Assembly: GCA_964442745.1 (NCBI GenBank)
Contig: CAYUAI010000010.1
Span: forward strand, 3,142 to 67,141
Reading direction: 5' to 3'
DNA from: an uncultured Chromatiales bacterium
GTDB taxonomy: Bacteria; Pseudomonadota; Gammaproteobacteria; S012-40
DNA length: 64,000 nt
Notes under the pieces: model-generated
Seen by the model: the letters and a program-made list of their open reading frames with translations, nothing else
Told to the model about the DNA's origin: nothing
Database searches by the model: none
Shown here: positions 1 to 64,000 of the stretch, piece by piece
Position numbering within the stretch: position 1 is the stretch's first letter
Layout: each line of letters opens with the position of its first letter
Translations under genes and position numbers: made by a program

Positions 1-212
1 AAATCAGGCAATGCTTCAAAAATGGCACGCATGTCAGAATTGGCTTGTAGCAGCTCACAAGAACTCAGTTCGAGTGATCGTTCCAACATGGCGCGGTCGG
101 CATCAAATTCGTGATAGGCGGTGTTGATAGTCTCGATAAATTTTTGCCAGGATTCTGGCTGGGTTCCCAGTCGTTTTAGCTGGCGTCTTAATAAACTGTG
201 TAATTCATTCAT
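1..212 (-). CDS. Partial CDS, the N-terminal ~70 aa of a PAS-type signalling protein that continues beyond the window start
   Basis: The ATG at 212 on the minus strand reads MNELHSLLRRQLKRLG...ELLQANSDMRAIFEALPD, a typical linker/PAS N-terminus. The reading frame stays open to position 1. Confidence 0.45.
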   Translation of the reverse strand, partial: MNELHSLLRRQLKRLGTQPESWQKFIETINTAYHEFDADRAMLERSLELSSCELLQANSDMRAIFEALPD

Positions 213-217
213 ATTTT

Positions 218-1369
218 TTATTTTTCTGCAATTACCGTGATGGTCATGGTTTGGTTATGTAATTCGCACTTTGCTTTGGGAGTTAAAGGAGATATTTCAC
301 CATAGGAATAAAATCCGGTGAGAATAACGCGTTGGCCAAGAATATCTCGGACTCCTTCGACTTCTTCTTCAACACGCTGCTTGAGTACCATGCGGCGTCC
401 GACACAGCTAATTAATATCGCGAGTGTGTTGTTGTTATCATCAAAGTTTTTTAAGCTCGTTTTGGCGGCGCCAACGGCACCGTCAATGAGCCGGTTGATA
501 TTCGCCTTCATGAGACGAGCGTAACTGCCTTCGGGAACGTCGCCGGCAAAGGTTAATGTTTGTTGGGTTTCGTCTACGGATAATATGGTGCGTACCACGC
601 CATTAATGCAATTGGGCGTTCTTAGGCTTAAAGGAAATAACAAGCCGGCAGCGGGTAAATCGTTGGCGTGTTCTCCGAGATAAAGTTTATAGAGCTCAAG
701 GGCGGATTTACCATCCATTTCATAAAGGATATTACCGCTTGATTTGGTGATTAAGCGTTCGGGACCGAAAGGATCCCAGCCACCTAAGGAGCCATAGCCC
801 ACTTGTAACGACGTACCATAAAACCCGATGATAATAATGGTATCTGATGTCGCTTGATTGTTCCAGATGACTAATGTTTTGGTAAAATGTTCACTATCAC
901 CCGATAGACCGCCGGTGACGGTTACCTGACAAGGTAGATGTTCAGTGACACCTTTGACAAGTTCGCTGCCATTGACGCTTAAGCCATCGGATAAAACAAA
1001 AACATAGTTAAGCTGTTCATGAGGGATCGATTCGGCGAGATGTTTTCCGGCGGCATAGCTATTCTCCATTGCATCGATTTTGACCATGTGGCCGCGTAGC
1101 TGAGTCCTCTTGAAGGCCAGCGCTGTTAATACGATGGAGTGGTCGGTGACCAAGGTTCCACAGATTTCACCGGCGGTTGAACAACCCGTGATAATGGCAT
1201 TTGGATAACGTTTCGCAATATCATTGAGCAATGTAGGGTCCTGCAATATCTCACGCGATCCAAATAGCAAAACGAGATCAGCGATCTGACCAATCGTGCT
1301 AGGTTGGTCATCTTGCCAACCGTTAGGTAAACGCCATATTTTCTGTTCAATATCCATGGGAAAGTCCAT
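218..1369 (-). CDS. FIST-domain sensory protein (FIST N and FIST C domains)
   Basis: A 383 aa ORF with the FIST-C signature ...LAILISCVGRR... and the overall FIST architecture. It sits immediately upstream of the partial signalling gene on the same strand. Confidence 0.7.
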   Translation of the reverse strand: MDFPMDIEQKIWRLPNGWQDDQPSTIGQIADLVLLFGSREILQDPTLLNDIAKRYPNAIITGCSTAGEICGTLVTDHSIVLTALAFKRTQLRGHMVKIDAMENSYAAGKHLAESIPHEQLNYVFVLSDGLSVNGSELVKGVTEHLPCQVTVTGGLSGDSEHFTKTLVIWNNQATSDTIIIIGFYGTSLQVGYGSLGGWDPFGPERLITKSSGNILYEMDGKSALELYKLYLGEHANDLPAAGLLFPLSLRTPNCINGVVRTILSVDETQQTLTFAGDVPEGSYARLMKANINRLIDGAVGAAKTSLKNFDDNNNTLAILISCVGRRMVLKQRVEEEVEGVRDILGQRVILTGFYSYGEISPLTPKAKCELHNQTMTITVIAEK

Positions 1370-2568
1370 TCATTGCTTTGGTCGAATGTATCATGACGAC
1401 AGAATGTTGACATGTCGGCGACAGCGCTTCATTTTAACTGTTGAATATAACCTTATAAAGTAATGTAAATAATATTGATAAAATTATCAAAGATATTTTG
1501 CATAAAACGGCCCGAAAATTTTTTAGGAGCGAATTAACATGTATAATAAGTAAGCACAACGACGACTAAGTTGGAGAGGCAACGGATGGTTATTTTGTAA
1601 GCTAATTGCTTGAGAGATTATTCTGCAAATCCTTTTAAAGCTCATTGATGAAAAGCTATATTTTCCTTAGCCACGTGCTGTCAAACAAAAATTATTATCT
1701 TAAAAACATGTATTCTTGATAGCGATAGCTTTTCTAGCGTTATTGTGAAGGATTGTTATTTTTTGCTTTTCTTTGCTTATTTGATTCGTCATAATATATT
1801 CAAAATTGACCAAAAATAACAATGTGCTTAATTTGACTGAGTGGGTGACATCAATCAATCCTTAAAAATAAAACTATTTGCCGACATTTAAGGTCGAATA
1901 ATAGACTTTAACCATACGTAATAATAAAGTAAGGCTCAATGATAGATTCTAGGGTTGTGGAAAAATGGCAGGCTGAAACGGCTAATTCGGTTAAAAAACG
2001 CAATAAATAAGCCTAATTGTGTGCTAGAGCCGTAAAATATTGTTCAAATGAGCTCGTTGACTCAAGTCGTCAAATAAGACCCCGGAATCCATATTGAGCC
2101 AAAAAAAATAACCACGTATTCGTGATATCTCCTGCATTTTTATTTTTGAATCATGTGCTGACTCCCTGGGATTCACTGTCATTTATGTGTTGTTCCAATG
2201 TTTTATTTGGAGGGTTGAATGAGTAAGCGAGCGGTGGGTCCACGGGTTAATGGAACGCAGTGATCAATTGGAGTAGACCGTCAACTGGTAGGTTTGCCCC
2301 ATGCCGATTTTAACCTATATTCCGTATCAGGGTATGTCAAAATGGCGAAAAGGTTTGATTTCATGTGGATTATTCTATAAGCGTGTCACACTTGTGCATT
2401 GCTGAGCGAAGATGAATCCATATAAAATAAATGGCTAGTTGGGGTTAGATGCCTTGGGTATAAAATGTCGCTCAGAAAGATTGACGCGTGTGTTATATAT
2501 GTTAGAACAGTTCGTTTGTTAAAGTCTGCAGCATACATGATGGTTGCGGTCAAAAATGAATATCGCGT

Positions 2569-2606
2569 ATGGCAAACTAAATTGACCGATTCAGTTTGCC
2601 ATTTTC
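2569..2606 (+). terminator. Hairpin with a short T tract about 70 nt upstream of the cytochrome gene; possible attenuator or sRNA 3' end
   Basis: The arms atggcaaact (2569-2578) and agtttgccat (2593-2602) form a 10 bp perfect stem with a 14 nt loop, followed by tttcc. Confidence 0.3.
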
Positions 2607-2675
2607 CATGATCTGCGTGCGGCTTAGCGAGTTATTTGAATTAAGTCACGATCTTGATGGGGACGAGGGTGTGGC

Positions 2676-4877
2676 ATGAGGCAGACAACGATATTTATAG
2701 TGAGTACTTTCGTATTGAGCCTAATTTTGCTCGGAGGCTGTGATCGACTCAAATCGACTAATCAGGTTCCCGTGGCAGATGCGGGCGTTGATCAAGCGGT
2801 TGCCGTGGGTGATGATGTCTATTTAAATGGCATGGGATCTGTTGACGAAGATGGGCGTATTATTCGTTTTGAATGGGAATTAATCGAAAAGCCATCGAAT
2901 AGCCTAACGATCTTATCTGATCCAACGAATGTCGCACCCATGTTTATTGCCGACACTCCTGGCACCTACATTATTCGTTTGCAGGTTTTCGATGGTGATG
3001 CACTGAGTAGCCCGGATGAAGTTCATGTGGTGACGTTAAATAGTCCACCGATGGCATTGGCTGAGCTGGTTTCAGGCGGTGGTGCACCGGGTGTGATCGC
3101 GCAACTCGATGGCAGTTTATCCTTTGATGAGGATCAGGATCCGTTAGAATATGACTGGTCTCTTATTTCCACACCACCCAATAGCCTGAGTGAAATTGAT
3201 GATCCGACAGCATCATCGGTTACTGTGACGCCTGACAAAGAAGGGGATTATGTGGTCCACTTAGTGGTGAATGACGGATTGCATTATAGTGATCCCGCCA
3301 TCATCGCCTTTTCAGCAGGAAATACTAAACCACCCATTGCTGAAGCCGGCAAAGATCAAGCCTTGTTTACTGTGGGTGTTACTCAGCTTGATGGCACGCA
3401 ATCTTACGACCCGGATGGCTCGCCGTTGAGTTATCGCTGGGATTTACTCTTTAAACCGCTCAGCAGTGAAATTTTTTTAGATGATGACGTGATTGACAAG
3501 CCTACTTTTGTATTAGACGTCAAAGCGGCTTATGTCGCCCGTTTAGTGGTGAATGATGGCAGTAGTGATAGCCATCCCGATACCGTGATTGTTGCTTATC
3601 ATCCTACGGGGCCTTTATGTCAAGATTGTCATGATAGTGAAAATGCCTCAGGAAAATCGCTAACGCATGTGACGACCTATGATGATTGTGATTTCTGTCA
3701 TAATGCAGATCGTTGGAATCCAGTGGATGGTTTTGTGCATATGGCGTCGCCAGGCGTATGTAAAAATTGTCACGATGGCAGCTCCGCCGCTGGTAAACAG
3801 GACAATCATGTGGTGACTGAGCTTGATTGTGATTGGTGTCATCGTTTAGAGGCTTGGTTACCGATAATAGAGCCCCCAACGCGTCCAGTATTTAGTCATG
3901 AGTTTATTTTAGGCGGATGTTTTTCATGTCACAGTGGTCTCATCGAGAGAGGTAAATCAGAGATTCATAGCCCTTCATCAAATCGTTGTTCGGCGTGTCA
4001 TCGGACATCGTCTTGGTTGCCCGCCGTTCATTTAGAGCATACCATTATTTTTGATGAATGCATCTTGTGCCACAATGTGGAAAATAATAATGGCAAACTC
4101 GACACTCACTTGCCAACCAGTGACGATTGTGTGCAATGTCATCATCCGTCCGGTTGGAAACCGGTGCTTCGTGTCAATCATGATTTTGTGATAGGTGAAT
4201 GCGTTGATTGCCATGATGGTGAAAAAGCTCAGGGAAAATCACTGAATCATCCAGAGACTTCTAATAAGTGTGATGCTTGTCATACAACGATTAGCTGGAG
4301 TGATCGGCTTAACCTGGTCGATCACAGTAAATTGATCAATAGTAACTGCGTGCGTTGTCATAACGGTACGCGGGCCATTGCAAAAAAACAAGGCCATTTA
4401 CCGACCACCAATAACTGTTCTGCCTGTCATGCAACCAATAGCTGGTTGCCATTGATTAAAGTTGATCATTTAAGCGTGCGCGGAAATTGCGAAAGTTGTC
4501 ATAATGGGGACGCAGCCGAAGGTAAGCCTAGCGATCATATTCGCGCCAATGATCGATGTGCGGCCTGTCATACCTCACAACAATGGTTTCCGGTGAACAA
4601 TGTCGATCATTTGGAAGTGTTAGGGGCATGCGCAGATTGCCATATACAACCGACGTCGCATATCAATACCAGCAAACAGTGTCAAACTTGTCATGATACC
4701 TCCCGTTTTTTATCGCCTGAGACGGTTGATCATAACGAGGTTTTAGGCACCTGTGTGTCGTGTCATCAACCGCATATCCCCGCCAATCATAGCGCGATAA
4801 ATGTGATTGATAAATGCAGTGATTGTCACAGCGTGATCTCTTGGCAAGACGCATTAAACCCGTTACCTAAAAATTAA
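2676..4877 (+). CDS. Multiheme cytochrome c lipoprotein with 18 CxxCH motifs and N-terminal PKD/Ig-like repeats
   Basis: The protein has a signal peptide with lipobox LLGGC. It carries three ~95 aa repeats of the form P[IV]AxAGxDQ...LDGSxSxDxDG...YxW, which are PKD-like. From about aa 309 there are 18 CxxCH motifs in nine ~45 aa modules of the form CxxCHdG..a.GK...H..(n6-8)..CxxCH...W.P. The supporting RBS is gacgagggtgtggcATG. Confidence 0.85.
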   Translation: MRQTTIFIVSTFVLSLILLGGCDRLKSTNQVPVADAGVDQAVAVGDDVYLNGMGSVDEDGRIIRFEWELIEKPSNSLTILSDPTNVAPMFIADTPGTYIIRLQVFDGDALSSPDEVHVVTLNSPPMALAELVSGGGAPGVIAQLDGSLSFDEDQDPLEYDWSLISTPPNSLSEIDDPTASSVTVTPDKEGDYVVHLVVNDGLHYSDPAIIAFSAGNTKPPIAEAGKDQALFTVGVTQLDGTQSYDPDGSPLSYRWDLLFKPLSSEIFLDDDVIDKPTFVLDVKAAYVARLVVNDGSSDSHPDTVIVAYHPTGPLCQDCHDSENASGKSLTHVTTYDDCDFCHNADRWNPVDGFVHMASPGVCKNCHDGSSAAGKQDNHVVTELDCDWCHRLEAWLPIIEPPTRPVFSHEFILGGCFSCHSGLIERGKSEIHSPSSNRCSACHRTSSWLPAVHLEHTIIFDECILCHNVENNNGKLDTHLPTSDDCVQCHHPSGWKPVLRVNHDFVIGECVDCHDGEKAQGKSLNHPETSNKCDACHTTISWSDRLNLVDHSKLINSNCVRCHNGTRAIAKKQGHLPTTNNCSACHATNSWLPLIKVDHLSVRGNCESCHNGDAAEGKPSDHIRANDRCAACHTSQQWFPVNNVDHLEVLGACADCHIQPTSHINTSKQCQTCHDTSRFLSPETVDHNEVLGTCVSCHQPHIPANHSAINVIDKCSDCHSVISWQDALNPLPKN

Positions 4878-5118
4878 AGTTAATGATTTTCCCAGAAGGG
4901 AAAGGAAATGGTTGGGTTGATGGCGTTAAATACAATTTATGGTGATGAGCTATATTCCTGAGGCATAGGAAGCTAGGGTGAGAGTAATTTTCCGGAAATT
5001 TTTTGTTGATTTCTGATCTCAGGGGTATCAAAGTGCTTTGTGAATTTCAAGTGCTAGTTTGCCTGATTCCGGCCATAACTAAAAAAATGATTGAATAATT
5101 TTAGGTGGGAGTTTAAGT

Positions 5119-7671
5119 ATGGGCCAACGTCGTTTTAAGTCCTTGCTGCGTGTTGGCTTTATTTGGCTCATCATGGCTAGTTTTTTGATGAGTTTGGGTT
5201 GCCAGCACGAGTCGGCAGAAAACCAGTTACCGATTGCTGAAGCCGGAGAAGATCAAACGGTCGCGCCGGGGAGTCAAGTGAATCTAGATGGGACAGCCTC
5301 TTCTGATATAGAAACGCCGATTCTTCGCTTTAATTGGACCATCGTGGATAAACCTAAAGGCAGTAATACCTTATTATCTGAACCCGTCGGTGCGGTTCCT
5401 TTTTTTATCGCTGACAAGGTTGGGCGTTATATTATGCAATTGGTGGTTTTTGATGGGCTCTCTTATAGCGAGGCGGATCATGTGACGATTATCGTGCAAA
5501 ATGCGTTGCCAATGGCGGTGGCTAATTTTACGAGTTCTGATGTGGGTGAGGTGGTGCAGCTTGATGCGAGTCTATCCAGCGATCTCGATGGTGAGCCACT
5601 GACGTACGAATGGTTGTTATCTTCAAAGCCACCCACCAGTCAAGCGGTCATTGTGAATAACACCTTGATACAGGCTCAGTTCATTGCGGATACGCCGGGT
5701 CAATATATTGTGCATTTGTTGGTTAATGATGGGTTTCAAAATAGTGAGCCTGCAAAGTTGATGATTGATATTGGTACGATTGGCTTGCCGCCCGTGGCAG
5801 AAGCCGGGAACGATATTGCCCTTTTTAAAGGTCGGCAGGTACGTTTAGATGGCAGCCAGTCCTTTGATCCTGATGGTGAGAGTCTCACGTACCAATGGAA
5901 ATTTTTAAAGGTACCCGTTGGCGCTTTTGTCAAGCTCGATGATGATCGCTCAGCCACGCCAACAATTGACATTAATGTGTTGGGTGGTTATGTACTTCAG
6001 TTGGTGGTGCGGGATAGCTTAGGGGTGAGCCATCCCGATACGGTATTAATCACCTATCATAAAAACCCGGATCGACCCTGTGTAGATTGCCATGATGGGC
6101 GGTCTGCCCCCGGTATGAATGAAGGACATTTGACGCTGCGTGATGACTGTGGTGTATGCCATAGGCCTGAAAACTGGAAACCGGTTAAAGGGGTACCAGT
6201 CCATTTAACCGTGCCAGAAATATGTGATAACTGTCATGTCGCAAAGGGAATTGCCACGGCTAAGTCAGCCAATCATCGGCCAACTGAAAATGATTGCAAG
6301 GATTGCCATTTCGTTGATGCATGGATACCGGCGAACATTGAACCGCGGCCCCCCTTATTTGATCATCAAGGGTTGATCAGTGGATGTAATCAGTGCCATG
6401 TTGATGCGAGCAATGGCAAACCATTAAGTCATGTGCCTTCCTCCGATTTATGCAGTGCTTGTCATTCCTCCGATCAATGGATACCTGCATTGCATTTAGA
6501 GCATACGGATGCATTTCGAGGATGTTCCATTTGTCATGACAATAATTTGGCTAAAGGAAAACCGTTACTTCACATACGAAGTTCAGCGAAATGTAACCAA
6601 TGTCATATGAAGTATCGTTTTAAGCCGGTGGCAACGGTGAACCATAGTGAAACGCAAGGGGATTGCATCAGTTGTCATGATGGAAAGCTGGCTCAAGGCA
6701 AAAGCGCACAACATCCTGAGTCTAGTAATATTTGTGATGAGTGTCATTCAGTGGTGAACTGGATGACAATTATTCGAATCCAAGCGCATGCGGGTGTCAC
6801 AGGTCAATGTGATGCGTGTCATGATGGTGCTCAAGCGCTGGGTAAGTTGGATGGACCCAAACGCTTTCACTTAGAGACTACGGCCATGTGTGAAGCTTGT
6901 CATCGCATTGTGAGCTGGTTGCCGTTGTTATCTATGGAACACCGGGAAGTGACTGGCGAGTGTCAGTCTTGTCACGTAACACCACCCGAGTTATTGCCTT
7001 CGCTTACCACGCCCGGTGAAAATCATATTGCGACCAGCGATCAATGTGGTGCGTGCCATGTGACTAATGTCTGGTTACCCACGTTTAAAGTGGCCCATAC
7101 CGAAGTGCTTGGTGATTGCATTTTATGTCATGATGGGGAAACGGCAACCGGTCGGTCAGATAATCACGTGGCGAGTAGTGAGTTATGTGGTGCGTGTCAT
7201 GCCACCAAAGAGTGGGTACCGGTGGTGGTGATGGATCATGATGAAATCACCAATCAAAGCGCTTGTGTTGAGTGTCATAATGGTACATTAGCAACAGGCC
7301 AGCCGGAGACTCATCTGCCAACCTCAACGAGTTGTAAGGCATGCCATGCAACACGAGTTTGGCAGCCCAATGTGATTGTCGATCATAATGAGGTGAGAGG
7401 GAAATGTGTTGATTGTCACAATGGGAATTTAGCGTCAGGAAAAATACGAGGGCATCAACCAACATCTGACAATTGTACTCAATGTCACATGACGTCACGT
7501 TGGACACCGGTGTTTACCGTCGATCACCAGCAAGTGCTAGGCGTATGTGTGGTCTGTCATAAGGCGCCGTTAAATCATGGGCAAGTGGGGATTCGTGACC
7601 AATGTGAAGATTGTCATATTACTCAATGGTGGGCGGAGGTTAAGCAACCATTGCCGAAAAATCAGCAATGA
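5119..7671 (+). CDS. Multiheme cytochrome c lipoprotein with 22 CxxCH motifs; paralogue of the upstream gene
   Basis: The protein has a signal peptide with lipobox SLGC and three PKD-like repeats. It then carries 22 CxxCH motifs in eleven paired modules. Its C-terminus ...QPLPKNQQ resembles the ...NPLPKN end of gene 1. Confidence 0.85.
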   Translation: MGQRRFKSLLRVGFIWLIMASFLMSLGCQHESAENQLPIAEAGEDQTVAPGSQVNLDGTASSDIETPILRFNWTIVDKPKGSNTLLSEPVGAVPFFIADKVGRYIMQLVVFDGLSYSEADHVTIIVQNALPMAVANFTSSDVGEVVQLDASLSSDLDGEPLTYEWLLSSKPPTSQAVIVNNTLIQAQFIADTPGQYIVHLLVNDGFQNSEPAKLMIDIGTIGLPPVAEAGNDIALFKGRQVRLDGSQSFDPDGESLTYQWKFLKVPVGAFVKLDDDRSATPTIDINVLGGYVLQLVVRDSLGVSHPDTVLITYHKNPDRPCVDCHDGRSAPGMNEGHLTLRDDCGVCHRPENWKPVKGVPVHLTVPEICDNCHVAKGIATAKSANHRPTENDCKDCHFVDAWIPANIEPRPPLFDHQGLISGCNQCHVDASNGKPLSHVPSSDLCSACHSSDQWIPALHLEHTDAFRGCSICHDNNLAKGKPLLHIRSSAKCNQCHMKYRFKPVATVNHSETQGDCISCHDGKLAQGKSAQHPESSNICDECHSVVNWMTIIRIQAHAGVTGQCDACHDGAQALGKLDGPKRFHLETTAMCEACHRIVSWLPLLSMEHREVTGECQSCHVTPPELLPSLTTPGENHIATSDQCGACHVTNVWLPTFKVAHTEVLGDCILCHDGETATGRSDNHVASSELCGACHATKEWVPVVVMDHDEITNQSACVECHNGTLATGQPETHLPTSTSCKACHATRVWQPNVIVDHNEVRGKCVDCHNGNLASGKIRGHQPTSDNCTQCHMTSRWTPVFTVDHQQVLGVCVVCHKAPLNHGQVGIRDQCEDCHITQWWAEVKQPLPKNQQ

Positions 7672-7744
7672 GTAAGTTATTGCGCGCTCAAGCAATGACA
7701 ATTTTACTTTATCGTTGACTCTATGATGGTTTTGCTTCACTTAG

Positions 7745-8006
7745 TAAGACGTAAGTTTAAATTGATTTCAGAGAAAAATAGATGGGTAGCGTGGATTAAG
7801 CGTAGCGAATCCACGAGGAACAAGCGTCGAAAACCAATGAATTTACCCTTGGCCTTGTCATCATTCAATACCACACTGGCACATGATGACACCGCTCATT
7901 GCTGACGTGGATTCGCTACGCTTAATCTACGCTACCTGGAGAAAAGAAGAGAAAGGGGTATTTTTTAATGATTTTTCCTGAAATCAGTTTAAACTTACGG
8001 TAAGAC
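7745..8006. repeat. Large imperfect nested inverted repeat (about 260 bp); candidate structured RNA/terminator or MITE-like element
   Basis: The outer arms at 7745-7771 (taagacgtaagtttaaattgatttcag) and 7978-8006 (ctgaaatcagtttaaacttacggtaagac) are reverse complements. A ~30 bp inner element, gtagcgtggattaagcgtagcgaatccacg (7786-7815), has an inverted copy at 7904-7935 that is about 93% identical. The central loop contains a further gtcatcat/atgatgac hairpin. Confidence 0.5.
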
Positions 8007-8135
8007 AATAAATTAAAAATACAATATACAATATCAATGAATAGTTTTTTTGCGGGGTTGTTGCCTGTATAATATTTTCGGCATCCTTATCGAGGATGGA
8101 AAAAAGAATGTTTAAATATATGGGGAACAAATATA

Positions 8136-9047
8136 ATGTCAAATAAAGTATCCAAAATTGTTGTCGCAGTCGTTGTAAGCTTGGTGGGGGGGGCGAGTTT
8201 TTCAGCCTCTGCGGCTCCCATTGTAACGGACTGGGATTTTACCTGGGAGTCCGGTTTTACATCATGGGAACCCGCCGGGGTCACCGGTATCGGGGATAAC
8301 ACCTATTTAACGACACCTAACGATGAGTTACCGCTTTTTGCCGGAGGCATACAAGGCTTACCTTTTGCAAGTGCGGCGAGTCGCCTATCTTGGGGCGTCC
8401 CAGCACCAGCAGGATCGGGGCAAAGTTCATTATCGGTGGGGGCCGCCACTAATGGCAGTTTATCGGGGTCGGTAGCAACCGACGGTGCCGCGCAAAGTAC
8501 TGTGCAGGTCATTCATAGTAATCGACCTATTACCGGCACTTTTTTATCATCCGCTTCCCTATTTGGTGTGTTGTTTTTAGATCCAGTGTTACCTGATCCA
8601 CCGTATAGTACCGACCCGGGGACTGGGGCGTCACCGGTGCCAGCCTTGGTATTTAATTTTAATTTTGTAGAAACGCGGAATACAATACCCTGTGATGTGA
8701 GCGAAAGTTCGATGCCTTGTGATGACATCTTGATTGTCGATGTGGCCACCTCAGGTTTTGACGTGAGCGATAATAGTTTGAATCAGAATTTTAGCTATTT
8801 CGGCAATGATTACAATGCCAAATTCTTTTTAGAAGGTTTGAGTGTTCTTGAGACCAGCGCTTGTGTTGCTGGTGGGCGTGCTGCAGGTTGTATTGGCTTA
8901 ACGACAATAGAGAATCAAGAGAACGCTTTTCAGGCTAAATTACAGATCACGACACAGCAATTTGTCTCTGAGCCTGGTGTATTGGCCTTGTTTGGTATGG
9001 GTTTAGGTGGCTTGGGTTTGATGCGTCGTCGACGTCAGACGACTTGA
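8136..9047 (+). CDS. PEP-CTERM sorting-domain protein (exosortase substrate), Ser/Thr/Gly-rich secreted protein
   Basis: There is an N-terminal signal peptide (KIVVAVVVSLVGGASFSASAAP). The C-terminus VSEPGVLALFGMGLGGLGLMRRRRQTT has the PEP-CTERM layout of motif, TM helix and Arg cluster. Confidence 0.8.
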   Translation: MSNKVSKIVVAVVVSLVGGASFSASAAPIVTDWDFTWESGFTSWEPAGVTGIGDNTYLTTPNDELPLFAGGIQGLPFASAASRLSWGVPAPAGSGQSSLSVGAATNGSLSGSVATDGAAQSTVQVIHSNRPITGTFLSSASLFGVLFLDPVLPDPPYSTDPGTGASPVPALVFNFNFVETRNTIPCDVSESSMPCDDILIVDVATSGFDVSDNSLNQNFSYFGNDYNAKFFLEGLSVLETSACVAGGRAAGCIGLTTIENQENAFQAKLQITTQQFVSEPGVLALFGMGLGGLGLMRRRRQTT

Positions 9048-9062
9048 AATTTTAATCTTTTC

Positions 9063-9097
9063 TAAAAAATGATGACCTAATAAGGTCGTCATTTTTT
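9063..9097. terminator. Bidirectional rho-independent terminator between convergent genes
   Basis: aaaaaa-atgatgacc-taataa-ggtcgtcat-ttttttt. The stem is 9 bp with one mismatch, flanked by an A run on one side and a T run on the other. Confidence 0.7.
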
Positions 9098-9107
9098 TAG
9101 TAGAGAT

Positions 9108-9764
9108 TTATTGTTGATTAATATATTCTTTCAAGAAAGTCAGTTCTTCCTCCAGTATTGCGATCCGCTGTTCAAGTTGTGTTAATCGATCGTTTTCAAT
9201 GGTGGCGGTGATTTGATTTGGCGTGTCATGTTGTTGGTTTGGCTGTTGGTCATGGGATTGTTCAAAAAATAAATGTGCAAAACGTCCCTCTCGGCGTCCA
9301 GCTTGTCGGGCGAGCGCTATTACATAAGGTCCATCTTCTCTTTCAGCTAATTTAGTTAAGGTTGATTCTACTTGAGATAGGTTGTCAAATTCACATAAAC
9401 GTGTTGTCCGGGTGCGAATTTCCCTTATCGTTTGTGGACCTCGTAATAATAAAATACATAAAATAGCCAGTTCCTGTTTGGAAAAGGTGTATTTTTCGAT
9501 GGCGTCGTCTGATAAGCGATGCGAGTATTTATTGACGCGACTGCCAGAAAGCTGTCGTTCAGTGATTAAAAACTTGTCGCTTAATGATTGTATATTGTCG
9601 AGGACTTCCGTGTCTGATAGATGCATGACTGGATCACGGTTGCTTTTTTGGTTGCATGCATTGGTCAGTGCATTTAAAGTTAATGGGTAATAATCGGGCG
9701 TTGTCATTTGTTTTTCAATGAGTGCGCCTAATATTCGAGCTTCTATCGGTGTGAGAATATCCAT
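9108..9764 (-). CDS. yceH: YceH/UPF0502 (DUF480) family protein
   Basis: MDILTPIEARILGALIEKQMTTPDYYPLTLNALTNACNQKSNRDPVM matches the conserved DUF480 N-terminus. Confidence 0.75.
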   Translation of the reverse strand: MDILTPIEARILGALIEKQMTTPDYYPLTLNALTNACNQKSNRDPVMHLSDTEVLDNIQSLSDKFLITERQLSGSRVNKYSHRLSDDAIEKYTFSKQELAILCILLLRGPQTIREIRTRTTRLCEFDNLSQVESTLTKLAEREDGPYVIALARQAGRREGRFAHLFFEQSHDQQPNQQHDTPNQITATIENDRLTQLEQRIAILEEELTFLKEYINQQ

Positions 9765-9835
9765 GCAAGTGCCCTGATGGTTGATGGTAAAGCAATATAG
9801 TTGATATTGGCTGATTATGCTATGGACAGTGGGGG

Positions 9836-12106
9836 CTATTTCCCAGGTCGAAGTAAGCCGCCTAAACCGACTTTTTCAAGCTCATTGTTTAGCATGGCCC
9901 GAATGGATTTGGCGTCTTCCATACGGTGTGCTTGTTCGAGTAAATCACGAGCGCGTACATAGCTAATACTCCGAATAACCCATTTAATACGCGGCAGAGC
10001 GACCACATTCATACTTAAACTTCCCATGCTAATTCCCATGCCTAACAGCAAAATGACGGCGGCAGGATCCCCCGCCATTTCACCACAAATACTGACTGGA
10101 ATGTGATTAATCGAGCCACTGTCAATGACATGTTGCACGGCCATGATAACGGCCGGATGCAGGCAATCGTATAAGCTGGCGACGTTTGGGTTATTGCGAT
10201 CCACGGCTAAGAGGTATTGGACTAAGTCGTTGGTACCCACTGACATAAAATCAACCCGCTTGGCAATAAGCGGTGCTTGATAAACGGCAGAAGGCACTTC
10301 AATCATGGCGCCGATTCGAGGCATGCATATATCTTTATGCCCTTCATTAATGAGTTCATTTCTAGCGCGACGGATTAGTACGAGTGATTCATTAATCTCT
10401 GTGACACTGGATATCATGGGTAGTAGCACATTCAGATTGATTAACCCTTCGCTGGCCTTTAACATAGCGCGCAGTTGAACAAGGAAAATATCCGGATGAT
10501 CTAAACTGATTCGAATACCGCGCCAACCGAGAAAGGGATTGTCTTCTTTGATAGGAAAATAGGATAAGTTTTTGTCACCTCCAATGTCTAAGGTACGTAA
10601 GGTGACCAGGCGAGGTGAGAAGGATTGTAGCACCTGTCGATACAGTTGTGTTTGTTCTTGTTCGCTAGGGAATTGGTCTCGGATCATGAAGGGAAATTCA
10701 GTACGGTATAAGCCTATCCCTTCGGCTCCACTATTGATTGACGAGGTCGTGTCTGAAAGCAGGCCGGTGTTGACATACAAAGGAATTCTAACTTTATCCG
10801 GTGTTTCAGCGGGCTGGTCTTTCAACGCTTCGAGTCCTGCGGAAAGTTCTTGCTCTTCTTTCATCAGGCGGGTGTATTCTTTTTTAACTGTGTGAGATGG
10901 GGAGATGTATAGGCATCCCTGATAGCCATCGACCACGACGGTCAACCCGTCTAGACTGCTGGTGGGTAAATCAACGGCGCCCATGATAGTTGGTACACCT
11001 AATGCGCGGGCCAATATGGCGACATGTGAAGAGCCGGAGCCGTGGGTGCATACCACGGCGGTGAGTTGTTCAATGGGGACTTCCATTAGATTCGAGGCGG
11101 TGAGTTCATCACCGATGAGTATGGTTTTTTTAGGGTAGGTCCGAGGGCCTCGGGTTTTAGACTGCAAGTGCATTAAAATGCGGCGTCCCAGGTCTCGAAT
11201 ATCTTGAGCACGTTCACGCAAGTAGTTGTCTTCCATTTGGGAGAAGACTTTTACCTGGTCTTGAACGGTGTCACGCAGGGCGGCTGATGCCCACAAGCCT
11301 TGCTGGATGCGACTGATGGTTTTTTGAATGAGGCTATCGCTTTTTAGCATTAATAAATAGGCATCAAAAATGGCCGAATCTTCAGCGGGCAAGTGAGCGA
11401 CACGTTTTTTAATGGCTAAAATTTCTTGTTCAGTCGCTGAAATTGCATTGCGAAACGCTTGAGTTTCTCCTTCTAAATCGTCAGTGTGGCGATTGGGAAC
11501 GGCTTCTAAGTCGGCGGGCGGGTAAATAACAACCGCTTGCCCAATCGCCACGCCTGGTGCGCCGGGTAGACCCCTAAATGGCCGGTCATGACTGATGTTT
11601 TTTCCGTTGAGTTCTGCAATGCCGCCACTGGCTTCTGCATGGGCAATGGCGCCTGCTAGTTGCGCTGCCATGGTGACTAACAGGGTCACTTCATCCTCTT
11701 CAAAGCGCCGGTGTTCTTGTTGCTGTACGACTAAAACACCAAATACATTGCGGTGATGGATGATAGGTACGCCTAAAAATCCATGGTAACAATCCTCGCC
11801 AGTTTCTGGGATATATTTGTAATTTGGGTGTCGGTGTGCGTTGCGGATATTAAAGGGTTCAGTACGTTGGCTAACAAGCCCGATTAAGCCTTCAGAAGCC
11901 GCTAATCGGACATTGCCGATTGCGCTGGGGTTTAATCCATCGGTAGCGACTAAAATATTTTCTTTGGTCACCGGTGCAGTTAAATAAACAGAGCAGACAT
12001 CGGCATGCATCACCTGCTTGACACGACGTACCATCAGCGATAGTACTTGCTCGAAATTTTCTGCAGTGTTGACTTCTTGTATGATACGGCGCAGTGTTTC
12101 TAGCAC
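9836..12106 (-). CDS. ptsP: Phosphoenolpyruvate-protein phosphotransferase PtsP (EI-Ntr) with N-terminal GAF domain
   Basis: A 756 aa protein with a GAF N-terminus and a PEP-utilising enzyme core. It lies downstream of rppH, which is the conserved rppH-ptsP arrangement. Confidence 0.9.
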   Translation of the reverse strand: MLETLRRIIQEVNTAENFEQVLSLMVRRVKQVMHADVCSVYLTAPVTKENILVATDGLNPSAIGNVRLAASEGLIGLVSQRTEPFNIRNAHRHPNYKYIPETGEDCYHGFLGVPIIHHRNVFGVLVVQQQEHRRFEEDEVTLLVTMAAQLAGAIAHAEASGGIAELNGKNISHDRPFRGLPGAPGVAIGQAVVIYPPADLEAVPNRHTDDLEGETQAFRNAISATEQEILAIKKRVAHLPAEDSAIFDAYLLMLKSDSLIQKTISRIQQGLWASAALRDTVQDQVKVFSQMEDNYLRERAQDIRDLGRRILMHLQSKTRGPRTYPKKTILIGDELTASNLMEVPIEQLTAVVCTHGSGSSHVAILARALGVPTIMGAVDLPTSSLDGLTVVVDGYQGCLYISPSHTVKKEYTRLMKEEQELSAGLEALKDQPAETPDKVRIPLYVNTGLLSDTTSSINSGAEGIGLYRTEFPFMIRDQFPSEQEQTQLYRQVLQSFSPRLVTLRTLDIGGDKNLSYFPIKEDNPFLGWRGIRISLDHPDIFLVQLRAMLKASEGLINLNVLLPMISSVTEINESLVLIRRARNELINEGHKDICMPRIGAMIEVPSAVYQAPLIAKRVDFMSVGTNDLVQYLLAVDRNNPNVASLYDCLHPAVIMAVQHVIDSGSINHIPVSICGEMAGDPAAVILLLGMGISMGSLSMNVVALPRIKWVIRSISYVRARDLLEQAHRMEDAKSIRAMLNNELEKVGLGGLLRPGK

Positions 12107-12496
12107 AAGTTTTCCTGAAAGATGTAGTATTGCTTAAATAATATCATTGATTGAGAGGTGCAGCTGCACTTAGGAATGAGGGATTGATTAAAATACCCAT
12201 CGAGCCGGTCTTTTTGCCCGTCGGTTACCTCGCTCACTAGGTGCCCCACGGGACCGTGAAAACGACAAACAAAAATCCGGCGCAATATAGGTACTTTAAT
12301 TTCAGCCTCATTCCTTCACATAAATAAGCGGATTTTTCGCTTACTTAGAAGAGTCGGGTAGTATCTATACCTTCTTCAGAAAAAACCTGTGAAATCAATT
12401 TTCTTCGCGATTTTCAAGCGTCAAACTGCCCAATGTCGGAACTTAGAACGCAAAGTCTATTGCGCAAATATCATCCGTGAAACCCAGGGGTGTCGG

Positions 12497-13018
12497 TTAT
12501 ATTTTGTATGTATTTCGGCTCATGATATAGTTTTGGCCTAAAATAATCGGTGCCAATTCAGAAAGTGCACGTTGGTATACATTTCTTTTGAATGAGACGA
12601 CTTCACCTAATGGGTGCCAATAATCCACCCAACGCCAGAAATCGAATTCAGGCGCATTCGATAAGTTGAGCTGAATATATTCATCTGATTTATTTAATCG
12701 TAGCATAAACCAACGCTGTTTTTGCCCAATACAAAGAGGTTTGCAGTTGTATCGGATGAGGCGCTTGGGCAATTGATAATGTAGCCAATGTTGTGTTGAG
12801 CCAATGATACTCACATGATGTGGGCTTAAGCCGACTTCTTCTTTAAGTTCACGAAATAATGCCTGTTTTGGCGTTTCATTTTCTTTAATGCCGCCTTGCG
12901 GGAATTGCCAGGCCTCTTGGCCGACCCGACGCGCCCATAATAGTTTATCATCTTGATTACACAGAATGATGCCTACGTTTAATCTGTATCCGTTTGAGTC
13001 GATCACGAAAAAAACCAA
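12497..13018 (-). CDS. rppH: RNA pyrophosphohydrolase RppH (Nudix)
   Basis: The Nudix box is GGIKENETPKQALFRELKEEVGL. The sequence is strongly similar to E. coli RppH throughout, for example CIGQKQRWF and VVSFKRNVY. The true start may be the internal V/M at ...VIDSNGY. Confidence 0.9.
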   Translation of the reverse strand: MVFFVIDSNGYRLNVGIILCNQDDKLLWARRVGQEAWQFPQGGIKENETPKQALFRELKEEVGLSPHHVSIIGSTQHWLHYQLPKRLIRYNCKPLCIGQKQRWFMLRLNKSDEYIQLNLSNAPEFDFWRWVDYWHPLGEVVSFKRNVYQRALSELAPIILGQNYIMSRNTYKI

Positions 13019-13334
13019 TCATTGATAATTGAACTTAAAAACACCCTTAGCCGCTCATTTTTCGTGTCCGCGTTTGCTTATCTCAGCCTGAGTGGCGGTA
13101 TTGAAACCATGAATTCATCTTTCTCAGAATATGGCTAACCCAACATTTCTTTCGTTTATTGTTCCACAAGTACACGGTCTGTCGCAAATTTTCCGTAAAT
13201 ACTTATGTATATAATGAGTTTTAATGGGGTTGAAACGTAATGATTTACGATCGCCCTTGCTATAAGATTAGTCGATAAAGGGGTTTGGCGAGCGGAGGTG
13301 AGAACAATGCTTAACCTTTTTTCCTCATGGATAC

Positions 13335-13360
13335 GGGGGGGGGCGGGGCGGGTTGAAGGG
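13335..13360 (+). other. G-rich tract with G-quadruplex potential (G9-C-G4-C-G3-TTGAA-G3) in the rppH/HAD intergenic region
   Basis: Direct reading gives cgggggggggcggggcgggttgaaggg. Confidence 0.4.
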
Positions 13361-13491
13361 TATGTTAGGCTAACAAATATCCAGCCCAAGCATGGGGTAG
13401 TACGATTGCATTGGATCATGGCTAAATGTAATGACGTACCAAGTATTTACTGAGCTGTCATCTGCCATCAATTTAAAGGGGAATATAGCGA

Positions 13492-14145
13492 GTGAGTGTT
13501 GCAATTTTTGATTTAGATAATACGTTGCTAAATGGTGATAGTGATTATTTATGGGGTCAATATCTGGTTGAGCAAAATGCGGTGGATGTGGTTTGGTATG
13601 AGCAGCAAAATCAGCGATTTTATGACGAATATAAAAATGGTAGCTTGGATATCCATGAATTTTTACAGTTTAGTTTAAGTCCGCTTGCAAGGTACTCCGT
13701 TGTCCAATTAGAGGTGTGGCGTTTGCAATTTATCGAGTCAAAAATATGTCAGATATTGTTGCCTAAAGCCAGTGAGCTCGTTGAAAAACATCGATCGGAG
13801 GGGCATGTTTTATTGATCATTACCGCGACGAATCGTTTCATTGCCGAACCCATTGCGGCAAAATATAATATTCCTCATTTGTTAGCCACGGAACCTGAGC
13901 TGACGACTGAAGGGTATACGGGACGAGTGGTGGGTATTCCTTGCTTTCAGGAGGGGAAGGTTCAACGTTTAGATGAGTGGTTAGCATTCACTGGGCATTC
14001 TCTCGATGGCAGCTATTTTTATAGCGATTCTCATAATGATTTGCCTTTGCTTGAAAAAGTGACCTATCCGGTGGTGGTGGATCCTGATGAAATATTGGCA
14101 GAGCAGGCGGCTAATCGAGGATGGTCTGTGATAAGCTTGCGGTAA
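13492..14145 (+). CDS. HAD-superfamily subfamily IB hydrolase (phosphoserine-phosphatase-like)
   Basis: HAD motif I is FDLDNTLL. The GTG start follows an in-frame TAG directly. The RBS is aaagggga. Confidence 0.65.
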   Translation: MSVAIFDLDNTLLNGDSDYLWGQYLVEQNAVDVVWYEQQNQRFYDEYKNGSLDIHEFLQFSLSPLARYSVVQLEVWRLQFIESKICQILLPKASELVEKHRSEGHVLLIITATNRFIAEPIAAKYNIPHLLATEPELTTEGYTGRVVGIPCFQEGKVQRLDEWLAFTGHSLDGSYFYSDSHNDLPLLEKVTYPVVVDPDEILAEQAANRGWSVISLR

Positions 14146-14360
14146 TTTTCTATGGCTGTTCTTAGATCCGACATTGGGTCGCCTAGTGTTTGAATATCGC
14201 GATGAGAATTGATCTCACCGGGGTTTTTCTGAAGGAGGCCATACTTAATTGTATGGCCGGCTGCCGAAAAATTTCTGTGAAATCAAGGATCAAGTGAGAT
14301 TAAATGATAGGCTGCTCAATGTTGGTTAGATGGATTCCTCTCCAAATATCCTACGATTTG

Positions 14361-15248
14361 CTATTGGCTTGCTGACGTTAAAAAGAGTGCCGGATCGACG
14401 CGTGTGTTATTTAAGCTAACGCTCCAGTGTAAGTGTGGGCCAGTGACACGTCCTGTCATACCGACAGTACCTAGCGTATCGCGAAGTTTGATGGTTTGTC
14501 CCGGTGTCACAGAAATACGCGCCATATGACAATACATTGTCACTAGGCCTTGGCCGTGATCAAGGAATACCGTCTTGCCATTAAAAAAGAAATCGCCGGT
14601 GTCAATTACCGTGCCGGGGGCGGGGGCATGGATAATGGTGCCTTGGGGGGCAGCAATATCCATGCCGCTGTGTGGTTTGCGTGGCTGCTTATTGAAAAAT
14701 CGTTTTAAGCCAAAACTGCTGCTCATCTTTCCATCTACCGGCGGTACAAATTGAGTGACAATCGTTTGTGATTGATTCCAAGCATTAAAAGCGCGCCTGA
14801 TTTGTTTTTTTTCTTTAACGATGCGTTTAAGGTCGTCTGAATTTGGGTTGACTTGGCGTTTATTTTTAATCGTTAGATGTTGGGTGGCGTAGGCTTTTTC
14901 TTGTACGCTAAAGCTCAATTTTGTACGATTATTACCATATTCGACAGTAATATAATGAACGCTAGTCGAGGCTGAGAGCGGTATGCCAACAATAGCGACC
15001 CACTGTGCGTTGCGTTCGATGACCATTATTTTTCGGTTTTTATACGTGGCGGACGGTGCTTTGTTGTGCGTGCTGTCACCTAATTGGATAATGGCAATAC
15101 CGCCGGGAACGCGGGCTTCACTCGGTAATGAGGTGGTGGCGAGTAAGCTCAGTGGGGACCACAGTAAAATCGTCGCAATGATGTACAGGCGGTTGGTTAA
15201 CCAAGGTTGACATATGGCAGGATGTCGGTATTGGTTTGTTGATACCAC
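14361..15248 (-). CDS. M23 family metallopeptidase (secreted)
   Basis: The C-terminal M23 motifs are HSGMDIAAP and GPHLHWSV. The signal peptide is LYIIATILLWSPLSLLATTSLPSEA. The proposed GTG start at 15248 follows the RBS aaaggag. The ORF track extends the ORF to 15407. Confidence 0.7.
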   Translation of the reverse strand: MVSTNQYRHPAICQPWLTNRLYIIATILLWSPLSLLATTSLPSEARVPGGIAIIQLGDSTHNKAPSATYKNRKIMVIERNAQWVAIVGIPLSASTSVHYITVEYGNNRTKLSFSVQEKAYATQHLTIKNKRQVNPNSDDLKRIVKEKKQIRRAFNAWNQSQTIVTQFVPPVDGKMSSSFGLKRFFNKQPRKPHSGMDIAAPQGTIIHAPAPGTVIDTGDFFFNGKTVFLDHGQGLVTMYCHMARISVTPGQTIKLRDTLGTVGMTGRVTGPHLHWSVSLNNTRVDPALFLTSASQ

Positions 15249-15413
15249 AACAGTTTCTCCTTTACGTACTCCATGTATAGAGCAGTTTATGGTTAGTTTT
15301 AATTCGTTGGTTGTTGATCCATAGGGTTTATCACCCAAAGTCGGCGCTGAGTCTATATTGTTGGTGCTTTTAAAGCACCAACAATGATCAAGTGATAGGT
15401 TGCCCAATGTCGG

Positions 15414-15725
15414 CTAGAACAACCAGGGTTTTGCATTTTGTTGAGAAATCGATTGCTGGTAACCTAGCTGGGCTTGTTTGAGGGCTTTTCGAGCAAGTTT
15501 CATGGCTTGTTCCGTTTGGCCTTTTTCTGCCTCGGCTTTGGCTTGCTTGATTATTTTTTGCGTATCACGCCATTCTCCACCGACGGAATCGGCTTTGGTG
15601 ATCGCTTCTTGTGCTTGTGTGAGCAGTGTTGGCAGATCGGTGACTTTCGACATTTCAGAGGTGGGGGCGCTTGCACAACCAAAGAACGCCGTGACAATGA
15701 AAGTAAATGTTGCTGTTTTTTTCAT
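15414..15725 (-). CDS. Small lipoprotein of unknown function
   Basis: MKKTATFTFIVTAFFGCAS has a lipobox. An AAGGAG RBS lies upstream of the ATG at 15725. The remainder is Lys/Gln/Ala-rich and helical. Confidence 0.55.
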   Translation of the reverse strand: MKKTATFTFIVTAFFGCASAPTSEMSKVTDLPTLLTQAQEAITKADSVGGEWRDTQKIIKQAKAEAEKGQTEQAMKLARKALKQAQLGYQQSISQQNAKPWLF

Positions 15726-16105
15726 ATAGGATGCTCCTTCAAAACACTGCAATTGGTGAGGCAGATTAGTTTGGGATGTGTTTGTCCCGCTGAATAACTT
15801 TTTTTCAATAGATTACTGATTTTACTTTGTGTTTCGTCAGTGTTTTTATCATCCGACGCCGTTTGCTATTCAGTATACACCTTTTTGGGAGATGTCTACC
15901 TTGGCTCGTCTTCATCCGCTCAAAGCGTGTGCTTACTTGTCCTGTGAGCGTTGGCGAAGACGGGGAGTGATGGCGATATGGACAGCCTCCTAGCAATAAT
16001 AATGTTGTCTCCTTGGTGGACGTCATTGAGGATGATTATCTGGATATTGAATAACCTCCATTTCATTGCCAGAAAAAGTCTATACCAAATATATAAACTA
16101 TTCAG

Positions 16106-16134
16106 TTTACCGCGTCCAGGTCAATCGTTATAAT
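16106..16134 (+). promoter_or_regulatory. Putative sigma-70 promoter for guaB
   Basis: TTTACC, a 17 nt spacer, then TATAAT, located about 30 nt upstream of the guaB ATG. Confidence 0.35.
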
Positions 16135-16161
16135 TGAGGCTTTTTAACGACGGAACTGTTC

Positions 16162-17631
16162 ATGCTGCGAATCGTTCAAGAAGCGCTGACCTTCGATGAT
16201 ATCCTTTTATTACCTGCTCATTCTGAGGTTTTACCGAAAGAAGTGTCGCTAAAAACGCGCTTAACCAAACAGATCGAGCTAAATATTCCTTTGGTCGCTG
16301 CGGCCATGGATACGGTGACTGAGTCGCGTTTAGCGATAAGTTTGGCTCAGGAAGGCGGTATTGGCATCATTCATAAAAACATGAGTGTTGCACAGCAAGC
16401 CGATGAGGTTAGGCGGGTTAAGAAGTTTGAAAGTGGTGTGATAAAAGAGCCCATTACCGTCTCCCCCAAAACCAGTGTACGGCATGTATTAGAGATTACA
16501 CGAGCCAATAACATCTCTGGGGTTCCCGTTGTTGAGGGGGGGTTGCTGCAGGGCATTGTGACCCGTCGCGACTTTCGATTTGAAACCCGACTTGATAACC
16601 CCGTGTCCACGATTATGACGCCACGTAAACGGTTAGTGACGGTGCAGGAAGGGGCGGCGAAAGATGAAGTCTTGGCGCTGTTGCATAAACATCGGATTGA
16701 AAAAGTACTTGTTGTTAACGAGGGTTTTCAGCTGCGAGGTTTGATTACCGTCAAGGATATTCAAAAGTCAACGGACTATCCGCTGGCCTGTAAAGATGAG
16801 CAAGGTCGTCTCAGAGTGGGGGCGGCAGTTGGGACTGGCGAAGGCACGGATGATCGGGTTGATAGTTTAGTGGCTGCCGGCATTGATGTGATTATCATTG
16901 ATACCGCCCATGGTCACTCACAGCGAGTAATTGATCGTGTGCGGTGGGTGAAAGACAATTATCCTGATCTGCAAGTTATCGGCGGTAATATCGCCACGGC
17001 GGCGGCGGCGGAAGCTCTCGCTGATGCTGGCGCCGATGCCGTCAAGGTGGGTATTGGTCCAGGCTCCATTTGTACAACACGTATTGTGACGGGGGTTGGC
17101 GTGCCGCAAATTACCGGGATTGCTAATGTAGCCAAAGCGCTGAGCGAAAAAAATATACCGCTGATTGCGGATGGTGGTATTCGTTTTTCAGGTGATTTAG
17201 CCAAAGCCATTGTGGCCGGTGCTTATACGGTGATGGTGGGGGGTATGTTTGCCGGAACGGAAGAAGCGCCGGGCGAAGTCGAGTTATATCAAGGTCGTTC
17301 CTATAAAGCTTATCGTGGTATGGGATCACTCGGTGCTATGGCTCAACAACAAGGCTCATCTGACCGTTATTTTCAAGAAAATACCTCGAATGTAGATAAG
17401 CTCGTTCCCGAGGGGATTGAGGGGCGTGTGCCGTACAAAGGCAGTATGATTGCCATTGTCCATCAATTGATGGGTGGGTTGCGTGCAAGTATGGGATATA
17501 CCGGTTCGAGCACCATTGATGAAATGCGTACCCGGCCTGAGTTTATTCGGGTGACAGGGGCCGGTATGAAAGAAAGTCATGTTCATGATGTGACGATTAC
17601 CAAAGAAGCCCCGAATTATCGGATTGACTGA
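16162..17631 (+). CDS. guaB: IMP dehydrogenase
   Basis: A 489 aa protein with the IMPDH catalytic loop [11 protein letters not shown] and a CBS pair. Confidence 0.95.
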
Positions 17632-17706
17632 AGTCCCTTAGGTGATGGCTAAATTATCGGTGATGATTCGTCCATTGGTTTGCCCTTCCATTATTTCTAA
17701 CAATAA

Positions 17707-19296
17707 ATGACAGTCGCCATGTCGCAAGATATCCATGTTTACCGAATTTTAATTATTGATTTTGGTTCGCAATATACCCAGCTGATTGCACGGCGTGTCC
17801 GTGAAATTGGCGTTTATTGTGAAATTGTCCCGTTTGATGTGGCAGAGAGTAAAATTGTTGCATTTAAAGCGAGCGGGATTATTTTATCGGGGGGACCCGA
17901 ATCATTAACCGAGCAATCCCCACCGAAGGCACCGTCCGTGGTGTTTGAGTTATCGGTACCAGTATTGGGAATTTGCTACGGCATGCAGACCATGGCGGCA
18001 CAATTAGGGGGGACTGTTGAGGCCTCTTTAGAGCGTGAATTTGGTTATGCGCAGGTTCGAGCTCATCACCATACTCAGTTATTAAATTGTATTGAAGATC
18101 ATACCACAGCCGAAGGATTTGGCTTGTTAGATGTGTGGATGAGTCATGGTGATAAGGTGGTGTCGTTGCCGCCTGGTTTTTGTGTGATGGCAAGTACGGA
18201 CAGTGCACCGATTGCGGGTATGGCGGATGAACAGCGGCGATTCTATGCGCTACAGTTTCACCCCGAAGTAACTCACACTCGACAAGGCAACAGAATTCTC
18301 GAACGATTTGTCAAAACGATCTGTGGCTGTGAATCTCACTGGATACCTGGCAATATCATCACCGATGCGATCCAGAAAATTCGTCAACAAATTAGCGATG
18401 AACCCGTGTTGCTTGGCTTGTCTGGCGGTGTGGATTCCTCGGTCGTTGCGGCGTTATTACATCGGGCAATTGGTGATAAATTGACGTGCGTGTTTGTTGA
18501 TAATGGTTTGCTTCGCTTAAACGAAGGAGATCAAGTGATGGCCACCTTTGCTGAGCACATGGGGGTTCAGGTGGTGCGTGTGAGCGCTGAGGATGCATTT
18601 TTGTCAGCGCTCCAGGGGGTGACTGATCCGGAGCAAAAGCGCAAGATTATTGGTAATTTATTTATCAAACTGTTTGAGCAAGAAGCCACTAAACTAAACC
18701 AGATACAGTGGTTAGCTCAGGGAACCATTTACTCGGATGTGATTGAGTCCGCGGGGTCAAAAACTGGAAAAGCCCATCTGATTAAGTCTCATCATAATGT
18801 GGGTGGATTACCTGAAGATATGAATTTAAAATTGCTGGAGCCATTGCGCGAGTTATTTAAAGACGAAGTGCGTGCTTTAGGTATCGAACTCGGTTTGCCT
18901 TACGATATGGTCTATCGGCATCCTTTCCCAGGGCCTGGTTTAGGGGTCAGAATTTTGGGTGAGGTGAAAAAAGAATATGCGGATTATCTGCGATACGCGG
19001 ATGATATTTTTATTAGTGAATTACGTCAATATCAGTTATATGACAAAGTTAGTCAGGCGTTTGCCGTGTTTTTGCCCATTAAATCCGTTGGGGTGATGGG
19101 GGATGGGCGACGGTATGATTATGTCATCAGTTTACGTGCGGTGGAAACGGTGGATTTTATGACGGCTGTCTGGGCTCGATTGCCGTATGATTTTCTTGAT
19201 CATGTCTCAAGGCGAATTATCAATGAAGTGCCCGGAATTTCTCGGGTCGTCTATGACATTTCGGGTAAGCCACCCGCCACCATTGAATGGGAATGA
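17707..19296 (+). CDS. guaA: GMP synthase (glutamine-hydrolysing)
   Basis: Near-colinear with E. coli GuaA, including the GATase domain, the ATP-PPase motif SGGVDSSV and the C-terminal KPPATIEWE. The start could be 17707 or the downstream ATG at 17722. Confidence 0.95.
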
Positions 19297-19754
19297 CATC
19301 CGACGATATTTGGATGCAGCATGCACTGATATTGGCAAAACACGCGGAAAAGCATAATGAAGTTCCGGTAGGGGCGGTCGTTGTCCAAAATGCTGAGCTC
19401 ATTGGTGAAGGTTGGAATCAACCTATTGTTAGCCATGACCCGACCGCCCATGCCGAAGTCGTTGCTATTCGTCAGGCAGGCCAATTTTTAGGGAATTATC
19501 GACTGGTTAATGCTAGCTTATATGTGACTTTGGAGCCATGCCCGATGTGTGCGGGAGCTATCATTCAAGCAAGAATTAAACGGGTTGTGTTTGGTGCATG
19601 GGATCCCAGAACAGGATCGGCTGGCAGTGTGTTCAATCTATTGAATTCTGATCAATTAAATCATAAAGCCACCGTTTGCTCCGGTGTAATGAACCAAGAT
19701 TGTAGTCAACTGCTCAAAGATTTTTTTCACAAGCGGCGTGTTCAGCGCGGTTGA
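19287..19754 (+). CDS. tadA: tRNA-specific adenosine deaminase
   Basis: CMP/dCMP deaminase zinc motifs HAEV...PCPMC are present. The gene overlaps the guaA stop by 10 nt. Confidence 0.85.
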
Positions 19755-19896
19755 GTCGCTTCATTTGATTCCTCATTAATTTCTCTTGCCAATGTTGTTC
19801 TTGATGTGGCTATTTTATCTCGCTCCATTTTCTAGTGAATTTGCCGATACAAAGCTAAGTTGATTTTGAGTGTCGATAAACTAAAGGCTTATTTTT

Positions 19897-21675
19897 GTGA
19901 AAATACAAACAAAATTGTTTTTACCCTTATTTTTACTGTTTGTATTATTTGCGGGTATCTTGCATTTCTATTGGGTGCCAGTGTTGGCAACACAAGACAA
20001 ACAGAATTTTGCTGAGCAACAATATCAAATATTGCAGGCAATCGAACCTCAATTAGCCCAGGCGATTTTGGCCGACGATTCAACAATGCTGCAAAATACC
20101 TTGGAGCCGCACCTGGCGATGAGGAAAAAGACATGGAGTCAGCTGACAATCGCCGATGTCAACGGCAATTTGCTTTATTCGACGAGCAAACAAAATATTT
20201 CACCTAATAAGCCTATTATTCATATCGAATGGCCTATTCAATGGGGGGCGCGCCAAATCGCGCTTATTAAATTGGTTGTCGATATGAGTCAGCGAGTTCA
20301 ACAGCAAAGCCAACAAATTAGACAGATCGAGTTAACTATGTTGTTAGTGATGGTGTTGTTGCTGGTCGCTGGTGCGCTGTGGTTACATTATAAAGTGGGT
20401 CGTCCATTGCTAAAATTAATTCAACGGGTGAGCGATTTATCTGTAGGTGACTTGGAAACAGCATTGCCAAATATTTCAAAAGACGAATGGGGTGATTGTG
20501 TCCGTGCTTTAGAGAGGATACGCATTCAGCGAGTTGATGCTCAAAGTTCTCTCCAGGACGCGTTAGTTTTAGTGCGTGCTAGTGATATCCGGTACCGCAC
20601 CGTATTAGATAATGTTGCTGATGGTATTATTACAACGAATGAACATGGTTATATTGAAAGCTTTAATTCTGCGGCAGAAAAAATATTTGGATATACGCTA
20701 GAAGAAGTGTTGAACAAAAACGTAAAAATGCTAATGACGAGCTTTCACCAAAAAAAGCACGATGATTATATTGAACGTTACAATTCGACCCGACAACGTC
20801 GTGTGCTTGGTTCATTGAGAGAATTCGAGGGGCAACATAAGACGGGAAATATTTTTCCGATGGAGTTGGCCGCAAACGAAATGCAGATGGGAGGACAGCA
20901 GTATTTTTGTGGTATTGTTAGGGATATTAGTGAACGAAAAGAAATGAATCGTTTAAAAGAAGAATTTATTTCAACAATGAGCCACGAGTTAAAAACGCCA
21001 TTAACTTCTATTAAAGCTTCTTTAGGGTTGATTGACGGCGGTATTGCTGGCACGCTTTCAGGCTCGATGAAGAATTTAATTGATATTTCATTGCGAAATA
21101 CAGAGCGACTATTACTACTGATTAATGATATTTTGGATATGGAGAAAATTGGCAGTGATAGCATACATTTTTTTCTTAAAAAACAATCGATACTCTCGTT
21201 GCTTGAACAATCGCTCGCACTGAATAGAAAATGCGCAGAGGAGCATCAGGTGAGTTATCATTTGTTGAATGAATTAGCGGCTGATGTGATGGTAGAGGTT
21301 GATAGCGATCGGTTTATGCAGGTGATGTATAATTTATTATCTAATGCGGCAAAATTCTCGTATGCCAACAGTCAGGTTGAAATCATCGTGAGTGATAATG
21401 GATCGTGTGTTCGGGTCGCAGTAAAAAACCAAGGGGAAGGCATTCCTGGTAAATTTCATGACCGAATTTTTGAAAAATTTTCTCAAGCCGATGGTTCAAG
21501 TACGCGCCAAAAAGGGGGAACCGGGTTAGGGCTAAGCATCGTGAAATCTTTGATAAGAAAAATGGGTGGAACGATTGCATTTAAAAGTATGATGGGTGCT
21601 GCTACCACGTTTTATTTTGATCTACCTAAATATGAACAACGCGATGAGGTTGTCGATGCGCGGCAAGTCGGTTGA
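19897..21675 (+). CDS. Sensor histidine kinase (TM, periplasmic region, PAS, HisKA, HATPase)
   Basis: Two TM segments bracket an ~140 aa extracytoplasmic region. A PAS domain follows (ITTNEHGYIESFNSAAEKIFGY). The H-box is MSHELKTPL and the HATPase motifs are GTGLGLSIVK. Confidence 0.8.
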   Translation: MKIQTKLFLPLFLLFVLFAGILHFYWVPVLATQDKQNFAEQQYQILQAIEPQLAQAILADDSTMLQNTLEPHLAMRKKTWSQLTIADVNGNLLYSTSKQNISPNKPIIHIEWPIQWGARQIALIKLVVDMSQRVQQQSQQIRQIELTMLLVMVLLLVAGALWLHYKVGRPLLKLIQRVSDLSVGDLETALPNISKDEWGDCVRALERIRIQRVDAQSSLQDALVLVRASDIRYRTVLDNVADGIITTNEHGYIESFNSAAEKIFGYTLEEVLNKNVKMLMTSFHQKKHDDYIERYNSTRQRRVLGSLREFEGQHKTGNIFPMELAANEMQMGGQQYFCGIVRDISERKEMNRLKEEFISTMSHELKTPLTSIKASLGLIDGGIAGTLSGSMKNLIDISLRNTERLLLLINDILDMEKIGSDSIHFFLKKQSILSLLEQSLALNRKCAEEHQVSYHLLNELAADVMVEVDSDRFMQVMYNLLSNAAKFSYANSQVEIIVSDNGSCVRVAVKNQGEGIPGKFHDRIFEKFSQADGSSTRQKGGTGLGLSIVKSLIRKMGGTIAFKSMMGAATTFYFDLPKYEQRDEVVDARQVG

Positions 21676-21706
21676 AAAATAACATCGGTGCTTGTAGGTT
21701 TGATGC

Positions 21707-21727
21707 GACAAGCCCCTTCCTGCTAGG
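21707..21727. terminator. Possible bidirectional hairpin between convergent genes
   Basis: ccccttcc-tgcta-ggaagggg. A T9 run lies further downstream at 21781-21789. Confidence 0.3.
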
Positions 21728-21778
21728 AAGGGGAAGGATAACGTCTGCTCGCTAGCCTATTCCTTAGTCACCGTTGGA

Positions 21779-22477
21779 CTATTTTTTTTTATCTGTGTTT
21801 TCGATGGTTTCCAATAATTCTTCATCCAGTTCCGGTAAAGGTTTTTCGTTAGTGTCTGTACCGAATTGTTCATGCAATTCACGGTGCTGTGTCACCAGCT
21901 TTTTGCTGTTTTCCTGAATTTCGCTTAGGCGTTGTTCGAGTTGACGTTTTTCCTTGCGCAGCGAGGTTACGTTGAGCTCTACCTGTTTGCGGGCGGTGGA
22001 TTCGTCATCTTTCTGCTTTTTCAGCACTTTGAGTTTTTTTATGACATTCTCTGGGGTGTCGGCTAGAGCCTTATTGATGGTTTTGAGGGCACTTTCTTTG
22101 GCCGCTAGCAGGTGCTTGAGCTTCTTTATTTCTTTGGCATGCGCGATACGCTCGTCAGCCATATCTTGTTCAGATTTTTCTTTAATCGTCAGCATGTCGG
22201 ACTTGGCGTCCTCGGCCATCGCCAATGTCTTCTCATTTGTCGCGATTTTCTTTTCCATGACGGTCACCGCGAGATCGGCCTGCTCTCGGGCTTTGCTTAC
22301 GTTGATATCCGCTTCTATGCCTTGCTTGATGGTGGTATCCAATGCAAATTTTAGATCTTCCGATTTACAATCAGGGTCTAGGCCGAGCGCATCGGTTGCG
22401 GCCTGTATCAAAATCTGCTTGCTAATCGCAAGGTCTTTCCAAACTTTTAACTGAAGCTCTAATTCTGCTTGATCCAC
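21779..22477 (-). CDS. Hypothetical coiled-coil protein, Lys/Glu-rich
   Basis: A 232 aa ORF with heptad-like KE-rich sequence throughout. I recognise no domain. Confidence 0.45.
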   Translation of the reverse strand: MDQAELELQLKVWKDLAISKQILIQAATDALGLDPDCKSEDLKFALDTTIKQGIEADINVSKAREQADLAVTVMEKKIATNEKTLAMAEDAKSDMLTIKEKSEQDMADERIAHAKEIKKLKHLLAAKESALKTINKALADTPENVIKKLKVLKKQKDDESTARKQVELNVTSLRKEKRQLEQRLSEIQENSKKLVTQHRELHEQFGTDTNEKPLPELDEELLETIENTDKKK

Positions 22478-22671
22478 ATATTTCTCCTAGATTTCTGGGG
22501 TTTTAACTTTTTTGGGGGGGTATTGTAGCTCAAAATGAGGTTAAATACCGCTATAACCAATATTGGCGTTAATAAGGGCAGGTATCGAAATGCGAGAATC
22601 TCGGATCGATGGCCTAACCTCAATGGCTGTTAATACACGAAACCTCATCTAAGTATTGAATAGATAGGCTA

Positions 22672-23865
22672 TCAGGCACCCATTCCTTGGGTGTTACTAT
22701 CGCTGAGTAAGCTGTTACGCTGGTTTTTTGGTTGTTTTTTGTATAGTGGTTTGGCGATGATGCGCCAATCTTTTCCCACGGCTCGAATATCTATCATTTC
22801 TAATGATACTTTTTCAGGTATTGTTTGTATGTGGGGTAAATGAAATGCCCCTCGGGCCGTATCTCCCAGTAGGCTAGGTGCCATATATATCACCAATTCA
22901 TCAATGAGCTTTGCTGTCAAAAAAGCACCATTTAGGGTGGCACCACACTCTAGCATTACGTTATTCATTTGGCGAGATGCGAGTTCTTGTAAAACCTGAT
23001 CCACGGGTATTCGCTGGGAGTCATGGGGCGGTAGTAACATAATTTCAGCACCGGCGGTTTGTAATTCTGAGATTTTTTGTGGATCGTTTTTTTTGGTAAA
23101 GACTAAAACATTGGCATTGACCTGAAAGAGTTTAGCGGTGGCGCTTAGTCGGAGTTGGGTATCGAGTATGACTCGGTAAGGTTGAGTATCGCGTATTTTG
23201 AGTAGGCTCGGCTCACGAATGGTTAATAATGGATCATCGTGTAATACGGTTTCGATTCCTGTGATGATGGCACAGCTTTGCGCTCGCAGATCCTGCACAT
23301 CTTGCCGAGCGCAGGCCTGAGTGATCCATTGGCTTACCCCTGATGCGAGCGCCGTGCGGCCATCTAAGCTCATGGCGATTTTACTGCGAAGCCAAGGTTT
23401 GTGCTCAGTCATTCTTTTGATATAACCTAGGTTAAGGCGTTGTGCTTGTTCCTCAAATAAGCCAATCTGTACTTCGATACCATGATTTTGCAGTATTTTG
23501 ACACCTTTGCCGGCCATGAGTGGATTGGGGTCCAACATGGCGACAACGACCCGGCTGATTTTCGCGTCAATTAACGCTTGAGTACAAGGTGGGGTTCGTC
23601 CGTGATGACAGCACGGTTCCAAGGTAATGTAGGCAGTTGCTCCCGCTGTGGTTTGTGTGGCATTGCGTAATGCGACGACTTCGGCATGAGGCCCGCCGGC
23701 TTTGGCATGCCATCCTTGTCCAATCATTTGACCATATTGTGTGAGTACACAGCCGACGTTTGGGTTAGGTGCCGTGGTATAATGGCCGCGTTGTGCAAGC
23801 TGCAATGCCAGCGCCATAAAATGTGGGTCATCAGCTATTTTTCTAATGGGGTGAGTCATTGTCAT
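22672..23865 (-). CDS. ribD: Bifunctional riboflavin biosynthesis protein RibD (deaminase/reductase)
   Basis: The deaminase motifs are HAEVVAL and TLEPCCHHGRTPPC. A C-terminal reductase domain is present. Confidence 0.9.
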   Translation of the reverse strand: MTMTHPIRKIADDPHFMALALQLAQRGHYTTAPNPNVGCVLTQYGQMIGQGWHAKAGGPHAEVVALRNATQTTAGATAYITLEPCCHHGRTPPCTQALIDAKISRVVVAMLDPNPLMAGKGVKILQNHGIEVQIGLFEEQAQRLNLGYIKRMTEHKPWLRSKIAMSLDGRTALASGVSQWITQACARQDVQDLRAQSCAIITGIETVLHDDPLLTIREPSLLKIRDTQPYRVILDTQLRLSATAKLFQVNANVLVFTKKNDPQKISELQTAGAEIMLLPPHDSQRIPVDQVLQELASRQMNNVMLECGATLNGAFLTAKLIDELVIYMAPSLLGDTARGAFHLPHIQTIPEKVSLEMIDIRAVGKDWRIIAKPLYKKQPKNQRNSLLSDSNTQGMGA

Positions 23866-24159
23866 CTTCCGTTTAACAGCGCTTGCTTAGGGCATCCATC
23901 ATGGATGCTGATAGTTTATTGATGTTGGTTTATCTTTGGCTATTGGTATCAGTTATTACCTAATATTTTAACCAAAATCCCACGCTTTTTCTACGACTCT
24001 GCCAACAGATATTTACCAAATGTTGTTTTATTACCAACAAAATTTGTGAATTAGTTCATCTGAGTTTTTATCGGGGAAGTGGTTTAATGCCATGACACCA
24101 ACACTTCTCATTGGGGTCGCCGGTTTCGTTTGGTTTCGTAATGGGATTAAAAATGAAAA

Positions 24160-24975
24160 ATCGTTTCATTGGACAGAGTGATAAGGAATGTGCGCCAGCA
24201 ATGTTTATCACGTGCCCATTCCTTATCAGCGCCCGGAGCTAATGCTTAGGTCAGACTGGAGATCGCAGAAAAATCGGCACCAACAAATTTATCGGTGTTG
24301 ATTGATGGTGAGAGTGGTATGGGCAAAGAGTTAATGGCGAAAGTGCGCATGGCGGTACTATATTTCTGGATGAAATTGGCGAGTTTCCATTATCCGGGCC
24401 AGTAAAATTTTTTCGGGTTTTACAGTCCAATGAAGTTCAGCGGGTCGGTTCCGATGAATGTGTGCATATTGATACTCGGGTGGTGGCGGCGACCAATAGA
24501 GATTTATTTACCATGTGTCAAGAGAGAAGCTTTCGTGAAGATCTTTATTATCGATTGAGTGTGATACAGGTGAGTTTACCTGCCTTGCGTGAGCGGCGTG
24601 ATGAAAATTGGTTTACTTTGTGAGTATTTTTGTGATGAAGCGGCGGAAGAATTGAATCGATCACCGGTTCGCATGTCACCCAGACTCAAGGTTTTTTTAA
24701 AGGAATACGCTTATCCTGGCAATATTCGGGAGTTGCGAAATATTATTTATCGTTTATCTTGTTTAGCGCCGTCGATGGCGGATATCGAGCATTTGCCTGA
24801 CAATATCCGACCGACGGGGACTGGATTTGAATTTCTAAAAAAAGCGAATTTATGGGAGATTCCGCTGTGCGATATTAAAAAAATGGCCAGTGACGAGGCT
24901 GAGAAGCCGTTTTTAGAAGAAGGCTTGTCAATCGGCGGCAAGCCCGAGTCGTTGTCGTTGATATTCCCCGGATAA
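24160..24975 (+). pseudogene. Decayed sigma-54-dependent transcriptional activator (NtrC/FleQ family), fragmented by frameshifts, with no receiver domain
   Basis: Across three frames I read FIGQS..., VLIDGESGMGKEL, ...FLDEIGELPLSGQ.KFFRVLQSNEVQRVGSDECVHIDTRVVAATNRDL...FREDLYYRLSVIQVSLPALRERRDE and ...PGNIRELRNIIYRL, each interrupted by stops. Confidence 0.6.
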
Positions 24976-25992
24976 TATAGTTTGCCACCAGGCGGTATTA
25001 TCTAAATACCATTGCACCGTTTTTTTGAGGCCAGTGTCAAATGTTTCTTGCGGTGTCCAACCGAGTTGTTTTTGAATTTTCTGGGCGTCAATGGCATAAC
25101 GCTGGTCATGGCCTGGACGGTCTTGCACGTATTCGATGAATTGTGCATGAGGTTTGGCGATGGGCGTTTCTATTAAGTCATCTAAGTGTTGGCAAATGAG
25201 TTTGACCACTTCAATATTGGTTTTTTCATTGTGGCCACCAATATTATAGGTTTCGCCAACCTGTCCTTTTTCTAGCACTAGCCGCAAGGCGCGGGCGTGA
25301 TCTTCCACATATAGCCAGTCGCGTATATTATTACCTTGTCCATAGACGGGCAATTTTTTTCCTTCCATGCCATTGAGTATCATCAGCGGGATGAGTTTTT
25401 CGGGAAATTGGTAGGGACCGTAGTTATTGGAGCAGTTGGTTATCAGCGTGGGAATGCCAAAGGTATGGTACCAGGCACGGACTAAATGGTCCGATGAGGC
25501 TTTGCTGGCTGAGTAGGGTGAATTCGGCGAGTACGGTGTGGTTTCTGTGAAATAGCCATGGGCTGGCAAGGAGCCAAAAACTTCATCGGTGGAGATGTGG
25601 TGAAAGCGAAAAGCTTGCTGTCGTGTGTGATCCAGGGTGGACCAATATTGGCGGGTGGCTTCTAACAAGCTAAAGGTACCCATGATATTGGTTTGCATAA
25701 AATCCGCCGGACCTTCGATAGATCTGTCAACATGGGATTCGGCGGCAAGATGCATGATGGCACTGGGTTGATATTGCTTGAAGATGCCATGCATGTCTTG
25801 TTGGTGGCAGATATTTTTTTGCTGAAAAATATGGCGCTCATGATTTCTGGCGGCGCCGAGCGATGACACATTGCCAGCATAAGTTAAACAATCGATATTT
25901 ACGATAATATGGTTTGTTTCTTCGATGAGCTGCCGGACAACGGCTGAGCCAATAAAACCGGCACCACCAGTGATTAATATTGTTTTTTGTTT
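24928..25992 (-). CDS. rfbB: dTDP-glucose 4,6-dehydratase
   Basis: [17 protein letters not shown] with the YxxxK SDR core and strong overall RmlB similarity. The ORF track start at 26007 is probably a TTG artefact. The 3' end overlaps the terminal pseudogene fragment. Confidence 0.85.
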
Positions 25993-26123
25993 CATTGCAT
26001 TAAGCATCAGATTGAAGAAGTCGGATGTACTAGGTTATTTACGGCAGTTTATGTAGGTCGTAGTGATCGAAAATTAAGCTAACTATTGATTTGATGTGCT
26101 GATGGCGACCTACATACCTGGGG

Positions 26124-26366
26124 TTATTTTTGGTTTTGCCTATGTTGCTGCAGTAAGTTAGCTACTTGATTATCAATATCAGGGTGTGTTATTTCTGGTT
26201 CCTTCAAGTGTTTGACTGCATTGATGGTTGCCTGTAATTGTTTCATAAAACGGTGGCAATGGACACACATCATTAGATGTATTTTTATGCGCATCCGCGT
26301 CATCAACGGTAGATCTTGGTCGAGGTATTGGCTCGATAATTTAGCAATGTCACGACAACTTATCAT
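26124..26366 (-). CDS. Putative zf-HC2 anti-sigma factor
   Basis: An 80 aa protein with HLMMCVHCH. It overlaps the upstream ECF sigma gene by 4 nt (ATGA). Confidence 0.5.
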   Translation of the reverse strand: MISCRDIAKLSSQYLDQDLPLMTRMRIKIHLMMCVHCHRFMKQLQATINAVKHLKEPEITHPDIDNQVANLLQQHRQNQK

Positions 26367-26965
26367 GATGTTTGACTCTCGTGTTGGTCAATCGCATTCC
26401 AGAGTTGTGTTCGGGCGCGATGTAATAGTACTCTACTATTAGATGCAGAAACCTCAAGAATCTTACATATTTCTTCCATTTCCATGTCTTCAATTTCGCG
26501 TAAAATTAGCACAGATTGTTGCAGAGGCGGTAACTTATTGATTTCTTTTATTATTACTTCTTTCAATTGTTCGCTGCCTAAAATTTGATCGGGTGTTTCT
26601 CCGTGCCAGACGCTCGGGTGCATCTGCCACATGCCATTTTCAGTAAAGCGATCGGCAGGAATCGATAGTTGAGCGAGGTCTTCGGCACTGCCGACGGCAA
26701 TATTACGAGATTCCTTGCGCAAGCGTGTTTTGGCACAGTTGCTAACAATGCGTAGTATCCAGGTTTTTAAACTCGATCGTTGTTGGAAGTTTGGCAATGC
26801 TTTAATCACAGATAACCAGGTTTCTTGCACCACTTCTTCAGCAATGGATGGGCCGACGATTGCTCGGGCAACTTTTAGCATAATACTTTGATAGGATTTA
26901 ACCAGGTGCCGAAACGCGGCTTCATCACCGGCGAGTAATTTGGTTACTAATATGTCATCTTTCAT
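26363..26965 (-). CDS. ECF-subfamily RNA polymerase sigma-70 factor
   Basis: It has sigma-70 region 2 (VQETWLSVIKAL) and region 4 (LPPLQQSVLILREIEDMEMEEICKILEVSASNSRVLLHRARTQL). Confidence 0.8.
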   Translation of the reverse strand: MKDDILVTKLLAGDEAAFRHLVKSYQSIMLKVARAIVGPSIAEEVVQETWLSVIKALPNFQQRSSLKTWILRIVSNCAKTRLRKESRNIAVGSAEDLAQLSIPADRFTENGMWQMHPSVWHGETPDQILGSEQLKEVIIKEINKLPPLQQSVLILREIEDMEMEEICKILEVSASNSRVLLHRARTQLWNAIDQHESQTS

Positions 26966-27477
26966 GTTGGATTTTTCATCCGGTTGAGTAGTCTCTTGTG
27001 TTTCTCATTTTATCCCCCGAGTTGTCGTTAATTACGGTGGTAAAAGCAGCACTGTAACATTTTTTTTTTCATGATGTCTAGAAAGCAAAGGAAGCGGCCT
27101 TGTTGTTTGCTTGTACTGCGCATGACCTGGATAATGTACATGATTTGTGGCTTGTCGCAAGTAAAAATCTTTGCCCGTTCAAGGGTGACGTGAGAATTTT
27201 GTGATCGCTGTACTCATTGGGTAATTTTTTTCTATACCGATAGCCAATTATTTTTAGATAAGTTGACGGGGGGCCGGTTAAAATAGTGTCGGCGATGGGT
27301 ATATTTACTGCAATGAGTCACTCGATCGTTTGGGTCAATGATGAGCGGGTTTTGGTAGTAGGCCGTGAGTGTCACATACGGTGCTGATAAGGTGAAAGGC
27401 TAAATGAACACCTTTAAAATTGGCGATTGCCATCGCTTGGTATCTGACAATATAGAAGTCGGTTTAGGAGATAGAAT

Positions 27478-28440
27478 ATGCGTGCCACTTTACCTTTATT
27501 AGAGGTTTCGGATTTTCCGGAGCTGCGTCGAGATACTTTGACAACGTTGCAAGTTAACTTGGGGTATCGATGTAATCAGCAATGTGTGCACTGTCATGTC
27601 AGTGCGGGTCCTAAGCGCAAAGAGAATATGACCTTAGAAACGGTGCAGCAAATTATCGAATTTATGCGCCAATCAAGTGTGACAAGCATCGACTTAACCG
27701 GTGGGGCACCGGAGCTTAATCCCCACTTCCGTGATTTGGTTGATGCCGCCGTCGCAAGCGATATCAATGTGATGGACCGCTGTAATATTACCGTGCTGGA
27801 AGAGCCGGGCCAGGAAAGCTTGGCAAATTACTTAGCGGATCGCAAAGTAGAAATTACCGCCTCACTACCTTGTTATATGGAAGACAATGTTGATCAGCAG
27901 CGAGGAAAGGGGGTTTTTCAAAGTAGTATTCGTGGTTTACAAGCATTAAATGCGTTGGGTTATGGTCAGCCAAATAGTGGTTTACGACTCAATTTGGTTT
28001 ATAATCCGCAAGGTTGGGTTTTGCCTCCGGCTCAAGCTGAGCTTGAAGCTGACTATAAAAAACATTTACAACAACACTTTGGTATTGTGTTTAACCAGTT
28101 GTATACCATCACCAATATGCCCATCCAGCGCTTTGGAAGCATGTTGGTCTCCAAGGGGAAATTCCATCATTACATGTCATTACTCAAAACATCGTATGCA
28201 AAGGTTAATTTGCCGACGGTTATGTGTCGTCGCTTAATCAGTGTAGATTGGCAGGGTTATGTCTATGATTGCGATTTTAATCAAATGCTAGATTTGCCAC
28301 TGAGAATGGAAAATCGGCCTAAAGCACATATCAATGACTTGCTAAAATATGATTTAAATGGCAATCCCATTGTGGTGGCAGATCATTGTTACGGATGTAC
28401 GGCGGGCAGTGGCAGTAGTTGTGGTGGCGCATTATCATAA
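27478..28440 (+). CDS. arsS: Arsenosugar-biosynthesis-type radical SAM protein ArsS (TIGR04167-like)
   Basis: The radical SAM motif is CNQQCVHCH. The strings LTGGAPELNP, DRCNITVL, LNLVYNPQG, TNMPIQRFG and VDWQGYVYDCDFNQML match the ArsS family as I recall it. Confidence 0.75.
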   Translation: MRATLPLLEVSDFPELRRDTLTTLQVNLGYRCNQQCVHCHVSAGPKRKENMTLETVQQIIEFMRQSSVTSIDLTGGAPELNPHFRDLVDAAVASDINVMDRCNITVLEEPGQESLANYLADRKVEITASLPCYMEDNVDQQRGKGVFQSSIRGLQALNALGYGQPNSGLRLNLVYNPQGWVLPPAQAELEADYKKHLQQHFGIVFNQLYTITNMPIQRFGSMLVSKGKFHHYMSLLKTSYAKVNLPTVMCRRLISVDWQGYVYDCDFNQMLDLPLRMENRPKAHINDLLKYDLNGNPIVVADHCYGCTAGSGSSCGGALS

Positions 28441-28512
28441 AAATTCTGATGGTATATCGGTAGCGAATGATTTGGATCAATAAAATAATAGAGTAATTAC
28501 GAGGAGTCAAGC

Positions 28513-29637
28513 GTGGATTTAAATGCGAGTGTATTAGATCGCTATTCTGGCGGTGCCAAAGAGCGTCAAGAATTATTATGTTGCCCTGTTGGCTATGATA
28601 GCGAGGCGTTAGCCCTGCTTCCCCAAGAAATTATCGATAAAGACTATGGCTGTGGTGATCCATCACGTTATGTGCGTCCAGGCGATACGGTGCTTGATCT
28701 TGGTAGTGGCGGTGGTAAAATTTGTTATATGGCCGCGAGTATTGTGGGTCAAGAAGGTAAGGTGATTGGCGTTGATATGAATGATGACATGTTAATGCTT
28801 GCAAGAAAATATCAACAAGAAATGGCGGATAAGTTAGGGAGCGATCGTGTCGCGTTTGTAAAAGGGTATATTCAGGATTTGGCGCTGGATGTGACGGCCA
28901 TGGAACAAAGGCTTGCCGATCATCCCGTTAAAAATGCAAAAGATTATTCGGCATTAGGTGACTATCAAGCGCGTCAACGACAAAACAATCCTCTCATTAA
29001 AGACAATTCGATTGATTTAGTGATTTCCAACTGTGTACTTAATCTGGTGAGCGATTCGGAAAAAACTCAGCTTGTCCACGAAATATTTCGTGTCTTAAAG
29101 CCCGGTGGTCGAGTGGCAATTTCTGATATCGTGAGCGATGAGTTTGTCCCCGATACACTTAAAAATGATCCAGAACTATGGAGTGGCTGTATTTCTGGCG
29201 CGTTTCAAGAGCATGAGTTGATGGAGGCCTTTGTTGACGCGGGATTTGTTGCCGTGTGTTTTGATAAATGGGAGGAAACGCCTTGGCAAGTGGTTGAGGG
29301 GCTCGAATTTCGTTCGGTGACTTTGACGGCGGTGAAGGGTGAAGGTAATGATTGTATTGATCGAGGTCATGCGGTTATTTACAAAGGTCCTTACGCTAAT
29401 GTCCATGACGAAGAAGGCCACATTTTTCCGCGAGGCGAACGAATTGCGGTATGTGAAAGAACCTTTGGTATGTTAACGCAAGGCCCTTATAAAGATGATT
29501 TTATTGGTATTGCGCCCGCCACTTTGTGGGAACCCAGACACTGGTGTGCGCCAGCGGGCACGTTGCGACCGGCCTCTCAAACAAAGGGGGCTAGCTATCA
29601 AATATCCGATGAATCATCTGTCGGCACTTGTTGCTAA
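28513..29637 (+). CDS. arsM: ArsM-like arsenite S-adenosylmethionine methyltransferase
   Basis: The class I SAM motif is VLDLGSGGG. The N-terminal Cys pair is LLCCPVGYD. A long Cys-containing C-terminal domain follows. The gene sits next to arsS. Confidence 0.7.
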   Translation: MDLNASVLDRYSGGAKERQELLCCPVGYDSEALALLPQEIIDKDYGCGDPSRYVRPGDTVLDLGSGGGKICYMAASIVGQEGKVIGVDMNDDMLMLARKYQQEMADKLGSDRVAFVKGYIQDLALDVTAMEQRLADHPVKNAKDYSALGDYQARQRQNNPLIKDNSIDLVISNCVLNLVSDSEKTQLVHEIFRVLKPGGRVAISDIVSDEFVPDTLKNDPELWSGCISGAFQEHELMEAFVDAGFVAVCFDKWEETPWQVVEGLEFRSVTLTAVKGEGNDCIDRGHAVIYKGPYANVHDEEGHIFPRGERIAVCERTFGMLTQGPYKDDFIGIAPATLWEPRHWCAPAGTLRPASQTKGASYQISDESSVGTCC

Positions 29638-30055
29638 GGAATGGGCATGTAATAACTTTCTTGTTTAGCGCTTGGCTTTGTCTCGATAATTGCTCCATGC
29701 GTTATTCTACCTCCTAACTCCCTTTAGTCATCCTGAATGGCCTAAAGCACCTACGGGTCGTCAATCCGGTCGATCCAATCTTACCTAAATCTGGGCGCGA
29801 AAATGGTAGTTGATGGTCGTGCTGAATATACACGAATTTGATTGGACATTGAATGAGAATCTTTATTTGGTTTAGAAGCTGTTTGGTTAAAAAATATTGA
29901 GCGAAAAGTCATCAAAATGAGACAATTTTTTCGATCGTTTGAGAAGAATAGCCGTGCTATTTGCCGAAAAGGATCAGGATAAGCGGTCATTTTGATGGTT
30001 TTTCAGCCGCTTCATTTTTTAACCAAGCCGCTTCTTAGGAAGATAATGACGAGCA

Positions 30056-30685
30056 ATGAATAGCCAGTTAGGCAGAAGTGAAAATTTACTGATGATATTT
30101 ACCAAGGCCCCCGCGCTTGGGAAAGTGAAAACCCGGTTGATTTCTGAGTTGGGTGCTGAAAAAGCGAGGGCGGTTCATGTTGATTTAGTCATGCATACCT
30201 TAGCGCGTATGGTCAGTAACGAATGGACGACGCAATTATGGTGTAGTCCAGATTGTCATAGTGATTTTTTTAAGCAAATGCAACAACATTTCAATGTTGT
30301 CTTGAAGCCACAGATGGGAGAAGACCTGGGACAACGGATGTATCAGGCATTTAGTGATGCACTTCGCCAATATAAGTGTGTCATTGTGATTGGCACGGAT
30401 TGCCCGGTATTGGAGGCCAGTCATATCCGGCAATCTTTTGCAAAAATACGGACAAATACTGCCGTTGTTATCCCAGCCACGGATGGAGGTTATGTATTAC
30501 TAGGTTTAAACAGGGTTGAGAGGGGGTTATTTTCCGATATTCAGTGGGGGACTGACCAGGTGATGGAAGTGACTCGTGCTCATTTTATCCGATTGGGCTG
30601 GCCATGCTTTGAATACCCGTCATTATGGGATGTGGATTGGCCAGAAGATTATCGACGGGCTCGGCAGTATTTATTGCTGGAATAA
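30056..30685 (+). CDS. TIGR04282/DUF2064 family glycosyltransferase (arsenosugar-associated)
   Basis: The N-terminus is LMIFTKAPALGKVKTRL, with IGTDCP and PATDGGY motifs, giving an MobA-like nucleotidyltransferase fold signature. Confidence 0.65.
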   Translation: MNSQLGRSENLLMIFTKAPALGKVKTRLISELGAEKARAVHVDLVMHTLARMVSNEWTTQLWCSPDCHSDFFKQMQQHFNVVLKPQMGEDLGQRMYQAFSDALRQYKCVIVIGTDCPVLEASHIRQSFAKIRTNTAVVIPATDGGYVLLGLNRVERGLFSDIQWGTDQVMEVTRAHFIRLGWPCFEYPSLWDVDWPEDYRRARQYLLLE

Positions 30686-30692
30686 CATTTAG

Positions 30693-31178
30693 TTATACGG
30701 TCGCGATGGAATGGCCGCCGTAGTTGTTTGATAACTTTTGACCTTTCGGCCCATAGGTATTGCTATGTGATTTGCCTTGCAGGATATCTAAGGCTTGTCG
30801 TGTGGCGTGTTGGCGTAACACGATGACGGTGCCATTAACGGTATTAAGTCGTTGACATGCTTTGGTATGTTTGCATAGTGCATTCCAGTTCATCAGCAGA
30901 CCGAATGTCTCACTCGGGTCGAGCTTTGCGAGGAAAAGGCGAATATTTTGTTCCGAAATGTCAACCTGAGAAGCGGCTAATAATTGTTGCCAATTCTTAT
31001 TCAACTTGTCTAGGTCGTCGATCACTTTTTGCTTTTTTTGGATGATCTCATCCAGCCCAAGTGATTTGGCGGTATTTAATGTGGCATATTCACGTTCCAT
31101 CAAGTTTTTTAATGCAACGGTCATTGTCAGCTGTTTATCAAGCAGTGGTTTTAGCGTTTTTACAAATTTGTCATTCAT
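30693..31178 (-). CDS. flgN: Flagellar export chaperone FlgN
   Basis: The C-terminus LDILQGKSHSNTYGPKGQKLSNNYGGHSIATV parallels the E. coli FlgN tail. The gene lies in the flgNMA context. Confidence 0.75.
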   Translation of the reverse strand: MNDKFVKTLKPLLDKQLTMTVALKNLMEREYATLNTAKSLGLDEIIQKKQKVIDDLDKLNKNWQQLLAASQVDISEQNIRLFLAKLDPSETFGLLMNWNALCKHTKACQRLNTVNGTVIVLRQHATRQALDILQGKSHSNTYGPKGQKLSNNYGGHSIATV

Positions 31179-31501
31179 GTGGAAAGTTTAGCACGAATCA
31201 TGCCTTCTATTTCAATAAGTTTGTCTGCGACTTTTTCTGGATCGACGGTGAAGGTGCCTTGAGCGATTTGTGCTTTTATTGCATTGACTTTTTCCATATT
31301 CACCACCGGTTCTGCCGCGAGTTTAGCTTCAATTTGCTGTAATTGTGTTGCCGTATTTGTGATGTTGATCGTATCACTGGTAGGAAGCTTCGCTCGCGAT
31401 ACTTCATCGGTCTTTTTGATGGGGGTAGTATGACTTATTTTTACATTTTCCGTGGCTATCGCACGATTGGCGTGAGATGAGCCTGAAATTTCGTTGGCCA
31501 T
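31175..31501 (-). CDS. flgM: Anti-sigma-28 factor FlgM
   Basis: The C-terminus VNMEKVNAIKAQIAQGTFTVDPEKVADKLIEIEGMIRAKL is the classic FlgM sigma-28-binding region. The ATG at 31501 follows the RBS AAGAGGA. The ORF track extends the ORF to 31648. Confidence 0.8.
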   Translation of the reverse strand: MANEISGSSHANRAIATENVKISHTTPIKKTDEVSRAKLPTSDTINITNTATQLQQIEAKLAAEPVVNMEKVNAIKAQIAQGTFTVDPEKVADKLIEIEGMIRAKLST

Positions 31502-31536
31502 AAATAAAATCCTCTTTAAAGATATTCGACCTAGAA

Positions 31537-31566
31537 CCATTGTCGACACGCAATTTAAAATCTTTA
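31537..31566 (-). promoter_or_regulatory. Sigma-28 (FliA)-like promoter upstream of flgM
   Basis: The minus strand reads TAAAGATT-N11-GTCGACAA, against the consensus TAAAGTTT-N11-GCCGATAA. Confidence 0.4.
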
Positions 31567-31734
31567 GATTTTTTTTTGTGACAAGGTGCTCACTATTGGA
31601 TGTTGGTGCTAAGAAGAATTTATAGCCTAAAATAGGGGGAGGATGCAACTGAAATATAAATATTACAGCGATTCAGGTTTAGGGGAGGAGGTGGGTAACG
31701 TTATGGTTTGTTGTTATAACATATTGTATTTTAA

Positions 31735-32472
31735 TCAAATACGAACGGCGACTTGGCCGATTTGTATAATAACAGCTTGAATTGTTTTTTTTGACGATAA
31801 ATTTTTGACGCGAATGACTTGTCCCTTAATACCGTTAGCTAAAGCCTTACCGACCATCCGAACTTCCAGGCCGCCTAATAGTGCGATGATGTGTACGGTT
31901 TCTCCTTTTTTAACTAAATAAGCCGGCTTCAACATGCTGGGTGTTAATACACTGTTAGCCCGTATCGGGCGCAGCGTGATGAGCCCTTCGATTTCTTCGA
32001 TGCTTTGATAGTAGCCGCGACGGTAACGACTGAGCTCTTTTTTCACGAGATGTATATGGTTTGGTGTTAGCTGAGTGTGACGAGTTAAGGGTCGACTTGT
32101 GACAACCACATTCCCATATTTTTTAACGATAACTGGGATGTAAAGGTTCCATGGTTTGGGTTTATGGCATTTTACACCGACGGATGTGCGTCGTTGGATG
32201 GATTGATTGGTTGGCAGATAGAGTGTCAATGGAGTTTCGCAGGCGGCGAGCTTAAGTCGATGGTCTAATTTGTTAACGGTGATTTCTATATGATTTTTTT
32301 TAGGGTTATCCAGTTGTTTTAAAACAAAGGAATGGACAGCGCTTTCAATTTCTTCGAGTGATTGAATTGTCTGTTGAGCCATACTTACATAAGGCAAGAT
32401 CATCATGAAGCAGAGCATTGGTATTTGTAAAACCAATAAGCCCTTTTTTATGAATGGGTAAGGGGTGGGCAA
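31735..32472 (-). CDS. flgA: Flagellar basal-body P-ring formation chaperone FlgA
   Basis: It has a signal peptide and a C-terminal SAF domain ...GQVIRVKNLSSKKTIQAVIIQIGQVAV. Confidence 0.85.
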   Translation of the reverse strand: MPTPYPFIKKGLLVLQIPMLCFMMILPYVSMAQQTIQSLEEIESAVHSFVLKQLDNPKKNHIEITVNKLDHRLKLAACETPLTLYLPTNQSIQRRTSVGVKCHKPKPWNLYIPVIVKKYGNVVVTSRPLTRHTQLTPNHIHLVKKELSRYRRGYYQSIEEIEGLITLRPIRANSVLTPSMLKPAYLVKKGETVHIIALLGGLEVRMVGKALANGIKGQVIRVKNLSSKKTIQAVIIQIGQVAVRI

Positions 32473-32550
32473 GCTATTGTCCTTTTTTAAAAGCGATGGC
32501 TATTATGAACAGCAAACATTGGACCGGTTTTTTTAAGCTGTTCGCTAAGC

Positions 32551-32910
32551 ATGAATATTTTGTTAGGATTACTCAGCAAGGTGTCGATAGTAAAGCATTC
32601 GTTAAGTGACATTGGATTTTCTATCATGGTAGGTTTATTGATCGGTGTTGACCAGCGAACTCAATTTGTTGGGCGCAATCGCTTGGAATTATTATTGTTT
32701 TGGCTTAATGGGCAGCGCTGCGATGGTATTCCTGTGTTTAAAGTACAGGAAGTATTGCGGTGTCTGGTATTAAACAATGTGCCGAATGCATATCCCGCTG
32801 TTTGTCGGGAGGTGACGTTGCGTGATAAAACCATCACAATGATTGATTTGCAAAGGGTTGTTGGCATCGGTTCGGTGGATGATTCGTCAATGAGATCAGC
32901 CATTGAGTAA
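32551..32910 (+). CDS. Short CheW-like domain protein (probable truncated cheV remnant)
   Basis: ELLLFWLNGQRCDGIPVFKVQEVLRCLVLNNVPNAYPAVCREVTLRDKTITMIDLQRVV resembles a CheW domain core. There is no receiver domain. The next gene, cheR, overlaps its 3' end. An in-frame stop lies 45 nt upstream of the ATG. Confidence 0.45.
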   Translation: MNILLGLLSKVSIVKHSLSDIGFSIMVGLLIGVDQRTQFVGRNRLELLLFWLNGQRCDGIPVFKVQEVLRCLVLNNVPNAYPAVCREVTLRDKTITMIDLQRVVGIGSVDDSSMRSAIE

Positions 32911-33736
32911 ACGTAAATTAACAAATTTGGTTTATGATGGCTTCCGAGAATTTCTGGAGCAAGCCTGCGGGATTGTGCTAGGCGATAATAAGCACTATTT
33001 AGTTAGCAGTCGTTTAAATCGCTTGATTGATAAATATGGTTTTACTTCTTATGGTGAATTGCTCGATCAACTACGTAGTAATAAATATCCGAGCTTGCAA
33101 GAAAGTGTCATCAATGCGATGACAACCAATGAAACTTTATGGTTTCGTGACCAATATCCCTTTGATATTGCGCAGCATGTTATTTTTCCTGAATACGCTA
33201 GACTAAAATGCAGACCTTTTCGAATCTGGTCGGCGGCTTGTTCGTCAGGACAAGAGCCTTATTCTTTGAGCATTTTGGTGCAAGAATATATCGCTAAGCA
33301 TCCCGGCTCATTTGCGGCGGGTGTGCAAATTATTGCCACGGATATTTCTTCATCAATGCTGCAAGAATGTCACCAAGGTATGTATGATACGGCGGTATTA
33401 TCACGTGGACTATCGGAAGCGCGCAAAAAAAAATTCTTGACCGAGTGTGGCCGCCAGTGGAAAGTTAAGCCTGAAATTAAAAACAGAGTTGAATTCAAAA
33501 ATTTAAATTTACAAAACTCCTATATTGGTCTAGGAAAATTTGATGTGATTTTTTGTCGGAATGTATTGATATATTTTTCTTCTGAGTTTAAAAAAGATAT
33601 TTTAAATAGACTGGGTGACGTGCTTCATCCAAAAGCTTATTTGATGTTGGGTGGTTCAGAAACGCCAAACCGTTATACGGATATTTATCAAATGCTAAGA
33701 ACATCACAAGGTGTGGTGTATCAAAAAATAGAGTAA
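32903..33736 (+). CDS. cheR: Chemotaxis protein methyltransferase CheR
   Basis: A CheR N-terminal helical domain is followed by a SAM-dependent methyltransferase domain. The marker strings are TNETLWFRD, IWSAACSSGQEPYSL and VIFCRNVLIYF. Confidence 0.9.
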   Translation: MSKRKLTNLVYDGFREFLEQACGIVLGDNKHYLVSSRLNRLIDKYGFTSYGELLDQLRSNKYPSLQESVINAMTTNETLWFRDQYPFDIAQHVIFPEYARLKCRPFRIWSAACSSGQEPYSLSILVQEYIAKHPGSFAAGVQIIATDISSSMLQECHQGMYDTAVLSRGLSEARKKKFLTECGRQWKVKPEIKNRVEFKNLNLQNSYIGLGKFDVIFCRNVLIYFSSEFKKDILNRLGDVLHPKAYLMLGGSETPNRYTDIYQMLRTSQGVVYQKIE

Positions 33737-33916
33737 GGCGTGTTTCCGATCTCTTAATTTTTCGGGTAATTTTTCCATTGTCTGTTCACTTCCTCTTGTG
33801 GGTATCTCTGCTGTGCTTCTCTATGAGCTAGTCGATAAGCGGCTAAGCCTTGCCGTTAGCCCTACCATCAATGCATTGCTAACTTACAACTTGCTGAATT
33901 AAATATATAAAAATAA

Positions 33917-33932
33917 TGGCGTAAAGCTTGCT
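33917..33932 (+). promoter_or_regulatory. Sigma-54 promoter upstream of flgB
   Basis: TGGCGTAAAGCTTGCT fits the -24 GG / -12 GC spacing of TGGCAC-N5-TTGCW. It ends 36 nt before the flgB ATG. Confidence 0.5.
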
Positions 33933-33967
33933 TCGTTTGTAAAAACGATTTTTATTAGGAGTAAAAA

Positions 33968-34369
33968 ATGCGATTTAATTTAGATAAGGCGATGGGGATA
34001 CACGAGCAAGCAATGTATGTGCGAGCCAAAAGAACGTCTATTTTAGCCTCGAATATCGCCAATGCCGATACGCCTAATTATAAAGCAAGAGATATGGATT
34101 TTAAGCGTATTTTGCAGCAGAGTATGCATGGTCAACCAGCAGATATGATGCGTACCACGCATGCGAAGCATATACAAGTGGGTCCAACAGGGGAGTTAGC
34201 GAATGAATTGTTATATCGCAGTCCTTTGCAACCTTCCATTGATGGTAATACGGTAGATTCTCAAATTGAGAAGGCTGAATTTTCAGCGAATGCAATTCAA
34301 TATCAAGCGAGCGTACATTTTTTAGGTGGTAAGATAAAGTCTTTGTTGGCAGCGATAAAAGGAGAATAA
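33968..34369 (+). CDS. flgB: Flagellar basal-body rod protein FlgB
   Basis: The N-terminal rod motif is ...ILASNIANADTPNYKARD. The gene is 133 aa. Confidence 0.9.
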   Translation: MRFNLDKAMGIHEQAMYVRAKRTSILASNIANADTPNYKARDMDFKRILQQSMHGQPADMMRTTHAKHIQVGPTGELANELLYRSPLQPSIDGNTVDSQIEKAEFSANAIQYQASVHFLGGKIKSLLAAIKGE

Positions 34370-34374
34370 AGTAT

Positions 34375-34800
34375 ATGTCTTTGTTTGATGTATTTCAAAT
34401 ATCGGGCTCAGGGTTGAGCTCCCAATCGATACGTCTGAATGTGACGGCCAGTAATTTAGCGAATGCAGAAACCGTGAGTAGTAGCACTGAAAAAACCTAT
34501 CGTGCCCGACAGCCGGTTTTTGCCACCTTGTTAAGCGAATTTAGCAATGGCACGTCGAAGCAAGCGGGTGTAGGTGTACAAGTCATGGGGATTGTTGAAG
34601 ACCAAAGCGAATTGCGAACTCGTTATGAACCCGAGCATCCGATGGCCAATGAAGATGGATACATTTTTTTGCCGAACGTGAATACCGTCGAAGAAATGGC
34701 TAACCTGATGTCCGCCTCTCGTTCTTACCAGAATAATGTGGAAGCAATTAATACTTCTAAGCAATTATTGATGGCAACCCTGCGCCTTGGGCAGCAATAA
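34375..34800 (+). CDS. flgC: Flagellar basal-body rod protein FlgC
   Basis: MSLFDVFQISGSGLSSQSIRLNVTASNLANAET... with the C-terminal motif SRSYQNNVEAINTSKQLLMATLRLGQ. Confidence 0.9.
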   Translation: MSLFDVFQISGSGLSSQSIRLNVTASNLANAETVSSSTEKTYRARQPVFATLLSEFSNGTSKQAGVGVQVMGIVEDQSELRTRYEPEHPMANEDGYIFLPNVNTVEEMANLMSASRSYQNNVEAINTSKQLLMATLRLGQQ

Positions 34801-34825
34801 AAGGGTGTCGCTGGAGTGAGATACC

Positions 34826-35506
34826 ATGGCAAAGATTAACCCAGATTCACCATTAATTGATCAGCTCAGCATACAGAAAAAACAAGCGGAAGAAGCGAAA
34901 AAACGAGATACCTTAGGCCAAAAAGATTTTTTAGATTTAATGATCGCTCAATTTGAAAATCAAAATCCTAATAAGCCCATGGATAATGGTGATTTTTTAG
35001 CGCAAATGGCACAGTTTAGTACGGTGAGTGGCATCCAGGAGATGCAGAAATCATTCAATGAATTAAGCAACTCGCTTGTTTCCAATCAAGCTTTGCAAGC
35101 TTCGAGTCTGGTGGGTCGCCAGGTCTTGGTTCCCTCGGATGTCGTTGAGCTAACAGAGCAAGGTGGTATGTCGGGTGCTGTTGAGTTAACTGAGAGTACC
35201 AGTGATTTGGTGATTTCCATTCAAAACGATGCCGGTCAATTAGTTAAACGTTTATCCATGGGTTCGCAAACGCCAGGAATGGTTAAGTTTGATTGGAACG
35301 GTACTGGAGAAAACGGCGAAGCTTTGCCGGCTGGCAAATACTCGATTGCAGCTGAAGCGAATACCGTCAATGGACAACGTGGATTACAACCGTTGGTGGT
35401 GGTGCCGGTAGAAAGTGTCTCATTGGGGCGGGCAGGACAATCCATGACATTGAATATTGGTGGTTTAGGCTCCGTAGGAATGAATGCAGTTAGGGAAATT
35501 ATTTAA
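34826..35506 (+). CDS. flgD: Flagellar hook capping/assembly protein FlgD
   Basis: The FlgD N-terminal KDFLDLMIAQFENQNP is followed by a Tudor/Ig-like C-terminal domain. Confidence 0.85.
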   Translation: MAKINPDSPLIDQLSIQKKQAEEAKKRDTLGQKDFLDLMIAQFENQNPNKPMDNGDFLAQMAQFSTVSGIQEMQKSFNELSNSLVSNQALQASSLVGRQVLVPSDVVELTEQGGMSGAVELTESTSDLVISIQNDAGQLVKRLSMGSQTPGMVKFDWNGTGENGEALPAGKYSIAAEANTVNGQRGLQPLVVVPVESVSLGRAGQSMTLNIGGLGSVGMNAVREII

Positions 35507-35573
35507 AGTAATAGAGATAATTTTTAATCTCTGTTACTGGTATTATTAACAAAAAATAAAAGGATAAATTATT

Positions 35574-36887
35574 ATGCCATTTCGTGTTGCATTAACCGGC
35601 TTGCGCGCCGCCTCGACGGAATTAAAAATTACCGGTAATAATATTGCGAATTCTTCAACGACAGGCTTTAAGCAGTCACGCGCAGAGTTTGTTGATGTTT
35701 ATGCAGCAAGCTCGGGATCGATTGCAAGCGTGACGGCAGGCAGTGGGGTGCGTGTTGCGGAAATTCGTCAAATATTCAGCCAGGGGAATATCGATTATAC
35801 CGATAATAGTACTGATTTAGCGATTACTGGTGATGGATTTTTTGTCGTCAAGGATGAGCAAGGGCAGTATTTTTCACGGGCGGGTGCCTTTGGGCTTGAC
35901 GAAAAAGGATTTGTGACCAATGCCACAGGTCAGAAGTTACAAGTTTTCGATCCGGTGACGGTGGGTAATCAAACGAGCTTTAATACTGGGCGATTAGTTG
36001 ATTTAAAATTGAATACGGATATTGGAGCACCACAAGAAACCAGCTTGGTTTCAGCTGATTTAAATCTAAACGCGGATGTGACACCTTTTACGGTTGTCGG
36101 TACGGCCTCGGATGTAACGACCACTCCATTTGATGCGGCTGACCCTACGACTTACAACCATGTGACATCGACCTCAATCTATGATTCGTTGGGTGTGCCG
36201 CAGGTTGCCACGACCTATTATCGAAAAGTAGATACGGCACCGACGGGTGGAAATTTTCCAAATACTTGGCAGACTTTTTATTTTGTTAATGGGCAGCAAA
36301 TTGATCCATTGGGTGCAGCGGAAAATGCACCCGGTGTTTTGGAATTTAATCCTGATGGCACATTAAATACGGTATCCCCGCCAGGGCTTAATAGTCCCAA
36401 TGAAATATCTTATGCGCCGTTTAATCCTGGGACGGGGGCAAGTAATATTAGTTTGGCTTATGAATATGTTGATACCACTCAATTTGGCAGCGATTTTTCT
36501 GTCAACGCCTTATCGCAAGATGGTTTTTCTACGGGTATGTTGTCAGGGTTTGATGTATCAGAGGATGGTATTGTATTCGCACGTTATACCAATGGCAATG
36601 CGGATGCACTTGGCATGGTCGCATTGGCCACATTTGCTAACCCACAAGGTTTAGGGGTGGCAGGGGATAATTTGTGGATTGAGTCGAGTAATGCGGGTGA
36701 CTTAGTTTTAGGGCAGCCAGGATCTTCAAATTTAGGCTTAATACAATCCGGAGCGCTAGAGTCATCTAATGTAGAGGTGGCTGATCAATTGGTTAACTTA
36801 ATTGTGGCGCAGCGAAACTATCAAGCTAATGCTGAGGTGATATCGACGGCAGATACCATTGCTCAAACATTGATTAATATTCGATAA
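35574..36887 (+). CDS. flgE: Flagellar hook protein FlgE
   Basis: The rod/hook N-terminal motif is LTGLRAASTELKITGNNIANSSTTGFK. The C-terminal motif is ...LESSNVEVADQLVNLIVAQRNYQANAEVISTADTI. Confidence 0.9.
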   Translation: MPFRVALTGLRAASTELKITGNNIANSSTTGFKQSRAEFVDVYAASSGSIASVTAGSGVRVAEIRQIFSQGNIDYTDNSTDLAITGDGFFVVKDEQGQYFSRAGAFGLDEKGFVTNATGQKLQVFDPVTVGNQTSFNTGRLVDLKLNTDIGAPQETSLVSADLNLNADVTPFTVVGTASDVTTTPFDAADPTTYNHVTSTSIYDSLGVPQVATTYYRKVDTAPTGGNFPNTWQTFYFVNGQQIDPLGAAENAPGVLEFNPDGTLNTVSPPGLNSPNEISYAPFNPGTGASNISLAYEYVDTTQFGSDFSVNALSQDGFSTGMLSGFDVSEDGIVFARYTNGNADALGMVALATFANPQGLGVAGDNLWIESSNAGDLVLGQPGSSNLGLIQSGALESSNVEVADQLVNLIVAQRNYQANAEVISTADTIAQTLINIR

Positions 36888-36908
36888 TAAACCGAGTGAG
36901 ATATTGAT

Positions 36909-37649
36909 ATGGATCGTATGCTGTATATTGGGATGACCGGTGCAAAAGAGAGTTTGTTATCGCAAGCTGTTAACTCACACAATTTGGCGAATATTAGTAC
37001 GACTGGATTTAAGGCAGAACTTGCTCAATTTAGAAGTATGCCGGTATATGGTGACGGGCATCCCAGTCGAGCTTTTTCAATGACAGAGAGGCCGGCGACT
37101 GATTTTAGCCCTGGTCCATTGGATAGTACTGGGCGACCATTAGATATGGCTATTTCAGGTGATGGCTGGATTGCCATACAAAATGATGAGGGCGTTGAAG
37201 CTTATACCCGCGCGGGCAATTTAAGTGTTTCACCGGAAGGTTTTTTGCTGACAGCTTCTGGTTATCGAGTATTGGGTGCCAGTGGTCCCGTTTCCATACC
37301 GCCGGCAGAAAATATGAATATAGGGAATGATGGAACCATCACCATACGTCAGATTGGGCAGCGGGCCGCCACATTAGCGGTTGTGGATCGTATCAAATTA
37401 GTTAATCCGGATAGCGCCGACCTGAAAAAAGGCAAAGATGGCTTAATATATCTGAAAGATGGTGGAGTTGCAGATAATGATCTCAATGTCAAGTTGATTA
37501 CAGGCGTGCTAGAGCGTAGTAATGTGAGTGCTGTAGATGCCATGGTGACGATGATTAGCTTGGCAAGAAATTATGAAATGCAAATAAAAATCATGGCAAC
37601 GGCTAAAGAGAATGATGAAGCCAGTGCGAAATTAATGCGTATTAGCTAA
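36909..37649 (+). CDS. flgF: Flagellar basal-body rod protein FlgF
   Basis: MDRMLYIGMTGAKESLLSQAVNSHNLANISTTGFK... with the C-terminal motif LERSNVSAVDAMVTMISLARNYEMQ. Confidence 0.9.
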   Translation: MDRMLYIGMTGAKESLLSQAVNSHNLANISTTGFKAELAQFRSMPVYGDGHPSRAFSMTERPATDFSPGPLDSTGRPLDMAISGDGWIAIQNDEGVEAYTRAGNLSVSPEGFLLTASGYRVLGASGPVSIPPAENMNIGNDGTITIRQIGQRAATLAVVDRIKLVNPDSADLKKGKDGLIYLKDGGVADNDLNVKLITGVLERSNVSAVDAMVTMISLARNYEMQIKIMATAKENDEASAKLMRIS

Positions 37650-37683
37650 TATCTCTCTGAGATTAATTAAATAGGTAAACACT

Positions 37684-38469
37684 ATGGATCGTAGCTTGTG
37701 GGTAGCAAAAACGGGGCTGGAGTCTCAGCAGACGCGGATGGCGGTTATTTCCAACAATTTAGCTAATGTGAGTACTGTTGGTTTCAAAAAAACTCGGGCA
37801 AATTTTGAAGATTTGATTTATCAAAATGTGCGGCAAGCCGGTGCACAATCCAGCGAAGATACGGTATTACCTTCTGGATTAATGTTGGGCAGTGGTGTGC
37901 GTACTGTGTCGACAGAAAAAATCCATGCGCAAGGCAATATGATTATTACTGATAATCCATATGATCTTGCCATTCAGGGGCGAGGATTTTTTCAAACATT
38001 GTTACCCAGTGGAGAGATTGGTTATACGCGAGATGGTGCCTTTAGTTTAAATGGTACAGGACAGATGGTCAATTCTAGCGGTTATTTGTTGCAACCAGCA
38101 ATTACCATCCCAGAAAATGCTCAGTCAGTAACCATTGGCTCGGATGGTATCGTTACCGTGATGCAGCGGGGTGACGTCGCCCCTGTGCAAGTAGGTAATA
38201 TTGAAACGATTGATTTTATTAATCCTGGTGGATTGCAACCGATGGGAGAAAATATGTATGTGGAAACCGTTGCCAGCGGCGCACCTCAAGCAGGAACGCC
38301 AGGTTTGCAAGGCTTAGGAGGGTTAATCCAAGGCTCTTTAGAAAGTTCAAATGTGAATGTTGTGGAGGAATTAGTTAATATGATTGAAACTCAGCGTGCC
38401 TATGAGATGAACTCCAAGGCAATCTCAACCACAGATAGTATGCTGGGTTATTTAAGTAATAATTTATAA
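37684..38469 (+). CDS. flgG: Flagellar basal-body distal rod protein FlgG
   Basis: [35 protein letters not shown]... with the C-terminal motif [29 protein letters not shown]. Confidence 0.92.
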
Positions 38470-38485
38470 GCTAGTTGTTAAATCA

Positions 38486-39157
38486 ATGAAAAAATATCAA
38501 TTAATCGCATGGACTGTTTTTGTGATGGGATGCAGTGCTAATCCACCCCTAAAGCCCGCCCCTGAATTTGTTCCTATTCGTCCGATTTTGTCATCGCCCG
38601 CGCCACAAGGTAATGGCAGTATTTATCAAGCAGGTTATGGCATCGATTTGTTTTCAGATACGTCCGCTAAGCGGGTGGGTGATATTATTAATATTATTTT
38701 GAGAGAAAACACCAAAGCGCAAAAAAGTGCAAGCACGAGTACCTCAAAGGGCAGTAACGTAGAAGCGGCGGCACCGATTATTTTTGGTGGTGGTGTGAGC
38801 GCATTCGGGCAAAATGTATTATCCACCTCTTTAGCGGGCTCGAGTGATTTTTCTGGGCAAGGTAATTCTCGGCAAAGCAACAGTTTGTCAGGGAGCATCA
38901 GTGTGACGGTGTCAGAAGTACTGGCTAACGGCAATCTTGTGGTGCAAGGTGAAAAAAGATTAACGCTGAATCAAGGCAGTGAGCATATTCGTTTTTCAGG
39001 CATTGTTAGGTTGGCAGATATCGGTAGCGATAATACCGTATTATCGAGCAATGTTGCCAATTCGCAAATTATTTATAGCGGTTCAGGTCCCGTTGCCAGT
39101 GCTAATGAACAAGGCTGGTTAACTCGTTTTTTCAATAGTTCCTGGTGGCCATTTTAA
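38486..39157 (+). CDS. flgH: Flagellar L-ring lipoprotein FlgH
   Basis: The lipobox is VFVMGCSA. The FlgH core contains ...VGDIINIILRENTKAQK... and ...VQGEKRLTLNQGSEHIRFSGIV. Confidence 0.9.
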   Translation: MKKYQLIAWTVFVMGCSANPPLKPAPEFVPIRPILSSPAPQGNGSIYQAGYGIDLFSDTSAKRVGDIINIILRENTKAQKSASTSTSKGSNVEAAAPIIFGGGVSAFGQNVLSTSLAGSSDFSGQGNSRQSNSLSGSISVTVSEVLANGNLVVQGEKRLTLNQGSEHIRFSGIVRLADIGSDNTVLSSNVANSQIIYSGSGPVASANEQGWLTRFFNSSWWPF

Positions 39158-39175
39158 TGTTGCAAGGGACAGTAT

Positions 39176-40282
39176 ATGTTAACCTTAATGAATAAAATAA
39201 TTTTTCTTAGTTTGACGATGGTTATTGTGTGCCAGGTGCAAGCGGATCGTATTAAAGATATTTCTGATGTCGCCAGCGTGCGAAGTAATCAGTTAGTGGG
39301 TTATGGTATTGTGGTTGGCTTAAATGGTACGGGTGATCAAACCAGTCAGACGCCTTTTACTGTGCAAAGCATGAAAAGTATGTTGTCGCAATTTGGTATT
39401 ACTTTACCGCCGGGTGTTGTGCCACAACTAAAAAATGTGGCGGCAGTTTCTATTCATGCCGATTTGCCAGCCTTTGCTAAGCCAGGGCAACGAATCGATG
39501 TGACGGTATCCTCTATTGGTAATTCAAAAAGCCTGCGTGGTGGAAGTTTGCTAATGACCCCATTGAAAGGGGTCGATGGTAATGTTTATGCCATTGCTCA
39601 AGGCAATCTTGTGGTGAGCGGGTTTGGGGCGGCGGCGGATGGCTCAAGTGTGACAGTGAATATACCCAGCAGTGGTCGAATACCTAATGGGGCAACCGTG
39701 GAACGTGGTGTAGAAACTTCATTTCAAAAAGGAAATTCGATTGTACTCAATTTACATGTACCGGATTTTACGACGGCCCATCGTTTGGCGCAAGCGATCA
39801 ATGCGGAATTAGGGGAGGAAACGGCGCAAGCGATCGATGGATCTTCGATTTCGGTACGAGCACCACGCGATCCATCACAGCGTGTTTCATTTGTCTCCGT
39901 ATTAGAAAATATTCAAGTGAACCCAGCAGATGCGCCAGCCAGAGTGATTATCAATTCAAGAACGGGCACGGTAGTAATTGGCAGTCATGTGAGGGTGACA
40001 CCGGCGGCCGTGACACATGGGAGTTTAACTGTGCGGATCACCGCACGCCCAGAGGCAAGTCAACCTGGGGCTTTGTCCGGTGGCAATACGGTGGTGACGC
40101 CAAATACAGATATTGATGTGAGCCAAGAGAGGAATCGTATGTTTCTATTTAATCCCGGCATTTCATTGGATGAGATTGTGCGTGCGGTTAACGAGGTCGG
40201 TGCGGCGCCGGGCGACTTGGTTGCCATTTTAGAAGCACTTAAGGAGGCTGGTGCATTAAGGGCTGAATTGATTGTGATATAG
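39176..40282 (+). CDS. flgI: Flagellar P-ring protein FlgI
   Basis: A signal peptide is followed by the P-ring core [15 protein letters not shown]. The C-terminus is ...[21 protein letters not shown]. Confidence 0.9.
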
Positions 40283-41171
40283 CTGATATTCGAATGGGTA
40301 GGCGCACAGGTAAAAAATAAGTGTAAATAGGTGCTTGCTTGGGCTATTTGCATTGAAACAGTTTTTTAGTCTACAATTGAAGCGGCGGCGTGCGGATTTT
40401 GAAAATGATAGTGCTAACCGTTTCATGCAATGCCATCCGTAAGGGAATGACGGATAAAATTTATTCCTTTATGGCTGAGGATGAGCGTTAGCACTATACC
40501 AATATACTAGTAGGCTAGCAGCGGATTTGCAACTTAGGTATACTCCGCTGCGGATGAATGTTAGCTGACTATTTCGAATGCGTGGTAAAGTGTCGCGTTG
40601 GCTTTGATAAAAATAGCACCAATTTTTTTTCACTCAGTATAATCTGGGTATTACTTCTTTGGCTAACGTGATTGAGATTGATGAAACAAGTAATCGATGT
40701 TTTCGGTTAGTTTCTTAGAGATAAAACCCCATATGCCTGCTATACTAGCGTCGATGTTGGCAGTCAGGGATGGATTTTATTGGTCGCTTTTATATTGCAA
40801 ATTAATGATTGATTCGCCGACACGCCGTTAGCTTGTTTGACTGAAATAACGTCGGGTAAGCTGGGTGTTTGACGTTTGCAAGGTGAATTTGATTCCGGCG
40901 TTTACACATTTTGCTAGCGCAAATGAGCGGTAGTTTTGGATTGGTTGAAATATAGCCTTCAAGCGTATTGTGCAATTAATGAGCTGGTATTATAAAGATA
41001 GCAAAATGAAAAAAGGGAGTTTATTTTAGGGGGAATCCTTAAAATATTTAGGCGTTGTTCAATGAAAAGTCGGCTTTGCCACAAGCTTGAGCGGTTTAGT
41101 GCTCAAGGTATCGTCAATAAAACGTGATTATACTTTGGTCATGTATTGAGAGTTTGGCCGAGAGAGGGGGG

Positions 41172-41438
41172 ATGGTTATGTCATTAGATGGCGGAGATGT
41201 ATTGATTAGGAAAGAGTATACCGTAGTCAGTGTAGAAAAAACTGAAGCGCCTGAAGGTGGGGGAGGGGGTGAATGGTACCGCTATGTTGTTGGCCGCGAT
41301 AAATCTACCATTGTCGGCAATATGCGCGGGACATTACAGCAAGTCACGCACTATGCTAAAGAATTTGTAGAGAATCTAAATTCTCGCACTGGTGTTCCTA
41401 AAGTTCGTTCCGCTTGGGTATCATCGACCAAAAAATAA
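41172..41438 (+). CDS. Small hypothetical protein (89 aa) with a Gly5 run
   Basis: The RBS gagagggggg sits immediately 5' of the ATG. The sequence reads MVMSLDGGDVLIRKEYTVVSVEKTEAPEGGGGGEWYRYVVGRDK.... I recognise no family. Confidence 0.35.
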   Translation: MVMSLDGGDVLIRKEYTVVSVEKTEAPEGGGGGEWYRYVVGRDKSTIVGNMRGTLQQVTHYAKEFVENLNSRTGVPKVRSAWVSSTKK

Positions 41439-41857
41439 CTGTAAATATATACTCAATTGTGCGCCGCGTGGTTTATGCTGTGTTTGGTAAGAGAAAATTT
41501 TTGATGGGATTCTGTGCCGTTGGGTGTTTATTATATCAGCAACAGCGCAATGAGATACTGTTAATAAAATAGCGATATCGATTCCTTCATCGGTACGCAG
41601 AAAGGGGTGCCAGCAGCTATAGTCTATAGTCGATTAATTTTTGAAATCGCAATTGTCCCATCTTTCATAAGTTGGCTTGCCTTTTTTTATAACAGGCTGC
41701 GTAGCTTATTCTCTCACCTTCGTGTCTCATCATGGAGGTATCGTAAAAGTGATTTAACAGAGCCTTGGGGATGTGAGAAATACCTGCTATGATAAATGTC
41801 ATTATGTTAAATGAAACCTAGGTGAGAAAGCGGATTGCCGTTTACGATATAATTTTT

Positions 41858-42274
41858 ATGAAGATAGCAGGTTGGTTATTATTTTTCTTTTTGTTTGCAT
41901 GTCCGGTTGTGATGGCTAATTCCTTGGCTCCTTGCCTAGATTCACTAAATTGTGTTTCTTCGCTTGCTGAGAATGCTAAGAATAAGGTAGCGCCTTTGAG
42001 TTATAGTGGCGATTTGGAGATCGCTAAACAGCGTTTATTATCAATAGTGACGCAGTTGCCTCGAACGGTTGTGGTATCAAATGATGGTAATTATATTCAT
42101 GTGACTCAAGCCTCATTTGTATTTCGCTTTATTGATGATATTGAATTTATGTTTGATGACGTCGCGAAATTGATCCATGTTCGCTCGGCATCCCGAGCAG
42201 GTTATCTAGATTTTGGTGTGAACCGTAAGCGTGTGATTAATATTCGCGCATTGTTTGATCATGCATCTGAGTAA
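41858..42274 (+). CDS. DUF1499 family protein (secreted)
   Basis: The signal peptide is MKIAGWLLFFFLFACPVVMA. The motifs LAPCLDSLNCVSS, FIDDIEFMFDD, VRSASRAGYLDFGVNRKRV are characteristic of DUF1499. The ORF track start at 41822 is a GTG. Confidence 0.55.
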   Translation: MKIAGWLLFFFLFACPVVMANSLAPCLDSLNCVSSLAENAKNKVAPLSYSGDLEIAKQRLLSIVTQLPRTVVVSNDGNYIHVTQASFVFRFIDDIEFMFDDVAKLIHVRSASRAGYLDFGVNRKRVINIRALFDHASE

Positions 42275-42702
42275 ATTTTTGTTCGGTACTAACATTTAAG
42301 GAATGGGTAGAGCGAAGCCCATCAGTCACAAATCAAGATCTGAATAGTGGTTGCCAGAGTAATACAAATTGAGTGGTGAATTGCCACTAAGTGGCGATTG
42401 AATTTATTTGTGTGCTTTATCTTTCGTTTTAAATTCCCCCTCTCTTTCTCCCACCCCCCGAATTTTACTGCCCATTACTTGTCACTGCGGCTAAATTTTT
42501 CCGCTTAGTGTGGTGACAGTTTATGCCGCTTGTTGGTCAAGTTGTCTCAAGGCTAGTCATTCGGGCAGGGGATTGGGTTAATAAAATACAACAAAATACA
42601 TTTTTTCAGTAGGCTACTGGTATTGCTAGCTCGGCCGTTTAATGATGGCACGAATAACGCATTATATGTAAATGAATTAATTATTAAACAAATTATTATT
42701 TT

Positions 42703-43080
42703 ATGAAATTACAAAATACGGATACTGATTTCTATTTAGATTTTCAAAGTTTGAGTGCCCTGAAGCATGGAAAACAGAGCCAGTCGTTGGATGGACTACG
42801 CGAAGTGGCTGGTCAATTTGAAGGAATGTTTGTCAAGATGATGCTGAAAAGTATGCGAGATGCCAGTCTAGGAGATCCGATATTTGATAGTGAAACCAGT
42901 AATCTCTATCAATCGATGTTGGATGATCAGACGTCAATGAATATAGCTAAAACGGGTGGGTTAGGTTTGGCGGATATTATTGTTGAGCAACTTGCTGGTA
43001 CGGTGGATCAGCGCGTCACTAACGAAAAGCCAGAAGTACTTACGTCAGAAAACGATAACCCCTATTCCGCTCATGAATAA
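42703..43080 (+). CDS. flgJ: Flagellar rod-assembly protein FlgJ, rod-binding domain only (no glucosaminidase domain)
   Basis: QFEGMFVKMMLKSMRDASLGDPIFDSETSNLYQSMLDDQTSMNIAKTGGLGLADIIVEQL matches the FlgJ N-terminal Rod_binding domain. The protein stops at 125 aa. Confidence 0.7.
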   Translation: MKLQNTDTDFYLDFQSLSALKHGKQSQSLDGLREVAGQFEGMFVKMMLKSMRDASLGDPIFDSETSNLYQSMLDDQTSMNIAKTGGLGLADIIVEQLAGTVDQRVTNEKPEVLTSENDNPYSAHE

Positions 43081-43093
43081 TTTTGAGATATTG

Positions 43094-43135
43094 GTTGGCT
43101 TCGTTTAAACGAAGCCAACAACTCTTTTTATAGGG
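43094..43135 (+). terminator. Rho-independent terminator after flgJ
   Basis: ttggcttcg-tttaaa-cgaagccaa, a 9 bp perfect stem, followed by caactcttttta. Confidence 0.55.
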
Positions 43136-43258
43136 TTTTCTCAGGTCGCCTGTTTGACGGGGGGGGACTGAATTATCTATATTATCAGCATGAACGGCAG
43201 GGAGTGTTCTATAGTTAGCACGAAGCAGAACTCATCAATATAGGTTTAGGAGATATCA

Positions 43259-45262
43259 GTGGGCGGCGACATCTTGCGAGTTGGAACAAGTGGGTTAGCG
43301 GCGTTTAAGAGCGCGCTATCGACAGTTGGCCACAATATTTCCAATGTCAATACCGAGGGATATTCACGTCAGCGTGTTGATCTAGTTAATCGATCAGGGG
43401 CCGCTTCTGGGGCTGGATTTATCGGTGGAGGTGTCTCTGCGACAAATACGCGTCGATTTTATGAAGAAAATGCTGTTTTGCAAGTGCGCAACCGAACGAC
43501 AGCGGTAGAACAGAGTTCGATTTATTACGATTTGGCCTCTCAGGTAGATAATTTAATTGCAGATTCTAAAGCTGGCATTGCTCCATCTTTATCCGATTTT
43601 TTTAATGCCGTACAAGCGGTCGCTGATGATCCTGTTTCTTTGCCGGCGCGTTCGGTGATGCTGTCGGAGGCGAATACCCTGACGGATCGTTTTCAACTAA
43701 TGTACAAATGGGTTGATGATTTACGTAATTCAACCAATGCGCGTTTAGAAAATTTAGTGACAGACATTAATAGTATTGCAGACTCGGTTGCGCAAATGAA
43801 TAAAGATATCAAAATAGCGCTAGGGCAAGGGGGGGGGCGAAATCCCAATGATCTATTGGATCGTCGGGACAATTTAATTAGCCAGTTAGCGGAAAAAGTG
43901 CAGGTCAATACGGTTTCTCAAAGCGATGGTACGGTAAATGTTTTTATCGGTAGTGGTCAAAGCATTGTGCTAGGGGAACAGTCAATGAATTTACAAACTC
44001 GCCCAGACCCCAATGATGCAAATAATTATGAAATTACTTATGCCAACAATGGTGTGGGTAGCATTACTTTTCCGATAACCAATAGTTTGAAAGGGGGTGA
44101 GTTAGGTGGCGTATTGGATGTTCGGAAGAATATCATCGATACCGCGCTAAATCAATTGGGGCGTTTAGCCATCGGTTTAGCCACTAAATTTAATGAAATT
44201 CAGAATCAAGGGATGGACTTAAATGATGATTTGGGCGTTGATTTTTTTAAAATACCTCAACCTGAGGTATTCGCGAATACGAACAATACAGGGCGCGGGG
44301 TATTTTCTGCCACAATTAGCGATATTAGTGTTTTGTCCGCGGCGGATTATCGATTAACACTCCGTAACGCTAGCACTTATAAATTAGAAAATTTGCAAAC
44401 CGGAGCCATCGTGGATTTTAATATTCCAGGGGATGGTCCTCCTTTTAATTTTGATGGGGTGGATATAAATTTAACAGCAGGGACCGTTAATGTGGGTGAT
44501 GTGTTTCAAATTCGCCCGACTCGCAATGGGGCGCGAGATATTGGTGTGCGTATTGACGATGCGACAAGAATTGCGGCGGCATCGCCTATCAGGTCTGAGG
44601 CGAAGATAGCAAACTTGGGCAACGGGAAAGTGAGTATTGCGACGATCAGCGATATTACCAATGCGGTTTTTACCACCACGGCTAAAGCATTATCTCCCCC
44701 TATTATGGTGCAATTTGATAATACGGTGGCTGGCGCACCACTGACCTATACGCTCTATGATAACTCTGTACCTGGCGCACCGGTGGCGATGCCTGGTAAT
44801 ACAAATATAGCGTATGATCCACGTGTTGGTGCCGATATATTTCCTACGGCCGCCGGCCTGGATTATGGGTACCGAGCAAGGCTCACCGCGACACCTCGGC
44901 CGGGAGACCAATTCACCTTTGGTTATAATAGTGCGGGGATTGGTGATAATAATAATATGTTAGCGCTTTCTGAATTGCAGGAGCAGGGGATTTTTTCCAA
45001 TGGCGTCGCGACATTCAATGATACATATAGCCAATTTGTGGTTGATATTGCTCATAAAACAAGAACAGCCGAAATAAATAGAGATGCGCAACAAGCTTTA
45101 TTGAATCAAGCGAAACAATTTCGAGATGCGATTTCAGGGGTTAATCTTGATGAAGAAGCCGCGAATTTAATACAATTCCAGCAAGCTTATGCTGCCGCCG
45201 CTCAGGTAGTATCAGCCTCAGAGCAAATGTTTCAGACACTTATTTCAGCCGTGAGAAGATAA
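43259..45262 (+). CDS. flgK: Flagellar hook-associated protein 1 FlgK
   Basis: The GTG start follows an AGGAG RBS. The N-terminus is LRVGTSGLAAFKSALSTVGHNISNVNTEGYSRQ. The C-terminus is NLDEEAANLIQFQQAYAAAAQVVSASEQMFQTLISAV. Confidence 0.9.
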   Translation: MGGDILRVGTSGLAAFKSALSTVGHNISNVNTEGYSRQRVDLVNRSGAASGAGFIGGGVSATNTRRFYEENAVLQVRNRTTAVEQSSIYYDLASQVDNLIADSKAGIAPSLSDFFNAVQAVADDPVSLPARSVMLSEANTLTDRFQLMYKWVDDLRNSTNARLENLVTDINSIADSVAQMNKDIKIALGQGGGRNPNDLLDRRDNLISQLAEKVQVNTVSQSDGTVNVFIGSGQSIVLGEQSMNLQTRPDPNDANNYEITYANNGVGSITFPITNSLKGGELGGVLDVRKNIIDTALNQLGRLAIGLATKFNEIQNQGMDLNDDLGVDFFKIPQPEVFANTNNTGRGVFSATISDISVLSAADYRLTLRNASTYKLENLQTGAIVDFNIPGDGPPFNFDGVDINLTAGTVNVGDVFQIRPTRNGARDIGVRIDDATRIAAASPIRSEAKIANLGNGKVSIATISDITNAVFTTTAKALSPPIMVQFDNTVAGAPLTYTLYDNSVPGAPVAMPGNTNIAYDPRVGADIFPTAAGLDYGYRARLTATPRPGDQFTFGYNSAGIGDNNNMLALSELQEQGIFSNGVATFNDTYSQFVVDIAHKTRTAEINRDAQQALLNQAKQFRDAISGVNLDEEAANLIQFQQAYAAAAQVVSASEQMFQTLISAVRR

Positions 45263-45272
45263 AGGATAAGGT

Positions 45273-46481
45273 ATGCGCGTATCGACCATCGGGATGGCTC
45301 AGGCGTCACTCAATACGATGCTAACCCAGCAGGCGAACTTGAGTAAAACTCAGCTGCAAATTGCTTCTGGTAATCGAATGTTAGCGCCTGCTGATGATCC
45401 TTATAGCGCAGCGAATGCACTCAATATGGAAGAGAGAATTTCTATTACAGAGCAATATGAAGAAAATGTGATATTGGCTAAAAATCGGCTCAATCTAGAG
45501 GAAGGAATTTTAGCCAATGTTACGCTGGTCGCGCAGCGGCTTAACGAGTTAATCGTACAAGGTAAAAATGATAGTTTGACAAAAGAAAATCGCCAAACCA
45601 TTGCGGCAGAAGTGAATCAAATGCGTGACCAGCTGTTATCCTTGGCAAATACATCGGACAGCAATGGTGAATATCTTTTTGCGGGGTATAAGGGAAGTTC
45701 AAAACCGTTTACGCCCGATGGGGCTGGTAATTTTATTTACGGAGGGGATAGCGGTCAGCGTCGTATTCGAATCGGTCCGGCAACTAGTCTTCCTGTGGGT
45801 GATTCTGGAAATGAAGTATTTAGAGAGATTCGTACGGGTAATGGAACGTTTCGAGCTTCTGAGAATGCCGCTAACACCGGTACTGGGGTGATTTTTTCCA
45901 ATACGGTGGTCGGTACTTACATTCCCGATAATTACAATATTACATTTACCTCCCCCGCTATTGCAGGTAATCCCCCTGATTATACGGTGACAGATAGTGG
46001 CGGTGGAGTGGTTACCTCGGGCACTTATGCGAATGACAGTGCGATTTCATTTAACGGTCATCAAATCACGATAAAGGGCACACCGCAACCAGGGGATCGT
46101 TTTTTAACCGAGCCGAGCCCTAATCAGGATCTGTTTAAAACGGTGCAGGATTTTGCCGATGCCTTAGTGGTGGATACTTCAACGCCAACCGCGAAAGCGA
46201 TGTATCATAATGCGCTAACTCGGGTGAGTGAGAACTTAAATTCGGCCATGGATAATATTTTTGAGATAAGGTCTAAAGTCGGCGCCAGATTAAATAGCAT
46301 TGACAAACAAGAAATGATCAATGAAACCTTTATGCTGCAAATGAAAACCTCATTGTCAGCAATTAAAGATTTGGACTACGCTGAAGCAATCACTACCTTG
46401 AATTTGCAAATGACAGGACTGCAAGCCGCCCAACAATCTTATACAAAAATTCAAAGTTTATCGTTGTTCAACTACCTTTAG
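45273..46481 (+). CDS. flgL: Flagellar hook-associated protein 3 FlgL
   Basis: MRVSTIGMAQASLNTMLTQQANLSKTQLQIASGNRMLAPADDP with a flagellin-like N/C helical architecture. It lies directly after flgK. Confidence 0.85.
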   Translation: MRVSTIGMAQASLNTMLTQQANLSKTQLQIASGNRMLAPADDPYSAANALNMEERISITEQYEENVILAKNRLNLEEGILANVTLVAQRLNELIVQGKNDSLTKENRQTIAAEVNQMRDQLLSLANTSDSNGEYLFAGYKGSSKPFTPDGAGNFIYGGDSGQRRIRIGPATSLPVGDSGNEVFREIRTGNGTFRASENAANTGTGVIFSNTVVGTYIPDNYNITFTSPAIAGNPPDYTVTDSGGGVVTSGTYANDSAISFNGHQITIKGTPQPGDRFLTEPSPNQDLFKTVQDFADALVVDTSTPTAKAMYHNALTRVSENLNSAMDNIFEIRSKVGARLNSIDKQEMINETFMLQMKTSLSAIKDLDYAEAITTLNLQMTGLQAAQQSYTKIQSLSLFNYL

Positions 46482-46657
46482 AACAGTGTTTTTAAAAGGC
46501 TGAAAATCCCTCAGCTTAATGGCATTGTTATGTCAAAAACTCAACTATACTTAATTTTATCTTGACGATTTGTTAAACGCCTATGAAATGCCTAGCATTT
46601 GCTAATGGATGGTTTAAATTATGGTCAAGTCAACCAAGCCTGATGGACATTTTTTAA

Positions 46658-47764
46658 ATGATGACGGATAAACTAGGTATCGATAGCCATAAGCTTATTT
46701 ACCATCCTAAGTATGTCGCACAATTGTTAGAAGTGGATAATGATTGGCAACGCGCCCAAAAAATATTTCCCCTGTATATCGAAATTTCCCCGGTGGGTGC
46801 CTGTAATCATCGCTGCACATTTTGTGCCGTAGATTATATTGGTTATCAAGCGAGAACCTTGGAGGCGGATAGGCTGATTACATGTTTGCACGAGATGGGT
46901 GCGCTCGGGGTAAAAAGCATTATGTATGCGGGTGAAGGTGAACCCCTGTTGCATAAACGGATTGATGAGATTGTTGTGGCCACCAAACAAGCGGGGATTG
47001 ATATCGCTTTTACCACCAACGCGACGGTGGTTAGCGATATTTTTCTTGATCAGGCATTACCCCATATTAGCTGGATAAAAACCTCTATTAACGCTGGCAG
47101 CGCAGATAACTACGCGAAAATTCATGGTACTCAAGCCAAAGATTTTGATCGAGTGATAGCTAATTTAGAAAAATTAGTTCGTCATAAAAAAAAGAGGGAT
47201 TTAGACTGTACACTTGGGGCTCAAATGCTTTTGTTGCCAGAGAATGCTCATGAAATATTCAGTTTGGCACAACTTTGCCGTGATGAAATTGGCCTTGATT
47301 ACTTGGTGATAAAACCGTATTCACAGCATTTATTCAGCCATACCAACCGTTATGAACATTTAGACTATGCTGAATATATGGCATTGGCGGATGATCTTGA
47401 AAGCCGTTCAAATGATCAGTTCAAGGTGATATTTCGTAAAAATAGTATGTTGCGATACAGTGATAAAGGTGATCGTTCTTACCATAAATGCATGGCAACA
47501 CCGCTGGTTTGGGCATACATAATGGCCGATGGTGCGGTATATGGTTGCAGTGCTTTTTTAAAAGATAAAAAATTTGAATATGGAAACATATATGAAAATA
47601 ATTTTTCAGAAATATGGACCGGAGAACAACGCAAAGTTGGGTTTGATTTTGTTAATACAGAACTCAACATTAAGCGCTGCCGAAAAAACTGCCGTATGGA
47701 AGCCGTCAATCAGTATTTGTATGAGTTAACAGAACAGCGGGTTCCGCATAGGAATTTCATCTAA
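46658..47764 (+). CDS. Radical SAM protein with C-terminal Cys-rich (SPASM/twitch-like) region
   Basis: The radical SAM motif is CNHRCTFC with GEGEP. The C-terminal cysteines are CMATP...GCSAF and CRKNCRME. It is a paralogue of the 53005-54402 gene, and both end in ...NFI. Confidence 0.75.
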   Translation: MMTDKLGIDSHKLIYHPKYVAQLLEVDNDWQRAQKIFPLYIEISPVGACNHRCTFCAVDYIGYQARTLEADRLITCLHEMGALGVKSIMYAGEGEPLLHKRIDEIVVATKQAGIDIAFTTNATVVSDIFLDQALPHISWIKTSINAGSADNYAKIHGTQAKDFDRVIANLEKLVRHKKKRDLDCTLGAQMLLLPENAHEIFSLAQLCRDEIGLDYLVIKPYSQHLFSHTNRYEHLDYAEYMALADDLESRSNDQFKVIFRKNSMLRYSDKGDRSYHKCMATPLVWAYIMADGAVYGCSAFLKDKKFEYGNIYENNFSEIWTGEQRKVGFDFVNTELNIKRCRKNCRMEAVNQYLYELTEQRVPHRNFI

Positions 47765-47818
47765 TACTAGATTTAATTGGACAGTTTTTTGTTATTTATG
47801 GAATTATCTAGATAGATT

Positions 47819-48805
47819 ATGCGAGCGTTAGTGACCGGTGGTGCTGGGTTTATTGGTAGTTATATAAGCGAAGCTTTGCTTAGGCAAGGGCATAGCGTTG
47901 TTATCGTCGATGATTTATCGGCGGGTAAGGAAGATAATATTAAGGCCCTCTTGAGGCATGAGCAAGTCGAATTTCATTGCTTGAATATCACGGAAAAAAA
48001 TCATTTAATGGATATTTTTAATGGGATTGATTGGGTTTTTCATCTTGCTGGTAAAGCAGATATTGTCCCCTCTATTGAACAGCCTGAGGTCTACTTCCAA
48101 ACCAATGTGCACGGTACTTTGAATGTTTTGCTTTGTGCAAAAAAAGCCCAAGTCAAAAAATTTGTGTATGCCGCCTCTTCGAGCAGTTATGGGTTACCCG
48201 ATATTTATCCTACGCCAGAAAATTCACCTATCCGACCACAATATCCTTATGCACTAACAAAATATATGGGAGAAGAGCTAGTCATGCATTGGGGCCAAGT
48301 TTATCAACTTCCGGTGATTTCATTACGCTTGTTTAATGTCTATGGTCCGCGTGCTCGGACACATGGGGCTTATGGGGCTGTATTTGGTGTTTTCCTAGCA
48401 CAAAAGTTTAATGGTCATCCTTTCACCGTCGTGGGTGATGGCACCCAAACGCGGGATTTTACCTATGTTACTGATGTTGCCGATGCCTTTATTAAAGCGG
48501 CCCAATCTGATCAGCAAGATGTTGTTATGAATGTTGGAAGCGGTAATCATTATAGCGTTAACAAGATTGTTGAGTTATTAGGTGGGGATGTGACCTATAT
48601 CCCGAAAAGGCCTGGGGAACCTGATTGTACCTTTGCTGATATATCTAGAATCCAATCCTTGCTGGAGTGGCAGCCATCAATTGACCTTGACCTCGGTGTT
48701 GCCAACATGCTTGAACACCGGGATGATTGGGGCAACGCCCCGGTTTGGTCGGCTGACGCCATCGAAGAAGCAACCCAAGTATGGTTTAATCATCTAACTC
48801 GGTAG
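47819..48805 (+). CDS. NAD-dependent sugar epimerase/dehydratase (SDR; GalE/HldD-like)
   Basis: The protein has the motifs [16 protein letters not shown] (YxxxK) and NVYGPR. Confidence 0.8.
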   Translation: MRALVTGGAGFIGSYISEALLRQGHSVVIVDDLSAGKEDNIKALLRHEQVEFHCLNITEKNHLMDIFNGIDWVFHLAGKADIVPSIEQPEVYFQTNVHGTLNVLLCAKKAQVKKFVYAASSSSYGLPDIYPTPENSPIRPQYPYALTKYMGEELVMHWGQVYQLPVISLRLFNVYGPRARTHGAYGAVFGVFLAQKFNGHPFTVVGDGTQTRDFTYVTDVADAFIKAAQSDQQDVVMNVGSGNHYSVNKIVELLGGDVTYIPKRPGEPDCTFADISRIQSLLEWQPSIDLDLGVANMLEHRDDWGNAPVWSADAIEEATQVWFNHLTR

Positions 48806-48812
48806 GTAATCC

Positions 48813-49409
48813 ATGGTTTTAGAGCAAGCACAAGTTAAGCAAGACTATCTCTATCAACAATCTATTGCTTATTTTAGTTCCATTCTTTCAAATACCTTGT
48901 TTACCGACAGTCGTAATGTTTTGTATGAAGCTGAGTATGGTTTTCATTATGGACTGGAACTCTTATCCGAGGTAGATAACAGTGATGGTAATGTCTATGT
49001 GATAGGCAACGGTGGCAGTGCGGCTATTGCTAGCCATATTGTGAATGATTTTTGTAATACTTCTGGCTTACGGGCACATATCTTACATGAACCAGCGCTG
49101 ATGACCTGCTTTGCCAATGACTATGGTTATGAAAACGCATACGCCTCATTATTGTCACGGGTGGCACGGCAGCAAGATTTATTGATTGCAATTAGCAGCT
49201 CGGGTAATTCAATTAATATTCATAACGCTGTTGATACTGCCCGTCAAATTGGATTAAATGTCATTACCTTGAGCGGTTTTTCCGAGGATAATGGGTTGCG
49301 CTGTATAGGGGATCTCAATATTTGGTTGGATGCCAGCCATTACGGTATGGTAGAGGTAGGTCATTTGTTCCTATTGCATCACTTAGCTGATCGTTACTCC
49401 AAAATATGA
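48813..49409 (+). CDS. SIS-domain sugar-phosphate isomerase (GmhA-like sedoheptulose-7-phosphate isomerase)
   Basis: VYVIGNGGSAAIASHIVNDF and AISSSGNSINIH follow the GmhA pattern. Confidence 0.7.
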   Translation: MVLEQAQVKQDYLYQQSIAYFSSILSNTLFTDSRNVLYEAEYGFHYGLELLSEVDNSDGNVYVIGNGGSAAIASHIVNDFCNTSGLRAHILHEPALMTCFANDYGYENAYASLLSRVARQQDLLIAISSSGNSINIHNAVDTARQIGLNVITLSGFSEDNGLRCIGDLNIWLDASHYGMVEVGHLFLLHHLADRYSKI

Positions 49410-49419
49410 CTTTTTCATT

Positions 49420-50937
49420 ATGAATCGAAAAATTTTATCTTTGGATGAACTCATTGCTTTATCTGAGAAGTATCGAGGTCAGGGAGAGAGCGTCGCCTTA
49501 TGTCATGGTACATTTGATTTATTACATATTGGGCATATTCGTCATTTGGCAGCAGCGCGGCGTCAATGTGACCGGTTGTTGATAACGATTACCGCCGACG
49601 CTTACGTCAATAAAGGGCCGGGAAGACCGGTATTCAATGAACAATTGCGTGCCGAACAATTAGCGGCGATTGAATATATTGATGGGATAGCGATTAATTA
49701 TGATACCACTTCGGTTAATGTTATTCATGCCGTCAAGCCCACGCTTTACATCAAAGGGAAAGATTATGAAAATAATCGAGAGGATGTCACCGGCAATATT
49801 CAAAAAGAAAAAAGGGCAGTTGAATCTTGTGGAGGTGATATCGCTTATACGGATGAGATAACATTTAGCTCAAGCAAGTTACTTAATGAGCATTTTGACG
49901 TATTTTCACCGGAGACTAAAGATTACCTCGATAAATTTAAACAACAGCATTCCTGCAAAGAAGTCATTGCCGTCATCGAAACGTTAAAAGATCTGCGTGT
50001 GCTTGTGGTGGGTGATACGATTATTGATGAATATTATTATACTTCTACATTGGGGAAAAGTGGTAAGTATAATGTATTAGCGGCACGTTTTAACAGTAGT
50101 GAGCGCTTTGCGGGTGGAGCGGTTGCAGTGGCCAATCATGTGGCGGGCTTTGTTAATTCGGTGACGCTGTTTACCGGTTTCGGCGCACAAAAAACAGAAG
50201 AAGCATTTGTTCGTTCTAAATTGAAAAGCAATGTTGAAATTTTTTTTATGGAATACCCAGAGGCTACAACCTTAATTAAAAGGCGTTATGTCGATGACAA
50301 CATGATAAAGTTGTTCGAGGTATATTATGGCGGTGAATATTTGCCAGATAGGGTGCTTAACGAATATGCATGCCAATGGTTGCATCATCATCTCGCCGAA
50401 TTTGATGTGGTTGTTGTACCTGATTATGGCAATGGGTTTATCACTGACTCTATGATTCAAGCCTTGTGTCAACAGTCACGTTTTTTAGCGGTGAATACGC
50501 AAATTAATAGCGGCAACCGAGGTTTTCACGTGATTACCCGGTATCCTCACGTTAATTTTGTTTCCCTCAATGAGCCAGAGTTACGCCTTGCTGCACATAG
50601 TCAACGCATGGAACTCACGGGTTTAATGGATACCATATGCCAATTGTTGCAAGCCTCACATATTGCGATCACGCGGGGCACAGAGGGCGTTTTGATGCAA
50701 GATAGAGGATTGCCTATACATCAAACACCAGCCTTGTCCACCCGCGTCGTTGATCGTGTGGGGGCCGGTGATGCATTTTTAGCGATGGCGAGTATTTTAT
50801 TGGGCGGTGGTGTAAAGAGTGATGTGGTTGCGTTTGTGGCGAGCGCCGCAGCGGCCATTGATGTACAAATCGTGTGTAATCGAGACACCATTGAGCCGGT
50901 TAATTTGTATAAATATATTACTACCTTATTAAAATAA
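49420..50937 (+). CDS. Bifunctional HldE-like protein: N-terminal cytidylyl/adenylyltransferase plus C-terminal PfkB-family sugar kinase (reversed domain order)
   Basis: The N-terminus CHGTFDLLHIGHIRHL is the HxGH nucleotidyltransferase motif. The C-terminus has the PfkB signature DRVGAGDAFLA. Confidence 0.7.
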   Translation: MNRKILSLDELIALSEKYRGQGESVALCHGTFDLLHIGHIRHLAAARRQCDRLLITITADAYVNKGPGRPVFNEQLRAEQLAAIEYIDGIAINYDTTSVNVIHAVKPTLYIKGKDYENNREDVTGNIQKEKRAVESCGGDIAYTDEITFSSSKLLNEHFDVFSPETKDYLDKFKQQHSCKEVIAVIETLKDLRVLVVGDTIIDEYYYTSTLGKSGKYNVLAARFNSSERFAGGAVAVANHVAGFVNSVTLFTGFGAQKTEEAFVRSKLKSNVEIFFMEYPEATTLIKRRYVDDNMIKLFEVYYGGEYLPDRVLNEYACQWLHHHLAEFDVVVVPDYGNGFITDSMIQALCQQSRFLAVNTQINSGNRGFHVITRYPHVNFVSLNEPELRLAAHSQRMELTGLMDTICQLLQASHIAITRGTEGVLMQDRGLPIHQTPALSTRVVDRVGAGDAFLAMASILLGGGVKSDVVAFVASAAAAIDVQIVCNRDTIEPVNLYKYITTLLK

Positions 50938-50940
50938 GTT

Positions 50941-51906
50941 ATGTTAGAGCCGTCATTATTGATTGATTTATATCGGAGTATGTTGCGTATTCGTCGGGTT
51001 GAAGAAACCTTGGCGGATCATTATGCGCAACAAGAAATACGTTGTCCAATGCATTTATGTATTGGGCAAGAAGCGATCGCTGCCGGTGTATGTCTCGCGT
51101 TAAATAGCCACGATGTAGTTTTTAGTAATCATCGGGCACATGGTCACTATTTGGCAAAGGGGGGTGATCTGAAGCGGATGATTGCTGAGTTATATGGTAA
51201 ATCTGAGGGTTGTTGTGGCGGTCTGGGAGGCTCGATGCATTTAATTGATAAAGCCGTCGGTTTTCTCGGTTCGACACCGATTGTTGGTGGTACCGTTCCA
51301 TTGGCAGTGGGTGCTGCTTGGTCTTTTCAATTATTGGAAAAGCGGCAAGTCGCGATTGCTTTTTTTGGTGATGGTTGCTTTGAAGAAGGCGTTGTCCATG
51401 AATCACTGAACTTTGCCTCGTTGCACAAGTTACCGGTTATTTTCGTTTGTGAAAACAATCAATATTCCGTGTACACACATATAAAAGATAGACAACCTGA
51501 TCGAAAAATTAGTGACATTGCCAACGCTCATGGTTGGCGAGTATGGCAGGGGGATGGCAATGATGTGGTTGCCAGTTATCAGATGGCAACGCAAGCGGTG
51601 GCCGATGCGAAATCCGCATTGGGTCCACAGTTTATCGAACTGGATACCTATCGATGGCGCGAGCATTGTGGGCCTGATTTTGATGATCACTTGGGGTATC
51701 GGGTAGGATCCGATCTTAGTGATTGGCAGCGACGCTGTCCTATTAAACGCTTATACCAGAGACTGGTTAATAACGACGCTCAGGTAGTGTCGACTCTAGA
51801 ACATCTTGGCAACACGATTATGGAGGAAATCATGGTGGCTTTTGAGTTTGCCAAAAGCTGTCCGATTCCCAGTCCACAACCCATGATACGTCGCGTTTTT
51901 TCCTGA
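50941..51906 (+). CDS. TPP-dependent dehydrogenase E1 component, alpha subunit
   Basis: The TPP-binding region is GDGCFEEGVVHESLNFASLHKLPVIFVCENNQY. It has the 2-oxoacid dehydrogenase E1-alpha fold. Confidence 0.8.
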   Translation: MLEPSLLIDLYRSMLRIRRVEETLADHYAQQEIRCPMHLCIGQEAIAAGVCLALNSHDVVFSNHRAHGHYLAKGGDLKRMIAELYGKSEGCCGGLGGSMHLIDKAVGFLGSTPIVGGTVPLAVGAAWSFQLLEKRQVAIAFFGDGCFEEGVVHESLNFASLHKLPVIFVCENNQYSVYTHIKDRQPDRKISDIANAHGWRVWQGDGNDVVASYQMATQAVADAKSALGPQFIELDTYRWREHCGPDFDDHLGYRVGSDLSDWQRRCPIKRLYQRLVNNDAQVVSTLEHLGNTIMEEIMVAFEFAKSCPIPSPQPMIRRVFS

Positions 51907-51909
51907 TAT

Positions 51910-52980
51910 ATGTCGCTTCGTTCTTTGAGTTATGCACAAGCCATTAATGAAGCATTAGTCTATTGCTTAGCAACTTATTCGAATACGCTATTAATTGGTG
52001 AAGGTGTGCCTGATCCAAAGGGTATTTTTAATACTACGTTAGATTTACCAAAAAAATTTGGTAAACATCGAGTGTTTGATATGCCTTTGGCGGAAAATGG
52101 TATGACCGGTGTGTGCATTGGTGCGGCTTTGGCGGGGCTTCGACCCATTATGGTACATCAGCGAATTGATTTTGCCTTGCTTGCCATGGATCAATTAATT
52201 AATAATGCAGCAAAATGGTTTTTTATGTTTAATGGCCAGTCGTCGGTACCGCTGGTGGTACGGCTTATTATTGGTCGAGGTTGGGGGCAAGGGGCGCAGC
52301 ACTCACAAAGTTTGCAGGCTTTATTTAGTCATGTACCAGGTCTTAAAGTGGTGATGCCGGTTTCTGCTTATGATGCTAAAGGTATGCTGATCAGCGCGAT
52401 TGAAGATGATAATCCAGTGATTTTTATCGAGCATCGTTGGTTGCACAATGGCATGGATCAAGTCCCTGAAAATGACTATCGAGTCCCTTTAGATCAAGCC
52501 AAGATCGTGATTATCGGTACAGATTTTACCATTGTGGCGTTTTCATTAATGGTGGTTGAAGCATTAAAAGTCGCCCGTGTATTGGCACAATACGGTATCA
52601 ATATCGAGGTGATTGATATGCGCTCATGCAATCCGCTTGATATGCCACCCGTCGTTGAATCAGTGAAAAAAACCGGACGAGTGATCGTGACCGATACCGG
52701 TACAGAGACGTGTGGTGTCAGTAGTGAAGTCATTACTCGTATTGTTGAGCAGGCCCATGAGTGGCTGAAATGTTCACCGATCAGACTGGCTGCACCAAAT
52801 CATCCCGTTCCGACGTCACCTTTTTTAGCCGATGGTTATTATATTGATGCGGAGAAAATTGCTCAATGTGTTTTAACTCGAATGGCGTGCGATACCTCTA
52901 TCACTGAGCAAGTCTTGCAAGCACTACGTCGAATTTCACCCAGGGATATTCCAGCCGCAGATTATGTCGGACCTTTTTAA
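51910..52980 (+). CDS. TPP-dependent dehydrogenase E1 component, beta subunit (transketolase-like)
   Basis: There is a pyrimidine-binding domain (FDMPLAENGMTGVCIGAALAGLRPI) and a C-terminal transketolase-C domain. It is translationally adjacent to the alpha subunit. Confidence 0.8.
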   Translation: MSLRSLSYAQAINEALVYCLATYSNTLLIGEGVPDPKGIFNTTLDLPKKFGKHRVFDMPLAENGMTGVCIGAALAGLRPIMVHQRIDFALLAMDQLINNAAKWFFMFNGQSSVPLVVRLIIGRGWGQGAQHSQSLQALFSHVPGLKVVMPVSAYDAKGMLISAIEDDNPVIFIEHRWLHNGMDQVPENDYRVPLDQAKIVIIGTDFTIVAFSLMVVEALKVARVLAQYGINIEVIDMRSCNPLDMPPVVESVKKTGRVIVTDTGTETCGVSSEVITRIVEQAHEWLKCSPIRLAAPNHPVPTSPFLADGYYIDAEKIAQCVLTRMACDTSITEQVLQALRRISPRDIPAADYVGPF

Positions 52981-53004
52981 ATATCCTTCATAAAGGAACA
53001 ATAC

Positions 53005-54402
53005 ATGGAAAATCATAAAAACTCGGTCAATCGCTTCGGCAAAAACACTACCACGGCGATACCAGATAATATACCGTTAGCCAAGCAACCTGGTCATAAA
53101 TTGCGTAGCTCCAATACCATTGTTGATCGTTCCGCTTTACCCGTACATTCATTGGCAATGACTCGCAATGTAGGGCAAGAAAAAACAAGTGATGCTCAGA
53201 CGATTGAATTAGTCCAGTTTGAAAACCAGTTCGGTTTAATTAGAAGGAAATCGGATGATCGATGTGATCGACCGATACCAAATATGTTTAGTGGACCATC
53301 AAATCGAAATCAACAACAACGTTTTCGATTTGATGGTCACAAAATGCTGCATCATCTAGATCACGTGCTTGCTTGGCAAAAAGGAGGAAAAATCGCCCCG
53401 ATTCACATTGATATGGGTTTGACAAAATATTGTAATACTGCCTGCCTGTATTGTTATGCGGTAGTGCAGAATATGACAAAAGGGAAAATGATTGGCTGTC
53501 AGGCATTGTTAAATTTCATTGAAGACTGTGGGCGTTTAGGCGTTCGATCTTTAGGTTTTATTGGTGATGGTGAACCCACCTTAAATCCGGCACTTTATGA
53601 GGCAACAGTGTTGGCGGCGAGTCATGGCATTGATACCGCAATGGCCACTAATGGTTTGTTATTGGATATGGATCGAGCACATGATGTATTGGCGAATATG
53701 TCCTGGATAAGATTTAACCTGTCTGCAGGTAGTGCGACGGGGTTTCAGAAAGTCCATCAATCAAAAGCTAAAAACTTTGATTTGCTCATTGAAAAAATTC
53801 GTAATTTAGTTCAACTGAAAAAACAATATGGTTATCAATGTACCATTGGTTTGCAAATGGTATTGATTCCAGAGTGCTTTGATGAAGTCATTGCCGAGGC
53901 CAAACTTGGCCAGGAATTAGGCGTGGATTATTTTGTGATTAAACATTGTTCCGATTCAGAATACAAAGAAATCGGTGTGAATTATGATGATTATAAGCGG
54001 GTCGCCGAGAAACTGAAATGTGCGGAAAGCTATTCCAATGATGAATATGTCGTGCAAGTGAAGTGGAATAAAATTAACGCCAATGGTGAAACTGATTTGT
54101 ATAAAAATGGTTATCGAAAATACGATGTTTGCATGGGAACGCCTTTTTTACTGCAAATTTCTGGCAATGGTAAAATCTATCCGTGCGGTCCATTTTTTAA
54201 TAAAGAGCGATTTTACATGGGTGACTTGCACGAGCATGCTTTTTATGACTTAGTGAATAGTGATCATTATTGGGCAGTACACCAAGATATCGCAAACAGT
54301 GTCGATGTGCATAAAGATTGTGCCATTGGCTGTCGGCAAGATTACATCAATAAATTTCTTTGGGATTTAAAAAATCCACCTGAACATGTGAATTTTATTT
54401 AG
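53005..54402 (+). CDS. Radical SAM protein with a ~100 aa N-terminal extension; paralogue of the 46658 gene
   Basis: The radical SAM motif is CNTACLYC with GDGEP. The C-terminus CMGTP...YPCGPF...CAIGC...NFI aligns with the paralogue. The RBS is aaaggaacaatacATG. Confidence 0.7.
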   Translation: MENHKNSVNRFGKNTTTAIPDNIPLAKQPGHKLRSSNTIVDRSALPVHSLAMTRNVGQEKTSDAQTIELVQFENQFGLIRRKSDDRCDRPIPNMFSGPSNRNQQQRFRFDGHKMLHHLDHVLAWQKGGKIAPIHIDMGLTKYCNTACLYCYAVVQNMTKGKMIGCQALLNFIEDCGRLGVRSLGFIGDGEPTLNPALYEATVLAASHGIDTAMATNGLLLDMDRAHDVLANMSWIRFNLSAGSATGFQKVHQSKAKNFDLLIEKIRNLVQLKKQYGYQCTIGLQMVLIPECFDEVIAEAKLGQELGVDYFVIKHCSDSEYKEIGVNYDDYKRVAEKLKCAESYSNDEYVVQVKWNKINANGETDLYKNGYRKYDVCMGTPFLLQISGNGKIYPCGPFFNKERFYMGDLHEHAFYDLVNSDHYWAVHQDIANSVDVHKDCAIGCRQDYINKFLWDLKNPPEHVNFI

Positions 54403-54409
54403 ACTTTAT

Positions 54410-56194
54410 TTACTCAATTAACAATGTTTCTACTTGGTTGATAATATTTTTGGCAAATTTTTTATAGGTGGAATATTGCGCAATATTGGAAGCGAGTTTT
54501 TTTGGTTTTTTACTGAGTGCATTTTGCAAAGAATTAAATGAATTAAAATATAAACATTCATCTTCCCAGTAGGGTGGCTCCGCAAAATGCCTGCAATCGA
54601 AAACTAAAGGCGTCGCACCACAGGCTGCGACTTCACTTAATCTTTGGGAATTAATTTCAAAAGGATGTACCACAAGTGCATATTTGGCACTGTTATATAT
54701 TTTGGCGAGGGCTGATCCATGGGCGATCGAACCCTTGAAAAATTCTGAGACAATGGGGTCGTCGTCCCATCCATAACCATATATCTCAACCGGAAATGTG
54801 TTGTTTTGACAAATCCATTGAACGGCTTTTCTACGAATGGAATAATGATATAACTTCCAAAAAATTATCTCGAATGGGATATCGAATTTCGTGGCCGCCT
54901 GATTGATAATGTCATGTGTTATCGTGATTTCTGCATCTAAAAAATGATTGAAATATGAAATAACCTCAAGCGTGTGATTACTACTTTTGTGTTTGATAAA
55001 ACCCTGGTAAGAGGCGCCAACAAAAACAATTTTTTCTTCTTTGTGAATTTCCGGATAAGCCTTAAATATCGTAGCATCGATACAAAACTGTTGGCGATGT
55101 ATGTTGGGTGAATCACAAGTCTCAAGGTATTTATCTAAGGTGGGAGAGATTGAATAAATTATATCCCGTTTTCGCCAATGAAATGGTTTTTGTTCAAGTA
55201 ATTGTGGCATAGGGTCTTGCCACCAAATCACATTAAAGACATCCTCGTGTAGATAATTATTATTTTGGTGATTTATGTTAATGGTGATATGAGGATTAAA
55301 GTCATAACGTAATTTTTGATGCCATATGCCATTGCTAAGGTCTTCCATATCGCTTTGTTCAATGGAAAATTCAACTTGATGGCCTAAGTTCTGGAAGGCC
55401 TTAGCTAAGTATCTTGCTGCATACTGCATAACAAGGGTTTGTCTGTTTGCGATTAAGTACACTCGATACGGCTGTATATTTTTAAAAATTGGTTGCAGTG
55501 TGGTAAGTTCCCTGTTGAGGTGCTCTCTGATTTTAATTTGTTGTTTAATCATAGTGCTTAGTAGTTCATGATAGGTTTTGGTGATCTCGTTTTTTTCTTG
55601 TTCCGTTGTCTCAGGTTCGGGAGAAAACTCTAGCCGATAGGGTATACGAAGTCGTGTATTCATAAAAAAATCATAAATTTTTTCGGTGGGCACACAGATT
55701 AAATTCGCGGGAGCATCATGAAAGGGTTCGCCATTGTGATAACAAATTTGTAAGCCATCAATGTTGGGGTGCTCTAACTTTACTCGGTTTTTATTGAGTG
55801 CAGTGGCATAAGCGAGATCTCGATCAAGAAAATAAGTGTCTTGATGCAGCGAGGTGAAATCTTCGTTGTCTTGAATATGATGATGCAATTGATCGAGCAA
55901 GTCTTTAAAGGTGTTTTCTATTTCCTGAATTTTGTCTTTCTCAATGGAGATCCCTTTCTTAATCGAGCAAAAATGTTTGGGGATTCTCGTTGGGTGGGAC
56001 AAAAAATATTCAGAAAACTGACTGATTGGCACATGAATTAAATTGGTTGGCGCCTGGTGTAGAGGTTCACCATCGTAGTAACAGTTTTTAATAATTGATT
56101 GGCCTGACTGAAGCTTAATTTTTTCGCCTTTTGAGGCGGTTTTTTGAGCGATGTCTCTATCAATAAAATATACGTCATCAGTAAACATAGTCAT
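54410..56194 (-). CDS. Putative glycosyltransferase (CgeB/DUF3880-like C-terminal domain) with an internally duplicated N-terminal domain
   Basis: The ATG is at 56194. Two ~100 aa tandem N-terminal repeats are present: VYFIDRDIAQKTA...YYDGEPLHQAPTNLIHVP and TYFLDRDLAYATA...YHNGEPFHDAPANLICVP. The C-terminal ~200 aa resemble CgeB-type GT1-like domains. Confidence 0.55.
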   Translation of the reverse strand: MTMFTDDVYFIDRDIAQKTASKGEKIKLQSGQSIIKNCYYDGEPLHQAPTNLIHVPISQFSEYFLSHPTRIPKHFCSIKKGISIEKDKIQEIENTFKDLLDQLHHHIQDNEDFTSLHQDTYFLDRDLAYATALNKNRVKLEHPNIDGLQICYHNGEPFHDAPANLICVPTEKIYDFFMNTRLRIPYRLEFSPEPETTEQEKNEITKTYHELLSTMIKQQIKIREHLNRELTTLQPIFKNIQPYRVYLIANRQTLVMQYAARYLAKAFQNLGHQVEFSIEQSDMEDLSNGIWHQKLRYDFNPHITININHQNNNYLHEDVFNVIWWQDPMPQLLEQKPFHWRKRDIIYSISPTLDKYLETCDSPNIHRQQFCIDATIFKAYPEIHKEEKIVFVGASYQGFIKHKSSNHTLEVISYFNHFLDAEITITHDIINQAATKFDIPFEIIFWKLYHYSIRRKAVQWICQNNTFPVEIYGYGWDDDPIVSEFFKGSIAHGSALAKIYNSAKYALVVHPFEINSQRLSEVAACGATPLVFDCRHFAEPPYWEDECLYFNSFNSLQNALSKKPKKLASNIAQYSTYKKFAKNIINQVETLLIE

Positions 56195-56346
56195 TGGATA
56201 AATCTCTGGCTAAAAAGGACATAACATATCTCTTGCTATAATTTAGCATAGGATATGCCAGTGTCTATTGATAACTGGGTTGGCACGATGTTTTCATGGA
56301 ATATTCGATTAAATCAATGGATCTTATTTTAATAATATAAAGCAAG

Positions 56347-57630
56347 ATGAAAATTACTCAGAATCATCAAATCATGCAACAGCGATGGCCTAGTTTATTG
56401 GATAAATTAACGAGGTCAAATGAAAAACTGGATATACAGGTGCTGTATCACAACAATGAAAAAACGTTGCTGGTTAATGGTATTCACTTAAGTAGTATTT
56501 ATGATAAAAATAAAGAAGCACAATTGCAGGCAAGCCTAGTGCCGTGCGAAAAATCTCAGGTATTTGTTTATGGCGTAGGTTTAGGTGATATACCACGTGT
56601 ATTGTTAAAAAGAAAGGCACTGATTGAGTTGGTGTGTGTTGTTTTAAACAAGTCGATTTTCTACCAAGTGATTATGGAATTTGATTGTTCAAATTGGTTG
56701 CAAGATGAACGAGTACGTTTGCTCTTTGCTAATGAGGAAACTCAACTTCAATATCCATTTTCGACCCAGCCTGCCTGTTTGAAGTTAGCTAATGAAGCAG
56801 TCTATCATTTGCGTGATCAAATTTTATTGGAGTTGTCAACGCCACATATCCAACAGAAATTTAGTGAAAAAAAAGTTATTTACCAGCAGCAAATTGAAGA
56901 AAATATTTTTTATATTAAAAATGATGGCGATGTGAGTAGCTTTTTTAATCGCTATCCTGGACAGGCTGCACTCATTGTTGGGGCAGGTCCAAGTTTATTA
57001 GATAATTATGACTGGATACGAGAAAATCGTGATAATTATTTTATAATTTCGGTCAGTTCAGCTGTGATTCCGCTAATGGCAGAAAATATAATTCCAGATG
57101 CAGTGGTTGTTATTGAGCCACAAGAAGACGCAATATTTCCCGTATTCGATATTGATTTGACATTGCTTAGCAAAGTACCTTTAGTTTACTTTCCTATCGT
57201 TTCAAAGCGAGTGTTAGCGTTGTGGAAAGGTAAACGTTTTACGGCATATGGTCAGCACAAAATTTATGAGAAAATGGCAGTTCAATATCCTAAAGGATAT
57301 TTGTTTGCTGCTGGTACAGTGGTGCACTCCGCGATTGATTTAGCCGTTAAAATGGGCGTAAGGAAAATTGTATTGGCCGGAGTGGATTATGCTTTTTCAA
57401 ATGAACTGCAACATGCTACGGGTGCTCGTTCAAGAAATATTCTGGTGCCAGAGACAGGTGAGTATGTGGTTTTTAATGGCTATAATGAAAAGATTCAATC
57501 GTCGCCGAGCTTAATTGGTTTTTTACGTGATACTGAACATTATATTGCTTGTCATCCACAGGTTGAGTTTTACAATATGAGTCGATCAGGTGCTAAAATT
57601 AAAGGCGCAACTTATTTAGATGGTGCTTAG
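56347..57630 (+). CDS. maf: Motility accessory factor (Maf; DUF115/MptE-like) flagellin glycosyltransferase family
   Basis: ALIVGAGPSLLDNYDWIRENRDNYFIISVSSAV...PDAVVVIEPQ is the DUF115 core. Confidence 0.8.
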   Translation: MKITQNHQIMQQRWPSLLDKLTRSNEKLDIQVLYHNNEKTLLVNGIHLSSIYDKNKEAQLQASLVPCEKSQVFVYGVGLGDIPRVLLKRKALIELVCVVLNKSIFYQVIMEFDCSNWLQDERVRLLFANEETQLQYPFSTQPACLKLANEAVYHLRDQILLELSTPHIQQKFSEKKVIYQQQIEENIFYIKNDGDVSSFFNRYPGQAALIVGAGPSLLDNYDWIRENRDNYFIISVSSAVIPLMAENIIPDAVVVIEPQEDAIFPVFDIDLTLLSKVPLVYFPIVSKRVLALWKGKRFTAYGQHKIYEKMAVQYPKGYLFAAGTVVHSAIDLAVKMGVRKIVLAGVDYAFSNELQHATGARSRNILVPETGEYVVFNGYNEKIQSSPSLIGFLRDTEHYIACHPQVEFYNMSRSGAKIKGATYLDGA

Positions 57631-57900
57631 ATGACAAATAGGATTTCATTGAAAATACAGCGTACCAGCAACGCCTTTCGATTAGGTATGGAAAGCAAAG
57701 GTGGCCAATTGTTTTCTGAGCTCATTGATGAACTTCTAGAGGTAATATCAAGTTCAGCATCGGATGAACTATTGGGGAAATTCAATAGACTTTTACAGCA
57801 AATGATAGAAGCACAATTGAAAGCAGATTTTTTGTATTTAGCCGATTTAATTGAATATGAGTTAACTGATGCTTTGCGTGAAATAGATAAACGAAATTAA
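57631..57900 (+). CDS. Small hypothetical protein (89 aa)
   Basis: An ORF abutting the maf stop (ATG overlapping TAG). It is helical and acidic. I recognise no family. Confidence 0.35.
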   Translation: MTNRISLKIQRTSNAFRLGMESKGGQLFSELIDELLEVISSSASDELLGKFNRLLQQMIEAQLKADFLYLADLIEYELTDALREIDKRN

Positions 57901-57930
57901 TTTTATGTAGTCATTTGAGGTTTAAAAATT

Positions 57931-58101
57931 ATGTCAGAAATTTTAAAAGGTAATTTTAAAACAAAAAATCAAGTAGTTTATCAGCCAGAAAAAAATAATA
58001 CTTTGGAAGAAATATTTGAAAAAGAGGCATTGAAAAAATTAGGCGGCAGTATTGCTTTTGTCTCAAAAAAGAAAGTGATGTGGGATGATAACAAGGATTA
58101 A
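57931..58101 (+). CDS. Small hypothetical ORF (56 aa), not in the supplied track
   Basis: ATG at 57931 after ttgaggtttaaaaatt. It reads MSEILKGNFKTKNQVVYQPEKNNTLEEIFEKEALKKLGGSIAFVSKKKVMWDDNKD. Confidence 0.3.
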   Translation: MSEILKGNFKTKNQVVYQPEKNNTLEEIFEKEALKKLGGSIAFVSKKKVMWDDNKD

Positions 58102-58127
58102 CCCAGTTTTTCTGCCTGGAGGTTTTC

Positions 58128-59165
58128 ATGAGTGTCTTAGAAAATAAACAGCCGCCTATCGGTATGGCGCTGGTGGATAATATGCTGAATTTGACTAGCG
58201 AACGCACCACTGGGCAAGGACTGGATAATGCGGAACGAAATCAGCAGTTTTTACACCATGGGCAATCATTGGTCGCGTTGAGGAATCAATCTTTAGCCGA
58301 AGGAAATCAATGTATTGTGATTGCGGCAGGGCCTAGCATCAAACGACAAGACCCCTTGTCAATACTGAAAAAAACAGATTATAACGGCGCTATCATTGTG
58401 ACAGATAGTGCATTGTTCTATTGTTTACGAAACAAAATTATTCCAGACCTGGTGGTTACTTTGGACCCCCATGCGAAAAGAATTGTACGCTGGTTTGGAG
58501 ATCCTAATTTAACCAAAAAGGATATTATCGCCGATGACTATTTCCGTCGTCAGGATATGGATGAGGCCTTTGCTAATGAATGGCAAGTTAATGAAGAAAT
58601 ATTGACGTTGTTAGATAAATATGGCAAAGACATCAAGATTGCATTATCCACTTCAGCCTCCAGTGCTGTGGTGAATCGAGCCATTGATAGTGAGATGCAA
58701 ATTTATTGGTGGAATCCGATGTATGATGATCCCGAGCAGGAAAATAGTGTGACGGGGGGATTGTATCAACGGAATAAACTACCTTGTGTTAACGCCGGTG
58801 GCAATGTCGGGACAGCGTGTTGGATGATGGCGCATGCGGTTCACAATAAAAAACAGGTGGCAATAACGGGCATGGACTTTGGTTATTATGACGATACCCC
58901 TTATGAAAAGACGCAGTATTACAAAGAAGCTGTGGCCTTATTTGGTCAGGAGCAATTGGAAAATTATTTTGTCCGTGTCTTTAATCCGCATGAGAATCGA
59001 TGGTTTTACACCGACCCGGCTTATATGTGGTATCGAGAGTGCTTGTTCGATTTATTACCTGAGGCGGATTGTATGACATATAATTGTACTGAAGGTGGGA
59101 TTGTGTTTGGAGAGAATATTGATTATCTACCCTTGCATAAATTTTTAACCTGTGGTGTAACATAG
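58128..59165 (+). CDS. DUF115/MptE-like (Maf-related) protein
   Basis: CIVIAAGPSIKRQDPLSIL...IIVTDSALFYCLRNKIIPDLVVTLDPH is a DUF115 core. Confidence 0.7.
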   Translation: MSVLENKQPPIGMALVDNMLNLTSERTTGQGLDNAERNQQFLHHGQSLVALRNQSLAEGNQCIVIAAGPSIKRQDPLSILKKTDYNGAIIVTDSALFYCLRNKIIPDLVVTLDPHAKRIVRWFGDPNLTKKDIIADDYFRRQDMDEAFANEWQVNEEILTLLDKYGKDIKIALSTSASSAVVNRAIDSEMQIYWWNPMYDDPEQENSVTGGLYQRNKLPCVNAGGNVGTACWMMAHAVHNKKQVAITGMDFGYYDDTPYEKTQYYKEAVALFGQEQLENYFVRVFNPHENRWFYTDPAYMWYRECLFDLLPEADCMTYNCTEGGIVFGENIDYLPLHKFLTCGVT

Positions 59166-59182
59166 TAATCAAGAAAAATTCC

Positions 59183-60769
59183 ATGGCCAAAGTATTATTT
59201 ATCAATCCCGTTGTGAGAGAAGAAGATGATCCGCGGCATGTGCCTTATGGTATTGCTTTGTTGGCAGCGATTGCTATGGAGCAAGGTTGTCTCGTGCAGG
59301 TTTATGATGAAAATGCTTGGCGACGAGGTGAACAAACACTCATTGAGGTATTGCAGGCCGACAGTTGGGATGTGATTGCATTGGGAGGTATTACAACCGC
59401 CTATGCTTCTCTAAAGCAGATTGTAAAACTGGGGAATCAACAATCTCCACAGAGCAAGATTATTATTGGTGGTGGTGTATTAACCTCGTTACCTAATGAG
59501 ATTATGAAATTTTTGCCAGAGGTGGATATTGGTGTGATTGGCGAGGCATTTCAAACCTTTCCCGAAATATTAGCAATGATTGATGCCGGTGATCAACAAT
59601 GGCAAGACATTGATGGAACAGTTTCAAGAAATCATCAGGGTAAGTTGGTTTTTGGAAAGCAAAGAGCCTTATTAGAAAGCCTGGATAGCTTGCCTTATCC
59701 TGCATGGGATTTGTTTCCGTTAGAGGAAGTTTATTTCCCCAACAGTCAGGTACTTTTTTCGGAAGAAGGGATGTTGGCGAAAAGACGTTTAGATATCAAC
59801 GCTAGTTACGGTTGTTCATTGATTTGTCGTTATTGCTACCATTTAGGCATTGCCGGTGATATGCGTTATCAATCTGATGAATTCGGCAATACCCAGATTC
59901 ATTTTGATGAGCCGGGAAATTACTCAAGAACAATACGTTATCACAGTCCTGAATATATCGTGAAGTTGGTTAAATACGCCTATGATAAATACGATATCGA
60001 TTTTATTGGTTTTCTCGATGAAAACTTAATGACCATGGACCAATATTCAAAGAAAACATGGTTAAAAGAAATTACTCGGCTGTGGATTGAATATGGCTTG
60101 CAACCCAGCTGTATCCGTGATGGTGTCTCCCATGATGAGCACTGTCGGGGTGTGCATTGGTCGGGTACGAGTCATGCGACGCTTTGCAATCCTGAGACCT
60201 TAAAAATGATGAGGCAGGCGGGTTGTTCACATTTAGTGTATGGTTATGAGTCGTTTTCCCGACATGTCATGAAAACTATTGGCAAAGGTGCCACTCCGAA
60301 AACCAATATGAGAAGTTTTTTTTGGACGTTGGAATCAGGGATTCGCCCGATCCCAAATCAAATTATTGGCTTTCCCAATGAAGACTTTCTATCAATCTAC
60401 GAGAATATGGCAGCGTGGAAACAATTAGGCATTGTAGTAAAGCCTTTTTTTGCAACGCCGTATCCTGGCTCTGAATGGTTTACCGTGTATCGAGATCAGA
60501 TTATGAAACAATACCAAGGTGATCTTGAACAATATTTGCTAGATCTTGGTGATGCAACACGGATAACAGCCGTCATTTCGCATAACTTTAATGCGGTCGA
60601 ATTGTTGGGCTTACGGGAGTTAATGGTTAATTTTGACTATCAGCGTATTCGAGAATATGAAGTCTATTGGCGAAAGGCGCATCATATTGCGGATGGTGAT
60701 CCTTCAACAGTGTATGTGCCCGTTGGCACTAAAGATCCATTGCTGAAAAAAATTGCTTTTTTTAAATAA
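59183..60769 (+). CDS. B12-binding-domain radical SAM protein (class B; candidate methyltransferase)
   Basis: The N-terminal cobalamin-binding Rossmann region is VLFINPV...DVIALGG. The radical SAM motif is CSLICRYCYH. Confidence 0.8.
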   Translation: MAKVLFINPVVREEDDPRHVPYGIALLAAIAMEQGCLVQVYDENAWRRGEQTLIEVLQADSWDVIALGGITTAYASLKQIVKLGNQQSPQSKIIIGGGVLTSLPNEIMKFLPEVDIGVIGEAFQTFPEILAMIDAGDQQWQDIDGTVSRNHQGKLVFGKQRALLESLDSLPYPAWDLFPLEEVYFPNSQVLFSEEGMLAKRRLDINASYGCSLICRYCYHLGIAGDMRYQSDEFGNTQIHFDEPGNYSRTIRYHSPEYIVKLVKYAYDKYDIDFIGFLDENLMTMDQYSKKTWLKEITRLWIEYGLQPSCIRDGVSHDEHCRGVHWSGTSHATLCNPETLKMMRQAGCSHLVYGYESFSRHVMKTIGKGATPKTNMRSFFWTLESGIRPIPNQIIGFPNEDFLSIYENMAAWKQLGIVVKPFFATPYPGSEWFTVYRDQIMKQYQGDLEQYLLDLGDATRITAVISHNFNAVELLGLRELMVNFDYQRIREYEVYWRKAHHIADGDPSTVYVPVGTKDPLLKKIAFFK

Positions 60770-60791
60770 GAATCCATGGAAGGAGGGTGAG

Positions 60792-61547
60792 ATGAACCAT
60801 CCCAGTGTATTGATCGTGGTACCGGCACGCAGTGGCTCTAAGGGCTTACCTAGGAAAAATACCAAACAGCTCGGGGATTTGCCATTGCTGGCATGGACGG
60901 CTGAAGCCATCAAACGAGCTAGCCTAATAAATTGTACGGCGCTATTGAGTACGGATAATGAGGAAATCGCTAGAATCGGTCAAGTGGCTGGGTTGTCCGT
61001 GCCTTTTTTTCGGCCAAACGAACTGGCTCAAGATAACTCAAGTGTGGTTGATGTCGCGTTACATGCGCTGTCATGGCAGTGTCATTGGCAAGCGTTACCG
61101 GATGTTATTATGTTGTTGCAACCGACTTCACCCTTTCGAAATCCGGAAACCATTCGTCAAGCATTATCGCTATTGTATGAAAAAAAAGTGGATGCAGTGA
61201 TTGGTGTTAAAGCTATTTTTCGATCCTTGCAAACGATTTTTTATGCCGATGCCCAAGGTAAGTTATCTGCCCTCAATGCCGAATCAGAAAAATTGGCGAC
61301 CCGCCGTCAAGACGTTGAGCCGTTATTGACTCCCAATGGTGCCATGTATTTGGTTAAAACCGAAGTGTTGCAACAACAAAAGACATTTTTTCCCGCAAGT
61401 ATCTATGGTTTAAAAATGGATGAAATTAGCAGTCATGATATTGACATCCCCGATGATTGGTTGATTGCGGAGGCATTTTATTCAGCACAAAAAACCTGGC
61501 GGCACGACCTTAAATTCAAAAATATAGTGTCAGCACAGAATTTTTAA
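60792..61547 (+). CDS. Acylneuraminate cytidylyltransferase family (CMP-nonulosonic/CMP-Kdo-type sugar activating enzyme)
   Basis: VLIVVPARSGSKGLPRKN is the CTP_transf_3 signature. The RBS is aggagggtgagATG. The ORF track start at 60753 is upstream. Confidence 0.8.
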   Translation: MNHPSVLIVVPARSGSKGLPRKNTKQLGDLPLLAWTAEAIKRASLINCTALLSTDNEEIARIGQVAGLSVPFFRPNELAQDNSSVVDVALHALSWQCHWQALPDVIMLLQPTSPFRNPETIRQALSLLYEKKVDAVIGVKAIFRSLQTIFYADAQGKLSALNAESEKLATRRQDVEPLLTPNGAMYLVKTEVLQQQKTFFPASIYGLKMDEISSHDIDIPDDWLIAEAFYSAQKTWRHDLKFKNIVSAQNF

Positions 61548-61577
61548 TATGAGTTGAATTCAAATGATCCTGGTACG

Positions 61578-64000
61578 TCAAGCGCTGTTCTTCAGATAGT
61601 TCATGAACGCTTGAGCTTCCAGGTTGTTGGGTTGGTTTTTTAAAATATAATCAAAAACCCATTGAGCGGAATCAAAAATTCCTACGCTATAATATAATTT
61701 TCCTAGTTGCATAAACGTGGGAAAATCTTCAGGGTTGTTTTGCAGGTAATCGGTGTAGATGCCAATAGCGGTTTGGTTATTTCCTGCCTTATTGAGCAAT
61801 TCTGCATATATGGGCATAAACGCTTGGGTTAATGTACATAGCCGGTCTAGCAACTTGAGTGCTTCAGGGGTTTGTTGCTTTATCAGATATATTGTCGTTG
61901 CTCGTGATAACGCCTCTTCAATGATGTTTTCTAAGGAAATATCGAGGTACAATGGTAATGCTTGATCTATTTCACCCTGGATATCCCATAAGTAGGCTTG
62001 AGTGATTGCGCGATATTGATGGGTGTCGATATTTTTGAACTCCTGAATTTTAAGTAACAAATCATTGAGTCCTTGAATATTTTTTTGTATGAAATATTGT
62101 TTTGCTTTGTTGCCAATACCTTTTAGCCCCGTATCATCAGCTTGATATTGACGATGAGTTGATTTTTTATTTAACAAGGCTGAGAATTTTTCGTTCATGC
62201 CTTGCAAATAGCATTGGCTAGTTTGGTCTAGGTTTGCATAACTTGCTGCATGCTGGTTTTTCCACAAATGTGCTCGACCAAAATGTTGATCTTTTGTCCA
62301 TCGGCGAGTGAGCCGTTGGAAATCTGGATTATCTTGATCTTCGATAATTCGGGTTTGGGTTTTATCGATGCAGTCTTCAACTCGATGTAAAATAATTCGG
62401 ATGGTTTTTTTATATGTTTTATAATAGGCCTGACTAGCTTTCATGGCTTCTTCGTGGCTGGGTAATTTGTCAGGGGACGGGCTGACAATGCTCATGAATT
62501 CGTTGGCAGCATAGGCGCGTACAAATGATGTAGCATCATGATATGTGGTCTTAAATGTTTCATTTATGATATCCAGCTGTACATTTAAATATGAGAGTGT
62601 TTGGTGATTGTCAGTCTGTTTGATTTTGGCAAGAAATTTTAATGCCTGATGGGTTAATTTTTTTATTTTGTTTAATTGTGCGTGCAGTTTTTCCAGCTCT
62701 GTCATGGAAGCTTGTCGAATGTTGATTCGATCCTGTGCGGAGAGCGTCGGGATTGCATCATGAATCGTTTGAGCCATCATTTGTTCAATAGACGTCAATT
62801 GAATATTTTGTATGGGGATATAGTCAACATCAGCTAATTGGGTTGCATACCCGGTTGGATTAATCACCGTATGACCGGAGGCTTTGGCTTGCTTGGCGAG
62901 ATTTTCCATGGGCTTGATGGCGTTAACAAAATAACGACTGGTTTCGGCTTGCCGACCGTCATTGGTGGTCACCACTAGGTTGTTATTAGTGATCAAGGGA
63001 CCAGCTTTGTATTCATTGCTGCCTTTGGCGTGGGTATAACCTTCCGGGCTAAAGCATAAATCAACGCCACAAAGAATGATTTGTTTAAATCCCATAATAA
63101 TTGCTGTATGTATGGCTGTGTTGATGACGGTGGGGGCACAAATGTCAAAATTTTTCTGATTCGCGGGTGTAAACCATGGGTATTTGGTGCCTAAAAAAGC
63201 AGTTTTACCATTATATTGTCCCAGTAGCATGTGATTCACATGATTACCATTAATCAATAAAATGTCGTTGAATTTTAGAATCTCTTTGCTGTTGTCAAAG
63301 CTTTTTTGGGTTGGATCAATACTAACAAAAATATCAGGCACTAAATCGACTTCTAATAAGCGTTTGCACATTCGTGGCGCTGCGATTACTACTATATTTT
63401 TTCGGTTTTTTTTAATCCAGTCGATATAGTCATCTAATGATGGGCCGCCGCCCAAAATGACACAAGAATGTCCGCAGAAAATGTTTTTAATAAATAAACT
63501 TGGCTGAATATTATCTGGAATATTTAGCAACATTTGGTCAATAAAGAATTTTTCTTGCAGAATGGTTCTGATTTTTTGCACCACTCGATGGGCATCTTGA
63601 GTTAGTTGTGAGGCGAGTGGAATATAGTCAGATAGATGGGCCTCTTTAGACGCGATAGAATGCGTAAATTGTACGCTGTTAGTGAGAGCGTAACGTTCCA
63701 AATCAAGTTTTTTTGCGGTATTATGCCAGTCATCAATGATGCATAGGTCTATATTTTTATGGATGGGAAATGAGGGAACCTGACGACGGATTAAATCAAT
63801 GACAGGCGCAAAGTCGACAAAAAGATAACGACAATTTTTGTTGTTGTGCTTGAGAATATGATGTACTAATAATCCTGAGTCGGTACCGATAATAAGATGA
63901 AATTGATTTTCTTGAAAGATATTTCTCCCATAAATTTTTTGATAAATATCGCTGGAACATGTTTGGGCGAAGGTGTTACCTGTTACCGAGTAAAGGTATC
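61578..64000 (-). CDS. maf: Maf/DUF115 protein with C-terminal TPR repeats; 5' end lies beyond the window
   Basis: The DUF115 core is CVILGGGPSLDDYIDWIKKNRKNIVVIAAP...PDIFVSIDP. The C-terminal ~150 aa are TPR-like. By manual translation the minus-strand frame stays open from 63701 to 64000, with no stop. The track start at 63701 is simply the first TTG after the window edge. Confidence 0.75.
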   Translation of the reverse strand, partial: YLYSVTGNTFAQTCSSDIYQKIYGRNIFQENQFHLIIGTDSGLLVHHILKHNNKNCRYLFVDFAPVIDLIRRQVPSFPIHKNIDLCIIDDWHNTAKKLDLERYALTNSVQFTHSIASKEAHLSDYIPLASQLTQDAHRVVQKIRTILQEKFFIDQMLLNIPDNIQPSLFIKNIFCGHSCVILGGGPSLDDYIDWIKKNRKNIVVIAAPRMCKRLLEVDLVPDIFVSIDPTQKSFDNSKEILKFNDILLINGNHVNHMLLGQYNGKTAFLGTKYPWFTPANQKNFDICAPTVINTAIHTAIIMGFKQIILCGVDLCFSPEGYTHAKGSNEYKAGPLITNNNLVVTTNDGRQAETSRYFVNAIKPMENLAKQAKASGHTVINPTGYATQLADVDYIPIQNIQLTSIEQMMAQTIHDAIPTLSAQDRINIRQASMTELEKLHAQLNKIKKLTHQALKFLAKIKQTDNHQTLSYLNVQLDIINETFKTTYHDATSFVRAYAANEFMSIVSPSPDKLPSHEEAMKASQAYYKTYKKTIRIILHRVEDCIDKTQTRIIEDQDNPDFQRLTRRWTKDQHFGRAHLWKNQHAASYANLDQTSQCYLQGMNEKFSALLNKKSTHRQYQADDTGLKGIGNKAKQYFIQKNIQGLNDLLLKIQEFKNIDTHQYRAITQAYLWDIQGEIDQALPLYLDISLENIIEEALSRATTIYLIKQQTPEALKLLDRLCTLTQAFMPIYAELLNKAGNNQTAIGIYTDYLQNNPEDFPTFMQLGKLYYSVGIFDSAQWVFDYILKNQPNNLEAQAFMNYLKNSA

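Follow-up and report, generated by a model that had tools for sequence, protein, structure and literature searches.

Evaluating the window (the whole 64 kb stretch of DNA that was analysed), we found two tandem genes on the forward strand, A and B, each predicted to encode a lipoprotein in which three PKD domains precede a long array of paired CxxCH motifs. Two independent metagenome contigs, L001 and L014, carry orthologous A/B pairs and were used for the alignments named in the following inventory of the locus.

1750..1924, no strand assigned: near-invariant non-coding block within the 1.3 kb that separates a FIST gene from gene A (alignment with L001 and L014)
2607..2675, + strand: near-invariant 69 nt leader immediately before the start codon (ATG) of gene A (three-way alignment of the DNA, with L001 and L014)
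2676..4877, + strand: gene A, encoding a lipoprotein precursor of 733 aa that carries three PKD domains and 18 CxxCH (ORF, motif count, Pfam)
2676..2741, + strand: predicted signal peptide and lipobox of A, LLGG-C22 (CDRL, Asp at +2), read from the sequence
2766..3602, + strand: three PKD/Ig-like domains of A, aa 31-309 (Pfam K319L-like_PKD, 98.2 bits; repeat alignment)
3594..4874, + strand: heme domain of A, aa 307-733, nine di-heme modules, ending in NPLPKN (motif spacing)
5119..7671, + strand: gene B, encoding a lipoprotein precursor of 850 aa that carries three PKD domains and 22 CxxCH (ORF, motif count, Pfam)
5119..5202, + strand: predicted signal peptide and lipobox of B, MSLG-C28 (CQHE, Gln at +2), read from the sequence
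5227..6063, + strand: three PKD/Ig-like domains of B, aa 37-315 (Pfam; AlphaFold2; Foldseek)
6055..7668, + strand: heme domain of B, aa 313-850, eleven di-heme modules, ending in QPLPKNQQ (motif spacing; model of aa 600-850)
7676..7699, + strand: terminator-like hairpin and T-run just 3' of B (consensus scan; regional site count no higher than in shuffles)

This inventory agrees with the initial annotation in the coordinates and heme counts of both genes (18 and 22 CxxCH), and the layout proposed there, a lipoprotein signal followed by three PKD domains and then by paired-CxxCH modules, is borne out. The view of A and B as diverged paralogues rather than products of a recent duplication also holds, the two being 38% identical over their full length, and because both have orthologues on L001 and L014 the duplication appears to be older than the split of those lineages. 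Both proteins carry the common (N/Q)PLPKN C-terminus described earlier, as ...ALNPLPKN in A and ...VKQPLPKNQQ in B.

Pfam PKD models (PF22352, PF18911, PF00801) recovered three K319L-like stretches in each protein, scoring 98.2 bits in A and 97.7 in B where the cut-off is 27. AlphaFold2 predicted three beta-sandwiches in B at pLDDT above 90, and a Foldseek search with the full-length model matched Ig-like rods only, among them tandem Ig, cadherin (adhesion) and GhpA rods. The putative signal peptides of both proteins end in a lipobox (general form [LVI..][ASTG..][GAS]-C), which is conserved in the orthologues. Among the non-coding features, the block at 1750..1924 may not be part of the cytochrome genes. 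Rfam gave no match around the locus, this block included, and scans for promoters and terminators performed no better than on shuffled sequence.

Since the proteins are repetitive, one might take the locus for an assembly artefact or a set of decaying repeat genes, a reading to which we give practically no credence. At the DNA level the internal repeats are short and diverged (at most 62 nt and 60-73% identical across a repeat family, although individual pairs share a 20-28 nt core at 89-90%). No tandem array was detected in the A/B DNA by Tandem Repeats Finder, and together these results rule out assembly collapse. Heme counts are identical on the two independent contigs, where the B orthologues (P0001 on L001 at 85% identity, and that on L014 at 90%) each possess 22 CxxCH and the A orthologues 18. 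Orthologue comparison further gave dN/dS values of 0.105-0.122 (A ~0.12, B ~0.11), revealing purifying selection and ruling out a pseudogene reading. The CxxCH periodicity is thus not the product of a mis-assembled repeat, as the initial annotation had asked to have checked, judging by the repeat DNA and the two contigs.

Heme modules and their ligands

The heme domains consist of 9 (A) and 11 (B) modules of 41-54 aa, built on the form H-x7-CxxCH-(d/n)G-x3-A-xGK-x3-H-x7-CxxCH-x4-W-xP, with CxxCH spacing alternating around 23 and 24 residues. This corresponds to 23.7 (A) and 24.5 (B) aa per heme, a very low ratio combined with internal heme-bearing repeats. Apart from the lipobox cysteine, all cysteines of A (36 of 37) and of B (44 of 45) fall within CxxCH, such that the mature proteins would hold cysteine in these motifs only, and a search of both for CxxxCH, CxxxxCH and CxxCK variants found none. 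Non-motif histidines number 21 in the heme domain of A and 23 in that of B, approximately one extra conserved histidine per heme, and across 148 five-module segments from the family ten CxxCH and ten non-motif histidines are at least 90% conserved. Because each heme is matched by a conserved non-motif histidine and methionine is nearly absent, the pattern points to hemes that would all be bis-His ligated and of the electron-transfer type, without an obvious catalytic site. A model of B aa 600-850 (pLDDT 82.6) predicted a regular repeat, for which a fold search against solved structures returned no match.

Profile searches upheld the PKD assignment and were divided on the doubled-CXXCH domain: Paired_CXXCH_1 (PF09699) scored 26.4 bits in A and 47.3 bits in B against a cut-off of 20.6, and Pfam Cytochrome_C7 was above cut-off. 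The doubled-CXXCH model TIGR01905, which the initial annotation had named for checking as well, reached 12.8 bits in B against a cut-off of 25.2 and did not match A. The proposed likeness to Shewanella and Geobacter multiheme cytochromes stands for generic heme-repeat domains, but every NCBIfam family model fell below its cut-off: TIGR03507 (OmcA/MtrC; A 17.8 bits versus 209.3, B no match), TIGR03508 (DmsE/MtrA; 66.2 in A and 79.8 in B versus 192.2), NF041028 (GSU2203 family; 41.9 and 83.4 versus 325) and TIGR04257 (c7 nanowire triheme; 23.3 versus 40). Membership in the MtrC/OmcA, MtrA/DmsE and GSU2203 families is ruled out by these scores.

Relation to PCC3 giant cytochromes

We know of no giant repeat cytochrome of the PCC3 type that has been purified, localised or genetically tested, and the "extracellular" label of PCC3 multiheme cytochromes (MHCs) is itself only a prediction. 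PCC3 porin-cytochrome clusters with a giant "extracellular" MHC, its gene placed between those for a periplasmic MHC of 21-27 hemes and a porin, have been described from genomes (He et al. 2017 PMC5566968; Hoover et al. 2023 PMC9900912), with a long, linear shape predicted for their MHCs (PMC9900912) and a low aa-per-heme ratio argued to be a feature of wires (PMC5566968). Our profile search matched P0310 and P0286, encoded at L010 and L011. Both loci have the canonical PCC3 layout: an inner-membrane protein in which the motif WxxxHx13H occurs twice, a periplasmic MHC (21 or 24 hemes), a giant MHC (33 or 32 hemes) and a porin of 750-870 aa. By BLASTP, A and B are ~31% identical to the giant MHCs L010_10001 and L011_10001 (E 1e-51 to 1e-61) and 21-24% identical to the periplasmic MHCs (E 1e-11 to 1e-14), whose CxxCH spacing of 17/18/32 is unlike that of A and B. 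Relatives also reside inside PCC3 clusters at thirteen more metagenome loci.

The homology search therefore placed A and B in the PCC3 family. As PCC3 is described as still "functionally unverified" (PMC12442390), this is not a characterised family with known function. The claim of an undescribed system is nevertheless overstated: the heme domain is homologous to the PCC3 extracellular MHC, and the fusion with PKD domains and a lipobox recurs in the family. In the literature searched, we found no mention of PKD-fused or lipidated PCC3-type cytochromes, nor of PKD together with CXXCH or multiheme proteins.

Surveying the family, we estimate ~1,000-1,600 clusters with up to 131 hemes per protein, and PKD fusion, mostly together with a lipobox, in 40 of 125 unbiased representatives (~1/3). 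Among members with adequate flanks, PCC3 partners were lacking for 17 of the 26 proteins that have no PKD domain and for 12 of the 13 that do; the corresponding difference in partner presence (9/26 versus 1/13, p = 0.12, loci not independent) is not significant and amounts to a trend only. Orphan status is common family-wide, so it is no distinguishing mark of A and B. Relatives occur in tandem arrays of 4-5 paralogues (L002/L003), and locus L013 encodes a PKD lipoprotein with 36 hemes at a distance of 5 kb from a PCC3 cluster whose extracellular-MHC slot holds only a 9-heme protein with the A/B-type module. A scan of 185,579 GTDB species genomes with clade-specific patterns returned two weak relatives only. 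Neither the source genome nor a close relative of it is represented in that set, and named organisms match its PtsP at 70% at best, which places the source as an uncultured gammaproteobacterium and no more narrowly.

Around A and B themselves, the 64 kb window holds no other multiheme c-type cytochrome; three of its ORFs possess one incidental CxxCH-type motif each, one of these being a radical-SAM protein. When PCC3 partner references were run by phmmer against all ORFs of 80 aa or more, the window, L001 and L014 yielded no porin, periplasmic MHC or inner-membrane protein of this type, and the flanks of all three-PKD clade members were free of PCC3 partners out to 10 kb. No ccm genes were seen among the scanned neighbours, nor do porin or secretion genes adjoin A and B, consistent with the earlier statement that partner genes are lacking nearby, and the compared neighbourhoods of close relatives are likewise without a PCC3 partner. 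Since neither the window nor the surroundings of clade members hold partner genes, a PCC3 partnership is unsupported for the three-PKD clade. Neighbours in close relatives include a PEP-CTERM (exopolysaccharide-associated) protein and FIST, PAS-GAF-GGDEF-EAL and HD-GYP-like c-di-GMP signalling genes.

Proposed function and cellular location

A heme array at the cell envelope or surface is a reasonable reading of both proteins. More specifically, we propose, at a probability of roughly 0.6, that A and B belong to the PCC3-type giant repeat cytochromes as lipid-anchored members with an Ig-like stalk, and that they act as long-range heme wires, most likely on the outer face of the outer membrane. 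After Sec export, the precursors would be lipidated at Cys22 (A) or Cys28 (B) and would receive their hemes from a cytochrome maturation system encoded elsewhere. Each mature protein would then comprise an N-terminal lipid anchor, a three-PKD rod of ~10 nm serving as spacer or adhesin, and a chain of 18 or 22 tightly packed bis-His hemes, ~14-18 nm long by our own estimate if spaced as in MtrA (from published MtrA dimensions), along which heme-to-heme hopping could carry electrons far beyond the reach of a decaheme. Such wires may extend a separately encoded trans-outer-membrane conduit, of the PCC3 type or another, toward insoluble or distant donors or acceptors, both the partner and the direction of electron flow being presumed. 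The notion of separately encoded wires is supported by the PKD lipoprotein near the PCC3 cluster of L013 and by the C-terminal W..P..PLP motif that A and B have in common with cluster-encoded MHCs in L015 and L032, and the conserved W-x2-P-x2-PLP end is a candidate docking point.

Surface exposure is a prediction against which the Asp at +2 of A counts. In E. coli, Asp at +2 is an inner-membrane retention signal, and Gram-negative lipoproteins face the periplasm by default. An unlikely alternative has A on the inner membrane and/or B on the inner leaflet of the outer membrane, as periplasmic wires or capacitors with PKD spacers, which would link the quinol oxidoreductases of the inner membrane to a conduit in the outer membrane or buffer electrons between the two. 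Such placement would fit the CDRL sequence kept in 3/3 A orthologues (A itself included) alongside the Gln at +2 in B, the default orientation of lipobox anchors, an estimated chain length close to the width of the periplasm and the lack of adjoining porin or secretion genes. The +2 rule, however, varies by species, and MtrC and OmcA are lipoproteins that are nonetheless surface-exposed. While a periplasm-spanning role has been proposed for PCC3 periplasmic MHCs (PMC9900912), the module of A and B matches the predicted extracellular and not the periplasmic type, and tandem PKD rods are typical of secreted or surface proteins (Foldseek, names of PKD-only matches).

Rather improbable, to our reading, is a stand-alone redox network in which the proteins make up a layer that conducts or stores electrons, either on the cell or within the exopolysaccharide matrix, fed by another conduit or by soluble shuttles and with no dedicated PCC3 partner. 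The prevalence of orphans among sampled family members, the arrays of 4-5 paralogues and the PEP-CTERM and c-di-GMP signalling neighbours would suit such a layer, but these neighbours are conserved in very close relatives only and may reflect plain synteny, and electrons would still need a route across the outer membrane. NrfA, HAO and the octaheme reductases are multiheme enzymes and provide precedents for a catalytic role, for example in reducing or oxidising N, S or metal species; NrfH, HmcA and cytochrome c554 also gave weak matches that stayed below threshold. We hold this very unlikely, given that every motif is a canonical CxxCH and each heme is paired with a conserved histidine as sixth ligand, that the module is strictly repetitive with neither CxxCK nor an added catalytic domain, and that enzyme-family models score far below their cut-offs.

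Returning to the lipid-anchored wire reading, a speculative and rather doubtful extension is a porin-independent branch of lipid-tethered PCC3 wires, in which A (inner membrane) and B (outer membrane) would meet in the periplasm or line the cell surface as a conduit or sheath without a dedicated porin partner; if true, it would represent a different build of a long-range electron path, from tethered heme rods on Ig-like stalks. More broadly, PCC3-type giant cytochromes are widespread in iron- and sulfur-cycling Proteobacteria and are proposed long-range wires. PKD stalks in ~1/3 of the family, mostly lipid-anchored, and the location of most sampled members away from a porin partner suggest a model of detachable or tethered extensions instead of fixed subunits, and both points bear on how the genes serve to mark extracellular electron transfer in metagenomes. 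At 18 and 22 hemes, both proteins rank with the smallest complete family members, making them practical candidates for heterologous expression and structure determination.

Comparison with known systems

Like A and B, MtrC and OmcA of Shewanella are multiheme lipoproteins that mix beta-sandwich and multiheme domains, and the pentaheme domain II of MtrC is weakly similar in sequence (E 6.5e-10; Pfam Mtrc-MtrF_II-IV in B at 41.8 bits). They differ in that A and B line up 9 or 11 di-heme modules linearly rather than as a staggered-cross decaheme, place the PKD domains at the N-terminus rather than interleaved, and have no adjoining mtrAB-like genes. MtrA/DmsE, GSU1996 and GSU2203 have bis-His hemes packed densely into chains that serve as wires, as is predicted for A and B (MtrA chain 6r2q_A, sub-threshold match, E 2.4e-8). 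The A/B unit of two hemes per ~47 aa, however, contrasts with the c7 triheme units of GSU1996 and GSU2203, and neither MtrA/DmsE nor the Geobacter c7-type cytochromes carry PKD domains or a lipid anchor.

Similar in architecture is a clade of 36-heme single-PKD 'GCGGG' lipoproteins (P0270 of Kaarinaea lacus, annotated as 'cytochrome c3 family protein', and P0062) from uncultured and cultured Gammaproteobacteria, which shares the lipobox, N-terminal PKD and heme module. These proteins possess one PKD domain, not three, ~36 hemes and a C-terminus of the form GSGCHRVS..F/W, and are only 26-32% identical to B; the L013 lipoprotein 5 kb from a PCC3 cluster belongs to this clade.

The PCC3 extracellular MHC has in common with A and B the di-heme module CxxCH-nG-x3-A-xGK-x3-H-x7-CxxCH-...-DH, an alternating spacing of 23-29 residues at ~24 aa per heme, and a predicted function as a long electron wire. 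Against the sampled cluster-encoded PCC3 MHCs, A and B are set apart by the lipobox and three N-terminal PKD domains, absent there, and by the lack of partner genes in the 64 kb window, while their 18 and 22 hemes are low for a family that ranges from 9 to 131 in the sampled MHCs. The PCC3-type module and family are thus already known, and what is new here is the 18- and 22-heme pair, partnerless in its window, that joins this module to three PKD domains and a lipobox.

Architecture and neighborhood of the gene pair

The two cytochrome genes, here A and B, are arranged with their flanking features in the window as follows.

218-1369, (-): FIST sensor gene, flanking the cytochrome pair
1750-1924: non-coding block 1, in the 1.3 kb gap 5' of A
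2607-2675: non-coding block 2, in the same gap, abutting the A start codon
2676-4877, same strand as B: A, an ORF of 733 aa with 18 CxxCH motifs
5119-7671, same strand as A: B, an ORF of 850 aa with 22 CxxCH motifs
8136-9047, (+): PEP-CTERM protein gene, flanking the cytochrome pair

Every detail that the initial annotation gave for this pair (coordinates, heme counts, PKD repeats, modules, lipoprotein signal and C-termini, the latter ...NPLPKN in A and ...QPLPKNQQ in B) was confirmed by ORF, motif and Pfam analysis. Both proteins possess three K319L-like PKD domains (Pfam; 98 bits versus a cut-off of 27), repeated Pfam matches to Cytochrome_C7, c3_2 and Paired_CXXCH_1, and modules of ~47 aa (9 in A, 11 in B) of the form H-x7-CxxCH-(d/n)G-x3-A-xGK-x3-H-x7-CxxCH-x4-W-xP, with CxxCH motifs spaced by ~23 and ~24 residues in alternation. 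Variant heme motifs were absent from both, and all cysteines of the mature proteins lie inside CxxCH except one each, the lipobox cysteine (position 22 in A, 28 in B).

Evaluating whether such periodicity could be a mis-assembled repeat, a possibility that the initial annotation had raised, we found direct DNA repeats inside A and B of at most 62 nt with 60-73% identity among the members of a repeat family (single pairs share a 20-28 nt core at 89-90%) and no tandem arrays (Tandem Repeats Finder), so that neither gene holds sequence able to collapse in assembly. The pair also recurs in the same order on two independent metagenome contigs, L001 (JGI 3300005753) and L014 (Ga0316206_1000077), again with 18 and 22 hemes and with lipobox sequences identical to the window's, which together with the short, diverged repeats rules out assembly collapse. 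Orthologue comparisons gave dN/dS of 0.105-0.122. A and B share 38% identity over their entire lengths and, since the same pair occurs in all three organisms, their duplication is older than the split of these organisms, in line with the diverged, non-recent paralogy first proposed.

The FIST-domain gene 5' of A is in divergent orientation, and 3' of B are genes for the PEP-CTERM protein, DUF480, PtsP, RppH, HAD hydrolase, M23 peptidase, GuaB and GuaA, with flagellar and sugar-modification genes beyond. PtsP (9836-12106) is 94% identical to a JGI protein and at most 70% identical to named sequences, the top ones being "Gammaproteobacteria bacterium" MAGs, followed by Solemya gill symbiont, Kaarinaea lacus and Thiohalophilus at ~59-61%. 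Relatives carry an extra PAS-GAF-GGDEF-EAL gene 5' of the pair (L014:1396-4197 (-)) and, in one relative, a GAF-HD gene inserted 3' of it (L014:11638-12837 (+)); these, like the FIST and PEP-CTERM neighbors, look related to c-di-GMP, biofilm or exopolysaccharide. Both non-coding blocks are near-invariant across the window, L001 and L014, where flanking proteins are just 85-94% identical; they had no Rfam match and may represent a promoter, leader or small RNA. A ~176 nt insertion (1925 to about 2103) breaks this conserved region in the window only, being absent from L001 and L014. Farther along, at 27478-28440, is a radical SAM protein whose C-terminal domain is DUF3641, adjoining an ORF at 28513-29637.

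Relationship to PCC3 cytochromes

Searches with full-length queries returned mainly PKD-only proteins, along with a few full-length relatives possessing 28-34 hemes and lipoboxes, and a heme-domain-only profile returned at least 850 relatives. Exhaustive searching of 1.84 billion representatives gave 1,616, 960 and 372 clusters at E <= 1e-3, 1e-10 and 1e-30, respectively. Two named matches, one in a MAG of Nitrosomonadales and one in a genome of Oxalobacteraceae, are located in four-gene clusters encoding a membrane protein of ~300 aa that carries two WxxxHx13H motifs, a cytochrome with 21 or 24 hemes, the matching multiheme cytochrome (MHC) itself with 33 or 32 hemes, and a 750-870 aa outer-membrane protein. 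These are PCC3 clusters, a porin-cytochrome type for which He et al. 2017 (PMC5566968) gave the definition and Hoover et al. 2023 (PMC9900912) a survey, and which is described as "functionally unverified" (PMC12442390). A and B match the large predicted extracellular PCC3 MHC at ~31% identity (E 1e-51 to 1e-61) and have the same di-heme module and spacing, whereas they match the periplasmic MHC, which has a three-heme repeat of 17/18/32 spacing, weakly (21-24%, E 1e-11 to 1e-14). A metagenome scan added 75 loci, at least 13 of them with relatives located within PCC3 clusters. Given this identity, module, spacing and genomic placement, we assign the A/B heme domain by sequence to the PCC3 "extracellular MHC" family, of which the pair shows the homology and repeat but lacks the gene cluster. 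Within the window, we found no other multiheme c-type cytochromes (three ORFs hold one incidental CxxCH-type motif each) and no phmmer match to PCC3 partner proteins, so the earlier observation that partner genes are not adjacent was correct, while its suggestion of an "undescribed system" is too strong for a heme domain whose family was already known from bioinformatics. Two family members, P0351 (3592 aa, 131 CxxCH) and P0349 (3274 aa, 129 CxxCH), are well above 85, which He et al. 2017 (PMC5566968) gave as the largest number known.

The shared C-terminus originally noted is present in both proteins and extends beyond them as a family feature, W-x2-P-x2-PLP (A, window 4851-4874; B, 7639-7668). 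It also occurs in the cluster-encoded PCC3 MHCs of L015 (...TTAWNNPTLPLPGG) and L032 and in many orphan cytochromes with 38-69 hemes, many of them with 66-69; the loci that carry it are L015, L020, L027, L030-L032, L036, L049, L057 and L070. The motif may serve in docking or sorting.

Unlike A and B, the cluster-encoded PCC3 MHCs sampled had neither a PKD domain nor a convincing lipobox. PKD-like domains were present in 40 of 125 unbiased representatives, numbering three or more in 5; in the full set gathered, PKD occurred in 105 of 248 members, 88 of these 105 with a lipobox. For the three-PKD clade (window A and B, L001, L014, L002/L003, L005, L006, L007, L056, L075), PCC3 partners were never found within 10 kb, neighboring genes differed from lineage to lineage, and no alternative conserved partner was visible alongside. 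Orphan status is not particular to PKD forms, with PCC3 partners lacking for 17/26 PKD-less versus 12/13 PKD-bearing members with adequate flanks (p = 0.12). In L013 (5.47 Mb genome), a distance of 5 kb separates a 36-heme single-PKD lipoprotein (L013:10001-13213 (+)) from a PCC3 cluster whose "extracellular" slot beside the porin holds a protein of just 244 aa and 9 hemes, built on the same type of module (L013:1814-2548 (-)). This arrangement suggests that a core conduit can be extended by large lipoprotein wires as accessories. Separately, L002/L003:10001-23468 (586 kb contig) holds four tandem PKD-lipoprotein paralogues (34, 32, 14 and at least 19 hemes) 3' of gltBD-hemE, with a fifth ORF of 19 hemes and no PKD.

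Predicted heme wires and comparison with known systems

A and B carry one heme per ~24 aa, denser than MtrA at ~33 aa (PMC5566968). Non-motif histidines number 21 for 18 hemes in A and 23 for 22 in B, and Met is nearly absent. Aligning 148 five-module segments across the family revealed that the ten CxxCH are accompanied by exactly ten non-motif His, all at least 90% conserved, a signature from which the hemes are predicted to be all-bis-His, low-spin and of electron-transfer type; no catalytic-type site or extra enzymatic domain was found in A or B. AlphaFold2 modeled the three PKD domains with pLDDT above 90, resembling tandem Ig or cadherin rods, and the last ten-heme segment as a regular repeat (pLDDT 82.6, pTM 0.63); that heme-less, coil-rich model had no PDB match, which we regard as uninformative. 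Each protein would be a lipid-tethered rod, an Ig-like stalk plus a heme wire of perhaps 14-18 nm by our scaling from the published ~8 nm of decaheme MtrA.

As for where these rods would sit, lipoproteins face the periplasm in their default orientation, and A carries Asp at +2 after its lipidated cysteine (Cys22-Asp-Arg, window 2739-2747), kept in 3/3 orthologues. Asp at this position is an inner-membrane retention signal for lipoproteins in E. coli, and B has Gln, such that A and B might occupy different membranes. We therefore retain a periplasmic role as an alternative, but favor the outer surface as the predicted location on three grounds: homology to the PCC3 MHC that is predicted to be extracellular, the presence of a PKD stalk, and the example of MtrC/OmcA, which are lipoproteins located on the cell surface. 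That A and B together would form a porin-independent, membrane-tethered heme-rod conduit seems to us quite unlikely.

Among curated family models, those for OmcA/MtrC, DmsE/MtrA, GSU2203, nanowire triheme, HmcA, NrfH and paired_CXXCH (NCBIfam) all scored far below cut-offs, and the closest solved relatives by sequence were MtrC domain II (E 6.5e-10) and MtrA (E 2.4e-8); on these two grounds we view A and B as Mtr-like wires, predicted to work alike yet outside all of these families. The PCC3 papers make no mention of lipidation or PKD domains, and our literature search found nothing that pairs PKD with CXXCH or with multiheme proteins in this way. Rather than a categorically new system, A and B appear from their sequences to be a separately encoded variant, equipped with a PKD stalk and a lipid anchor, of a bioinformatics-only family. 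The variant is relevant to the assembly of PCC3-type wires and offers small, tractable members for experiment.

Follow-up and report, generated by a model that had tools for sequence, protein, structure and literature searches.

A flagellin glycosylation island with a legionaminic acid system and, probably, a second sugar module in an uncultured gammaproteobacterium

The genes that follow flgL in a 64,000-nucleotide stretch from an uncultured Chromatiales bacterium (hereafter the window; GCA_964442745.1 CAYUAI010000010.1:3142-67141) appear to form the left two-thirds of a ∼27-kb flagellin glycosylation island that would run, in this uncultured gammaproteobacterium, from flgL to the flagellin genes. 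Since a legionaminic acid (Leg) operon lies beyond the window edge and a sugar cassette stands apart from it, the island has two modules. Its flagellar part is an ordinary Maf and CMP-legionaminic acid module, NeuA-like gene included. The new part is an uncharacterised seven-gene sugar cassette found also in hundreds of other bacterial species, and on balance we favor an explanation of the whole in which a Leg/Maf module is joined by a module for a second sugar.

Results

The island's left border is formed by two genes for hook-associated proteins, flgK (43259-45262; Pfam FlgK_D1, E 6e-77) and flgL (45273-46481), the latter encoding a 402-aa FlgL with Flagellin_N/C domains; together they occupy 43259-46481 of the plus strand. 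All of the genes listed in an earlier sequence-only reading were recovered in place with strong domain support, and its identification of a flagellin glycosylation island is borne out by the location between flgL and the flagellin genes.

The flagellar module would extend from 56347 to ∼71.5 kb in window-equivalent coordinates. It opens with maf1 (56347-57630, plus strand; 427 aa, MptE-like, E 7e-39), which is separated from maf2 by two small plus-strand ORFs of 83 and 56 aa (57649-58101); these are called genes in locus L001, the same pair is conserved in the close relative L088, and a precomputed DUF8042 hit of the 83-aa ORF was not reproduced by our own hmmscan. The short form encoded by maf2 (58128-59165, plus strand; 345 aa) gives a partial MptE-like match (E 2e-16). 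Next on the plus strand are genes for a B12-binding (class B) radical SAM enzyme (59183-60769; B12-binding and Radical_SAM domains) and a LegF/NeuA-like CMP-nonulosonate synthetase (60792-61547; CTP_transf_3, E 5e-19), the nearest equivalog of which, PseF, scored 138.8 bits, below its cut-off of 205.7. On the minus strand, maf3 (61578-64000; MptE-like, E 7e-42, with C-terminal TPR) runs off the window in a frame that is open up to the end, as had been noted; the complete gene, present in L001 and L002, encodes 824 aa and has its start codon at window-equivalent position 64052, 52 bases outside. With a fourth gene beyond the edge there are thus four Maf genes (E 2e-16 to 7e-42), two of which carry TPR domains. 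A weak sigma-54-like motif (56281-56296, plus strand; TGGCACGATGTTTTCA, one mismatch to the consensus) lies ∼50 nt upstream of maf1, and such motifs are no more numerous over the whole window than expected by chance.

The window is extended past base 64,000 by two independent assemblies that match it at 100% identity across the overlaps, and there the minus strand carries PtmE-like, LegH-like, NeuB/LegI, NeuC/LegG, LegC, and LegB genes and the fourth maf gene. Only 86 bases separate the window end from the start of the full legB-legC-legG-legI-legH-ptmE operon. LegB (TIGR04180, 518.1 bits; cut-off 475) and LegC (TIGR04181, 518.8 bits; cut-off 420) exceeded their NCBIfam cut-offs, as did NeuC/LegG (453.6 bits; cut-off 235.9), the NeuB/LegI equivalog (448.8 bits; cut-off 399.65), and LegH within the NeuD family (197 bits; cut-off 160.8). 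The NeuD, NeuC, and NeuB models do not tell enzymes for Leg apart from those for Neu5Ac, and assignment to Leg is therefore based on LegB, LegC, and the PtmE-like protein, a 349-aa product with CBS and NTP_transferase domains in the PtmE position.

The earlier statement that the window contains no pse or leg gene is literally true, as tblastn with NeuB, NeuC, LegC, LegH, and PtmE found nothing within the 64 kb. The claim built upon it, of an island devoid of such genes, is not, since the Leg operon directly beyond base 64,000 makes their absence a window-edge artefact; Pse/Leg genes immediately downstream were the first half of the outcome that the sequence-only reading had itself named as contrary to its view. 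Of the two things it had advised seeking beyond 64 kb, the leg genes were found on contigs identical to the window, and flagellin genes were seen only in an 86%-identical relative rather than on the window's own contig; in that relative, the fourth Maf gene is followed by genes for two flagellins of 277 aa and by flaG, fliD, fliS, and fleQ.

That reading had also speculated that a nine-carbon sugar (heptose plus C2) would suit the NeuA-like transferase; in the corresponding model, no nonulosonate route would exist, and this cassette sugar would be CMP-activated by the NeuA-like enzyme and transferred by Maf. Besides the gene content of the window itself, a Sedimenticola locus (L072) in which Maf adjoins the cassette, with no nonulosonate (NulO) gene in the 10 kb looked at, is in keeping with this, and according to a preprint (bioRxiv 10.1101/2020.06.03.131540) Maf enzymes can also use other CMP-sugars, CMP-Kdo and CMP-Neu5Ac among them. 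The complete Leg operon just past the edge argues otherwise, however, and the transferase gene belongs to the Leg/Maf block rather than to the cassette: L088 keeps the block Maf-DUF8042-56aa-Maf-B12 radical SAM-CMP transferase, and in related loci the CMP transferase occurs only together with NeuB-like or other Leg genes. Given in addition that the cassette has its own nucleotidyltransferase and that a CMP transferase is absent within 10 kb in 43 of 48 full-length cassette loci (those with at least 8 kb on either side), a CMP-activated nonose replacing Leg is unsupported and the model as a whole highly improbable, although a seven-plus-two carbon count could still apply to an NDP-sugar.

The second module would comprise the cassette operon and a convergent CgeB-like glycosyltransferase gene (together 46658-56194). 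The seven plus-strand cassette genes are arranged in the order radical SAM, SDR, SIS, nucleotidyltransferase-kinase, E1 alpha, E1 beta, and radical SAM, with gaps of only 3-54 bases. The first product, rSAM1 (46658-47764; Pfam Radical_SAM and SPASM), has a CX3CX2C motif at residues 49-56 and four C-terminal cysteines, and its orthologues are 60-67% identical across phyla, with ∼62% typical of distant ones. The last, rSAM2 (53005-54402; Pfam radical SAM/SPASM), has an N-terminal extension of ∼105 aa, and its orthologues are 62-73% identical in loci that also hold the CgeB-like glycosyltransferase. The two are paralogous, as had been proposed (31% identity, E 1e-56). The SPASM-like tails ascribed to them do give a Pfam SPASM hit; because each has only four cysteines, they are better described as twitch-like, with space for one auxiliary cluster. 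Matches of rSAM1 include BlsE and viperin, after DesII, which is the closest solved structure by sequence and fold (TMq 0.64-0.70, E 2e-6) and suggests that the substrate of rSAM1 is a nucleotide sugar. DesII, which acts on TDP-4-amino-4,6-dideoxyglucose, shares the CX3CX2C core; however, identity is only 16-17%, rSAM1 scores 58.4 bits against the TIGR04426 cut-off of 450, and rSAM1, unlike DesII, has a four-Cys C-terminal domain and constitutes its own very conserved family.

The SDR (47819-48805; Pfam Epimerase, E 2e-61) is a GalE/WbpP-like nucleotide-sugar epimerase or oxidoreductase; its best PDB hits are UDP-hexose 4-epimerases, the motifs AASSSSYG and YALTK (YxxxK) are present, and the TDE dehydratase motif is absent. 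Assignment as an HldD-like enzyme or a 4,6-dehydratase was rejected on account of the GalE/WbpP-like motifs and a score with the HldD model of 117.4 bits versus 274.6. The SIS protein (48813-49409; SIS_2) is a divergent GmhA-like sugar-phosphate isomerase (GmhA model, 78.6 bits; cut-off 209.45) that, aligned to E. coli GmhA, retains the phosphate loop (ISSSGNS) and both histidines (H61 and H180) and has Asp in place of E65 and Glu in place of Q172. The following gene (49420-50937) encodes an N-terminal nucleotidyltransferase (Pfam CTP_transf_like) joined to a C-terminal PfkB kinase, a domain order reversed relative to HldE (HldE model, 165.6 bits; cut-off 521), and this protein is 45-58% identical between distant phyla. 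E1 alpha (50941-51906; E1_dh, E 5e-62) and E1 beta (51910-52980; Transket_pyr and Transketolase_C), a stand-alone TPP-dependent pair, both fall under the PDH equivalog cut-offs, and a domain search of the island found no E2, E3, or lipoyl domain. A GmhB-type/HAD phosphatase was found neither in the island nor among the recurrent neighbors of cassette loci. No enzyme of the second module attains a curated family (NCBIfam equivalog) cut-off, and its substrate may be a heptose or another ketose. The 594-aa CgeB-like glycosyltransferase (54410-56194, minus strand; Glyco_trans_1_2, E 4e-10) has an N-terminal tandem duplication and, in full-length alignment, is 35-38% identical to the glycosyltransferases encoded just after the cassette in Methylomonas and Methylobacter, and 60% identical to that of L088; it probably transfers the sugar that the cassette makes.

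With the nucleotidyltransferase-kinase as anchor, 5928 hits were obtained at E<1e-20, and no fewer than 558 species genomes contain relatives. Synteny of the cassette extends across many phyla, and the 80 loci examined, drawn from many phyla, are mostly polysaccharide loci and rarely flagellar. Within the 48 full-length loci, the anchor's partners recur at decreasing frequency: SIS (40 loci), SDR (38), a TPP enzyme (37), rSAM1 (35), and a second radical SAM (30), with a split transketolase replacing E1 in nine. Carriers are common among environmental bacteria and include methanotrophs, nitrite oxidisers, iron oxidisers, and magnetotactic bacteria; those in culture include Methylobacter tundripaludum SV96, Methylomonas, Herbaspirillum lusitanum, Vogesella, and Aquitalea. 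We found no curated family or paper on the seven-gene cassette.

Because Maf or flagellar genes accompany only 2 of the 48 full-length loci, the cassette may serve another glycoconjugate here too. It could, in the extreme, be a horizontally acquired LPS, capsule, or EPS module that sits beside flgL by chance and has no role in flagellin modification, as the GC drop to 0.35-0.37 at 54-58 kb and its settings elsewhere (amid GT2, GT4, and WecA-like genes in Sulfuricaulis, next to efflux genes in Methylomonas) would allow. Yet the cassette lies inside the island, with flgL on one side and Maf, Leg, and flagellin genes on the other; a domain search of the island found no polysaccharide export or polymerase genes; and four further loci, one from Thiomonas, one from a gammaproteobacterial MAG, and two from Sedimenticola genomes, also have the cassette right after flgK-flgL or beside Maf, making a chance placement rather unlikely. 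One Sedimenticola island shares Maf, the cassette, the CgeB-like glycosyltransferase, and the B12 radical SAM with that of the window. In each of the three flagellar loci for which enough sequence was read, namely the window, L072, and L088, the glycosyltransferase stands beside the cassette core (SDR, SIS, and nucleotidyltransferase-kinase). Against the favored explanation, L088 retains only this core and the glycosyltransferase and uses other tailoring genes.

NulO genes adjoin the cassette in 9 of the 48 full-length loci, non-flagellar ones included (L009, L011, L013, L024, and L086), and Leg and Pse carry varied N-acyl groups. The cassette might accordingly supply a substituent of legionaminic acid, perhaps an N-acyl or C-linked group of an unusual kind, and the flagellin would then bear one heavily modified nonulosonate. 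The kinase-nucleotidyltransferase and the dedicated CgeB-like glycosyltransferase point instead to a glycosyl donor in its own right, and NulO genes are missing from the 10 kb around most cassette loci; we consider a Leg substituent quite improbable.

Discussion

The flagellar module closely follows precedent. In Plesiomonas shigelloides, Leg sits on flagellins and its genes lie within the polar flagellar cluster (PMC4481668). The island shares with strain 302-73 the operon order PtmE-LegH-LegI-LegG-LegC-LegB (PMC4481668), a putative LegF-type CMP transferase, and the flagellar location, and with the Leg/Maf clusters of that strain and of Campylobacter jejuni the presence of Maf proteins as presumed transferases. 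PtmE, LegB, LegC, LegH, LegG, and LegI would constitute a canonical system in which legionaminic acid is made through the GDP-GlcNAc route, its activation to CMP-Leg would fall to the NeuA-like enzyme, the B12 radical SAM would probably tailor it, and the four Maf proteins would transfer it to Ser/Thr of the two short flagellins. Unlike the P. shigelloides and C. jejuni clusters, this island has four Maf genes, a B12 radical SAM gene in the Maf block, and an extra 9.5-kb sugar module, and the stretch that was read showed no PtmA, PtmF, or GlmU.

For the second module, partial precedents exist besides DesII. The pathway to ADP-L-glycero-beta-D-manno-heptose (GmhA, HldE, GmhB, and HldD) likewise uses a SIS protein with this phosphate loop and His, a PfkB kinase with a cytidylyltransferase-like nucleotidyltransferase, and an extended SDR. 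The cassette differs from it in scores far under the equivalog cut-offs, the reversed HldE order, the lack of GmhB, an SDR nearer to GalE/WbpP than to HldD, and an Asp at the equivalent of catalytic Glu65 (His180 being kept). Another precedent is the addition of a two-carbon branch to deoxysugars by E1 pairs, namely AviB1/AviB2 in avilamycin and Pau11/Pau12 in paulomycin (PMC4425429). There too an E1 alpha/beta pair occurs without E2/E3 inside a sugar cluster, a likeness of gene arrangement, but those pairs belong to antibiotic pathways of actinomycetes and act on 4-keto-hexoses, possibly once these have been transferred, whereas here two radical SAM enzymes accompany the pair and the sugar is predicted to be a heptose-like NDP-sugar.

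Taken together, the SIS enzyme would isomerise a ketose phosphate (sedoheptulose-7-phosphate or similar), and the kinase and nucleotidyltransferase domains would convert the product to an NDP-sugar, in which the GalE-like SDR and DesII-like rSAM1 would create a carbonyl or deoxy center. The TPP step, as in avilamycin and paulomycin sugars, would move a C2 unit, rSAM2 would complete the sugar, and the CgeB-like glycosyltransferase would attach it as a second sugar, either to the flagellin glycan or straight to the protein. The usual 4-keto acceptor would come from a dehydratase, and an SDR without the dehydratase motif counts against this scheme. The product is most likely an NDP-activated heptose-like sugar with a TPP-added two-carbon unit, serving as the second flagellin sugar. 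The heptose-derived sugar proposed earlier is thus supported in part: heptose-like, nucleotide-activated, and TPP-modified is the best reading of the radical SAM, SDR, SIS, nucleotidyltransferase-kinase, and E1 set, and CMP activation is unsupported. More broadly, we suggest tentatively, with somewhat less than even confidence, that the cassette is an undescribed pathway to a nucleotide-activated higher-carbon or C-branched sugar, made from a heptose-like precursor through C-C bond formation by the TPP enzyme and two radical SAM reactions, which would be used for polysaccharides and, here, as a second flagellin sugar beside Leg.

The case shows how a window edge can produce a false "missing pathway". 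The flagellar part adds one further Leg/Maf island to those known, and the cassette joins enzyme types not known to cooperate in sugar-nucleotide synthesis. Identifying what the cassette makes would enlarge the list of bacterial sugars by one and probably reveal radical SAM chemistry that is new as well.

Results

All genes that a sequence-only reading had named in this island were recovered where it had placed them when an ORF listing was combined with Pfam scans, and flgK, then flgL, are the first genes of the island region. By Pfam, these are followed by a radical SAM/SPASM enzyme (rSAM1, 46658–47764), an SDR protein (47819–48805), a SIS protein (48813–49409), a 505-aa reversed-order HldE-like protein with a cytidylyltransferase-like domain N-terminal to a PfkB kinase domain (NT-kinase, 49420–50937), an E1 alpha and E1 beta pair (50941–52980), and a second radical SAM/SPASM enzyme (rSAM2, 53005–54402). 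We refer to this operon as the cassette and, together with the adjoining CgeB-like glycosyltransferase (GT; Glyco_trans_1_2, 54410–56194, minus strand), as Module B. Past the GT lie two Maf genes, a B12-binding radical SAM, a CTP_transf_3 enzyme, and a minus-strand Maf-TPR gene whose reading frame is still open at the window end.

Two small ORFs of 83 and 56 aa lie between maf1 and maf2 (57649–58101) and are kept in L088, a related locus whose NT-kinase is 67% identical; the DUF8042 match of the 83-aa ORF is a precomputed one that our own profile scan did not reproduce. GC content falls to 0.35–0.37 at 54000–58000, as compared to ∼0.43 elsewhere, and this dip over the CgeB-like GT and maf1 suggests a separate acquisition. 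A sigma-54-like TGGCAC-N5-TTTC motif (56281–56296) stands ∼50 nt upstream of maf1 and fits FleQ-type control, with the count of such matches in the whole window being at chance level. An Rfam search of the window gave no match.

Consistent with the earlier reading, which found no pse/leg genes in the window, tblastn over the 64 kb with NeuB, NeuC, LegC, LegH, and PtmE gave no match. Exact look-ups of two window proteins led to contigs of two other assemblies that match the window at 100% identity over 14,818 and 4,637 bases and match one another equally over 7,308 bases, of which 2,671 lie past the window. On these contigs, the start of the Maf-TPR gene lies 52 bases past the window edge (full product, 824 aa), and upstream of it are seven further minus-strand genes. 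The first encodes a protein that combines CBS with a nucleotidyltransferase and occupies the PtmE position; the others encode an acetyltransferase of the NeuD/PglD family (197 bits, cut-off 161), NeuB (449 bits, cut-off 400), NeuC (454 bits, cut-off 236), LegC (519 bits, cut-off 420), LegB (518 bits, cut-off 475), and a fourth Maf, with TPR. Plesiomonas shigelloides, a species with legionaminic acid (Leg) on its flagellins, has the same PtmE-LegH-LegI-LegG-LegC-LegB order in its polar flagellar cluster (PMC4481668). Judged by gene content, the island has a complete predicted Leg pathway; the claim that it lacks one does not hold, and the "missing" pathway is an artefact of the window edge.

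Flagellin genes were found in a relative: a metagenome contig with 86% DNA identity over the Leg operon goes on to two 277-aa flagellins, both with a Ser/Thr-rich middle, and to FlaG, FliD, FliS, and FleQ. Taken together with the Leg genes past the edge, this places the island from flgL to the flagellins, ∼27 kb.

The NeuA-like CMP transferase had been read as a partner of the cassette enzymes, and this pairing is not supported. In L088, Maf, the DUF8042 ORF, the 56-aa ORF, a short Maf, the B12 radical SAM, and the CMP transferase form a conserved unit beside a cassette that differs from that of the window, and of the 48 full-length cassette loci, 43 lack a CMP transferase within 10 kb. Among the related loci compared, the enzyme never occurs without NeuB-like or other Leg genes. 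From these neighborhoods, the NeuA-like gene is assigned to the putative Leg module (Module A, the Maf and CMP-Leg genes). The sequence-only reading's CMP-activated nonose made in place of Leg, which would call on this transferase, is possible but very unlikely.

The cassette itself was compared across 80 genomic loci and three from exact look-ups, in which ORFs were called and labelled by BLASTP with the window proteins; antisense "families" from all-against-all clustering were dropped as shadow ORFs. At E<1e-20, the NT-kinase has 5928 relatives; identity is typically 54–59% among the best 120 listed, and relatives were confirmed in at least 558 species genomes. The order rSAM1, SDR, SIS, NT-kinase, E1 alpha, E1 beta, rSAM2 recurs widely among the loci compared, in Methylomonas, Methylobacter, Gallionella, Nitrospira, Nitrospina, Magnetococcales, Zetaproteobacteria, Herbaspirillum, Vogesella, Aquitalea, and Polynucleobacter, with partial or rearranged cassettes in Acanthopleuribacter, Omnitrophota, and Elusimicrobia. 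Across the 48 loci flanked by 8 kb or more on each side, SIS was found in 40, SDR in 38, a TPP enzyme of any kind in 37 (the E1 pair in 30, a split transketolase in 9), rSAM1 in 35, a second radical SAM in 30, and a CgeB-like GT in 6.

Only 2 of the 48 have Maf or flagellar genes. In Sulfuricaulis, the cassette is part of a polysaccharide locus that includes GT2, GT4, and WecA-like genes, and in Methylomonas it is followed by CgeB-like GTs, with no flagellar genes near. Flagellar neighborhoods occur repeatedly. One Thiomonas and one gammaproteobacterial MAG have the cassette directly after flgK-flgL, and in Sedimenticola sp. 3502E (contig JBEVVY010000001.1) the series flgK, flgL, flagellin, a 154-aa ORF, fliD, a 148-aa ORF, and Maf leads into the cassette, a CgeB-like GT, an unknown gene, a sulfotransferase, and a B12 radical SAM. 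That the cassette serves another surface glycan and stands here by chance is, with both kinds of context in view, rather unlikely. Judged from these contexts, it is a portable gene set. A NeuB-like gene is nearby in 9 of the 48 loci, and the proposal that the cassette supplies Leg with a substituent, and not a separate sugar, seems to us improbable.

Variant cassettes were also seen. In L062 (14969–19516) and L019 (14313–15173), a split transketolase replaces the E1 pair, with an APH-type kinase, a SAM methyltransferase, and another radical SAM/SPASM enzyme as companions. L088 (8125–17471) keeps GT, SDR, SIS, and NT-kinase without rSAM1, E1, and rSAM2, and has in their stead a sugar C-methyltransferase (Methyltransf_13/14), DUF6016, an RmlD-like reductase, and a 637-aa B12 radical SAM.

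No cassette enzyme reached a curated NCBIfam cut-off. The SIS protein most closely resembles GmhA and, in alignment, keeps the phosphate-binding ISSSGNS loop and two histidines, with catalytic Glu65 replaced by Asp and Gln172 by Glu; a role as PtmF/GlmS-type isomerase in Leg synthesis was rejected, as the protein is GmhA-like and travels with the cassette where no Leg genes are nearby. For the SDR, the closest matches are GalE and WbpP-type 4-epimerases, and a dehydratase motif is missing; a heptose 4,6-dehydratase role was rejected for want of the TDE motif. The two radical SAM enzymes had been described as paralogs with SPASM-like tails; paralogy is borne out (31% identity, E 1e-56), but because each has just four C-terminal cysteines, the tail is twitch-like and not a full SPASM domain. 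An AlphaFold model of rSAM1 from 31 orthologs (mean pLDDT 78.8) has DesII as its nearest solved structure (TMq 0.64–0.70), followed by SuiB, SkfB, BlsE, and viperin; DesII, a radical SAM enzyme acting on a TDP-sugar, is also the top sequence match. Both rSAM1 (47750–47764) and rSAM2 (54388–54402) terminate in His-x-Asn-Phe-Ile, invariant in the 31 rSAM1 orthologs.

No E2 or E3 for the E1 pair was found in the island. The presence of a split transketolase in the E1 position of nine full-length loci argues that TPP-dependent C2 transfer is probably integral to the cassette pathway, and E1 pairs have a two-carbon precedent in the avilamycin and paulomycin sugars (PMC4425429).

The window CgeB-like GT is 60% identical to its L088 counterpart and aligns over its full length, N-terminal duplication included, with cassette-following GTs of Methylococcales. 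Residues 1–215 (55550–56194, minus strand) form a tandem duplication of a ∼100-aa module with no Pfam match (residues 1–103 vs 113–215, 35% identity, E 5e-20), kept in the cassette-linked Methylococcales GTs.

As for the host, the named sequences closest to GuaA, at no more than 79% identity, come from Chromatiales, Thiohalobacter, Thioalkalivibrio, and other Gammaproteobacteria, and FleQ, PtsP, and the gene order also fit an uncultured gammaproteobacterium with a polar flagellum. Elsewhere in the window are two large paralogous proteins of 733 aa (2676–4877) and 850 aa (5119–7671) that have a domain in common with the C-terminal region of a myxosortase-dependent M36 peptidase model, the latter with stretches matching decahaem c-type cytochrome models; an ArsM-like methyltransferase (28513–29637; 350 bits against the arsinothricin ArsM model, whose cut-off is 500); and, 20 kb upstream of the island, a lone RmlB (dTDP-glucose 4,6-dehydratase; 24928–26007, minus strand; 493 bits, cut-off 365).

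Discussion

With its genes assigned as described here, Module A would, by analogy with well-studied homologs, make CMP-legionaminic acid, and Maf proteins would place it on the flagellins. For Module B, we infer a route to an NDP-activated, heptose-like sugar, with sedoheptulose-7-P as a possible precursor: a ketose phosphate would be isomerized, phosphorylated, and then nucleotidylated; the SDR and rSAM1 would provide redox or radical activation; E1 would add a C2 unit as a branch or chain extension; rSAM2 would perform the last radical step; and the CgeB-like GT would transfer the sugar.

A flagellin glycosylation island that combines Leg and Maf genes is of an already known type. No description of the cassette was found in the searchable literature, and two published comparisons of such islands, like the SugarBase preprint, mention none of its enzymes. 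The interest of this region lies in the cassette and not in a missing Leg pathway. The cassette is a widespread variant of nucleotide-sugar biosynthesis that is, as far as curated families and searchable literature show, undescribed.

Follow-up and report, generated by a model that had tools for sequence, protein, structure and literature searches.

A likely sugar-branching E1 alpha/beta pair in a seven-gene cassette beside flagellar genes

The locus and its genes

The stretch of DNA analysed here, which we call the window, is 64 kb long. Directly downstream of flgL it holds seven tightly packed sugar genes, two of which encode the alpha and beta subunits of a pyruvate dehydrogenase-like E1. 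The order is radical SAM enzyme, SDR, SIS isomerase, kinase/nucleotidyltransferase fusion, E1 alpha, E1 beta, and a second radical SAM enzyme. E1 alpha, the ThDP/PP-domain subunit (50941..51906, plus strand), starts with ATG and encodes 321 aa with PF00676 (E1_dh, Pfam 5.1e-62). E1 beta, the Pyr-domain and C-terminal-domain subunit (51910..52980, plus strand), also starts with ATG and encodes 356 aa with PF02779 and PF02780 (Transket_pyr 1.9e-31 and Transketolase_C 1.7e-27 in Pfam). Just 3 bp separate the two, and another 3 bp lie between E1 alpha and the gene upstream of it. A promoter and terminator scan gave no enrichment over shuffled sequences, so the operon structure is based on gene spacing alone. 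The initial annotation had described an E1 alpha/beta pair within a sugar-biosynthesis operon, and the open reading frames, their Pfam domains and the sugar-nucleotide enzymes around them bear this out.

The cassette opens with a radical SAM/SPASM enzyme of 368 aa (46658..47764, plus strand; Radical_SAM 8.1e-18 and SPASM 4.4e-08 in Pfam) with a CNHRCTFC motif at residue 49. It is 57-63% identical among cassette loci, and its nearest solved structure is DesII, a weak match of 30 bits. The cassette closes with a paralogue of this enzyme (53005..54402, plus strand; 465 aa; Radical_SAM 1.4e-12 and SPASM 3.7e-05 in Pfam), 31% identical to it over 371 aa. This second enzyme has a CNTACLYC motif and a 125-aa N-terminal extension relative to the first, and it is 65-71% identical in loci L013-L017, L030, L034 and L044. 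A small conserved ORF lies upstream of the second radical SAM gene in other genomes. We considered whether it corresponds to the N-terminal extension in the window, but the two have no homology. The radical SAM enzymes could be dehydrogenases if the weak match to DesII is taken as a guide.

Between the first radical SAM gene and the E1 pair lie three genes that look like they belong to nucleotide sugar synthesis. The first encodes an extended SDR of 328 aa resembling GalE and other 4-epimerases (47819..48805, plus strand; Epimerase 1.9e-61 in Pfam). Its translation has the SSSSYG...YALTK motifs, its top NCBIfam match is GalE (189 bits, under the cut-off of that model), and its top PDB matches are UDP-glucose 4-epimerases, Pal and WbgU/WbpP. 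The second encodes a GmhA-like SIS-domain phosphosugar isomerase of 198 aa (48813..49409, plus strand; SIS_2 4.5e-14 in Pfam), which scores 78.6 bits against TIGR00441 gmhA where the cut-off is 209. The third is a bifunctional HldE-like nucleotidyltransferase and PfkB kinase of 505 aa (49420..50937, plus strand), in which CTP_transf_like (residues 28-135) precedes PfkB (193-481), a domain order swapped relative to HldE. Its matches to HldE, rfaE_dom_I and rfaE_dom_II are all under cut-off (165.6 against 521 for HldE), and in the PDB it matches the heptose 7-phosphate kinase HldA (4e84, 4.2e-15). The homology of these partner genes to the ADP-heptose pathway of GmhA, HldE and GmhB is clear, yet it stays below the cut-offs and the cassette has no GmhB phosphatase. 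A branch reductase and an aminotransferase are likewise missing from the window cassette.

The setting is flagellar. The hook-filament junction genes flgK and flgL (43259..46481, plus strand; Flg_bb_rod, FlgK_D1 and Flagellin_N domains) lie directly upstream of the cassette. Convergent with it is a gene for a glycosyltransferase-like protein of 594 aa (54410..56194, minus strand; Glyco_trans_1_2 3.9e-10 at residues 455-573), kept only in one other island, which is 87%-related (L005). Then come a Maf (motility accessory factor)-type protein, a putative flagellin glycosyltransferase (56347..57630, plus strand; MptE-like 7.2e-39), a second Maf-like protein (58128..59165, plus strand; MptE-like 2.1e-16), and a B12-binding radical SAM enzyme of 528 aa with B12-binding and Radical_SAM domains (59183..60769, plus strand), which matches HpnJ and RiPP C-methyltransferases weakly in NCBIfam. 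A PseF/LegF-like CMP-nonulosonate synthetase follows (60792..61547, plus strand; TIGR03584 PseF 2.4e-40, under cut-off). It is part of a legionaminic acid pathway and not of the E1 cassette; further genes of that pathway (PtmE-like, PglD-like, NeuB, NeuC-like, DegT and LegB-like) lie just past the window end. The window cuts a large protein with Maf and TPR regions (61578..64000, minus strand; FlagModPseD 3.2e-10 and MptE-like), which is 824 aa long in the full contig. The sugar made by the cassette is probably destined for flagellin, judging only from its position beside flgL and the Maf genes. In the literature we searched, no earlier case of an E1 or other ThDP enzyme in a flagellin glycosylation island came up.

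Evidence against a pyruvate or acetoin dehydrogenase

The active site of an E1 heterotetramer lies at the interface between its subunits, and the residues expected there are present in both. GDG143-145, NN172-173 and H242 of E1 alpha are invariant within the subfamily. In E1 beta E62 and H131 are conserved and align with the reference E1 beta residues, and GRGWGQG is found. Judged by alignment, the ThDP-binding and catalytic residues of both subunits are intact.

By name the best NCBIfam and PDB matches are the alpha and beta subunits of pyruvate dehydrogenase E1, and the alpha and beta histidines of reductive acylation are kept. One could therefore argue that a true dehydrogenase complex for pyruvate, acetoin or another 2-oxoacid uses the pair as its E1, that the E2 and E3 of this complex are encoded elsewhere, and that the pair sits in a glycan island by chance. 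We consider this extremely improbable. The equivalog scores are below cut-off throughout: 296.8 bits against 393.85 for E1 alpha with PDH_E1_alph_y, 283.8 against 321 for E1 beta with PRK09212, and 284.5 against 454 for E1 beta with a second pyruvate dehydrogenase model (all NCBIfam). The neighbors 3 bp away are sugar genes, and the seven-gene order is conserved across phyla. AcoA/AcoB and PdhA/PdhB have the same fold as the window pair, with the same ThDP motif and catalytic His and Glu; their alpha subunits are 31-42% identical to that of the window and their beta subunits 37-43%. The alpha subunits of the dehydrogenases have NxG after GDG where the window clade has EEG, and GH[SF]xxD where it has EH[CV]GP.

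The genuine complexes also have E2 and Lpd encoded alongside. Pfam found no E2 or E3 among the larger ORFs of the 64 kb window. A tblastn search, which used genuine E2 and Lpd proteins of annotated complexes as queries (three of each), recovered all of the reference loci, as a positive control should, and it found neither component in the window or within 10 kb of the E1 genes in about 90 related loci. The initial annotation was right that the pair has no E2/E3, as far as the window and the related loci go. On sequence and gene context we do not count the pair among the pyruvate or acetoin dehydrogenases.

The pair belongs with enzymes that branch sugars

Identity reaches 49% between E1 alpha and TxnB3 of trioxacarcin, and 45% between E1 beta and Pau12 of paulomycin. 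In a neighbor-joining tree of E1 alpha the window protein, the members from glycan loci and the TxnB3 group form one clade in 76% of 200 bootstraps. The E1 alpha subunits linked to E2/E3, the QncN/RenH-type fusions and human PDHA1 all fall outside of it. This is a neighbor-joining tree only and the support is moderate, and recognised homologues stand in it for AviB1/B2, AlmDI/DII and KbDH themselves. A homologue from Kibdelosporangium (P0160), which may or may not be KbDH itself, falls within an actinomycete sub-clade.

The clade can also be recognized by the end of its beta subunit. The window E1 beta ends in ...DYVGPF. Of 79 family members, 74 have a tail of the form D-x-P-x3-F-x-G-P-F, and among 120 actinomycete relatives 117 have F-x-G-P-[YF], Pau12 included. 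The F-x-G-P-[FY] tail is missing from all four E1 beta references, of which three are linked to E2/E3, and it is foreign to the E1 beta of the AcoA/AcoB and PdhA/PdhB type. The F-x-G-P-[FY]-COOH signature was derived in this analysis and has no published criterion behind it. Gene identity, the lack of E2/E3, clade membership and the conserved synteny are all direct observations.

The ThDP enzyme literature places AviB1/B2, TxnB3/B4, Pau11/12, KstD7/8 and KbDH-alpha/beta together in a group called alphaKADH2. Knocking out txnB4, the partner of TxnB3, abolishes the octose with a two-carbon branch at C-4'' (PMC5659172). AviB1/AviB2 of avilamycin and Pau11/Pau12 of paulomycin are proposed to add a C-4 acetyl branch from pyruvate, and Pau12 is the AviB2 homologue (PMC4753412). 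The KbDH-alpha/beta enzyme of kibdelomycin has been studied in vitro, where it uses pyruvate as sole donor and joins it to ketones, sugar analogues among them, with tertiary alpha-hydroxyketones as products (PMC12247030). It is of the same class as the window pair. The suggestion in the initial annotation that the pair is an AviB-like enzyme attaching two-carbon branches is supported, by way of TxnB3 and Pau12 and not by direct comparison with AviB1/B2. It had named a tight grouping with genuine dehydrogenases, with E2/E3 genes nearby, as the finding that would speak against this reading. The tree sets the pair apart from E1s that have E2/E3, and tblastn finds no such genes nearby.

The likeness to these systems goes beyond sequence. 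TxnB3/TxnB4 and KstD7/KstD8 are also split into alpha and beta subunits, also lack E2/E3, and also sit among NDP-sugar genes. However, they belong to actinomycete antibiotic clusters and their substrates are dTDP-2,6-dideoxy-4-ketohexoses made by RmlA/RmlB-type enzymes. The window pair instead lies in the flagellar glycosylation island of a Gram-negative genome, and its partners are GmhA-like, HldE-like and GalE-like enzymes plus two radical SAM/SPASM proteins. Within the clade, the biochemical and glycan structure data come from actinomycete members only.

A reaction of this type is also known from Gram-negative surface glycans. YerE, ErwE and MMAR_2332 add a ThDP acyl anion to an NDP-4-ketosugar of a surface glycan, after which the branch is reduced. 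These are single-chain, acetolactate synthase-like proteins (PF02775/PF00205/PF02776) of a fold family unrelated to E1_dh. With its E1_dh and Transket_pyr domains the window pair is not in the YerE family, but it may function like YerE. A 2025 review assigns the branched sugars of LPS to YerE-like enzymes and those of secondary metabolites to alphaKADH2.

The clade may be wider than sugar-directed enzymes. On a Streptomyces plasmid the closest homologue, at 48-53% identity, adjoins condensation-domain, ACP and KS genes and not sugar genes, which suggests that the clade is perhaps not solely sugar-directed. This homologue is one of the arguments for a different role, in which the pair would make an activated two-carbon unit (acetyl or glycolyl) with which legionaminic acid or a carrier protein is then acylated, in the manner of QncN, NapB and RenH, with no new carbon-carbon bond in a sugar. 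The cassette is indeed flanked by a complete legionaminic acid pathway and Maf genes, and in about 7 of 80 loci there are nonulosonate genes no more than 10 kb from E1 alpha/beta. That still leaves most cassette loci with no such genes nearby. The QncN/NapB/RenH type is a fused E1 alpha-beta working with an E2-like acyltransferase and an ACP, whereas the window pair is split and has neither partner; we found no E2-like acyltransferase or ACP in the window or the family loci. The fused E1s of RenH and Leisingera, which have these partners, lie outside the window clade. We regard this role as very unlikely.

A proposed pathway

We believe the pair is probably an alpha2beta2-type ThDP-dependent carboligase of the sugar-branching alphaKADH2 group, which would transfer a pyruvate-derived two-carbon unit to a nucleotide sugar. 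The donor, the acceptor, the regiochemistry, the radical SAM roles and the flagellin destination are all things we infer. By homology to the studied members, pyruvate bound to ThDP would be decarboxylated to hydroxyethylidene-ThDP. This carbanion, instead of being handed to a lipoyl-E2, would attack the keto group of a nucleotide-activated sugar, and the product would be a tertiary alcohol with a C-acetyl branch.

GmhA-like and HldE-like enzymes in the operon make a heptose-derived acceptor probable, a pointer that the initial annotation passed over. The clues to a heptose are the homology to HldA, HldE and GmhA, and relatives add GmhB-like HAD genes (7 related loci) and GT9 heptosyltransferase-like genes (4 loci). 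Domain homology and conserved gene order suggest that the SIS isomerase and the kinase/nucleotidyltransferase fusion would convert a ketose phosphate to a sugar of the NDP-heptose type. The antibiotic pathways use 4,6-dehydratases to supply the acceptor; the cassette SDR is GalE-like and not a 4,6-dehydratase, and the LegB-like dehydratase is beyond the window end in the adjoining legionaminic acid pathway. The keto acceptor may be made by the GalE-like SDR or by one of the radical SAM enzymes, after which E1 alpha/beta would add the two-carbon unit.

The lack of a dehydratase-type source of the keto acceptor could also be read as an argument for chain extension rather than branching. The pair would then act upstream like a transketolase or DXP synthase, adding two carbons from pyruvate, hydroxypyruvate or a ketose to an aldose phosphate, and the SIS isomerase, kinase and nucleotidyltransferase would activate the longer ketose phosphate. 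E1 alpha does weakly match Transketolase_N and DXP_synthase_N, E1 beta matches transketolase and Dxs models, and the SIS isomerase and the fusion accompany the pair in about half of the loci. We think this unlikely on the whole, since the clade holds TxnB3 and Pau12, which are enzymes of dTDP-ketosugars. Many family loci are missing the SIS isomerase and kinase fusion but retain the SDR, E1 alpha/beta, and a reductase or aminotransferase. By our own chemical reasoning, a SIS enzyme could not turn a pyruvate-derived 1-deoxy-ketose into an aldose.

If branching is the right answer, what happens to the branch? The acetyl branch of Pau11/Pau12 is reduced by a dedicated ketoreductase, Pau7, and the window cassette has no such reductase. 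The slot after E1 beta is occupied by a ketoreductase in relatives (an adh_short family gene lies immediately 3' of E1 beta in L078 and L087) and by a radical SAM/SPASM gene in the window. The initial annotation had allowed for either a hydroxyethyl or an acetyl branch. A hydroxyethyl branch is less likely than one that is acetyl or further processed, because the window cassette lacks the branch reductase that relatives have. Further processing would fall to the radical SAM/SPASM enzyme downstream of E1 beta. The finished sugar, together with legionaminic acid, would probably be placed on flagellin by the neighboring glycosyltransferase-like or Maf proteins.

The radical SAM enzymes at the ends of the cassette have no assigned role, and this leaves room for the pair to work in the other direction. 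Like the E1 of acetoin dehydrogenase on acetoin, it could remove or rearrange a two-carbon acyloin fragment of a keto-sugar intermediate, possibly a radical SAM product. ThDP acyloin chemistry is reversible, and acetoin is split by another member of the superfamily, Ao:DCPIP oxidoreductase (PMC12247030). Such cleavage has no precedent in sugar pathways though, and all relatives with genetic or biochemical data form the branch. The reductases and aminotransferases found just 3' of E1 beta in relatives suit a newly added acetyl group. We see only a slim chance that cleavage is the right direction.

A more specific outcome of branching is speculative, and we would bet against it. The seven genes could make an undescribed nine-carbon sugar, an acetyl-branched NDP-heptose remodelled by one or both radical SAM/SPASM enzymes. 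These might close a carbocycle, for example between the branch carbonyl and C7, to give a caryose-like 4,8-cyclo-nonose. Caryose biosynthesis is reported as unknown (PMC9092360), and branches of the caryophyllose type are attributed in the literature to YerE-like enzymes using long keto-acid donors. If this is true, the pathway is widespread in Bacteria and Archaea and decorates flagellin in this genome. Bradyrhizose was considered as a product and set aside; its genes are loosely defined, and the literature mentions no transketolase, E1 or radical SAM enzyme among them. A literature search for E1-like genes in the Legionella LPS locus returned none.

Distribution

The clade turned up in the genomes of at least 584 species, spread over many bacterial phyla and archaea, mostly in glycan loci that are not flagellar. 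Until now, two-component E1-type enzymes that branch sugars had been linked to the antibiotics of actinomycetes, and the E1 type is now seen embedded in cell-surface glycan loci across this whole range. If the branching reading is true, structural chemistry has greatly under-recorded how common sugars with C-acetyl or C-hydroxyethyl branches, possibly derived from heptoses, are on microbial surfaces, and the conserved tail of the beta subunit would be a simple marker for locating the enzymes that make them. The two radical SAM/SPASM partners hint at additional sugar chemistry beyond branching.

The partners, which are enzymes that tailor NDP-sugars, vary among the 80 family loci. The SDR accompanies E1 alpha/beta in 69, the kinase/nucleotidyltransferase fusion in 52 and the SIS isomerase in 39. 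Other neighbors are DegT (21), Zn-ADH (17) and a TylC3-like C-methyltransferase (9), and YerE-like genes adjoin the pair in 8. Flagellin glycosylation islands with the clade occur in at least two lineages, and a third has a weaker flagellar link.

The E1 pair and its operon

The initial annotation placed a stand-alone pair of E1 alpha and E1 beta genes in a sugar-biosynthesis operon, without E2 or E3, and took it to predict a branched sugar in the flagellar glycan. The pair is real. Both open reading frames lie on the same strand and together span exactly 50941-52980: E1 alpha (50941-51906, +, 321 aa) matches E1_dh (PF00676, 5.1e-62) in Pfam, and E1 beta (51910-52980, +, 356 aa) matches Transket_pyr (1.9e-31) and Transketolase_C (1.7e-27). 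They are 3 bp apart, and another 3 bp separate E1 alpha from the gene upstream.

Profile searches of the flanking same-strand genes bear out the operon as well. The cassette opens with a radical SAM/SPASM protein (rSAM1, 46658-47764, +), followed by a GalE-like extended SDR (47819-48805, +), a GmhA-like SIS isomerase (48813-49409, +) and a fusion of a cytidylyltransferase-like domain with a PfkB kinase (49420-50937, +), which resembles HldE with its domains swapped. A second radical SAM/SPASM protein (rSAM2, 53005-54402, +) follows the E1 pair, and the gaps between the surrounding cassette genes, all on one strand, are 3-54 bp. On the 5' side lie flgG, flgH, flgI, a rod-binding (FlgJ-like) gene, flgK and flgL. 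On the 3' side are a GT-like gene, two Maf genes, a B12-radical SAM gene, a CMP-nonulosonate synthetase gene and a large Maf gene. A legionaminic-acid set is complete on the source contig just past the window end (PtmE-like, PglD-like, NeuB, NeuC-like, DegT and LegB-like), with another Maf gene after it. The CMP-transferase in the window is therefore part of this pathway rather than of the E1 cassette.

The legionaminic-acid pathway is surrounded by four genes of the Maf type (427, 345, 824 and 833 aa), at 56347-64000 in the window and 2215-12184 in locus L091. The B12-radical SAM enzyme among them has weak similarity to HpnJ, and two tiny open reading frames, an 89 aa DUF8042 protein (57631-57900) and one of 56 aa, sit between the first two Maf genes. 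The GT-like protein (54410-56194, -, 594 aa) has an internal N-terminal duplication at about residues 5-75 and 110-180, each unit reading YF[IL]DRD...GEP[LF]H.AP.NLI.VP, with a Glyco_trans_1_2 domain after them. It was found only in this island and in that of an 87% relative.

The lack of E2 and E3 held throughout the window. Pfam searches of the other sizeable open reading frames found no lipoyl, 2-oxoacid_dh or pyridine-nucleotide-disulfide oxidoreductase domain; they found FIST, PKD-multihaem cytochromes, PtsP, NUDIX, HAD, M23, GuaB, GuaA, a cytidine-deaminase-family protein, a histidine kinase, RibD and an ECF sigma factor. The E2 and Lpd proteins of three annotated complexes (Rhizobium L095, Enterococcus L099 and Acinetobacter L101) also served as tblastn queries against the window and all collected loci. 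The queries recovered each other as well as the E2-like genes encoded in the RenH and Leisingera systems, and had no match in the window or in any E1-family locus.

Relationship to sugar-branching enzymes

Neither subunit reaches the curated PDH cut-offs of NCBI: E1 alpha scores 296.8 against 393.85, and E1 beta 283.8 against 321. Among solved structures, human PDH E1 alpha (163 bits) and Geobacillus PDH E1 beta (222 bits) come closest, and the ThDP motif and catalytic histidines align with them. A plasmid search found a 53% identical E1 alpha homologue on Streptomyces griseofuscus pSGRIFU1. Used as a query, this alpha led to TxnB3 of Streptomyces bottropensis; over 312 residues, TxnB3 and the window E1 alpha share 49% identity (E 3e-104). 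The Streptomyces beta retrieved Pau12, 45% identical to the window E1 beta. TxnB3/TxnB4 adds a pyruvate-derived two-carbon chain to C-4'' of a dTDP-sugar, and the branched octose is lost when txnB4 is deleted (PMC5659172). A 2025 review groups such enzymes as alphaKADH2 and counts about 120 gene clusters; KbDH-alpha/beta joins pyruvate to a ketone in vitro, and branching at C3 or C4 is followed by reduction, methylation, oxidation or transamination (PMC12247030). The same review assigns branched sugars of LPS to the unrelated YerE type, not to alphaKADH2.

We computed a neighbour-joining tree with 200 bootstraps from 35 E1 alpha sequences. A single clade, with 76% support, unites the window protein with all glycan-locus members and with the actinomycete group that contains TxnB3. 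No E1 alpha with adjacent E2/E3 belongs to it, nor do the fused RenH/Leisingera enzymes or human PDHA1. Context, scores and phylogeny together contradict a dehydrogenase E1. A route of the QncN type, in which the C2 unit goes to a carrier, is very unlikely: its E2-like and ACP partners are missing here and QncN-type enzymes lie outside the clade.

The alpha chains of the clade share HRxH[GA]xYLA and GGSxHL[IV]D, and have GDGxxEEG where classical E1s have GDGxxNxG, and YRWREH[CV]GP in place of YRxxGH[SF]xxD. The beta chains share GRGWGQG..HSQ and a C-terminal extension of ~30 residues (52870-52980 in the window) with D-[VIT]-P-x3-F-x-G-P-F at the extreme C-terminus. Of 79 glycan-locus members (loci L005-L090), 74 have this tail, natural alpha-beta fusions included; as F-x-G-P-[YF] it occurs in 117 of 120 actinomycete relatives (P0241-P0360), among them Pau12 (...FQGPF). 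It is absent from the E2/E3-linked E1 beta references. We propose it as a practical clade marker; speculatively, it may fill the funnel through which the lipoyl arm enters classical E1s. The single-chain fusions (686-711 aa; L040:9983-12076, L082:9902-12037, L084:9959-12019) come from Woesearchaeota and Planctomycetales, and end ...F-x-G-P-F.

The pSGRIFU1 pair (L093:11986-24825) is in the same clade, its alpha 48-53% identical to the window's and with an identical copy in S. rochei. It adjoins genes for a 1103-aa condensation-domain protein, ACP, PPTase, thioesterase and ketosynthase, without sugar genes. This setting suggests a non-sugar use of the enzyme type, so the clade may include such uses.

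Distribution and neighbourhoods

Relatives numbered in the thousands in a protein search. The best 120, from Nitrospira, Nitrosomonadaceae, Omnitrophota and others, are 59-64% identical, save the query itself and one 87% relative. The seven-gene order recurs in the flagellar island of the latter (L005), in a Nitrosomonadaceae MAG, where GT2 genes and a Wzm/Wzt transporter adjoin it, and in a Nitrospira MAG, where glycosyltransferases and nonulosonate genes do. An Azospirillum oryzae plasmid also carries the cassette (50.6% identity, plasmid search). Two subfamily motifs (NHRAHGHY, GGSMHLID), searched in a single genome for each GTDB species, gave at least 584 stretches with a confirmed E1 relative. 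Among the matches listed are Proteobacteria, Nitrospirota, Nitrospinota, Cyanobacteria (including Prochlorococcus), Planctomycetota, Verrucomicrobiota, Chlamydiota, Actinomycetota, Woesearchaeota and Methanosarcinales.

For the 80 best loci, we counted the genes up to 10 kb from E1 alpha. E1 beta is adjacent in 76; SDRs occur in 69, kinase/nucleotidyltransferase fusions in 52, SIS in 39 and radical SAM/SPASM in 34. Less frequent are class-I methyltransferases (22), DegT aminotransferases (21), Zn-ADH (17), GT2 (14), RmlA-like nucleotidyltransferases (10), TylC3-like C-methyltransferases (9) and YerE/ALS-like ThDP enzymes (8). FkbM methyltransferases and RmlD-like reductases recur, and an adh_short reductase lies directly 3' of E1 beta in L078 and L087. 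This is a repertoire for NDP-ketosugar tailoring. It hints repeatedly at a heptose substrate, with GmhB-like HAD phosphatases in 7 loci and GT9 heptosyltransferase-like genes in 4. An independent flagellar link is a Maf gene in Colwellia sp. (L075), and a weaker one is a FlgK-like match in Magnetococcus (L043).

One cassette type encodes a small, well-conserved protein of ~112-125 aa after E1 beta and ahead of its second radical SAM gene (L007:12077-12454, L010:12089-12427 and 8 other loci; ...DGQVIVRL...RGTLLLDLE..LK..D.GL.VWLEPLGDRNSLRNLRGIEVK). It has no Pfam match, is missing from the window and has no homology to the N-terminal extension of rSAM2.

Proposed mechanism

Going beyond gene identity, the lack of E2/E3, clade membership and conserved synteny, we infer a mechanism by homology. 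The SIS and kinase/nucleotidyltransferase proteins, most similar among named proteins to GmhA, HldA and HldE (no family cut-off is reached), would supply an NDP-heptose-type sugar. E1 alpha/beta would decarboxylate pyruvate on ThDP; its addition of the acyl-anion equivalent to a carbonyl of the sugar would then yield a tertiary alcohol with a C-acetyl branch. The keto acceptor might arise by 4-oxidation by the SDR, which is GalE/4-epimerase-like and not RmlB-like, from a radical SAM dehydrogenase (rSAM1 matches DesII only weakly), or as the LegB product of the neighbouring pathway. The slot after E1 beta holds a reductase or aminotransferase in relatives and a radical SAM/SPASM enzyme here; the acetyl branch may thus be retained, or radical chemistry may process it. 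By their position, the GT-like or Maf proteins may transfer the sugar onto flagellin.

A transketolase- or Dxs-like chain extension is a possible alternative, but poorly explains the TxnB3/Pau12 relationship and the loci without SIS and kinase. Action in the cleavage direction is without precedent in sugar pathways and we consider it very unlikely. The TxnB3/Pau12 relationship, the clade and the context support the sugar-branching interpretation, and from these we infer the branched product. Its flagellar destination is putative.

The kind of enzyme is already known. An E1-type pair in a flagellin-glycosylation island appears to be undescribed in the searchable literature. The same holds for its broad distribution among surface-glycan loci of archaea and Gram-negative bacteria, and for its association with heptose-activation genes and two radical SAM/SPASM enzymes.

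Other genes in the window

A lone 4,6-dehydratase-type SDR (24928-26007, -; GDP_Man_Dehyd 3.2e-93) is encoded 21 kb upstream of the glycan island at a distance from other sugar genes, and could in principle be a source of 4-keto-6-deoxy sugar. At 27478-30685 (+), genes for a radical SAM protein with DUF3641, a 374-aa SAM methyltransferase and a DUF2064 protein lie in that order; we take them to resemble the ArsS/ArsM arsenosugar pair. Two large proteins in tandem (2676-4877 and 5119-7671, +) have PKD/Ig domains and many CXXCH haem motifs; they are MtrC/MtrF-like and cytochrome c7/c3-like, which suggests extracellular electron transfer in this uncultured organism.
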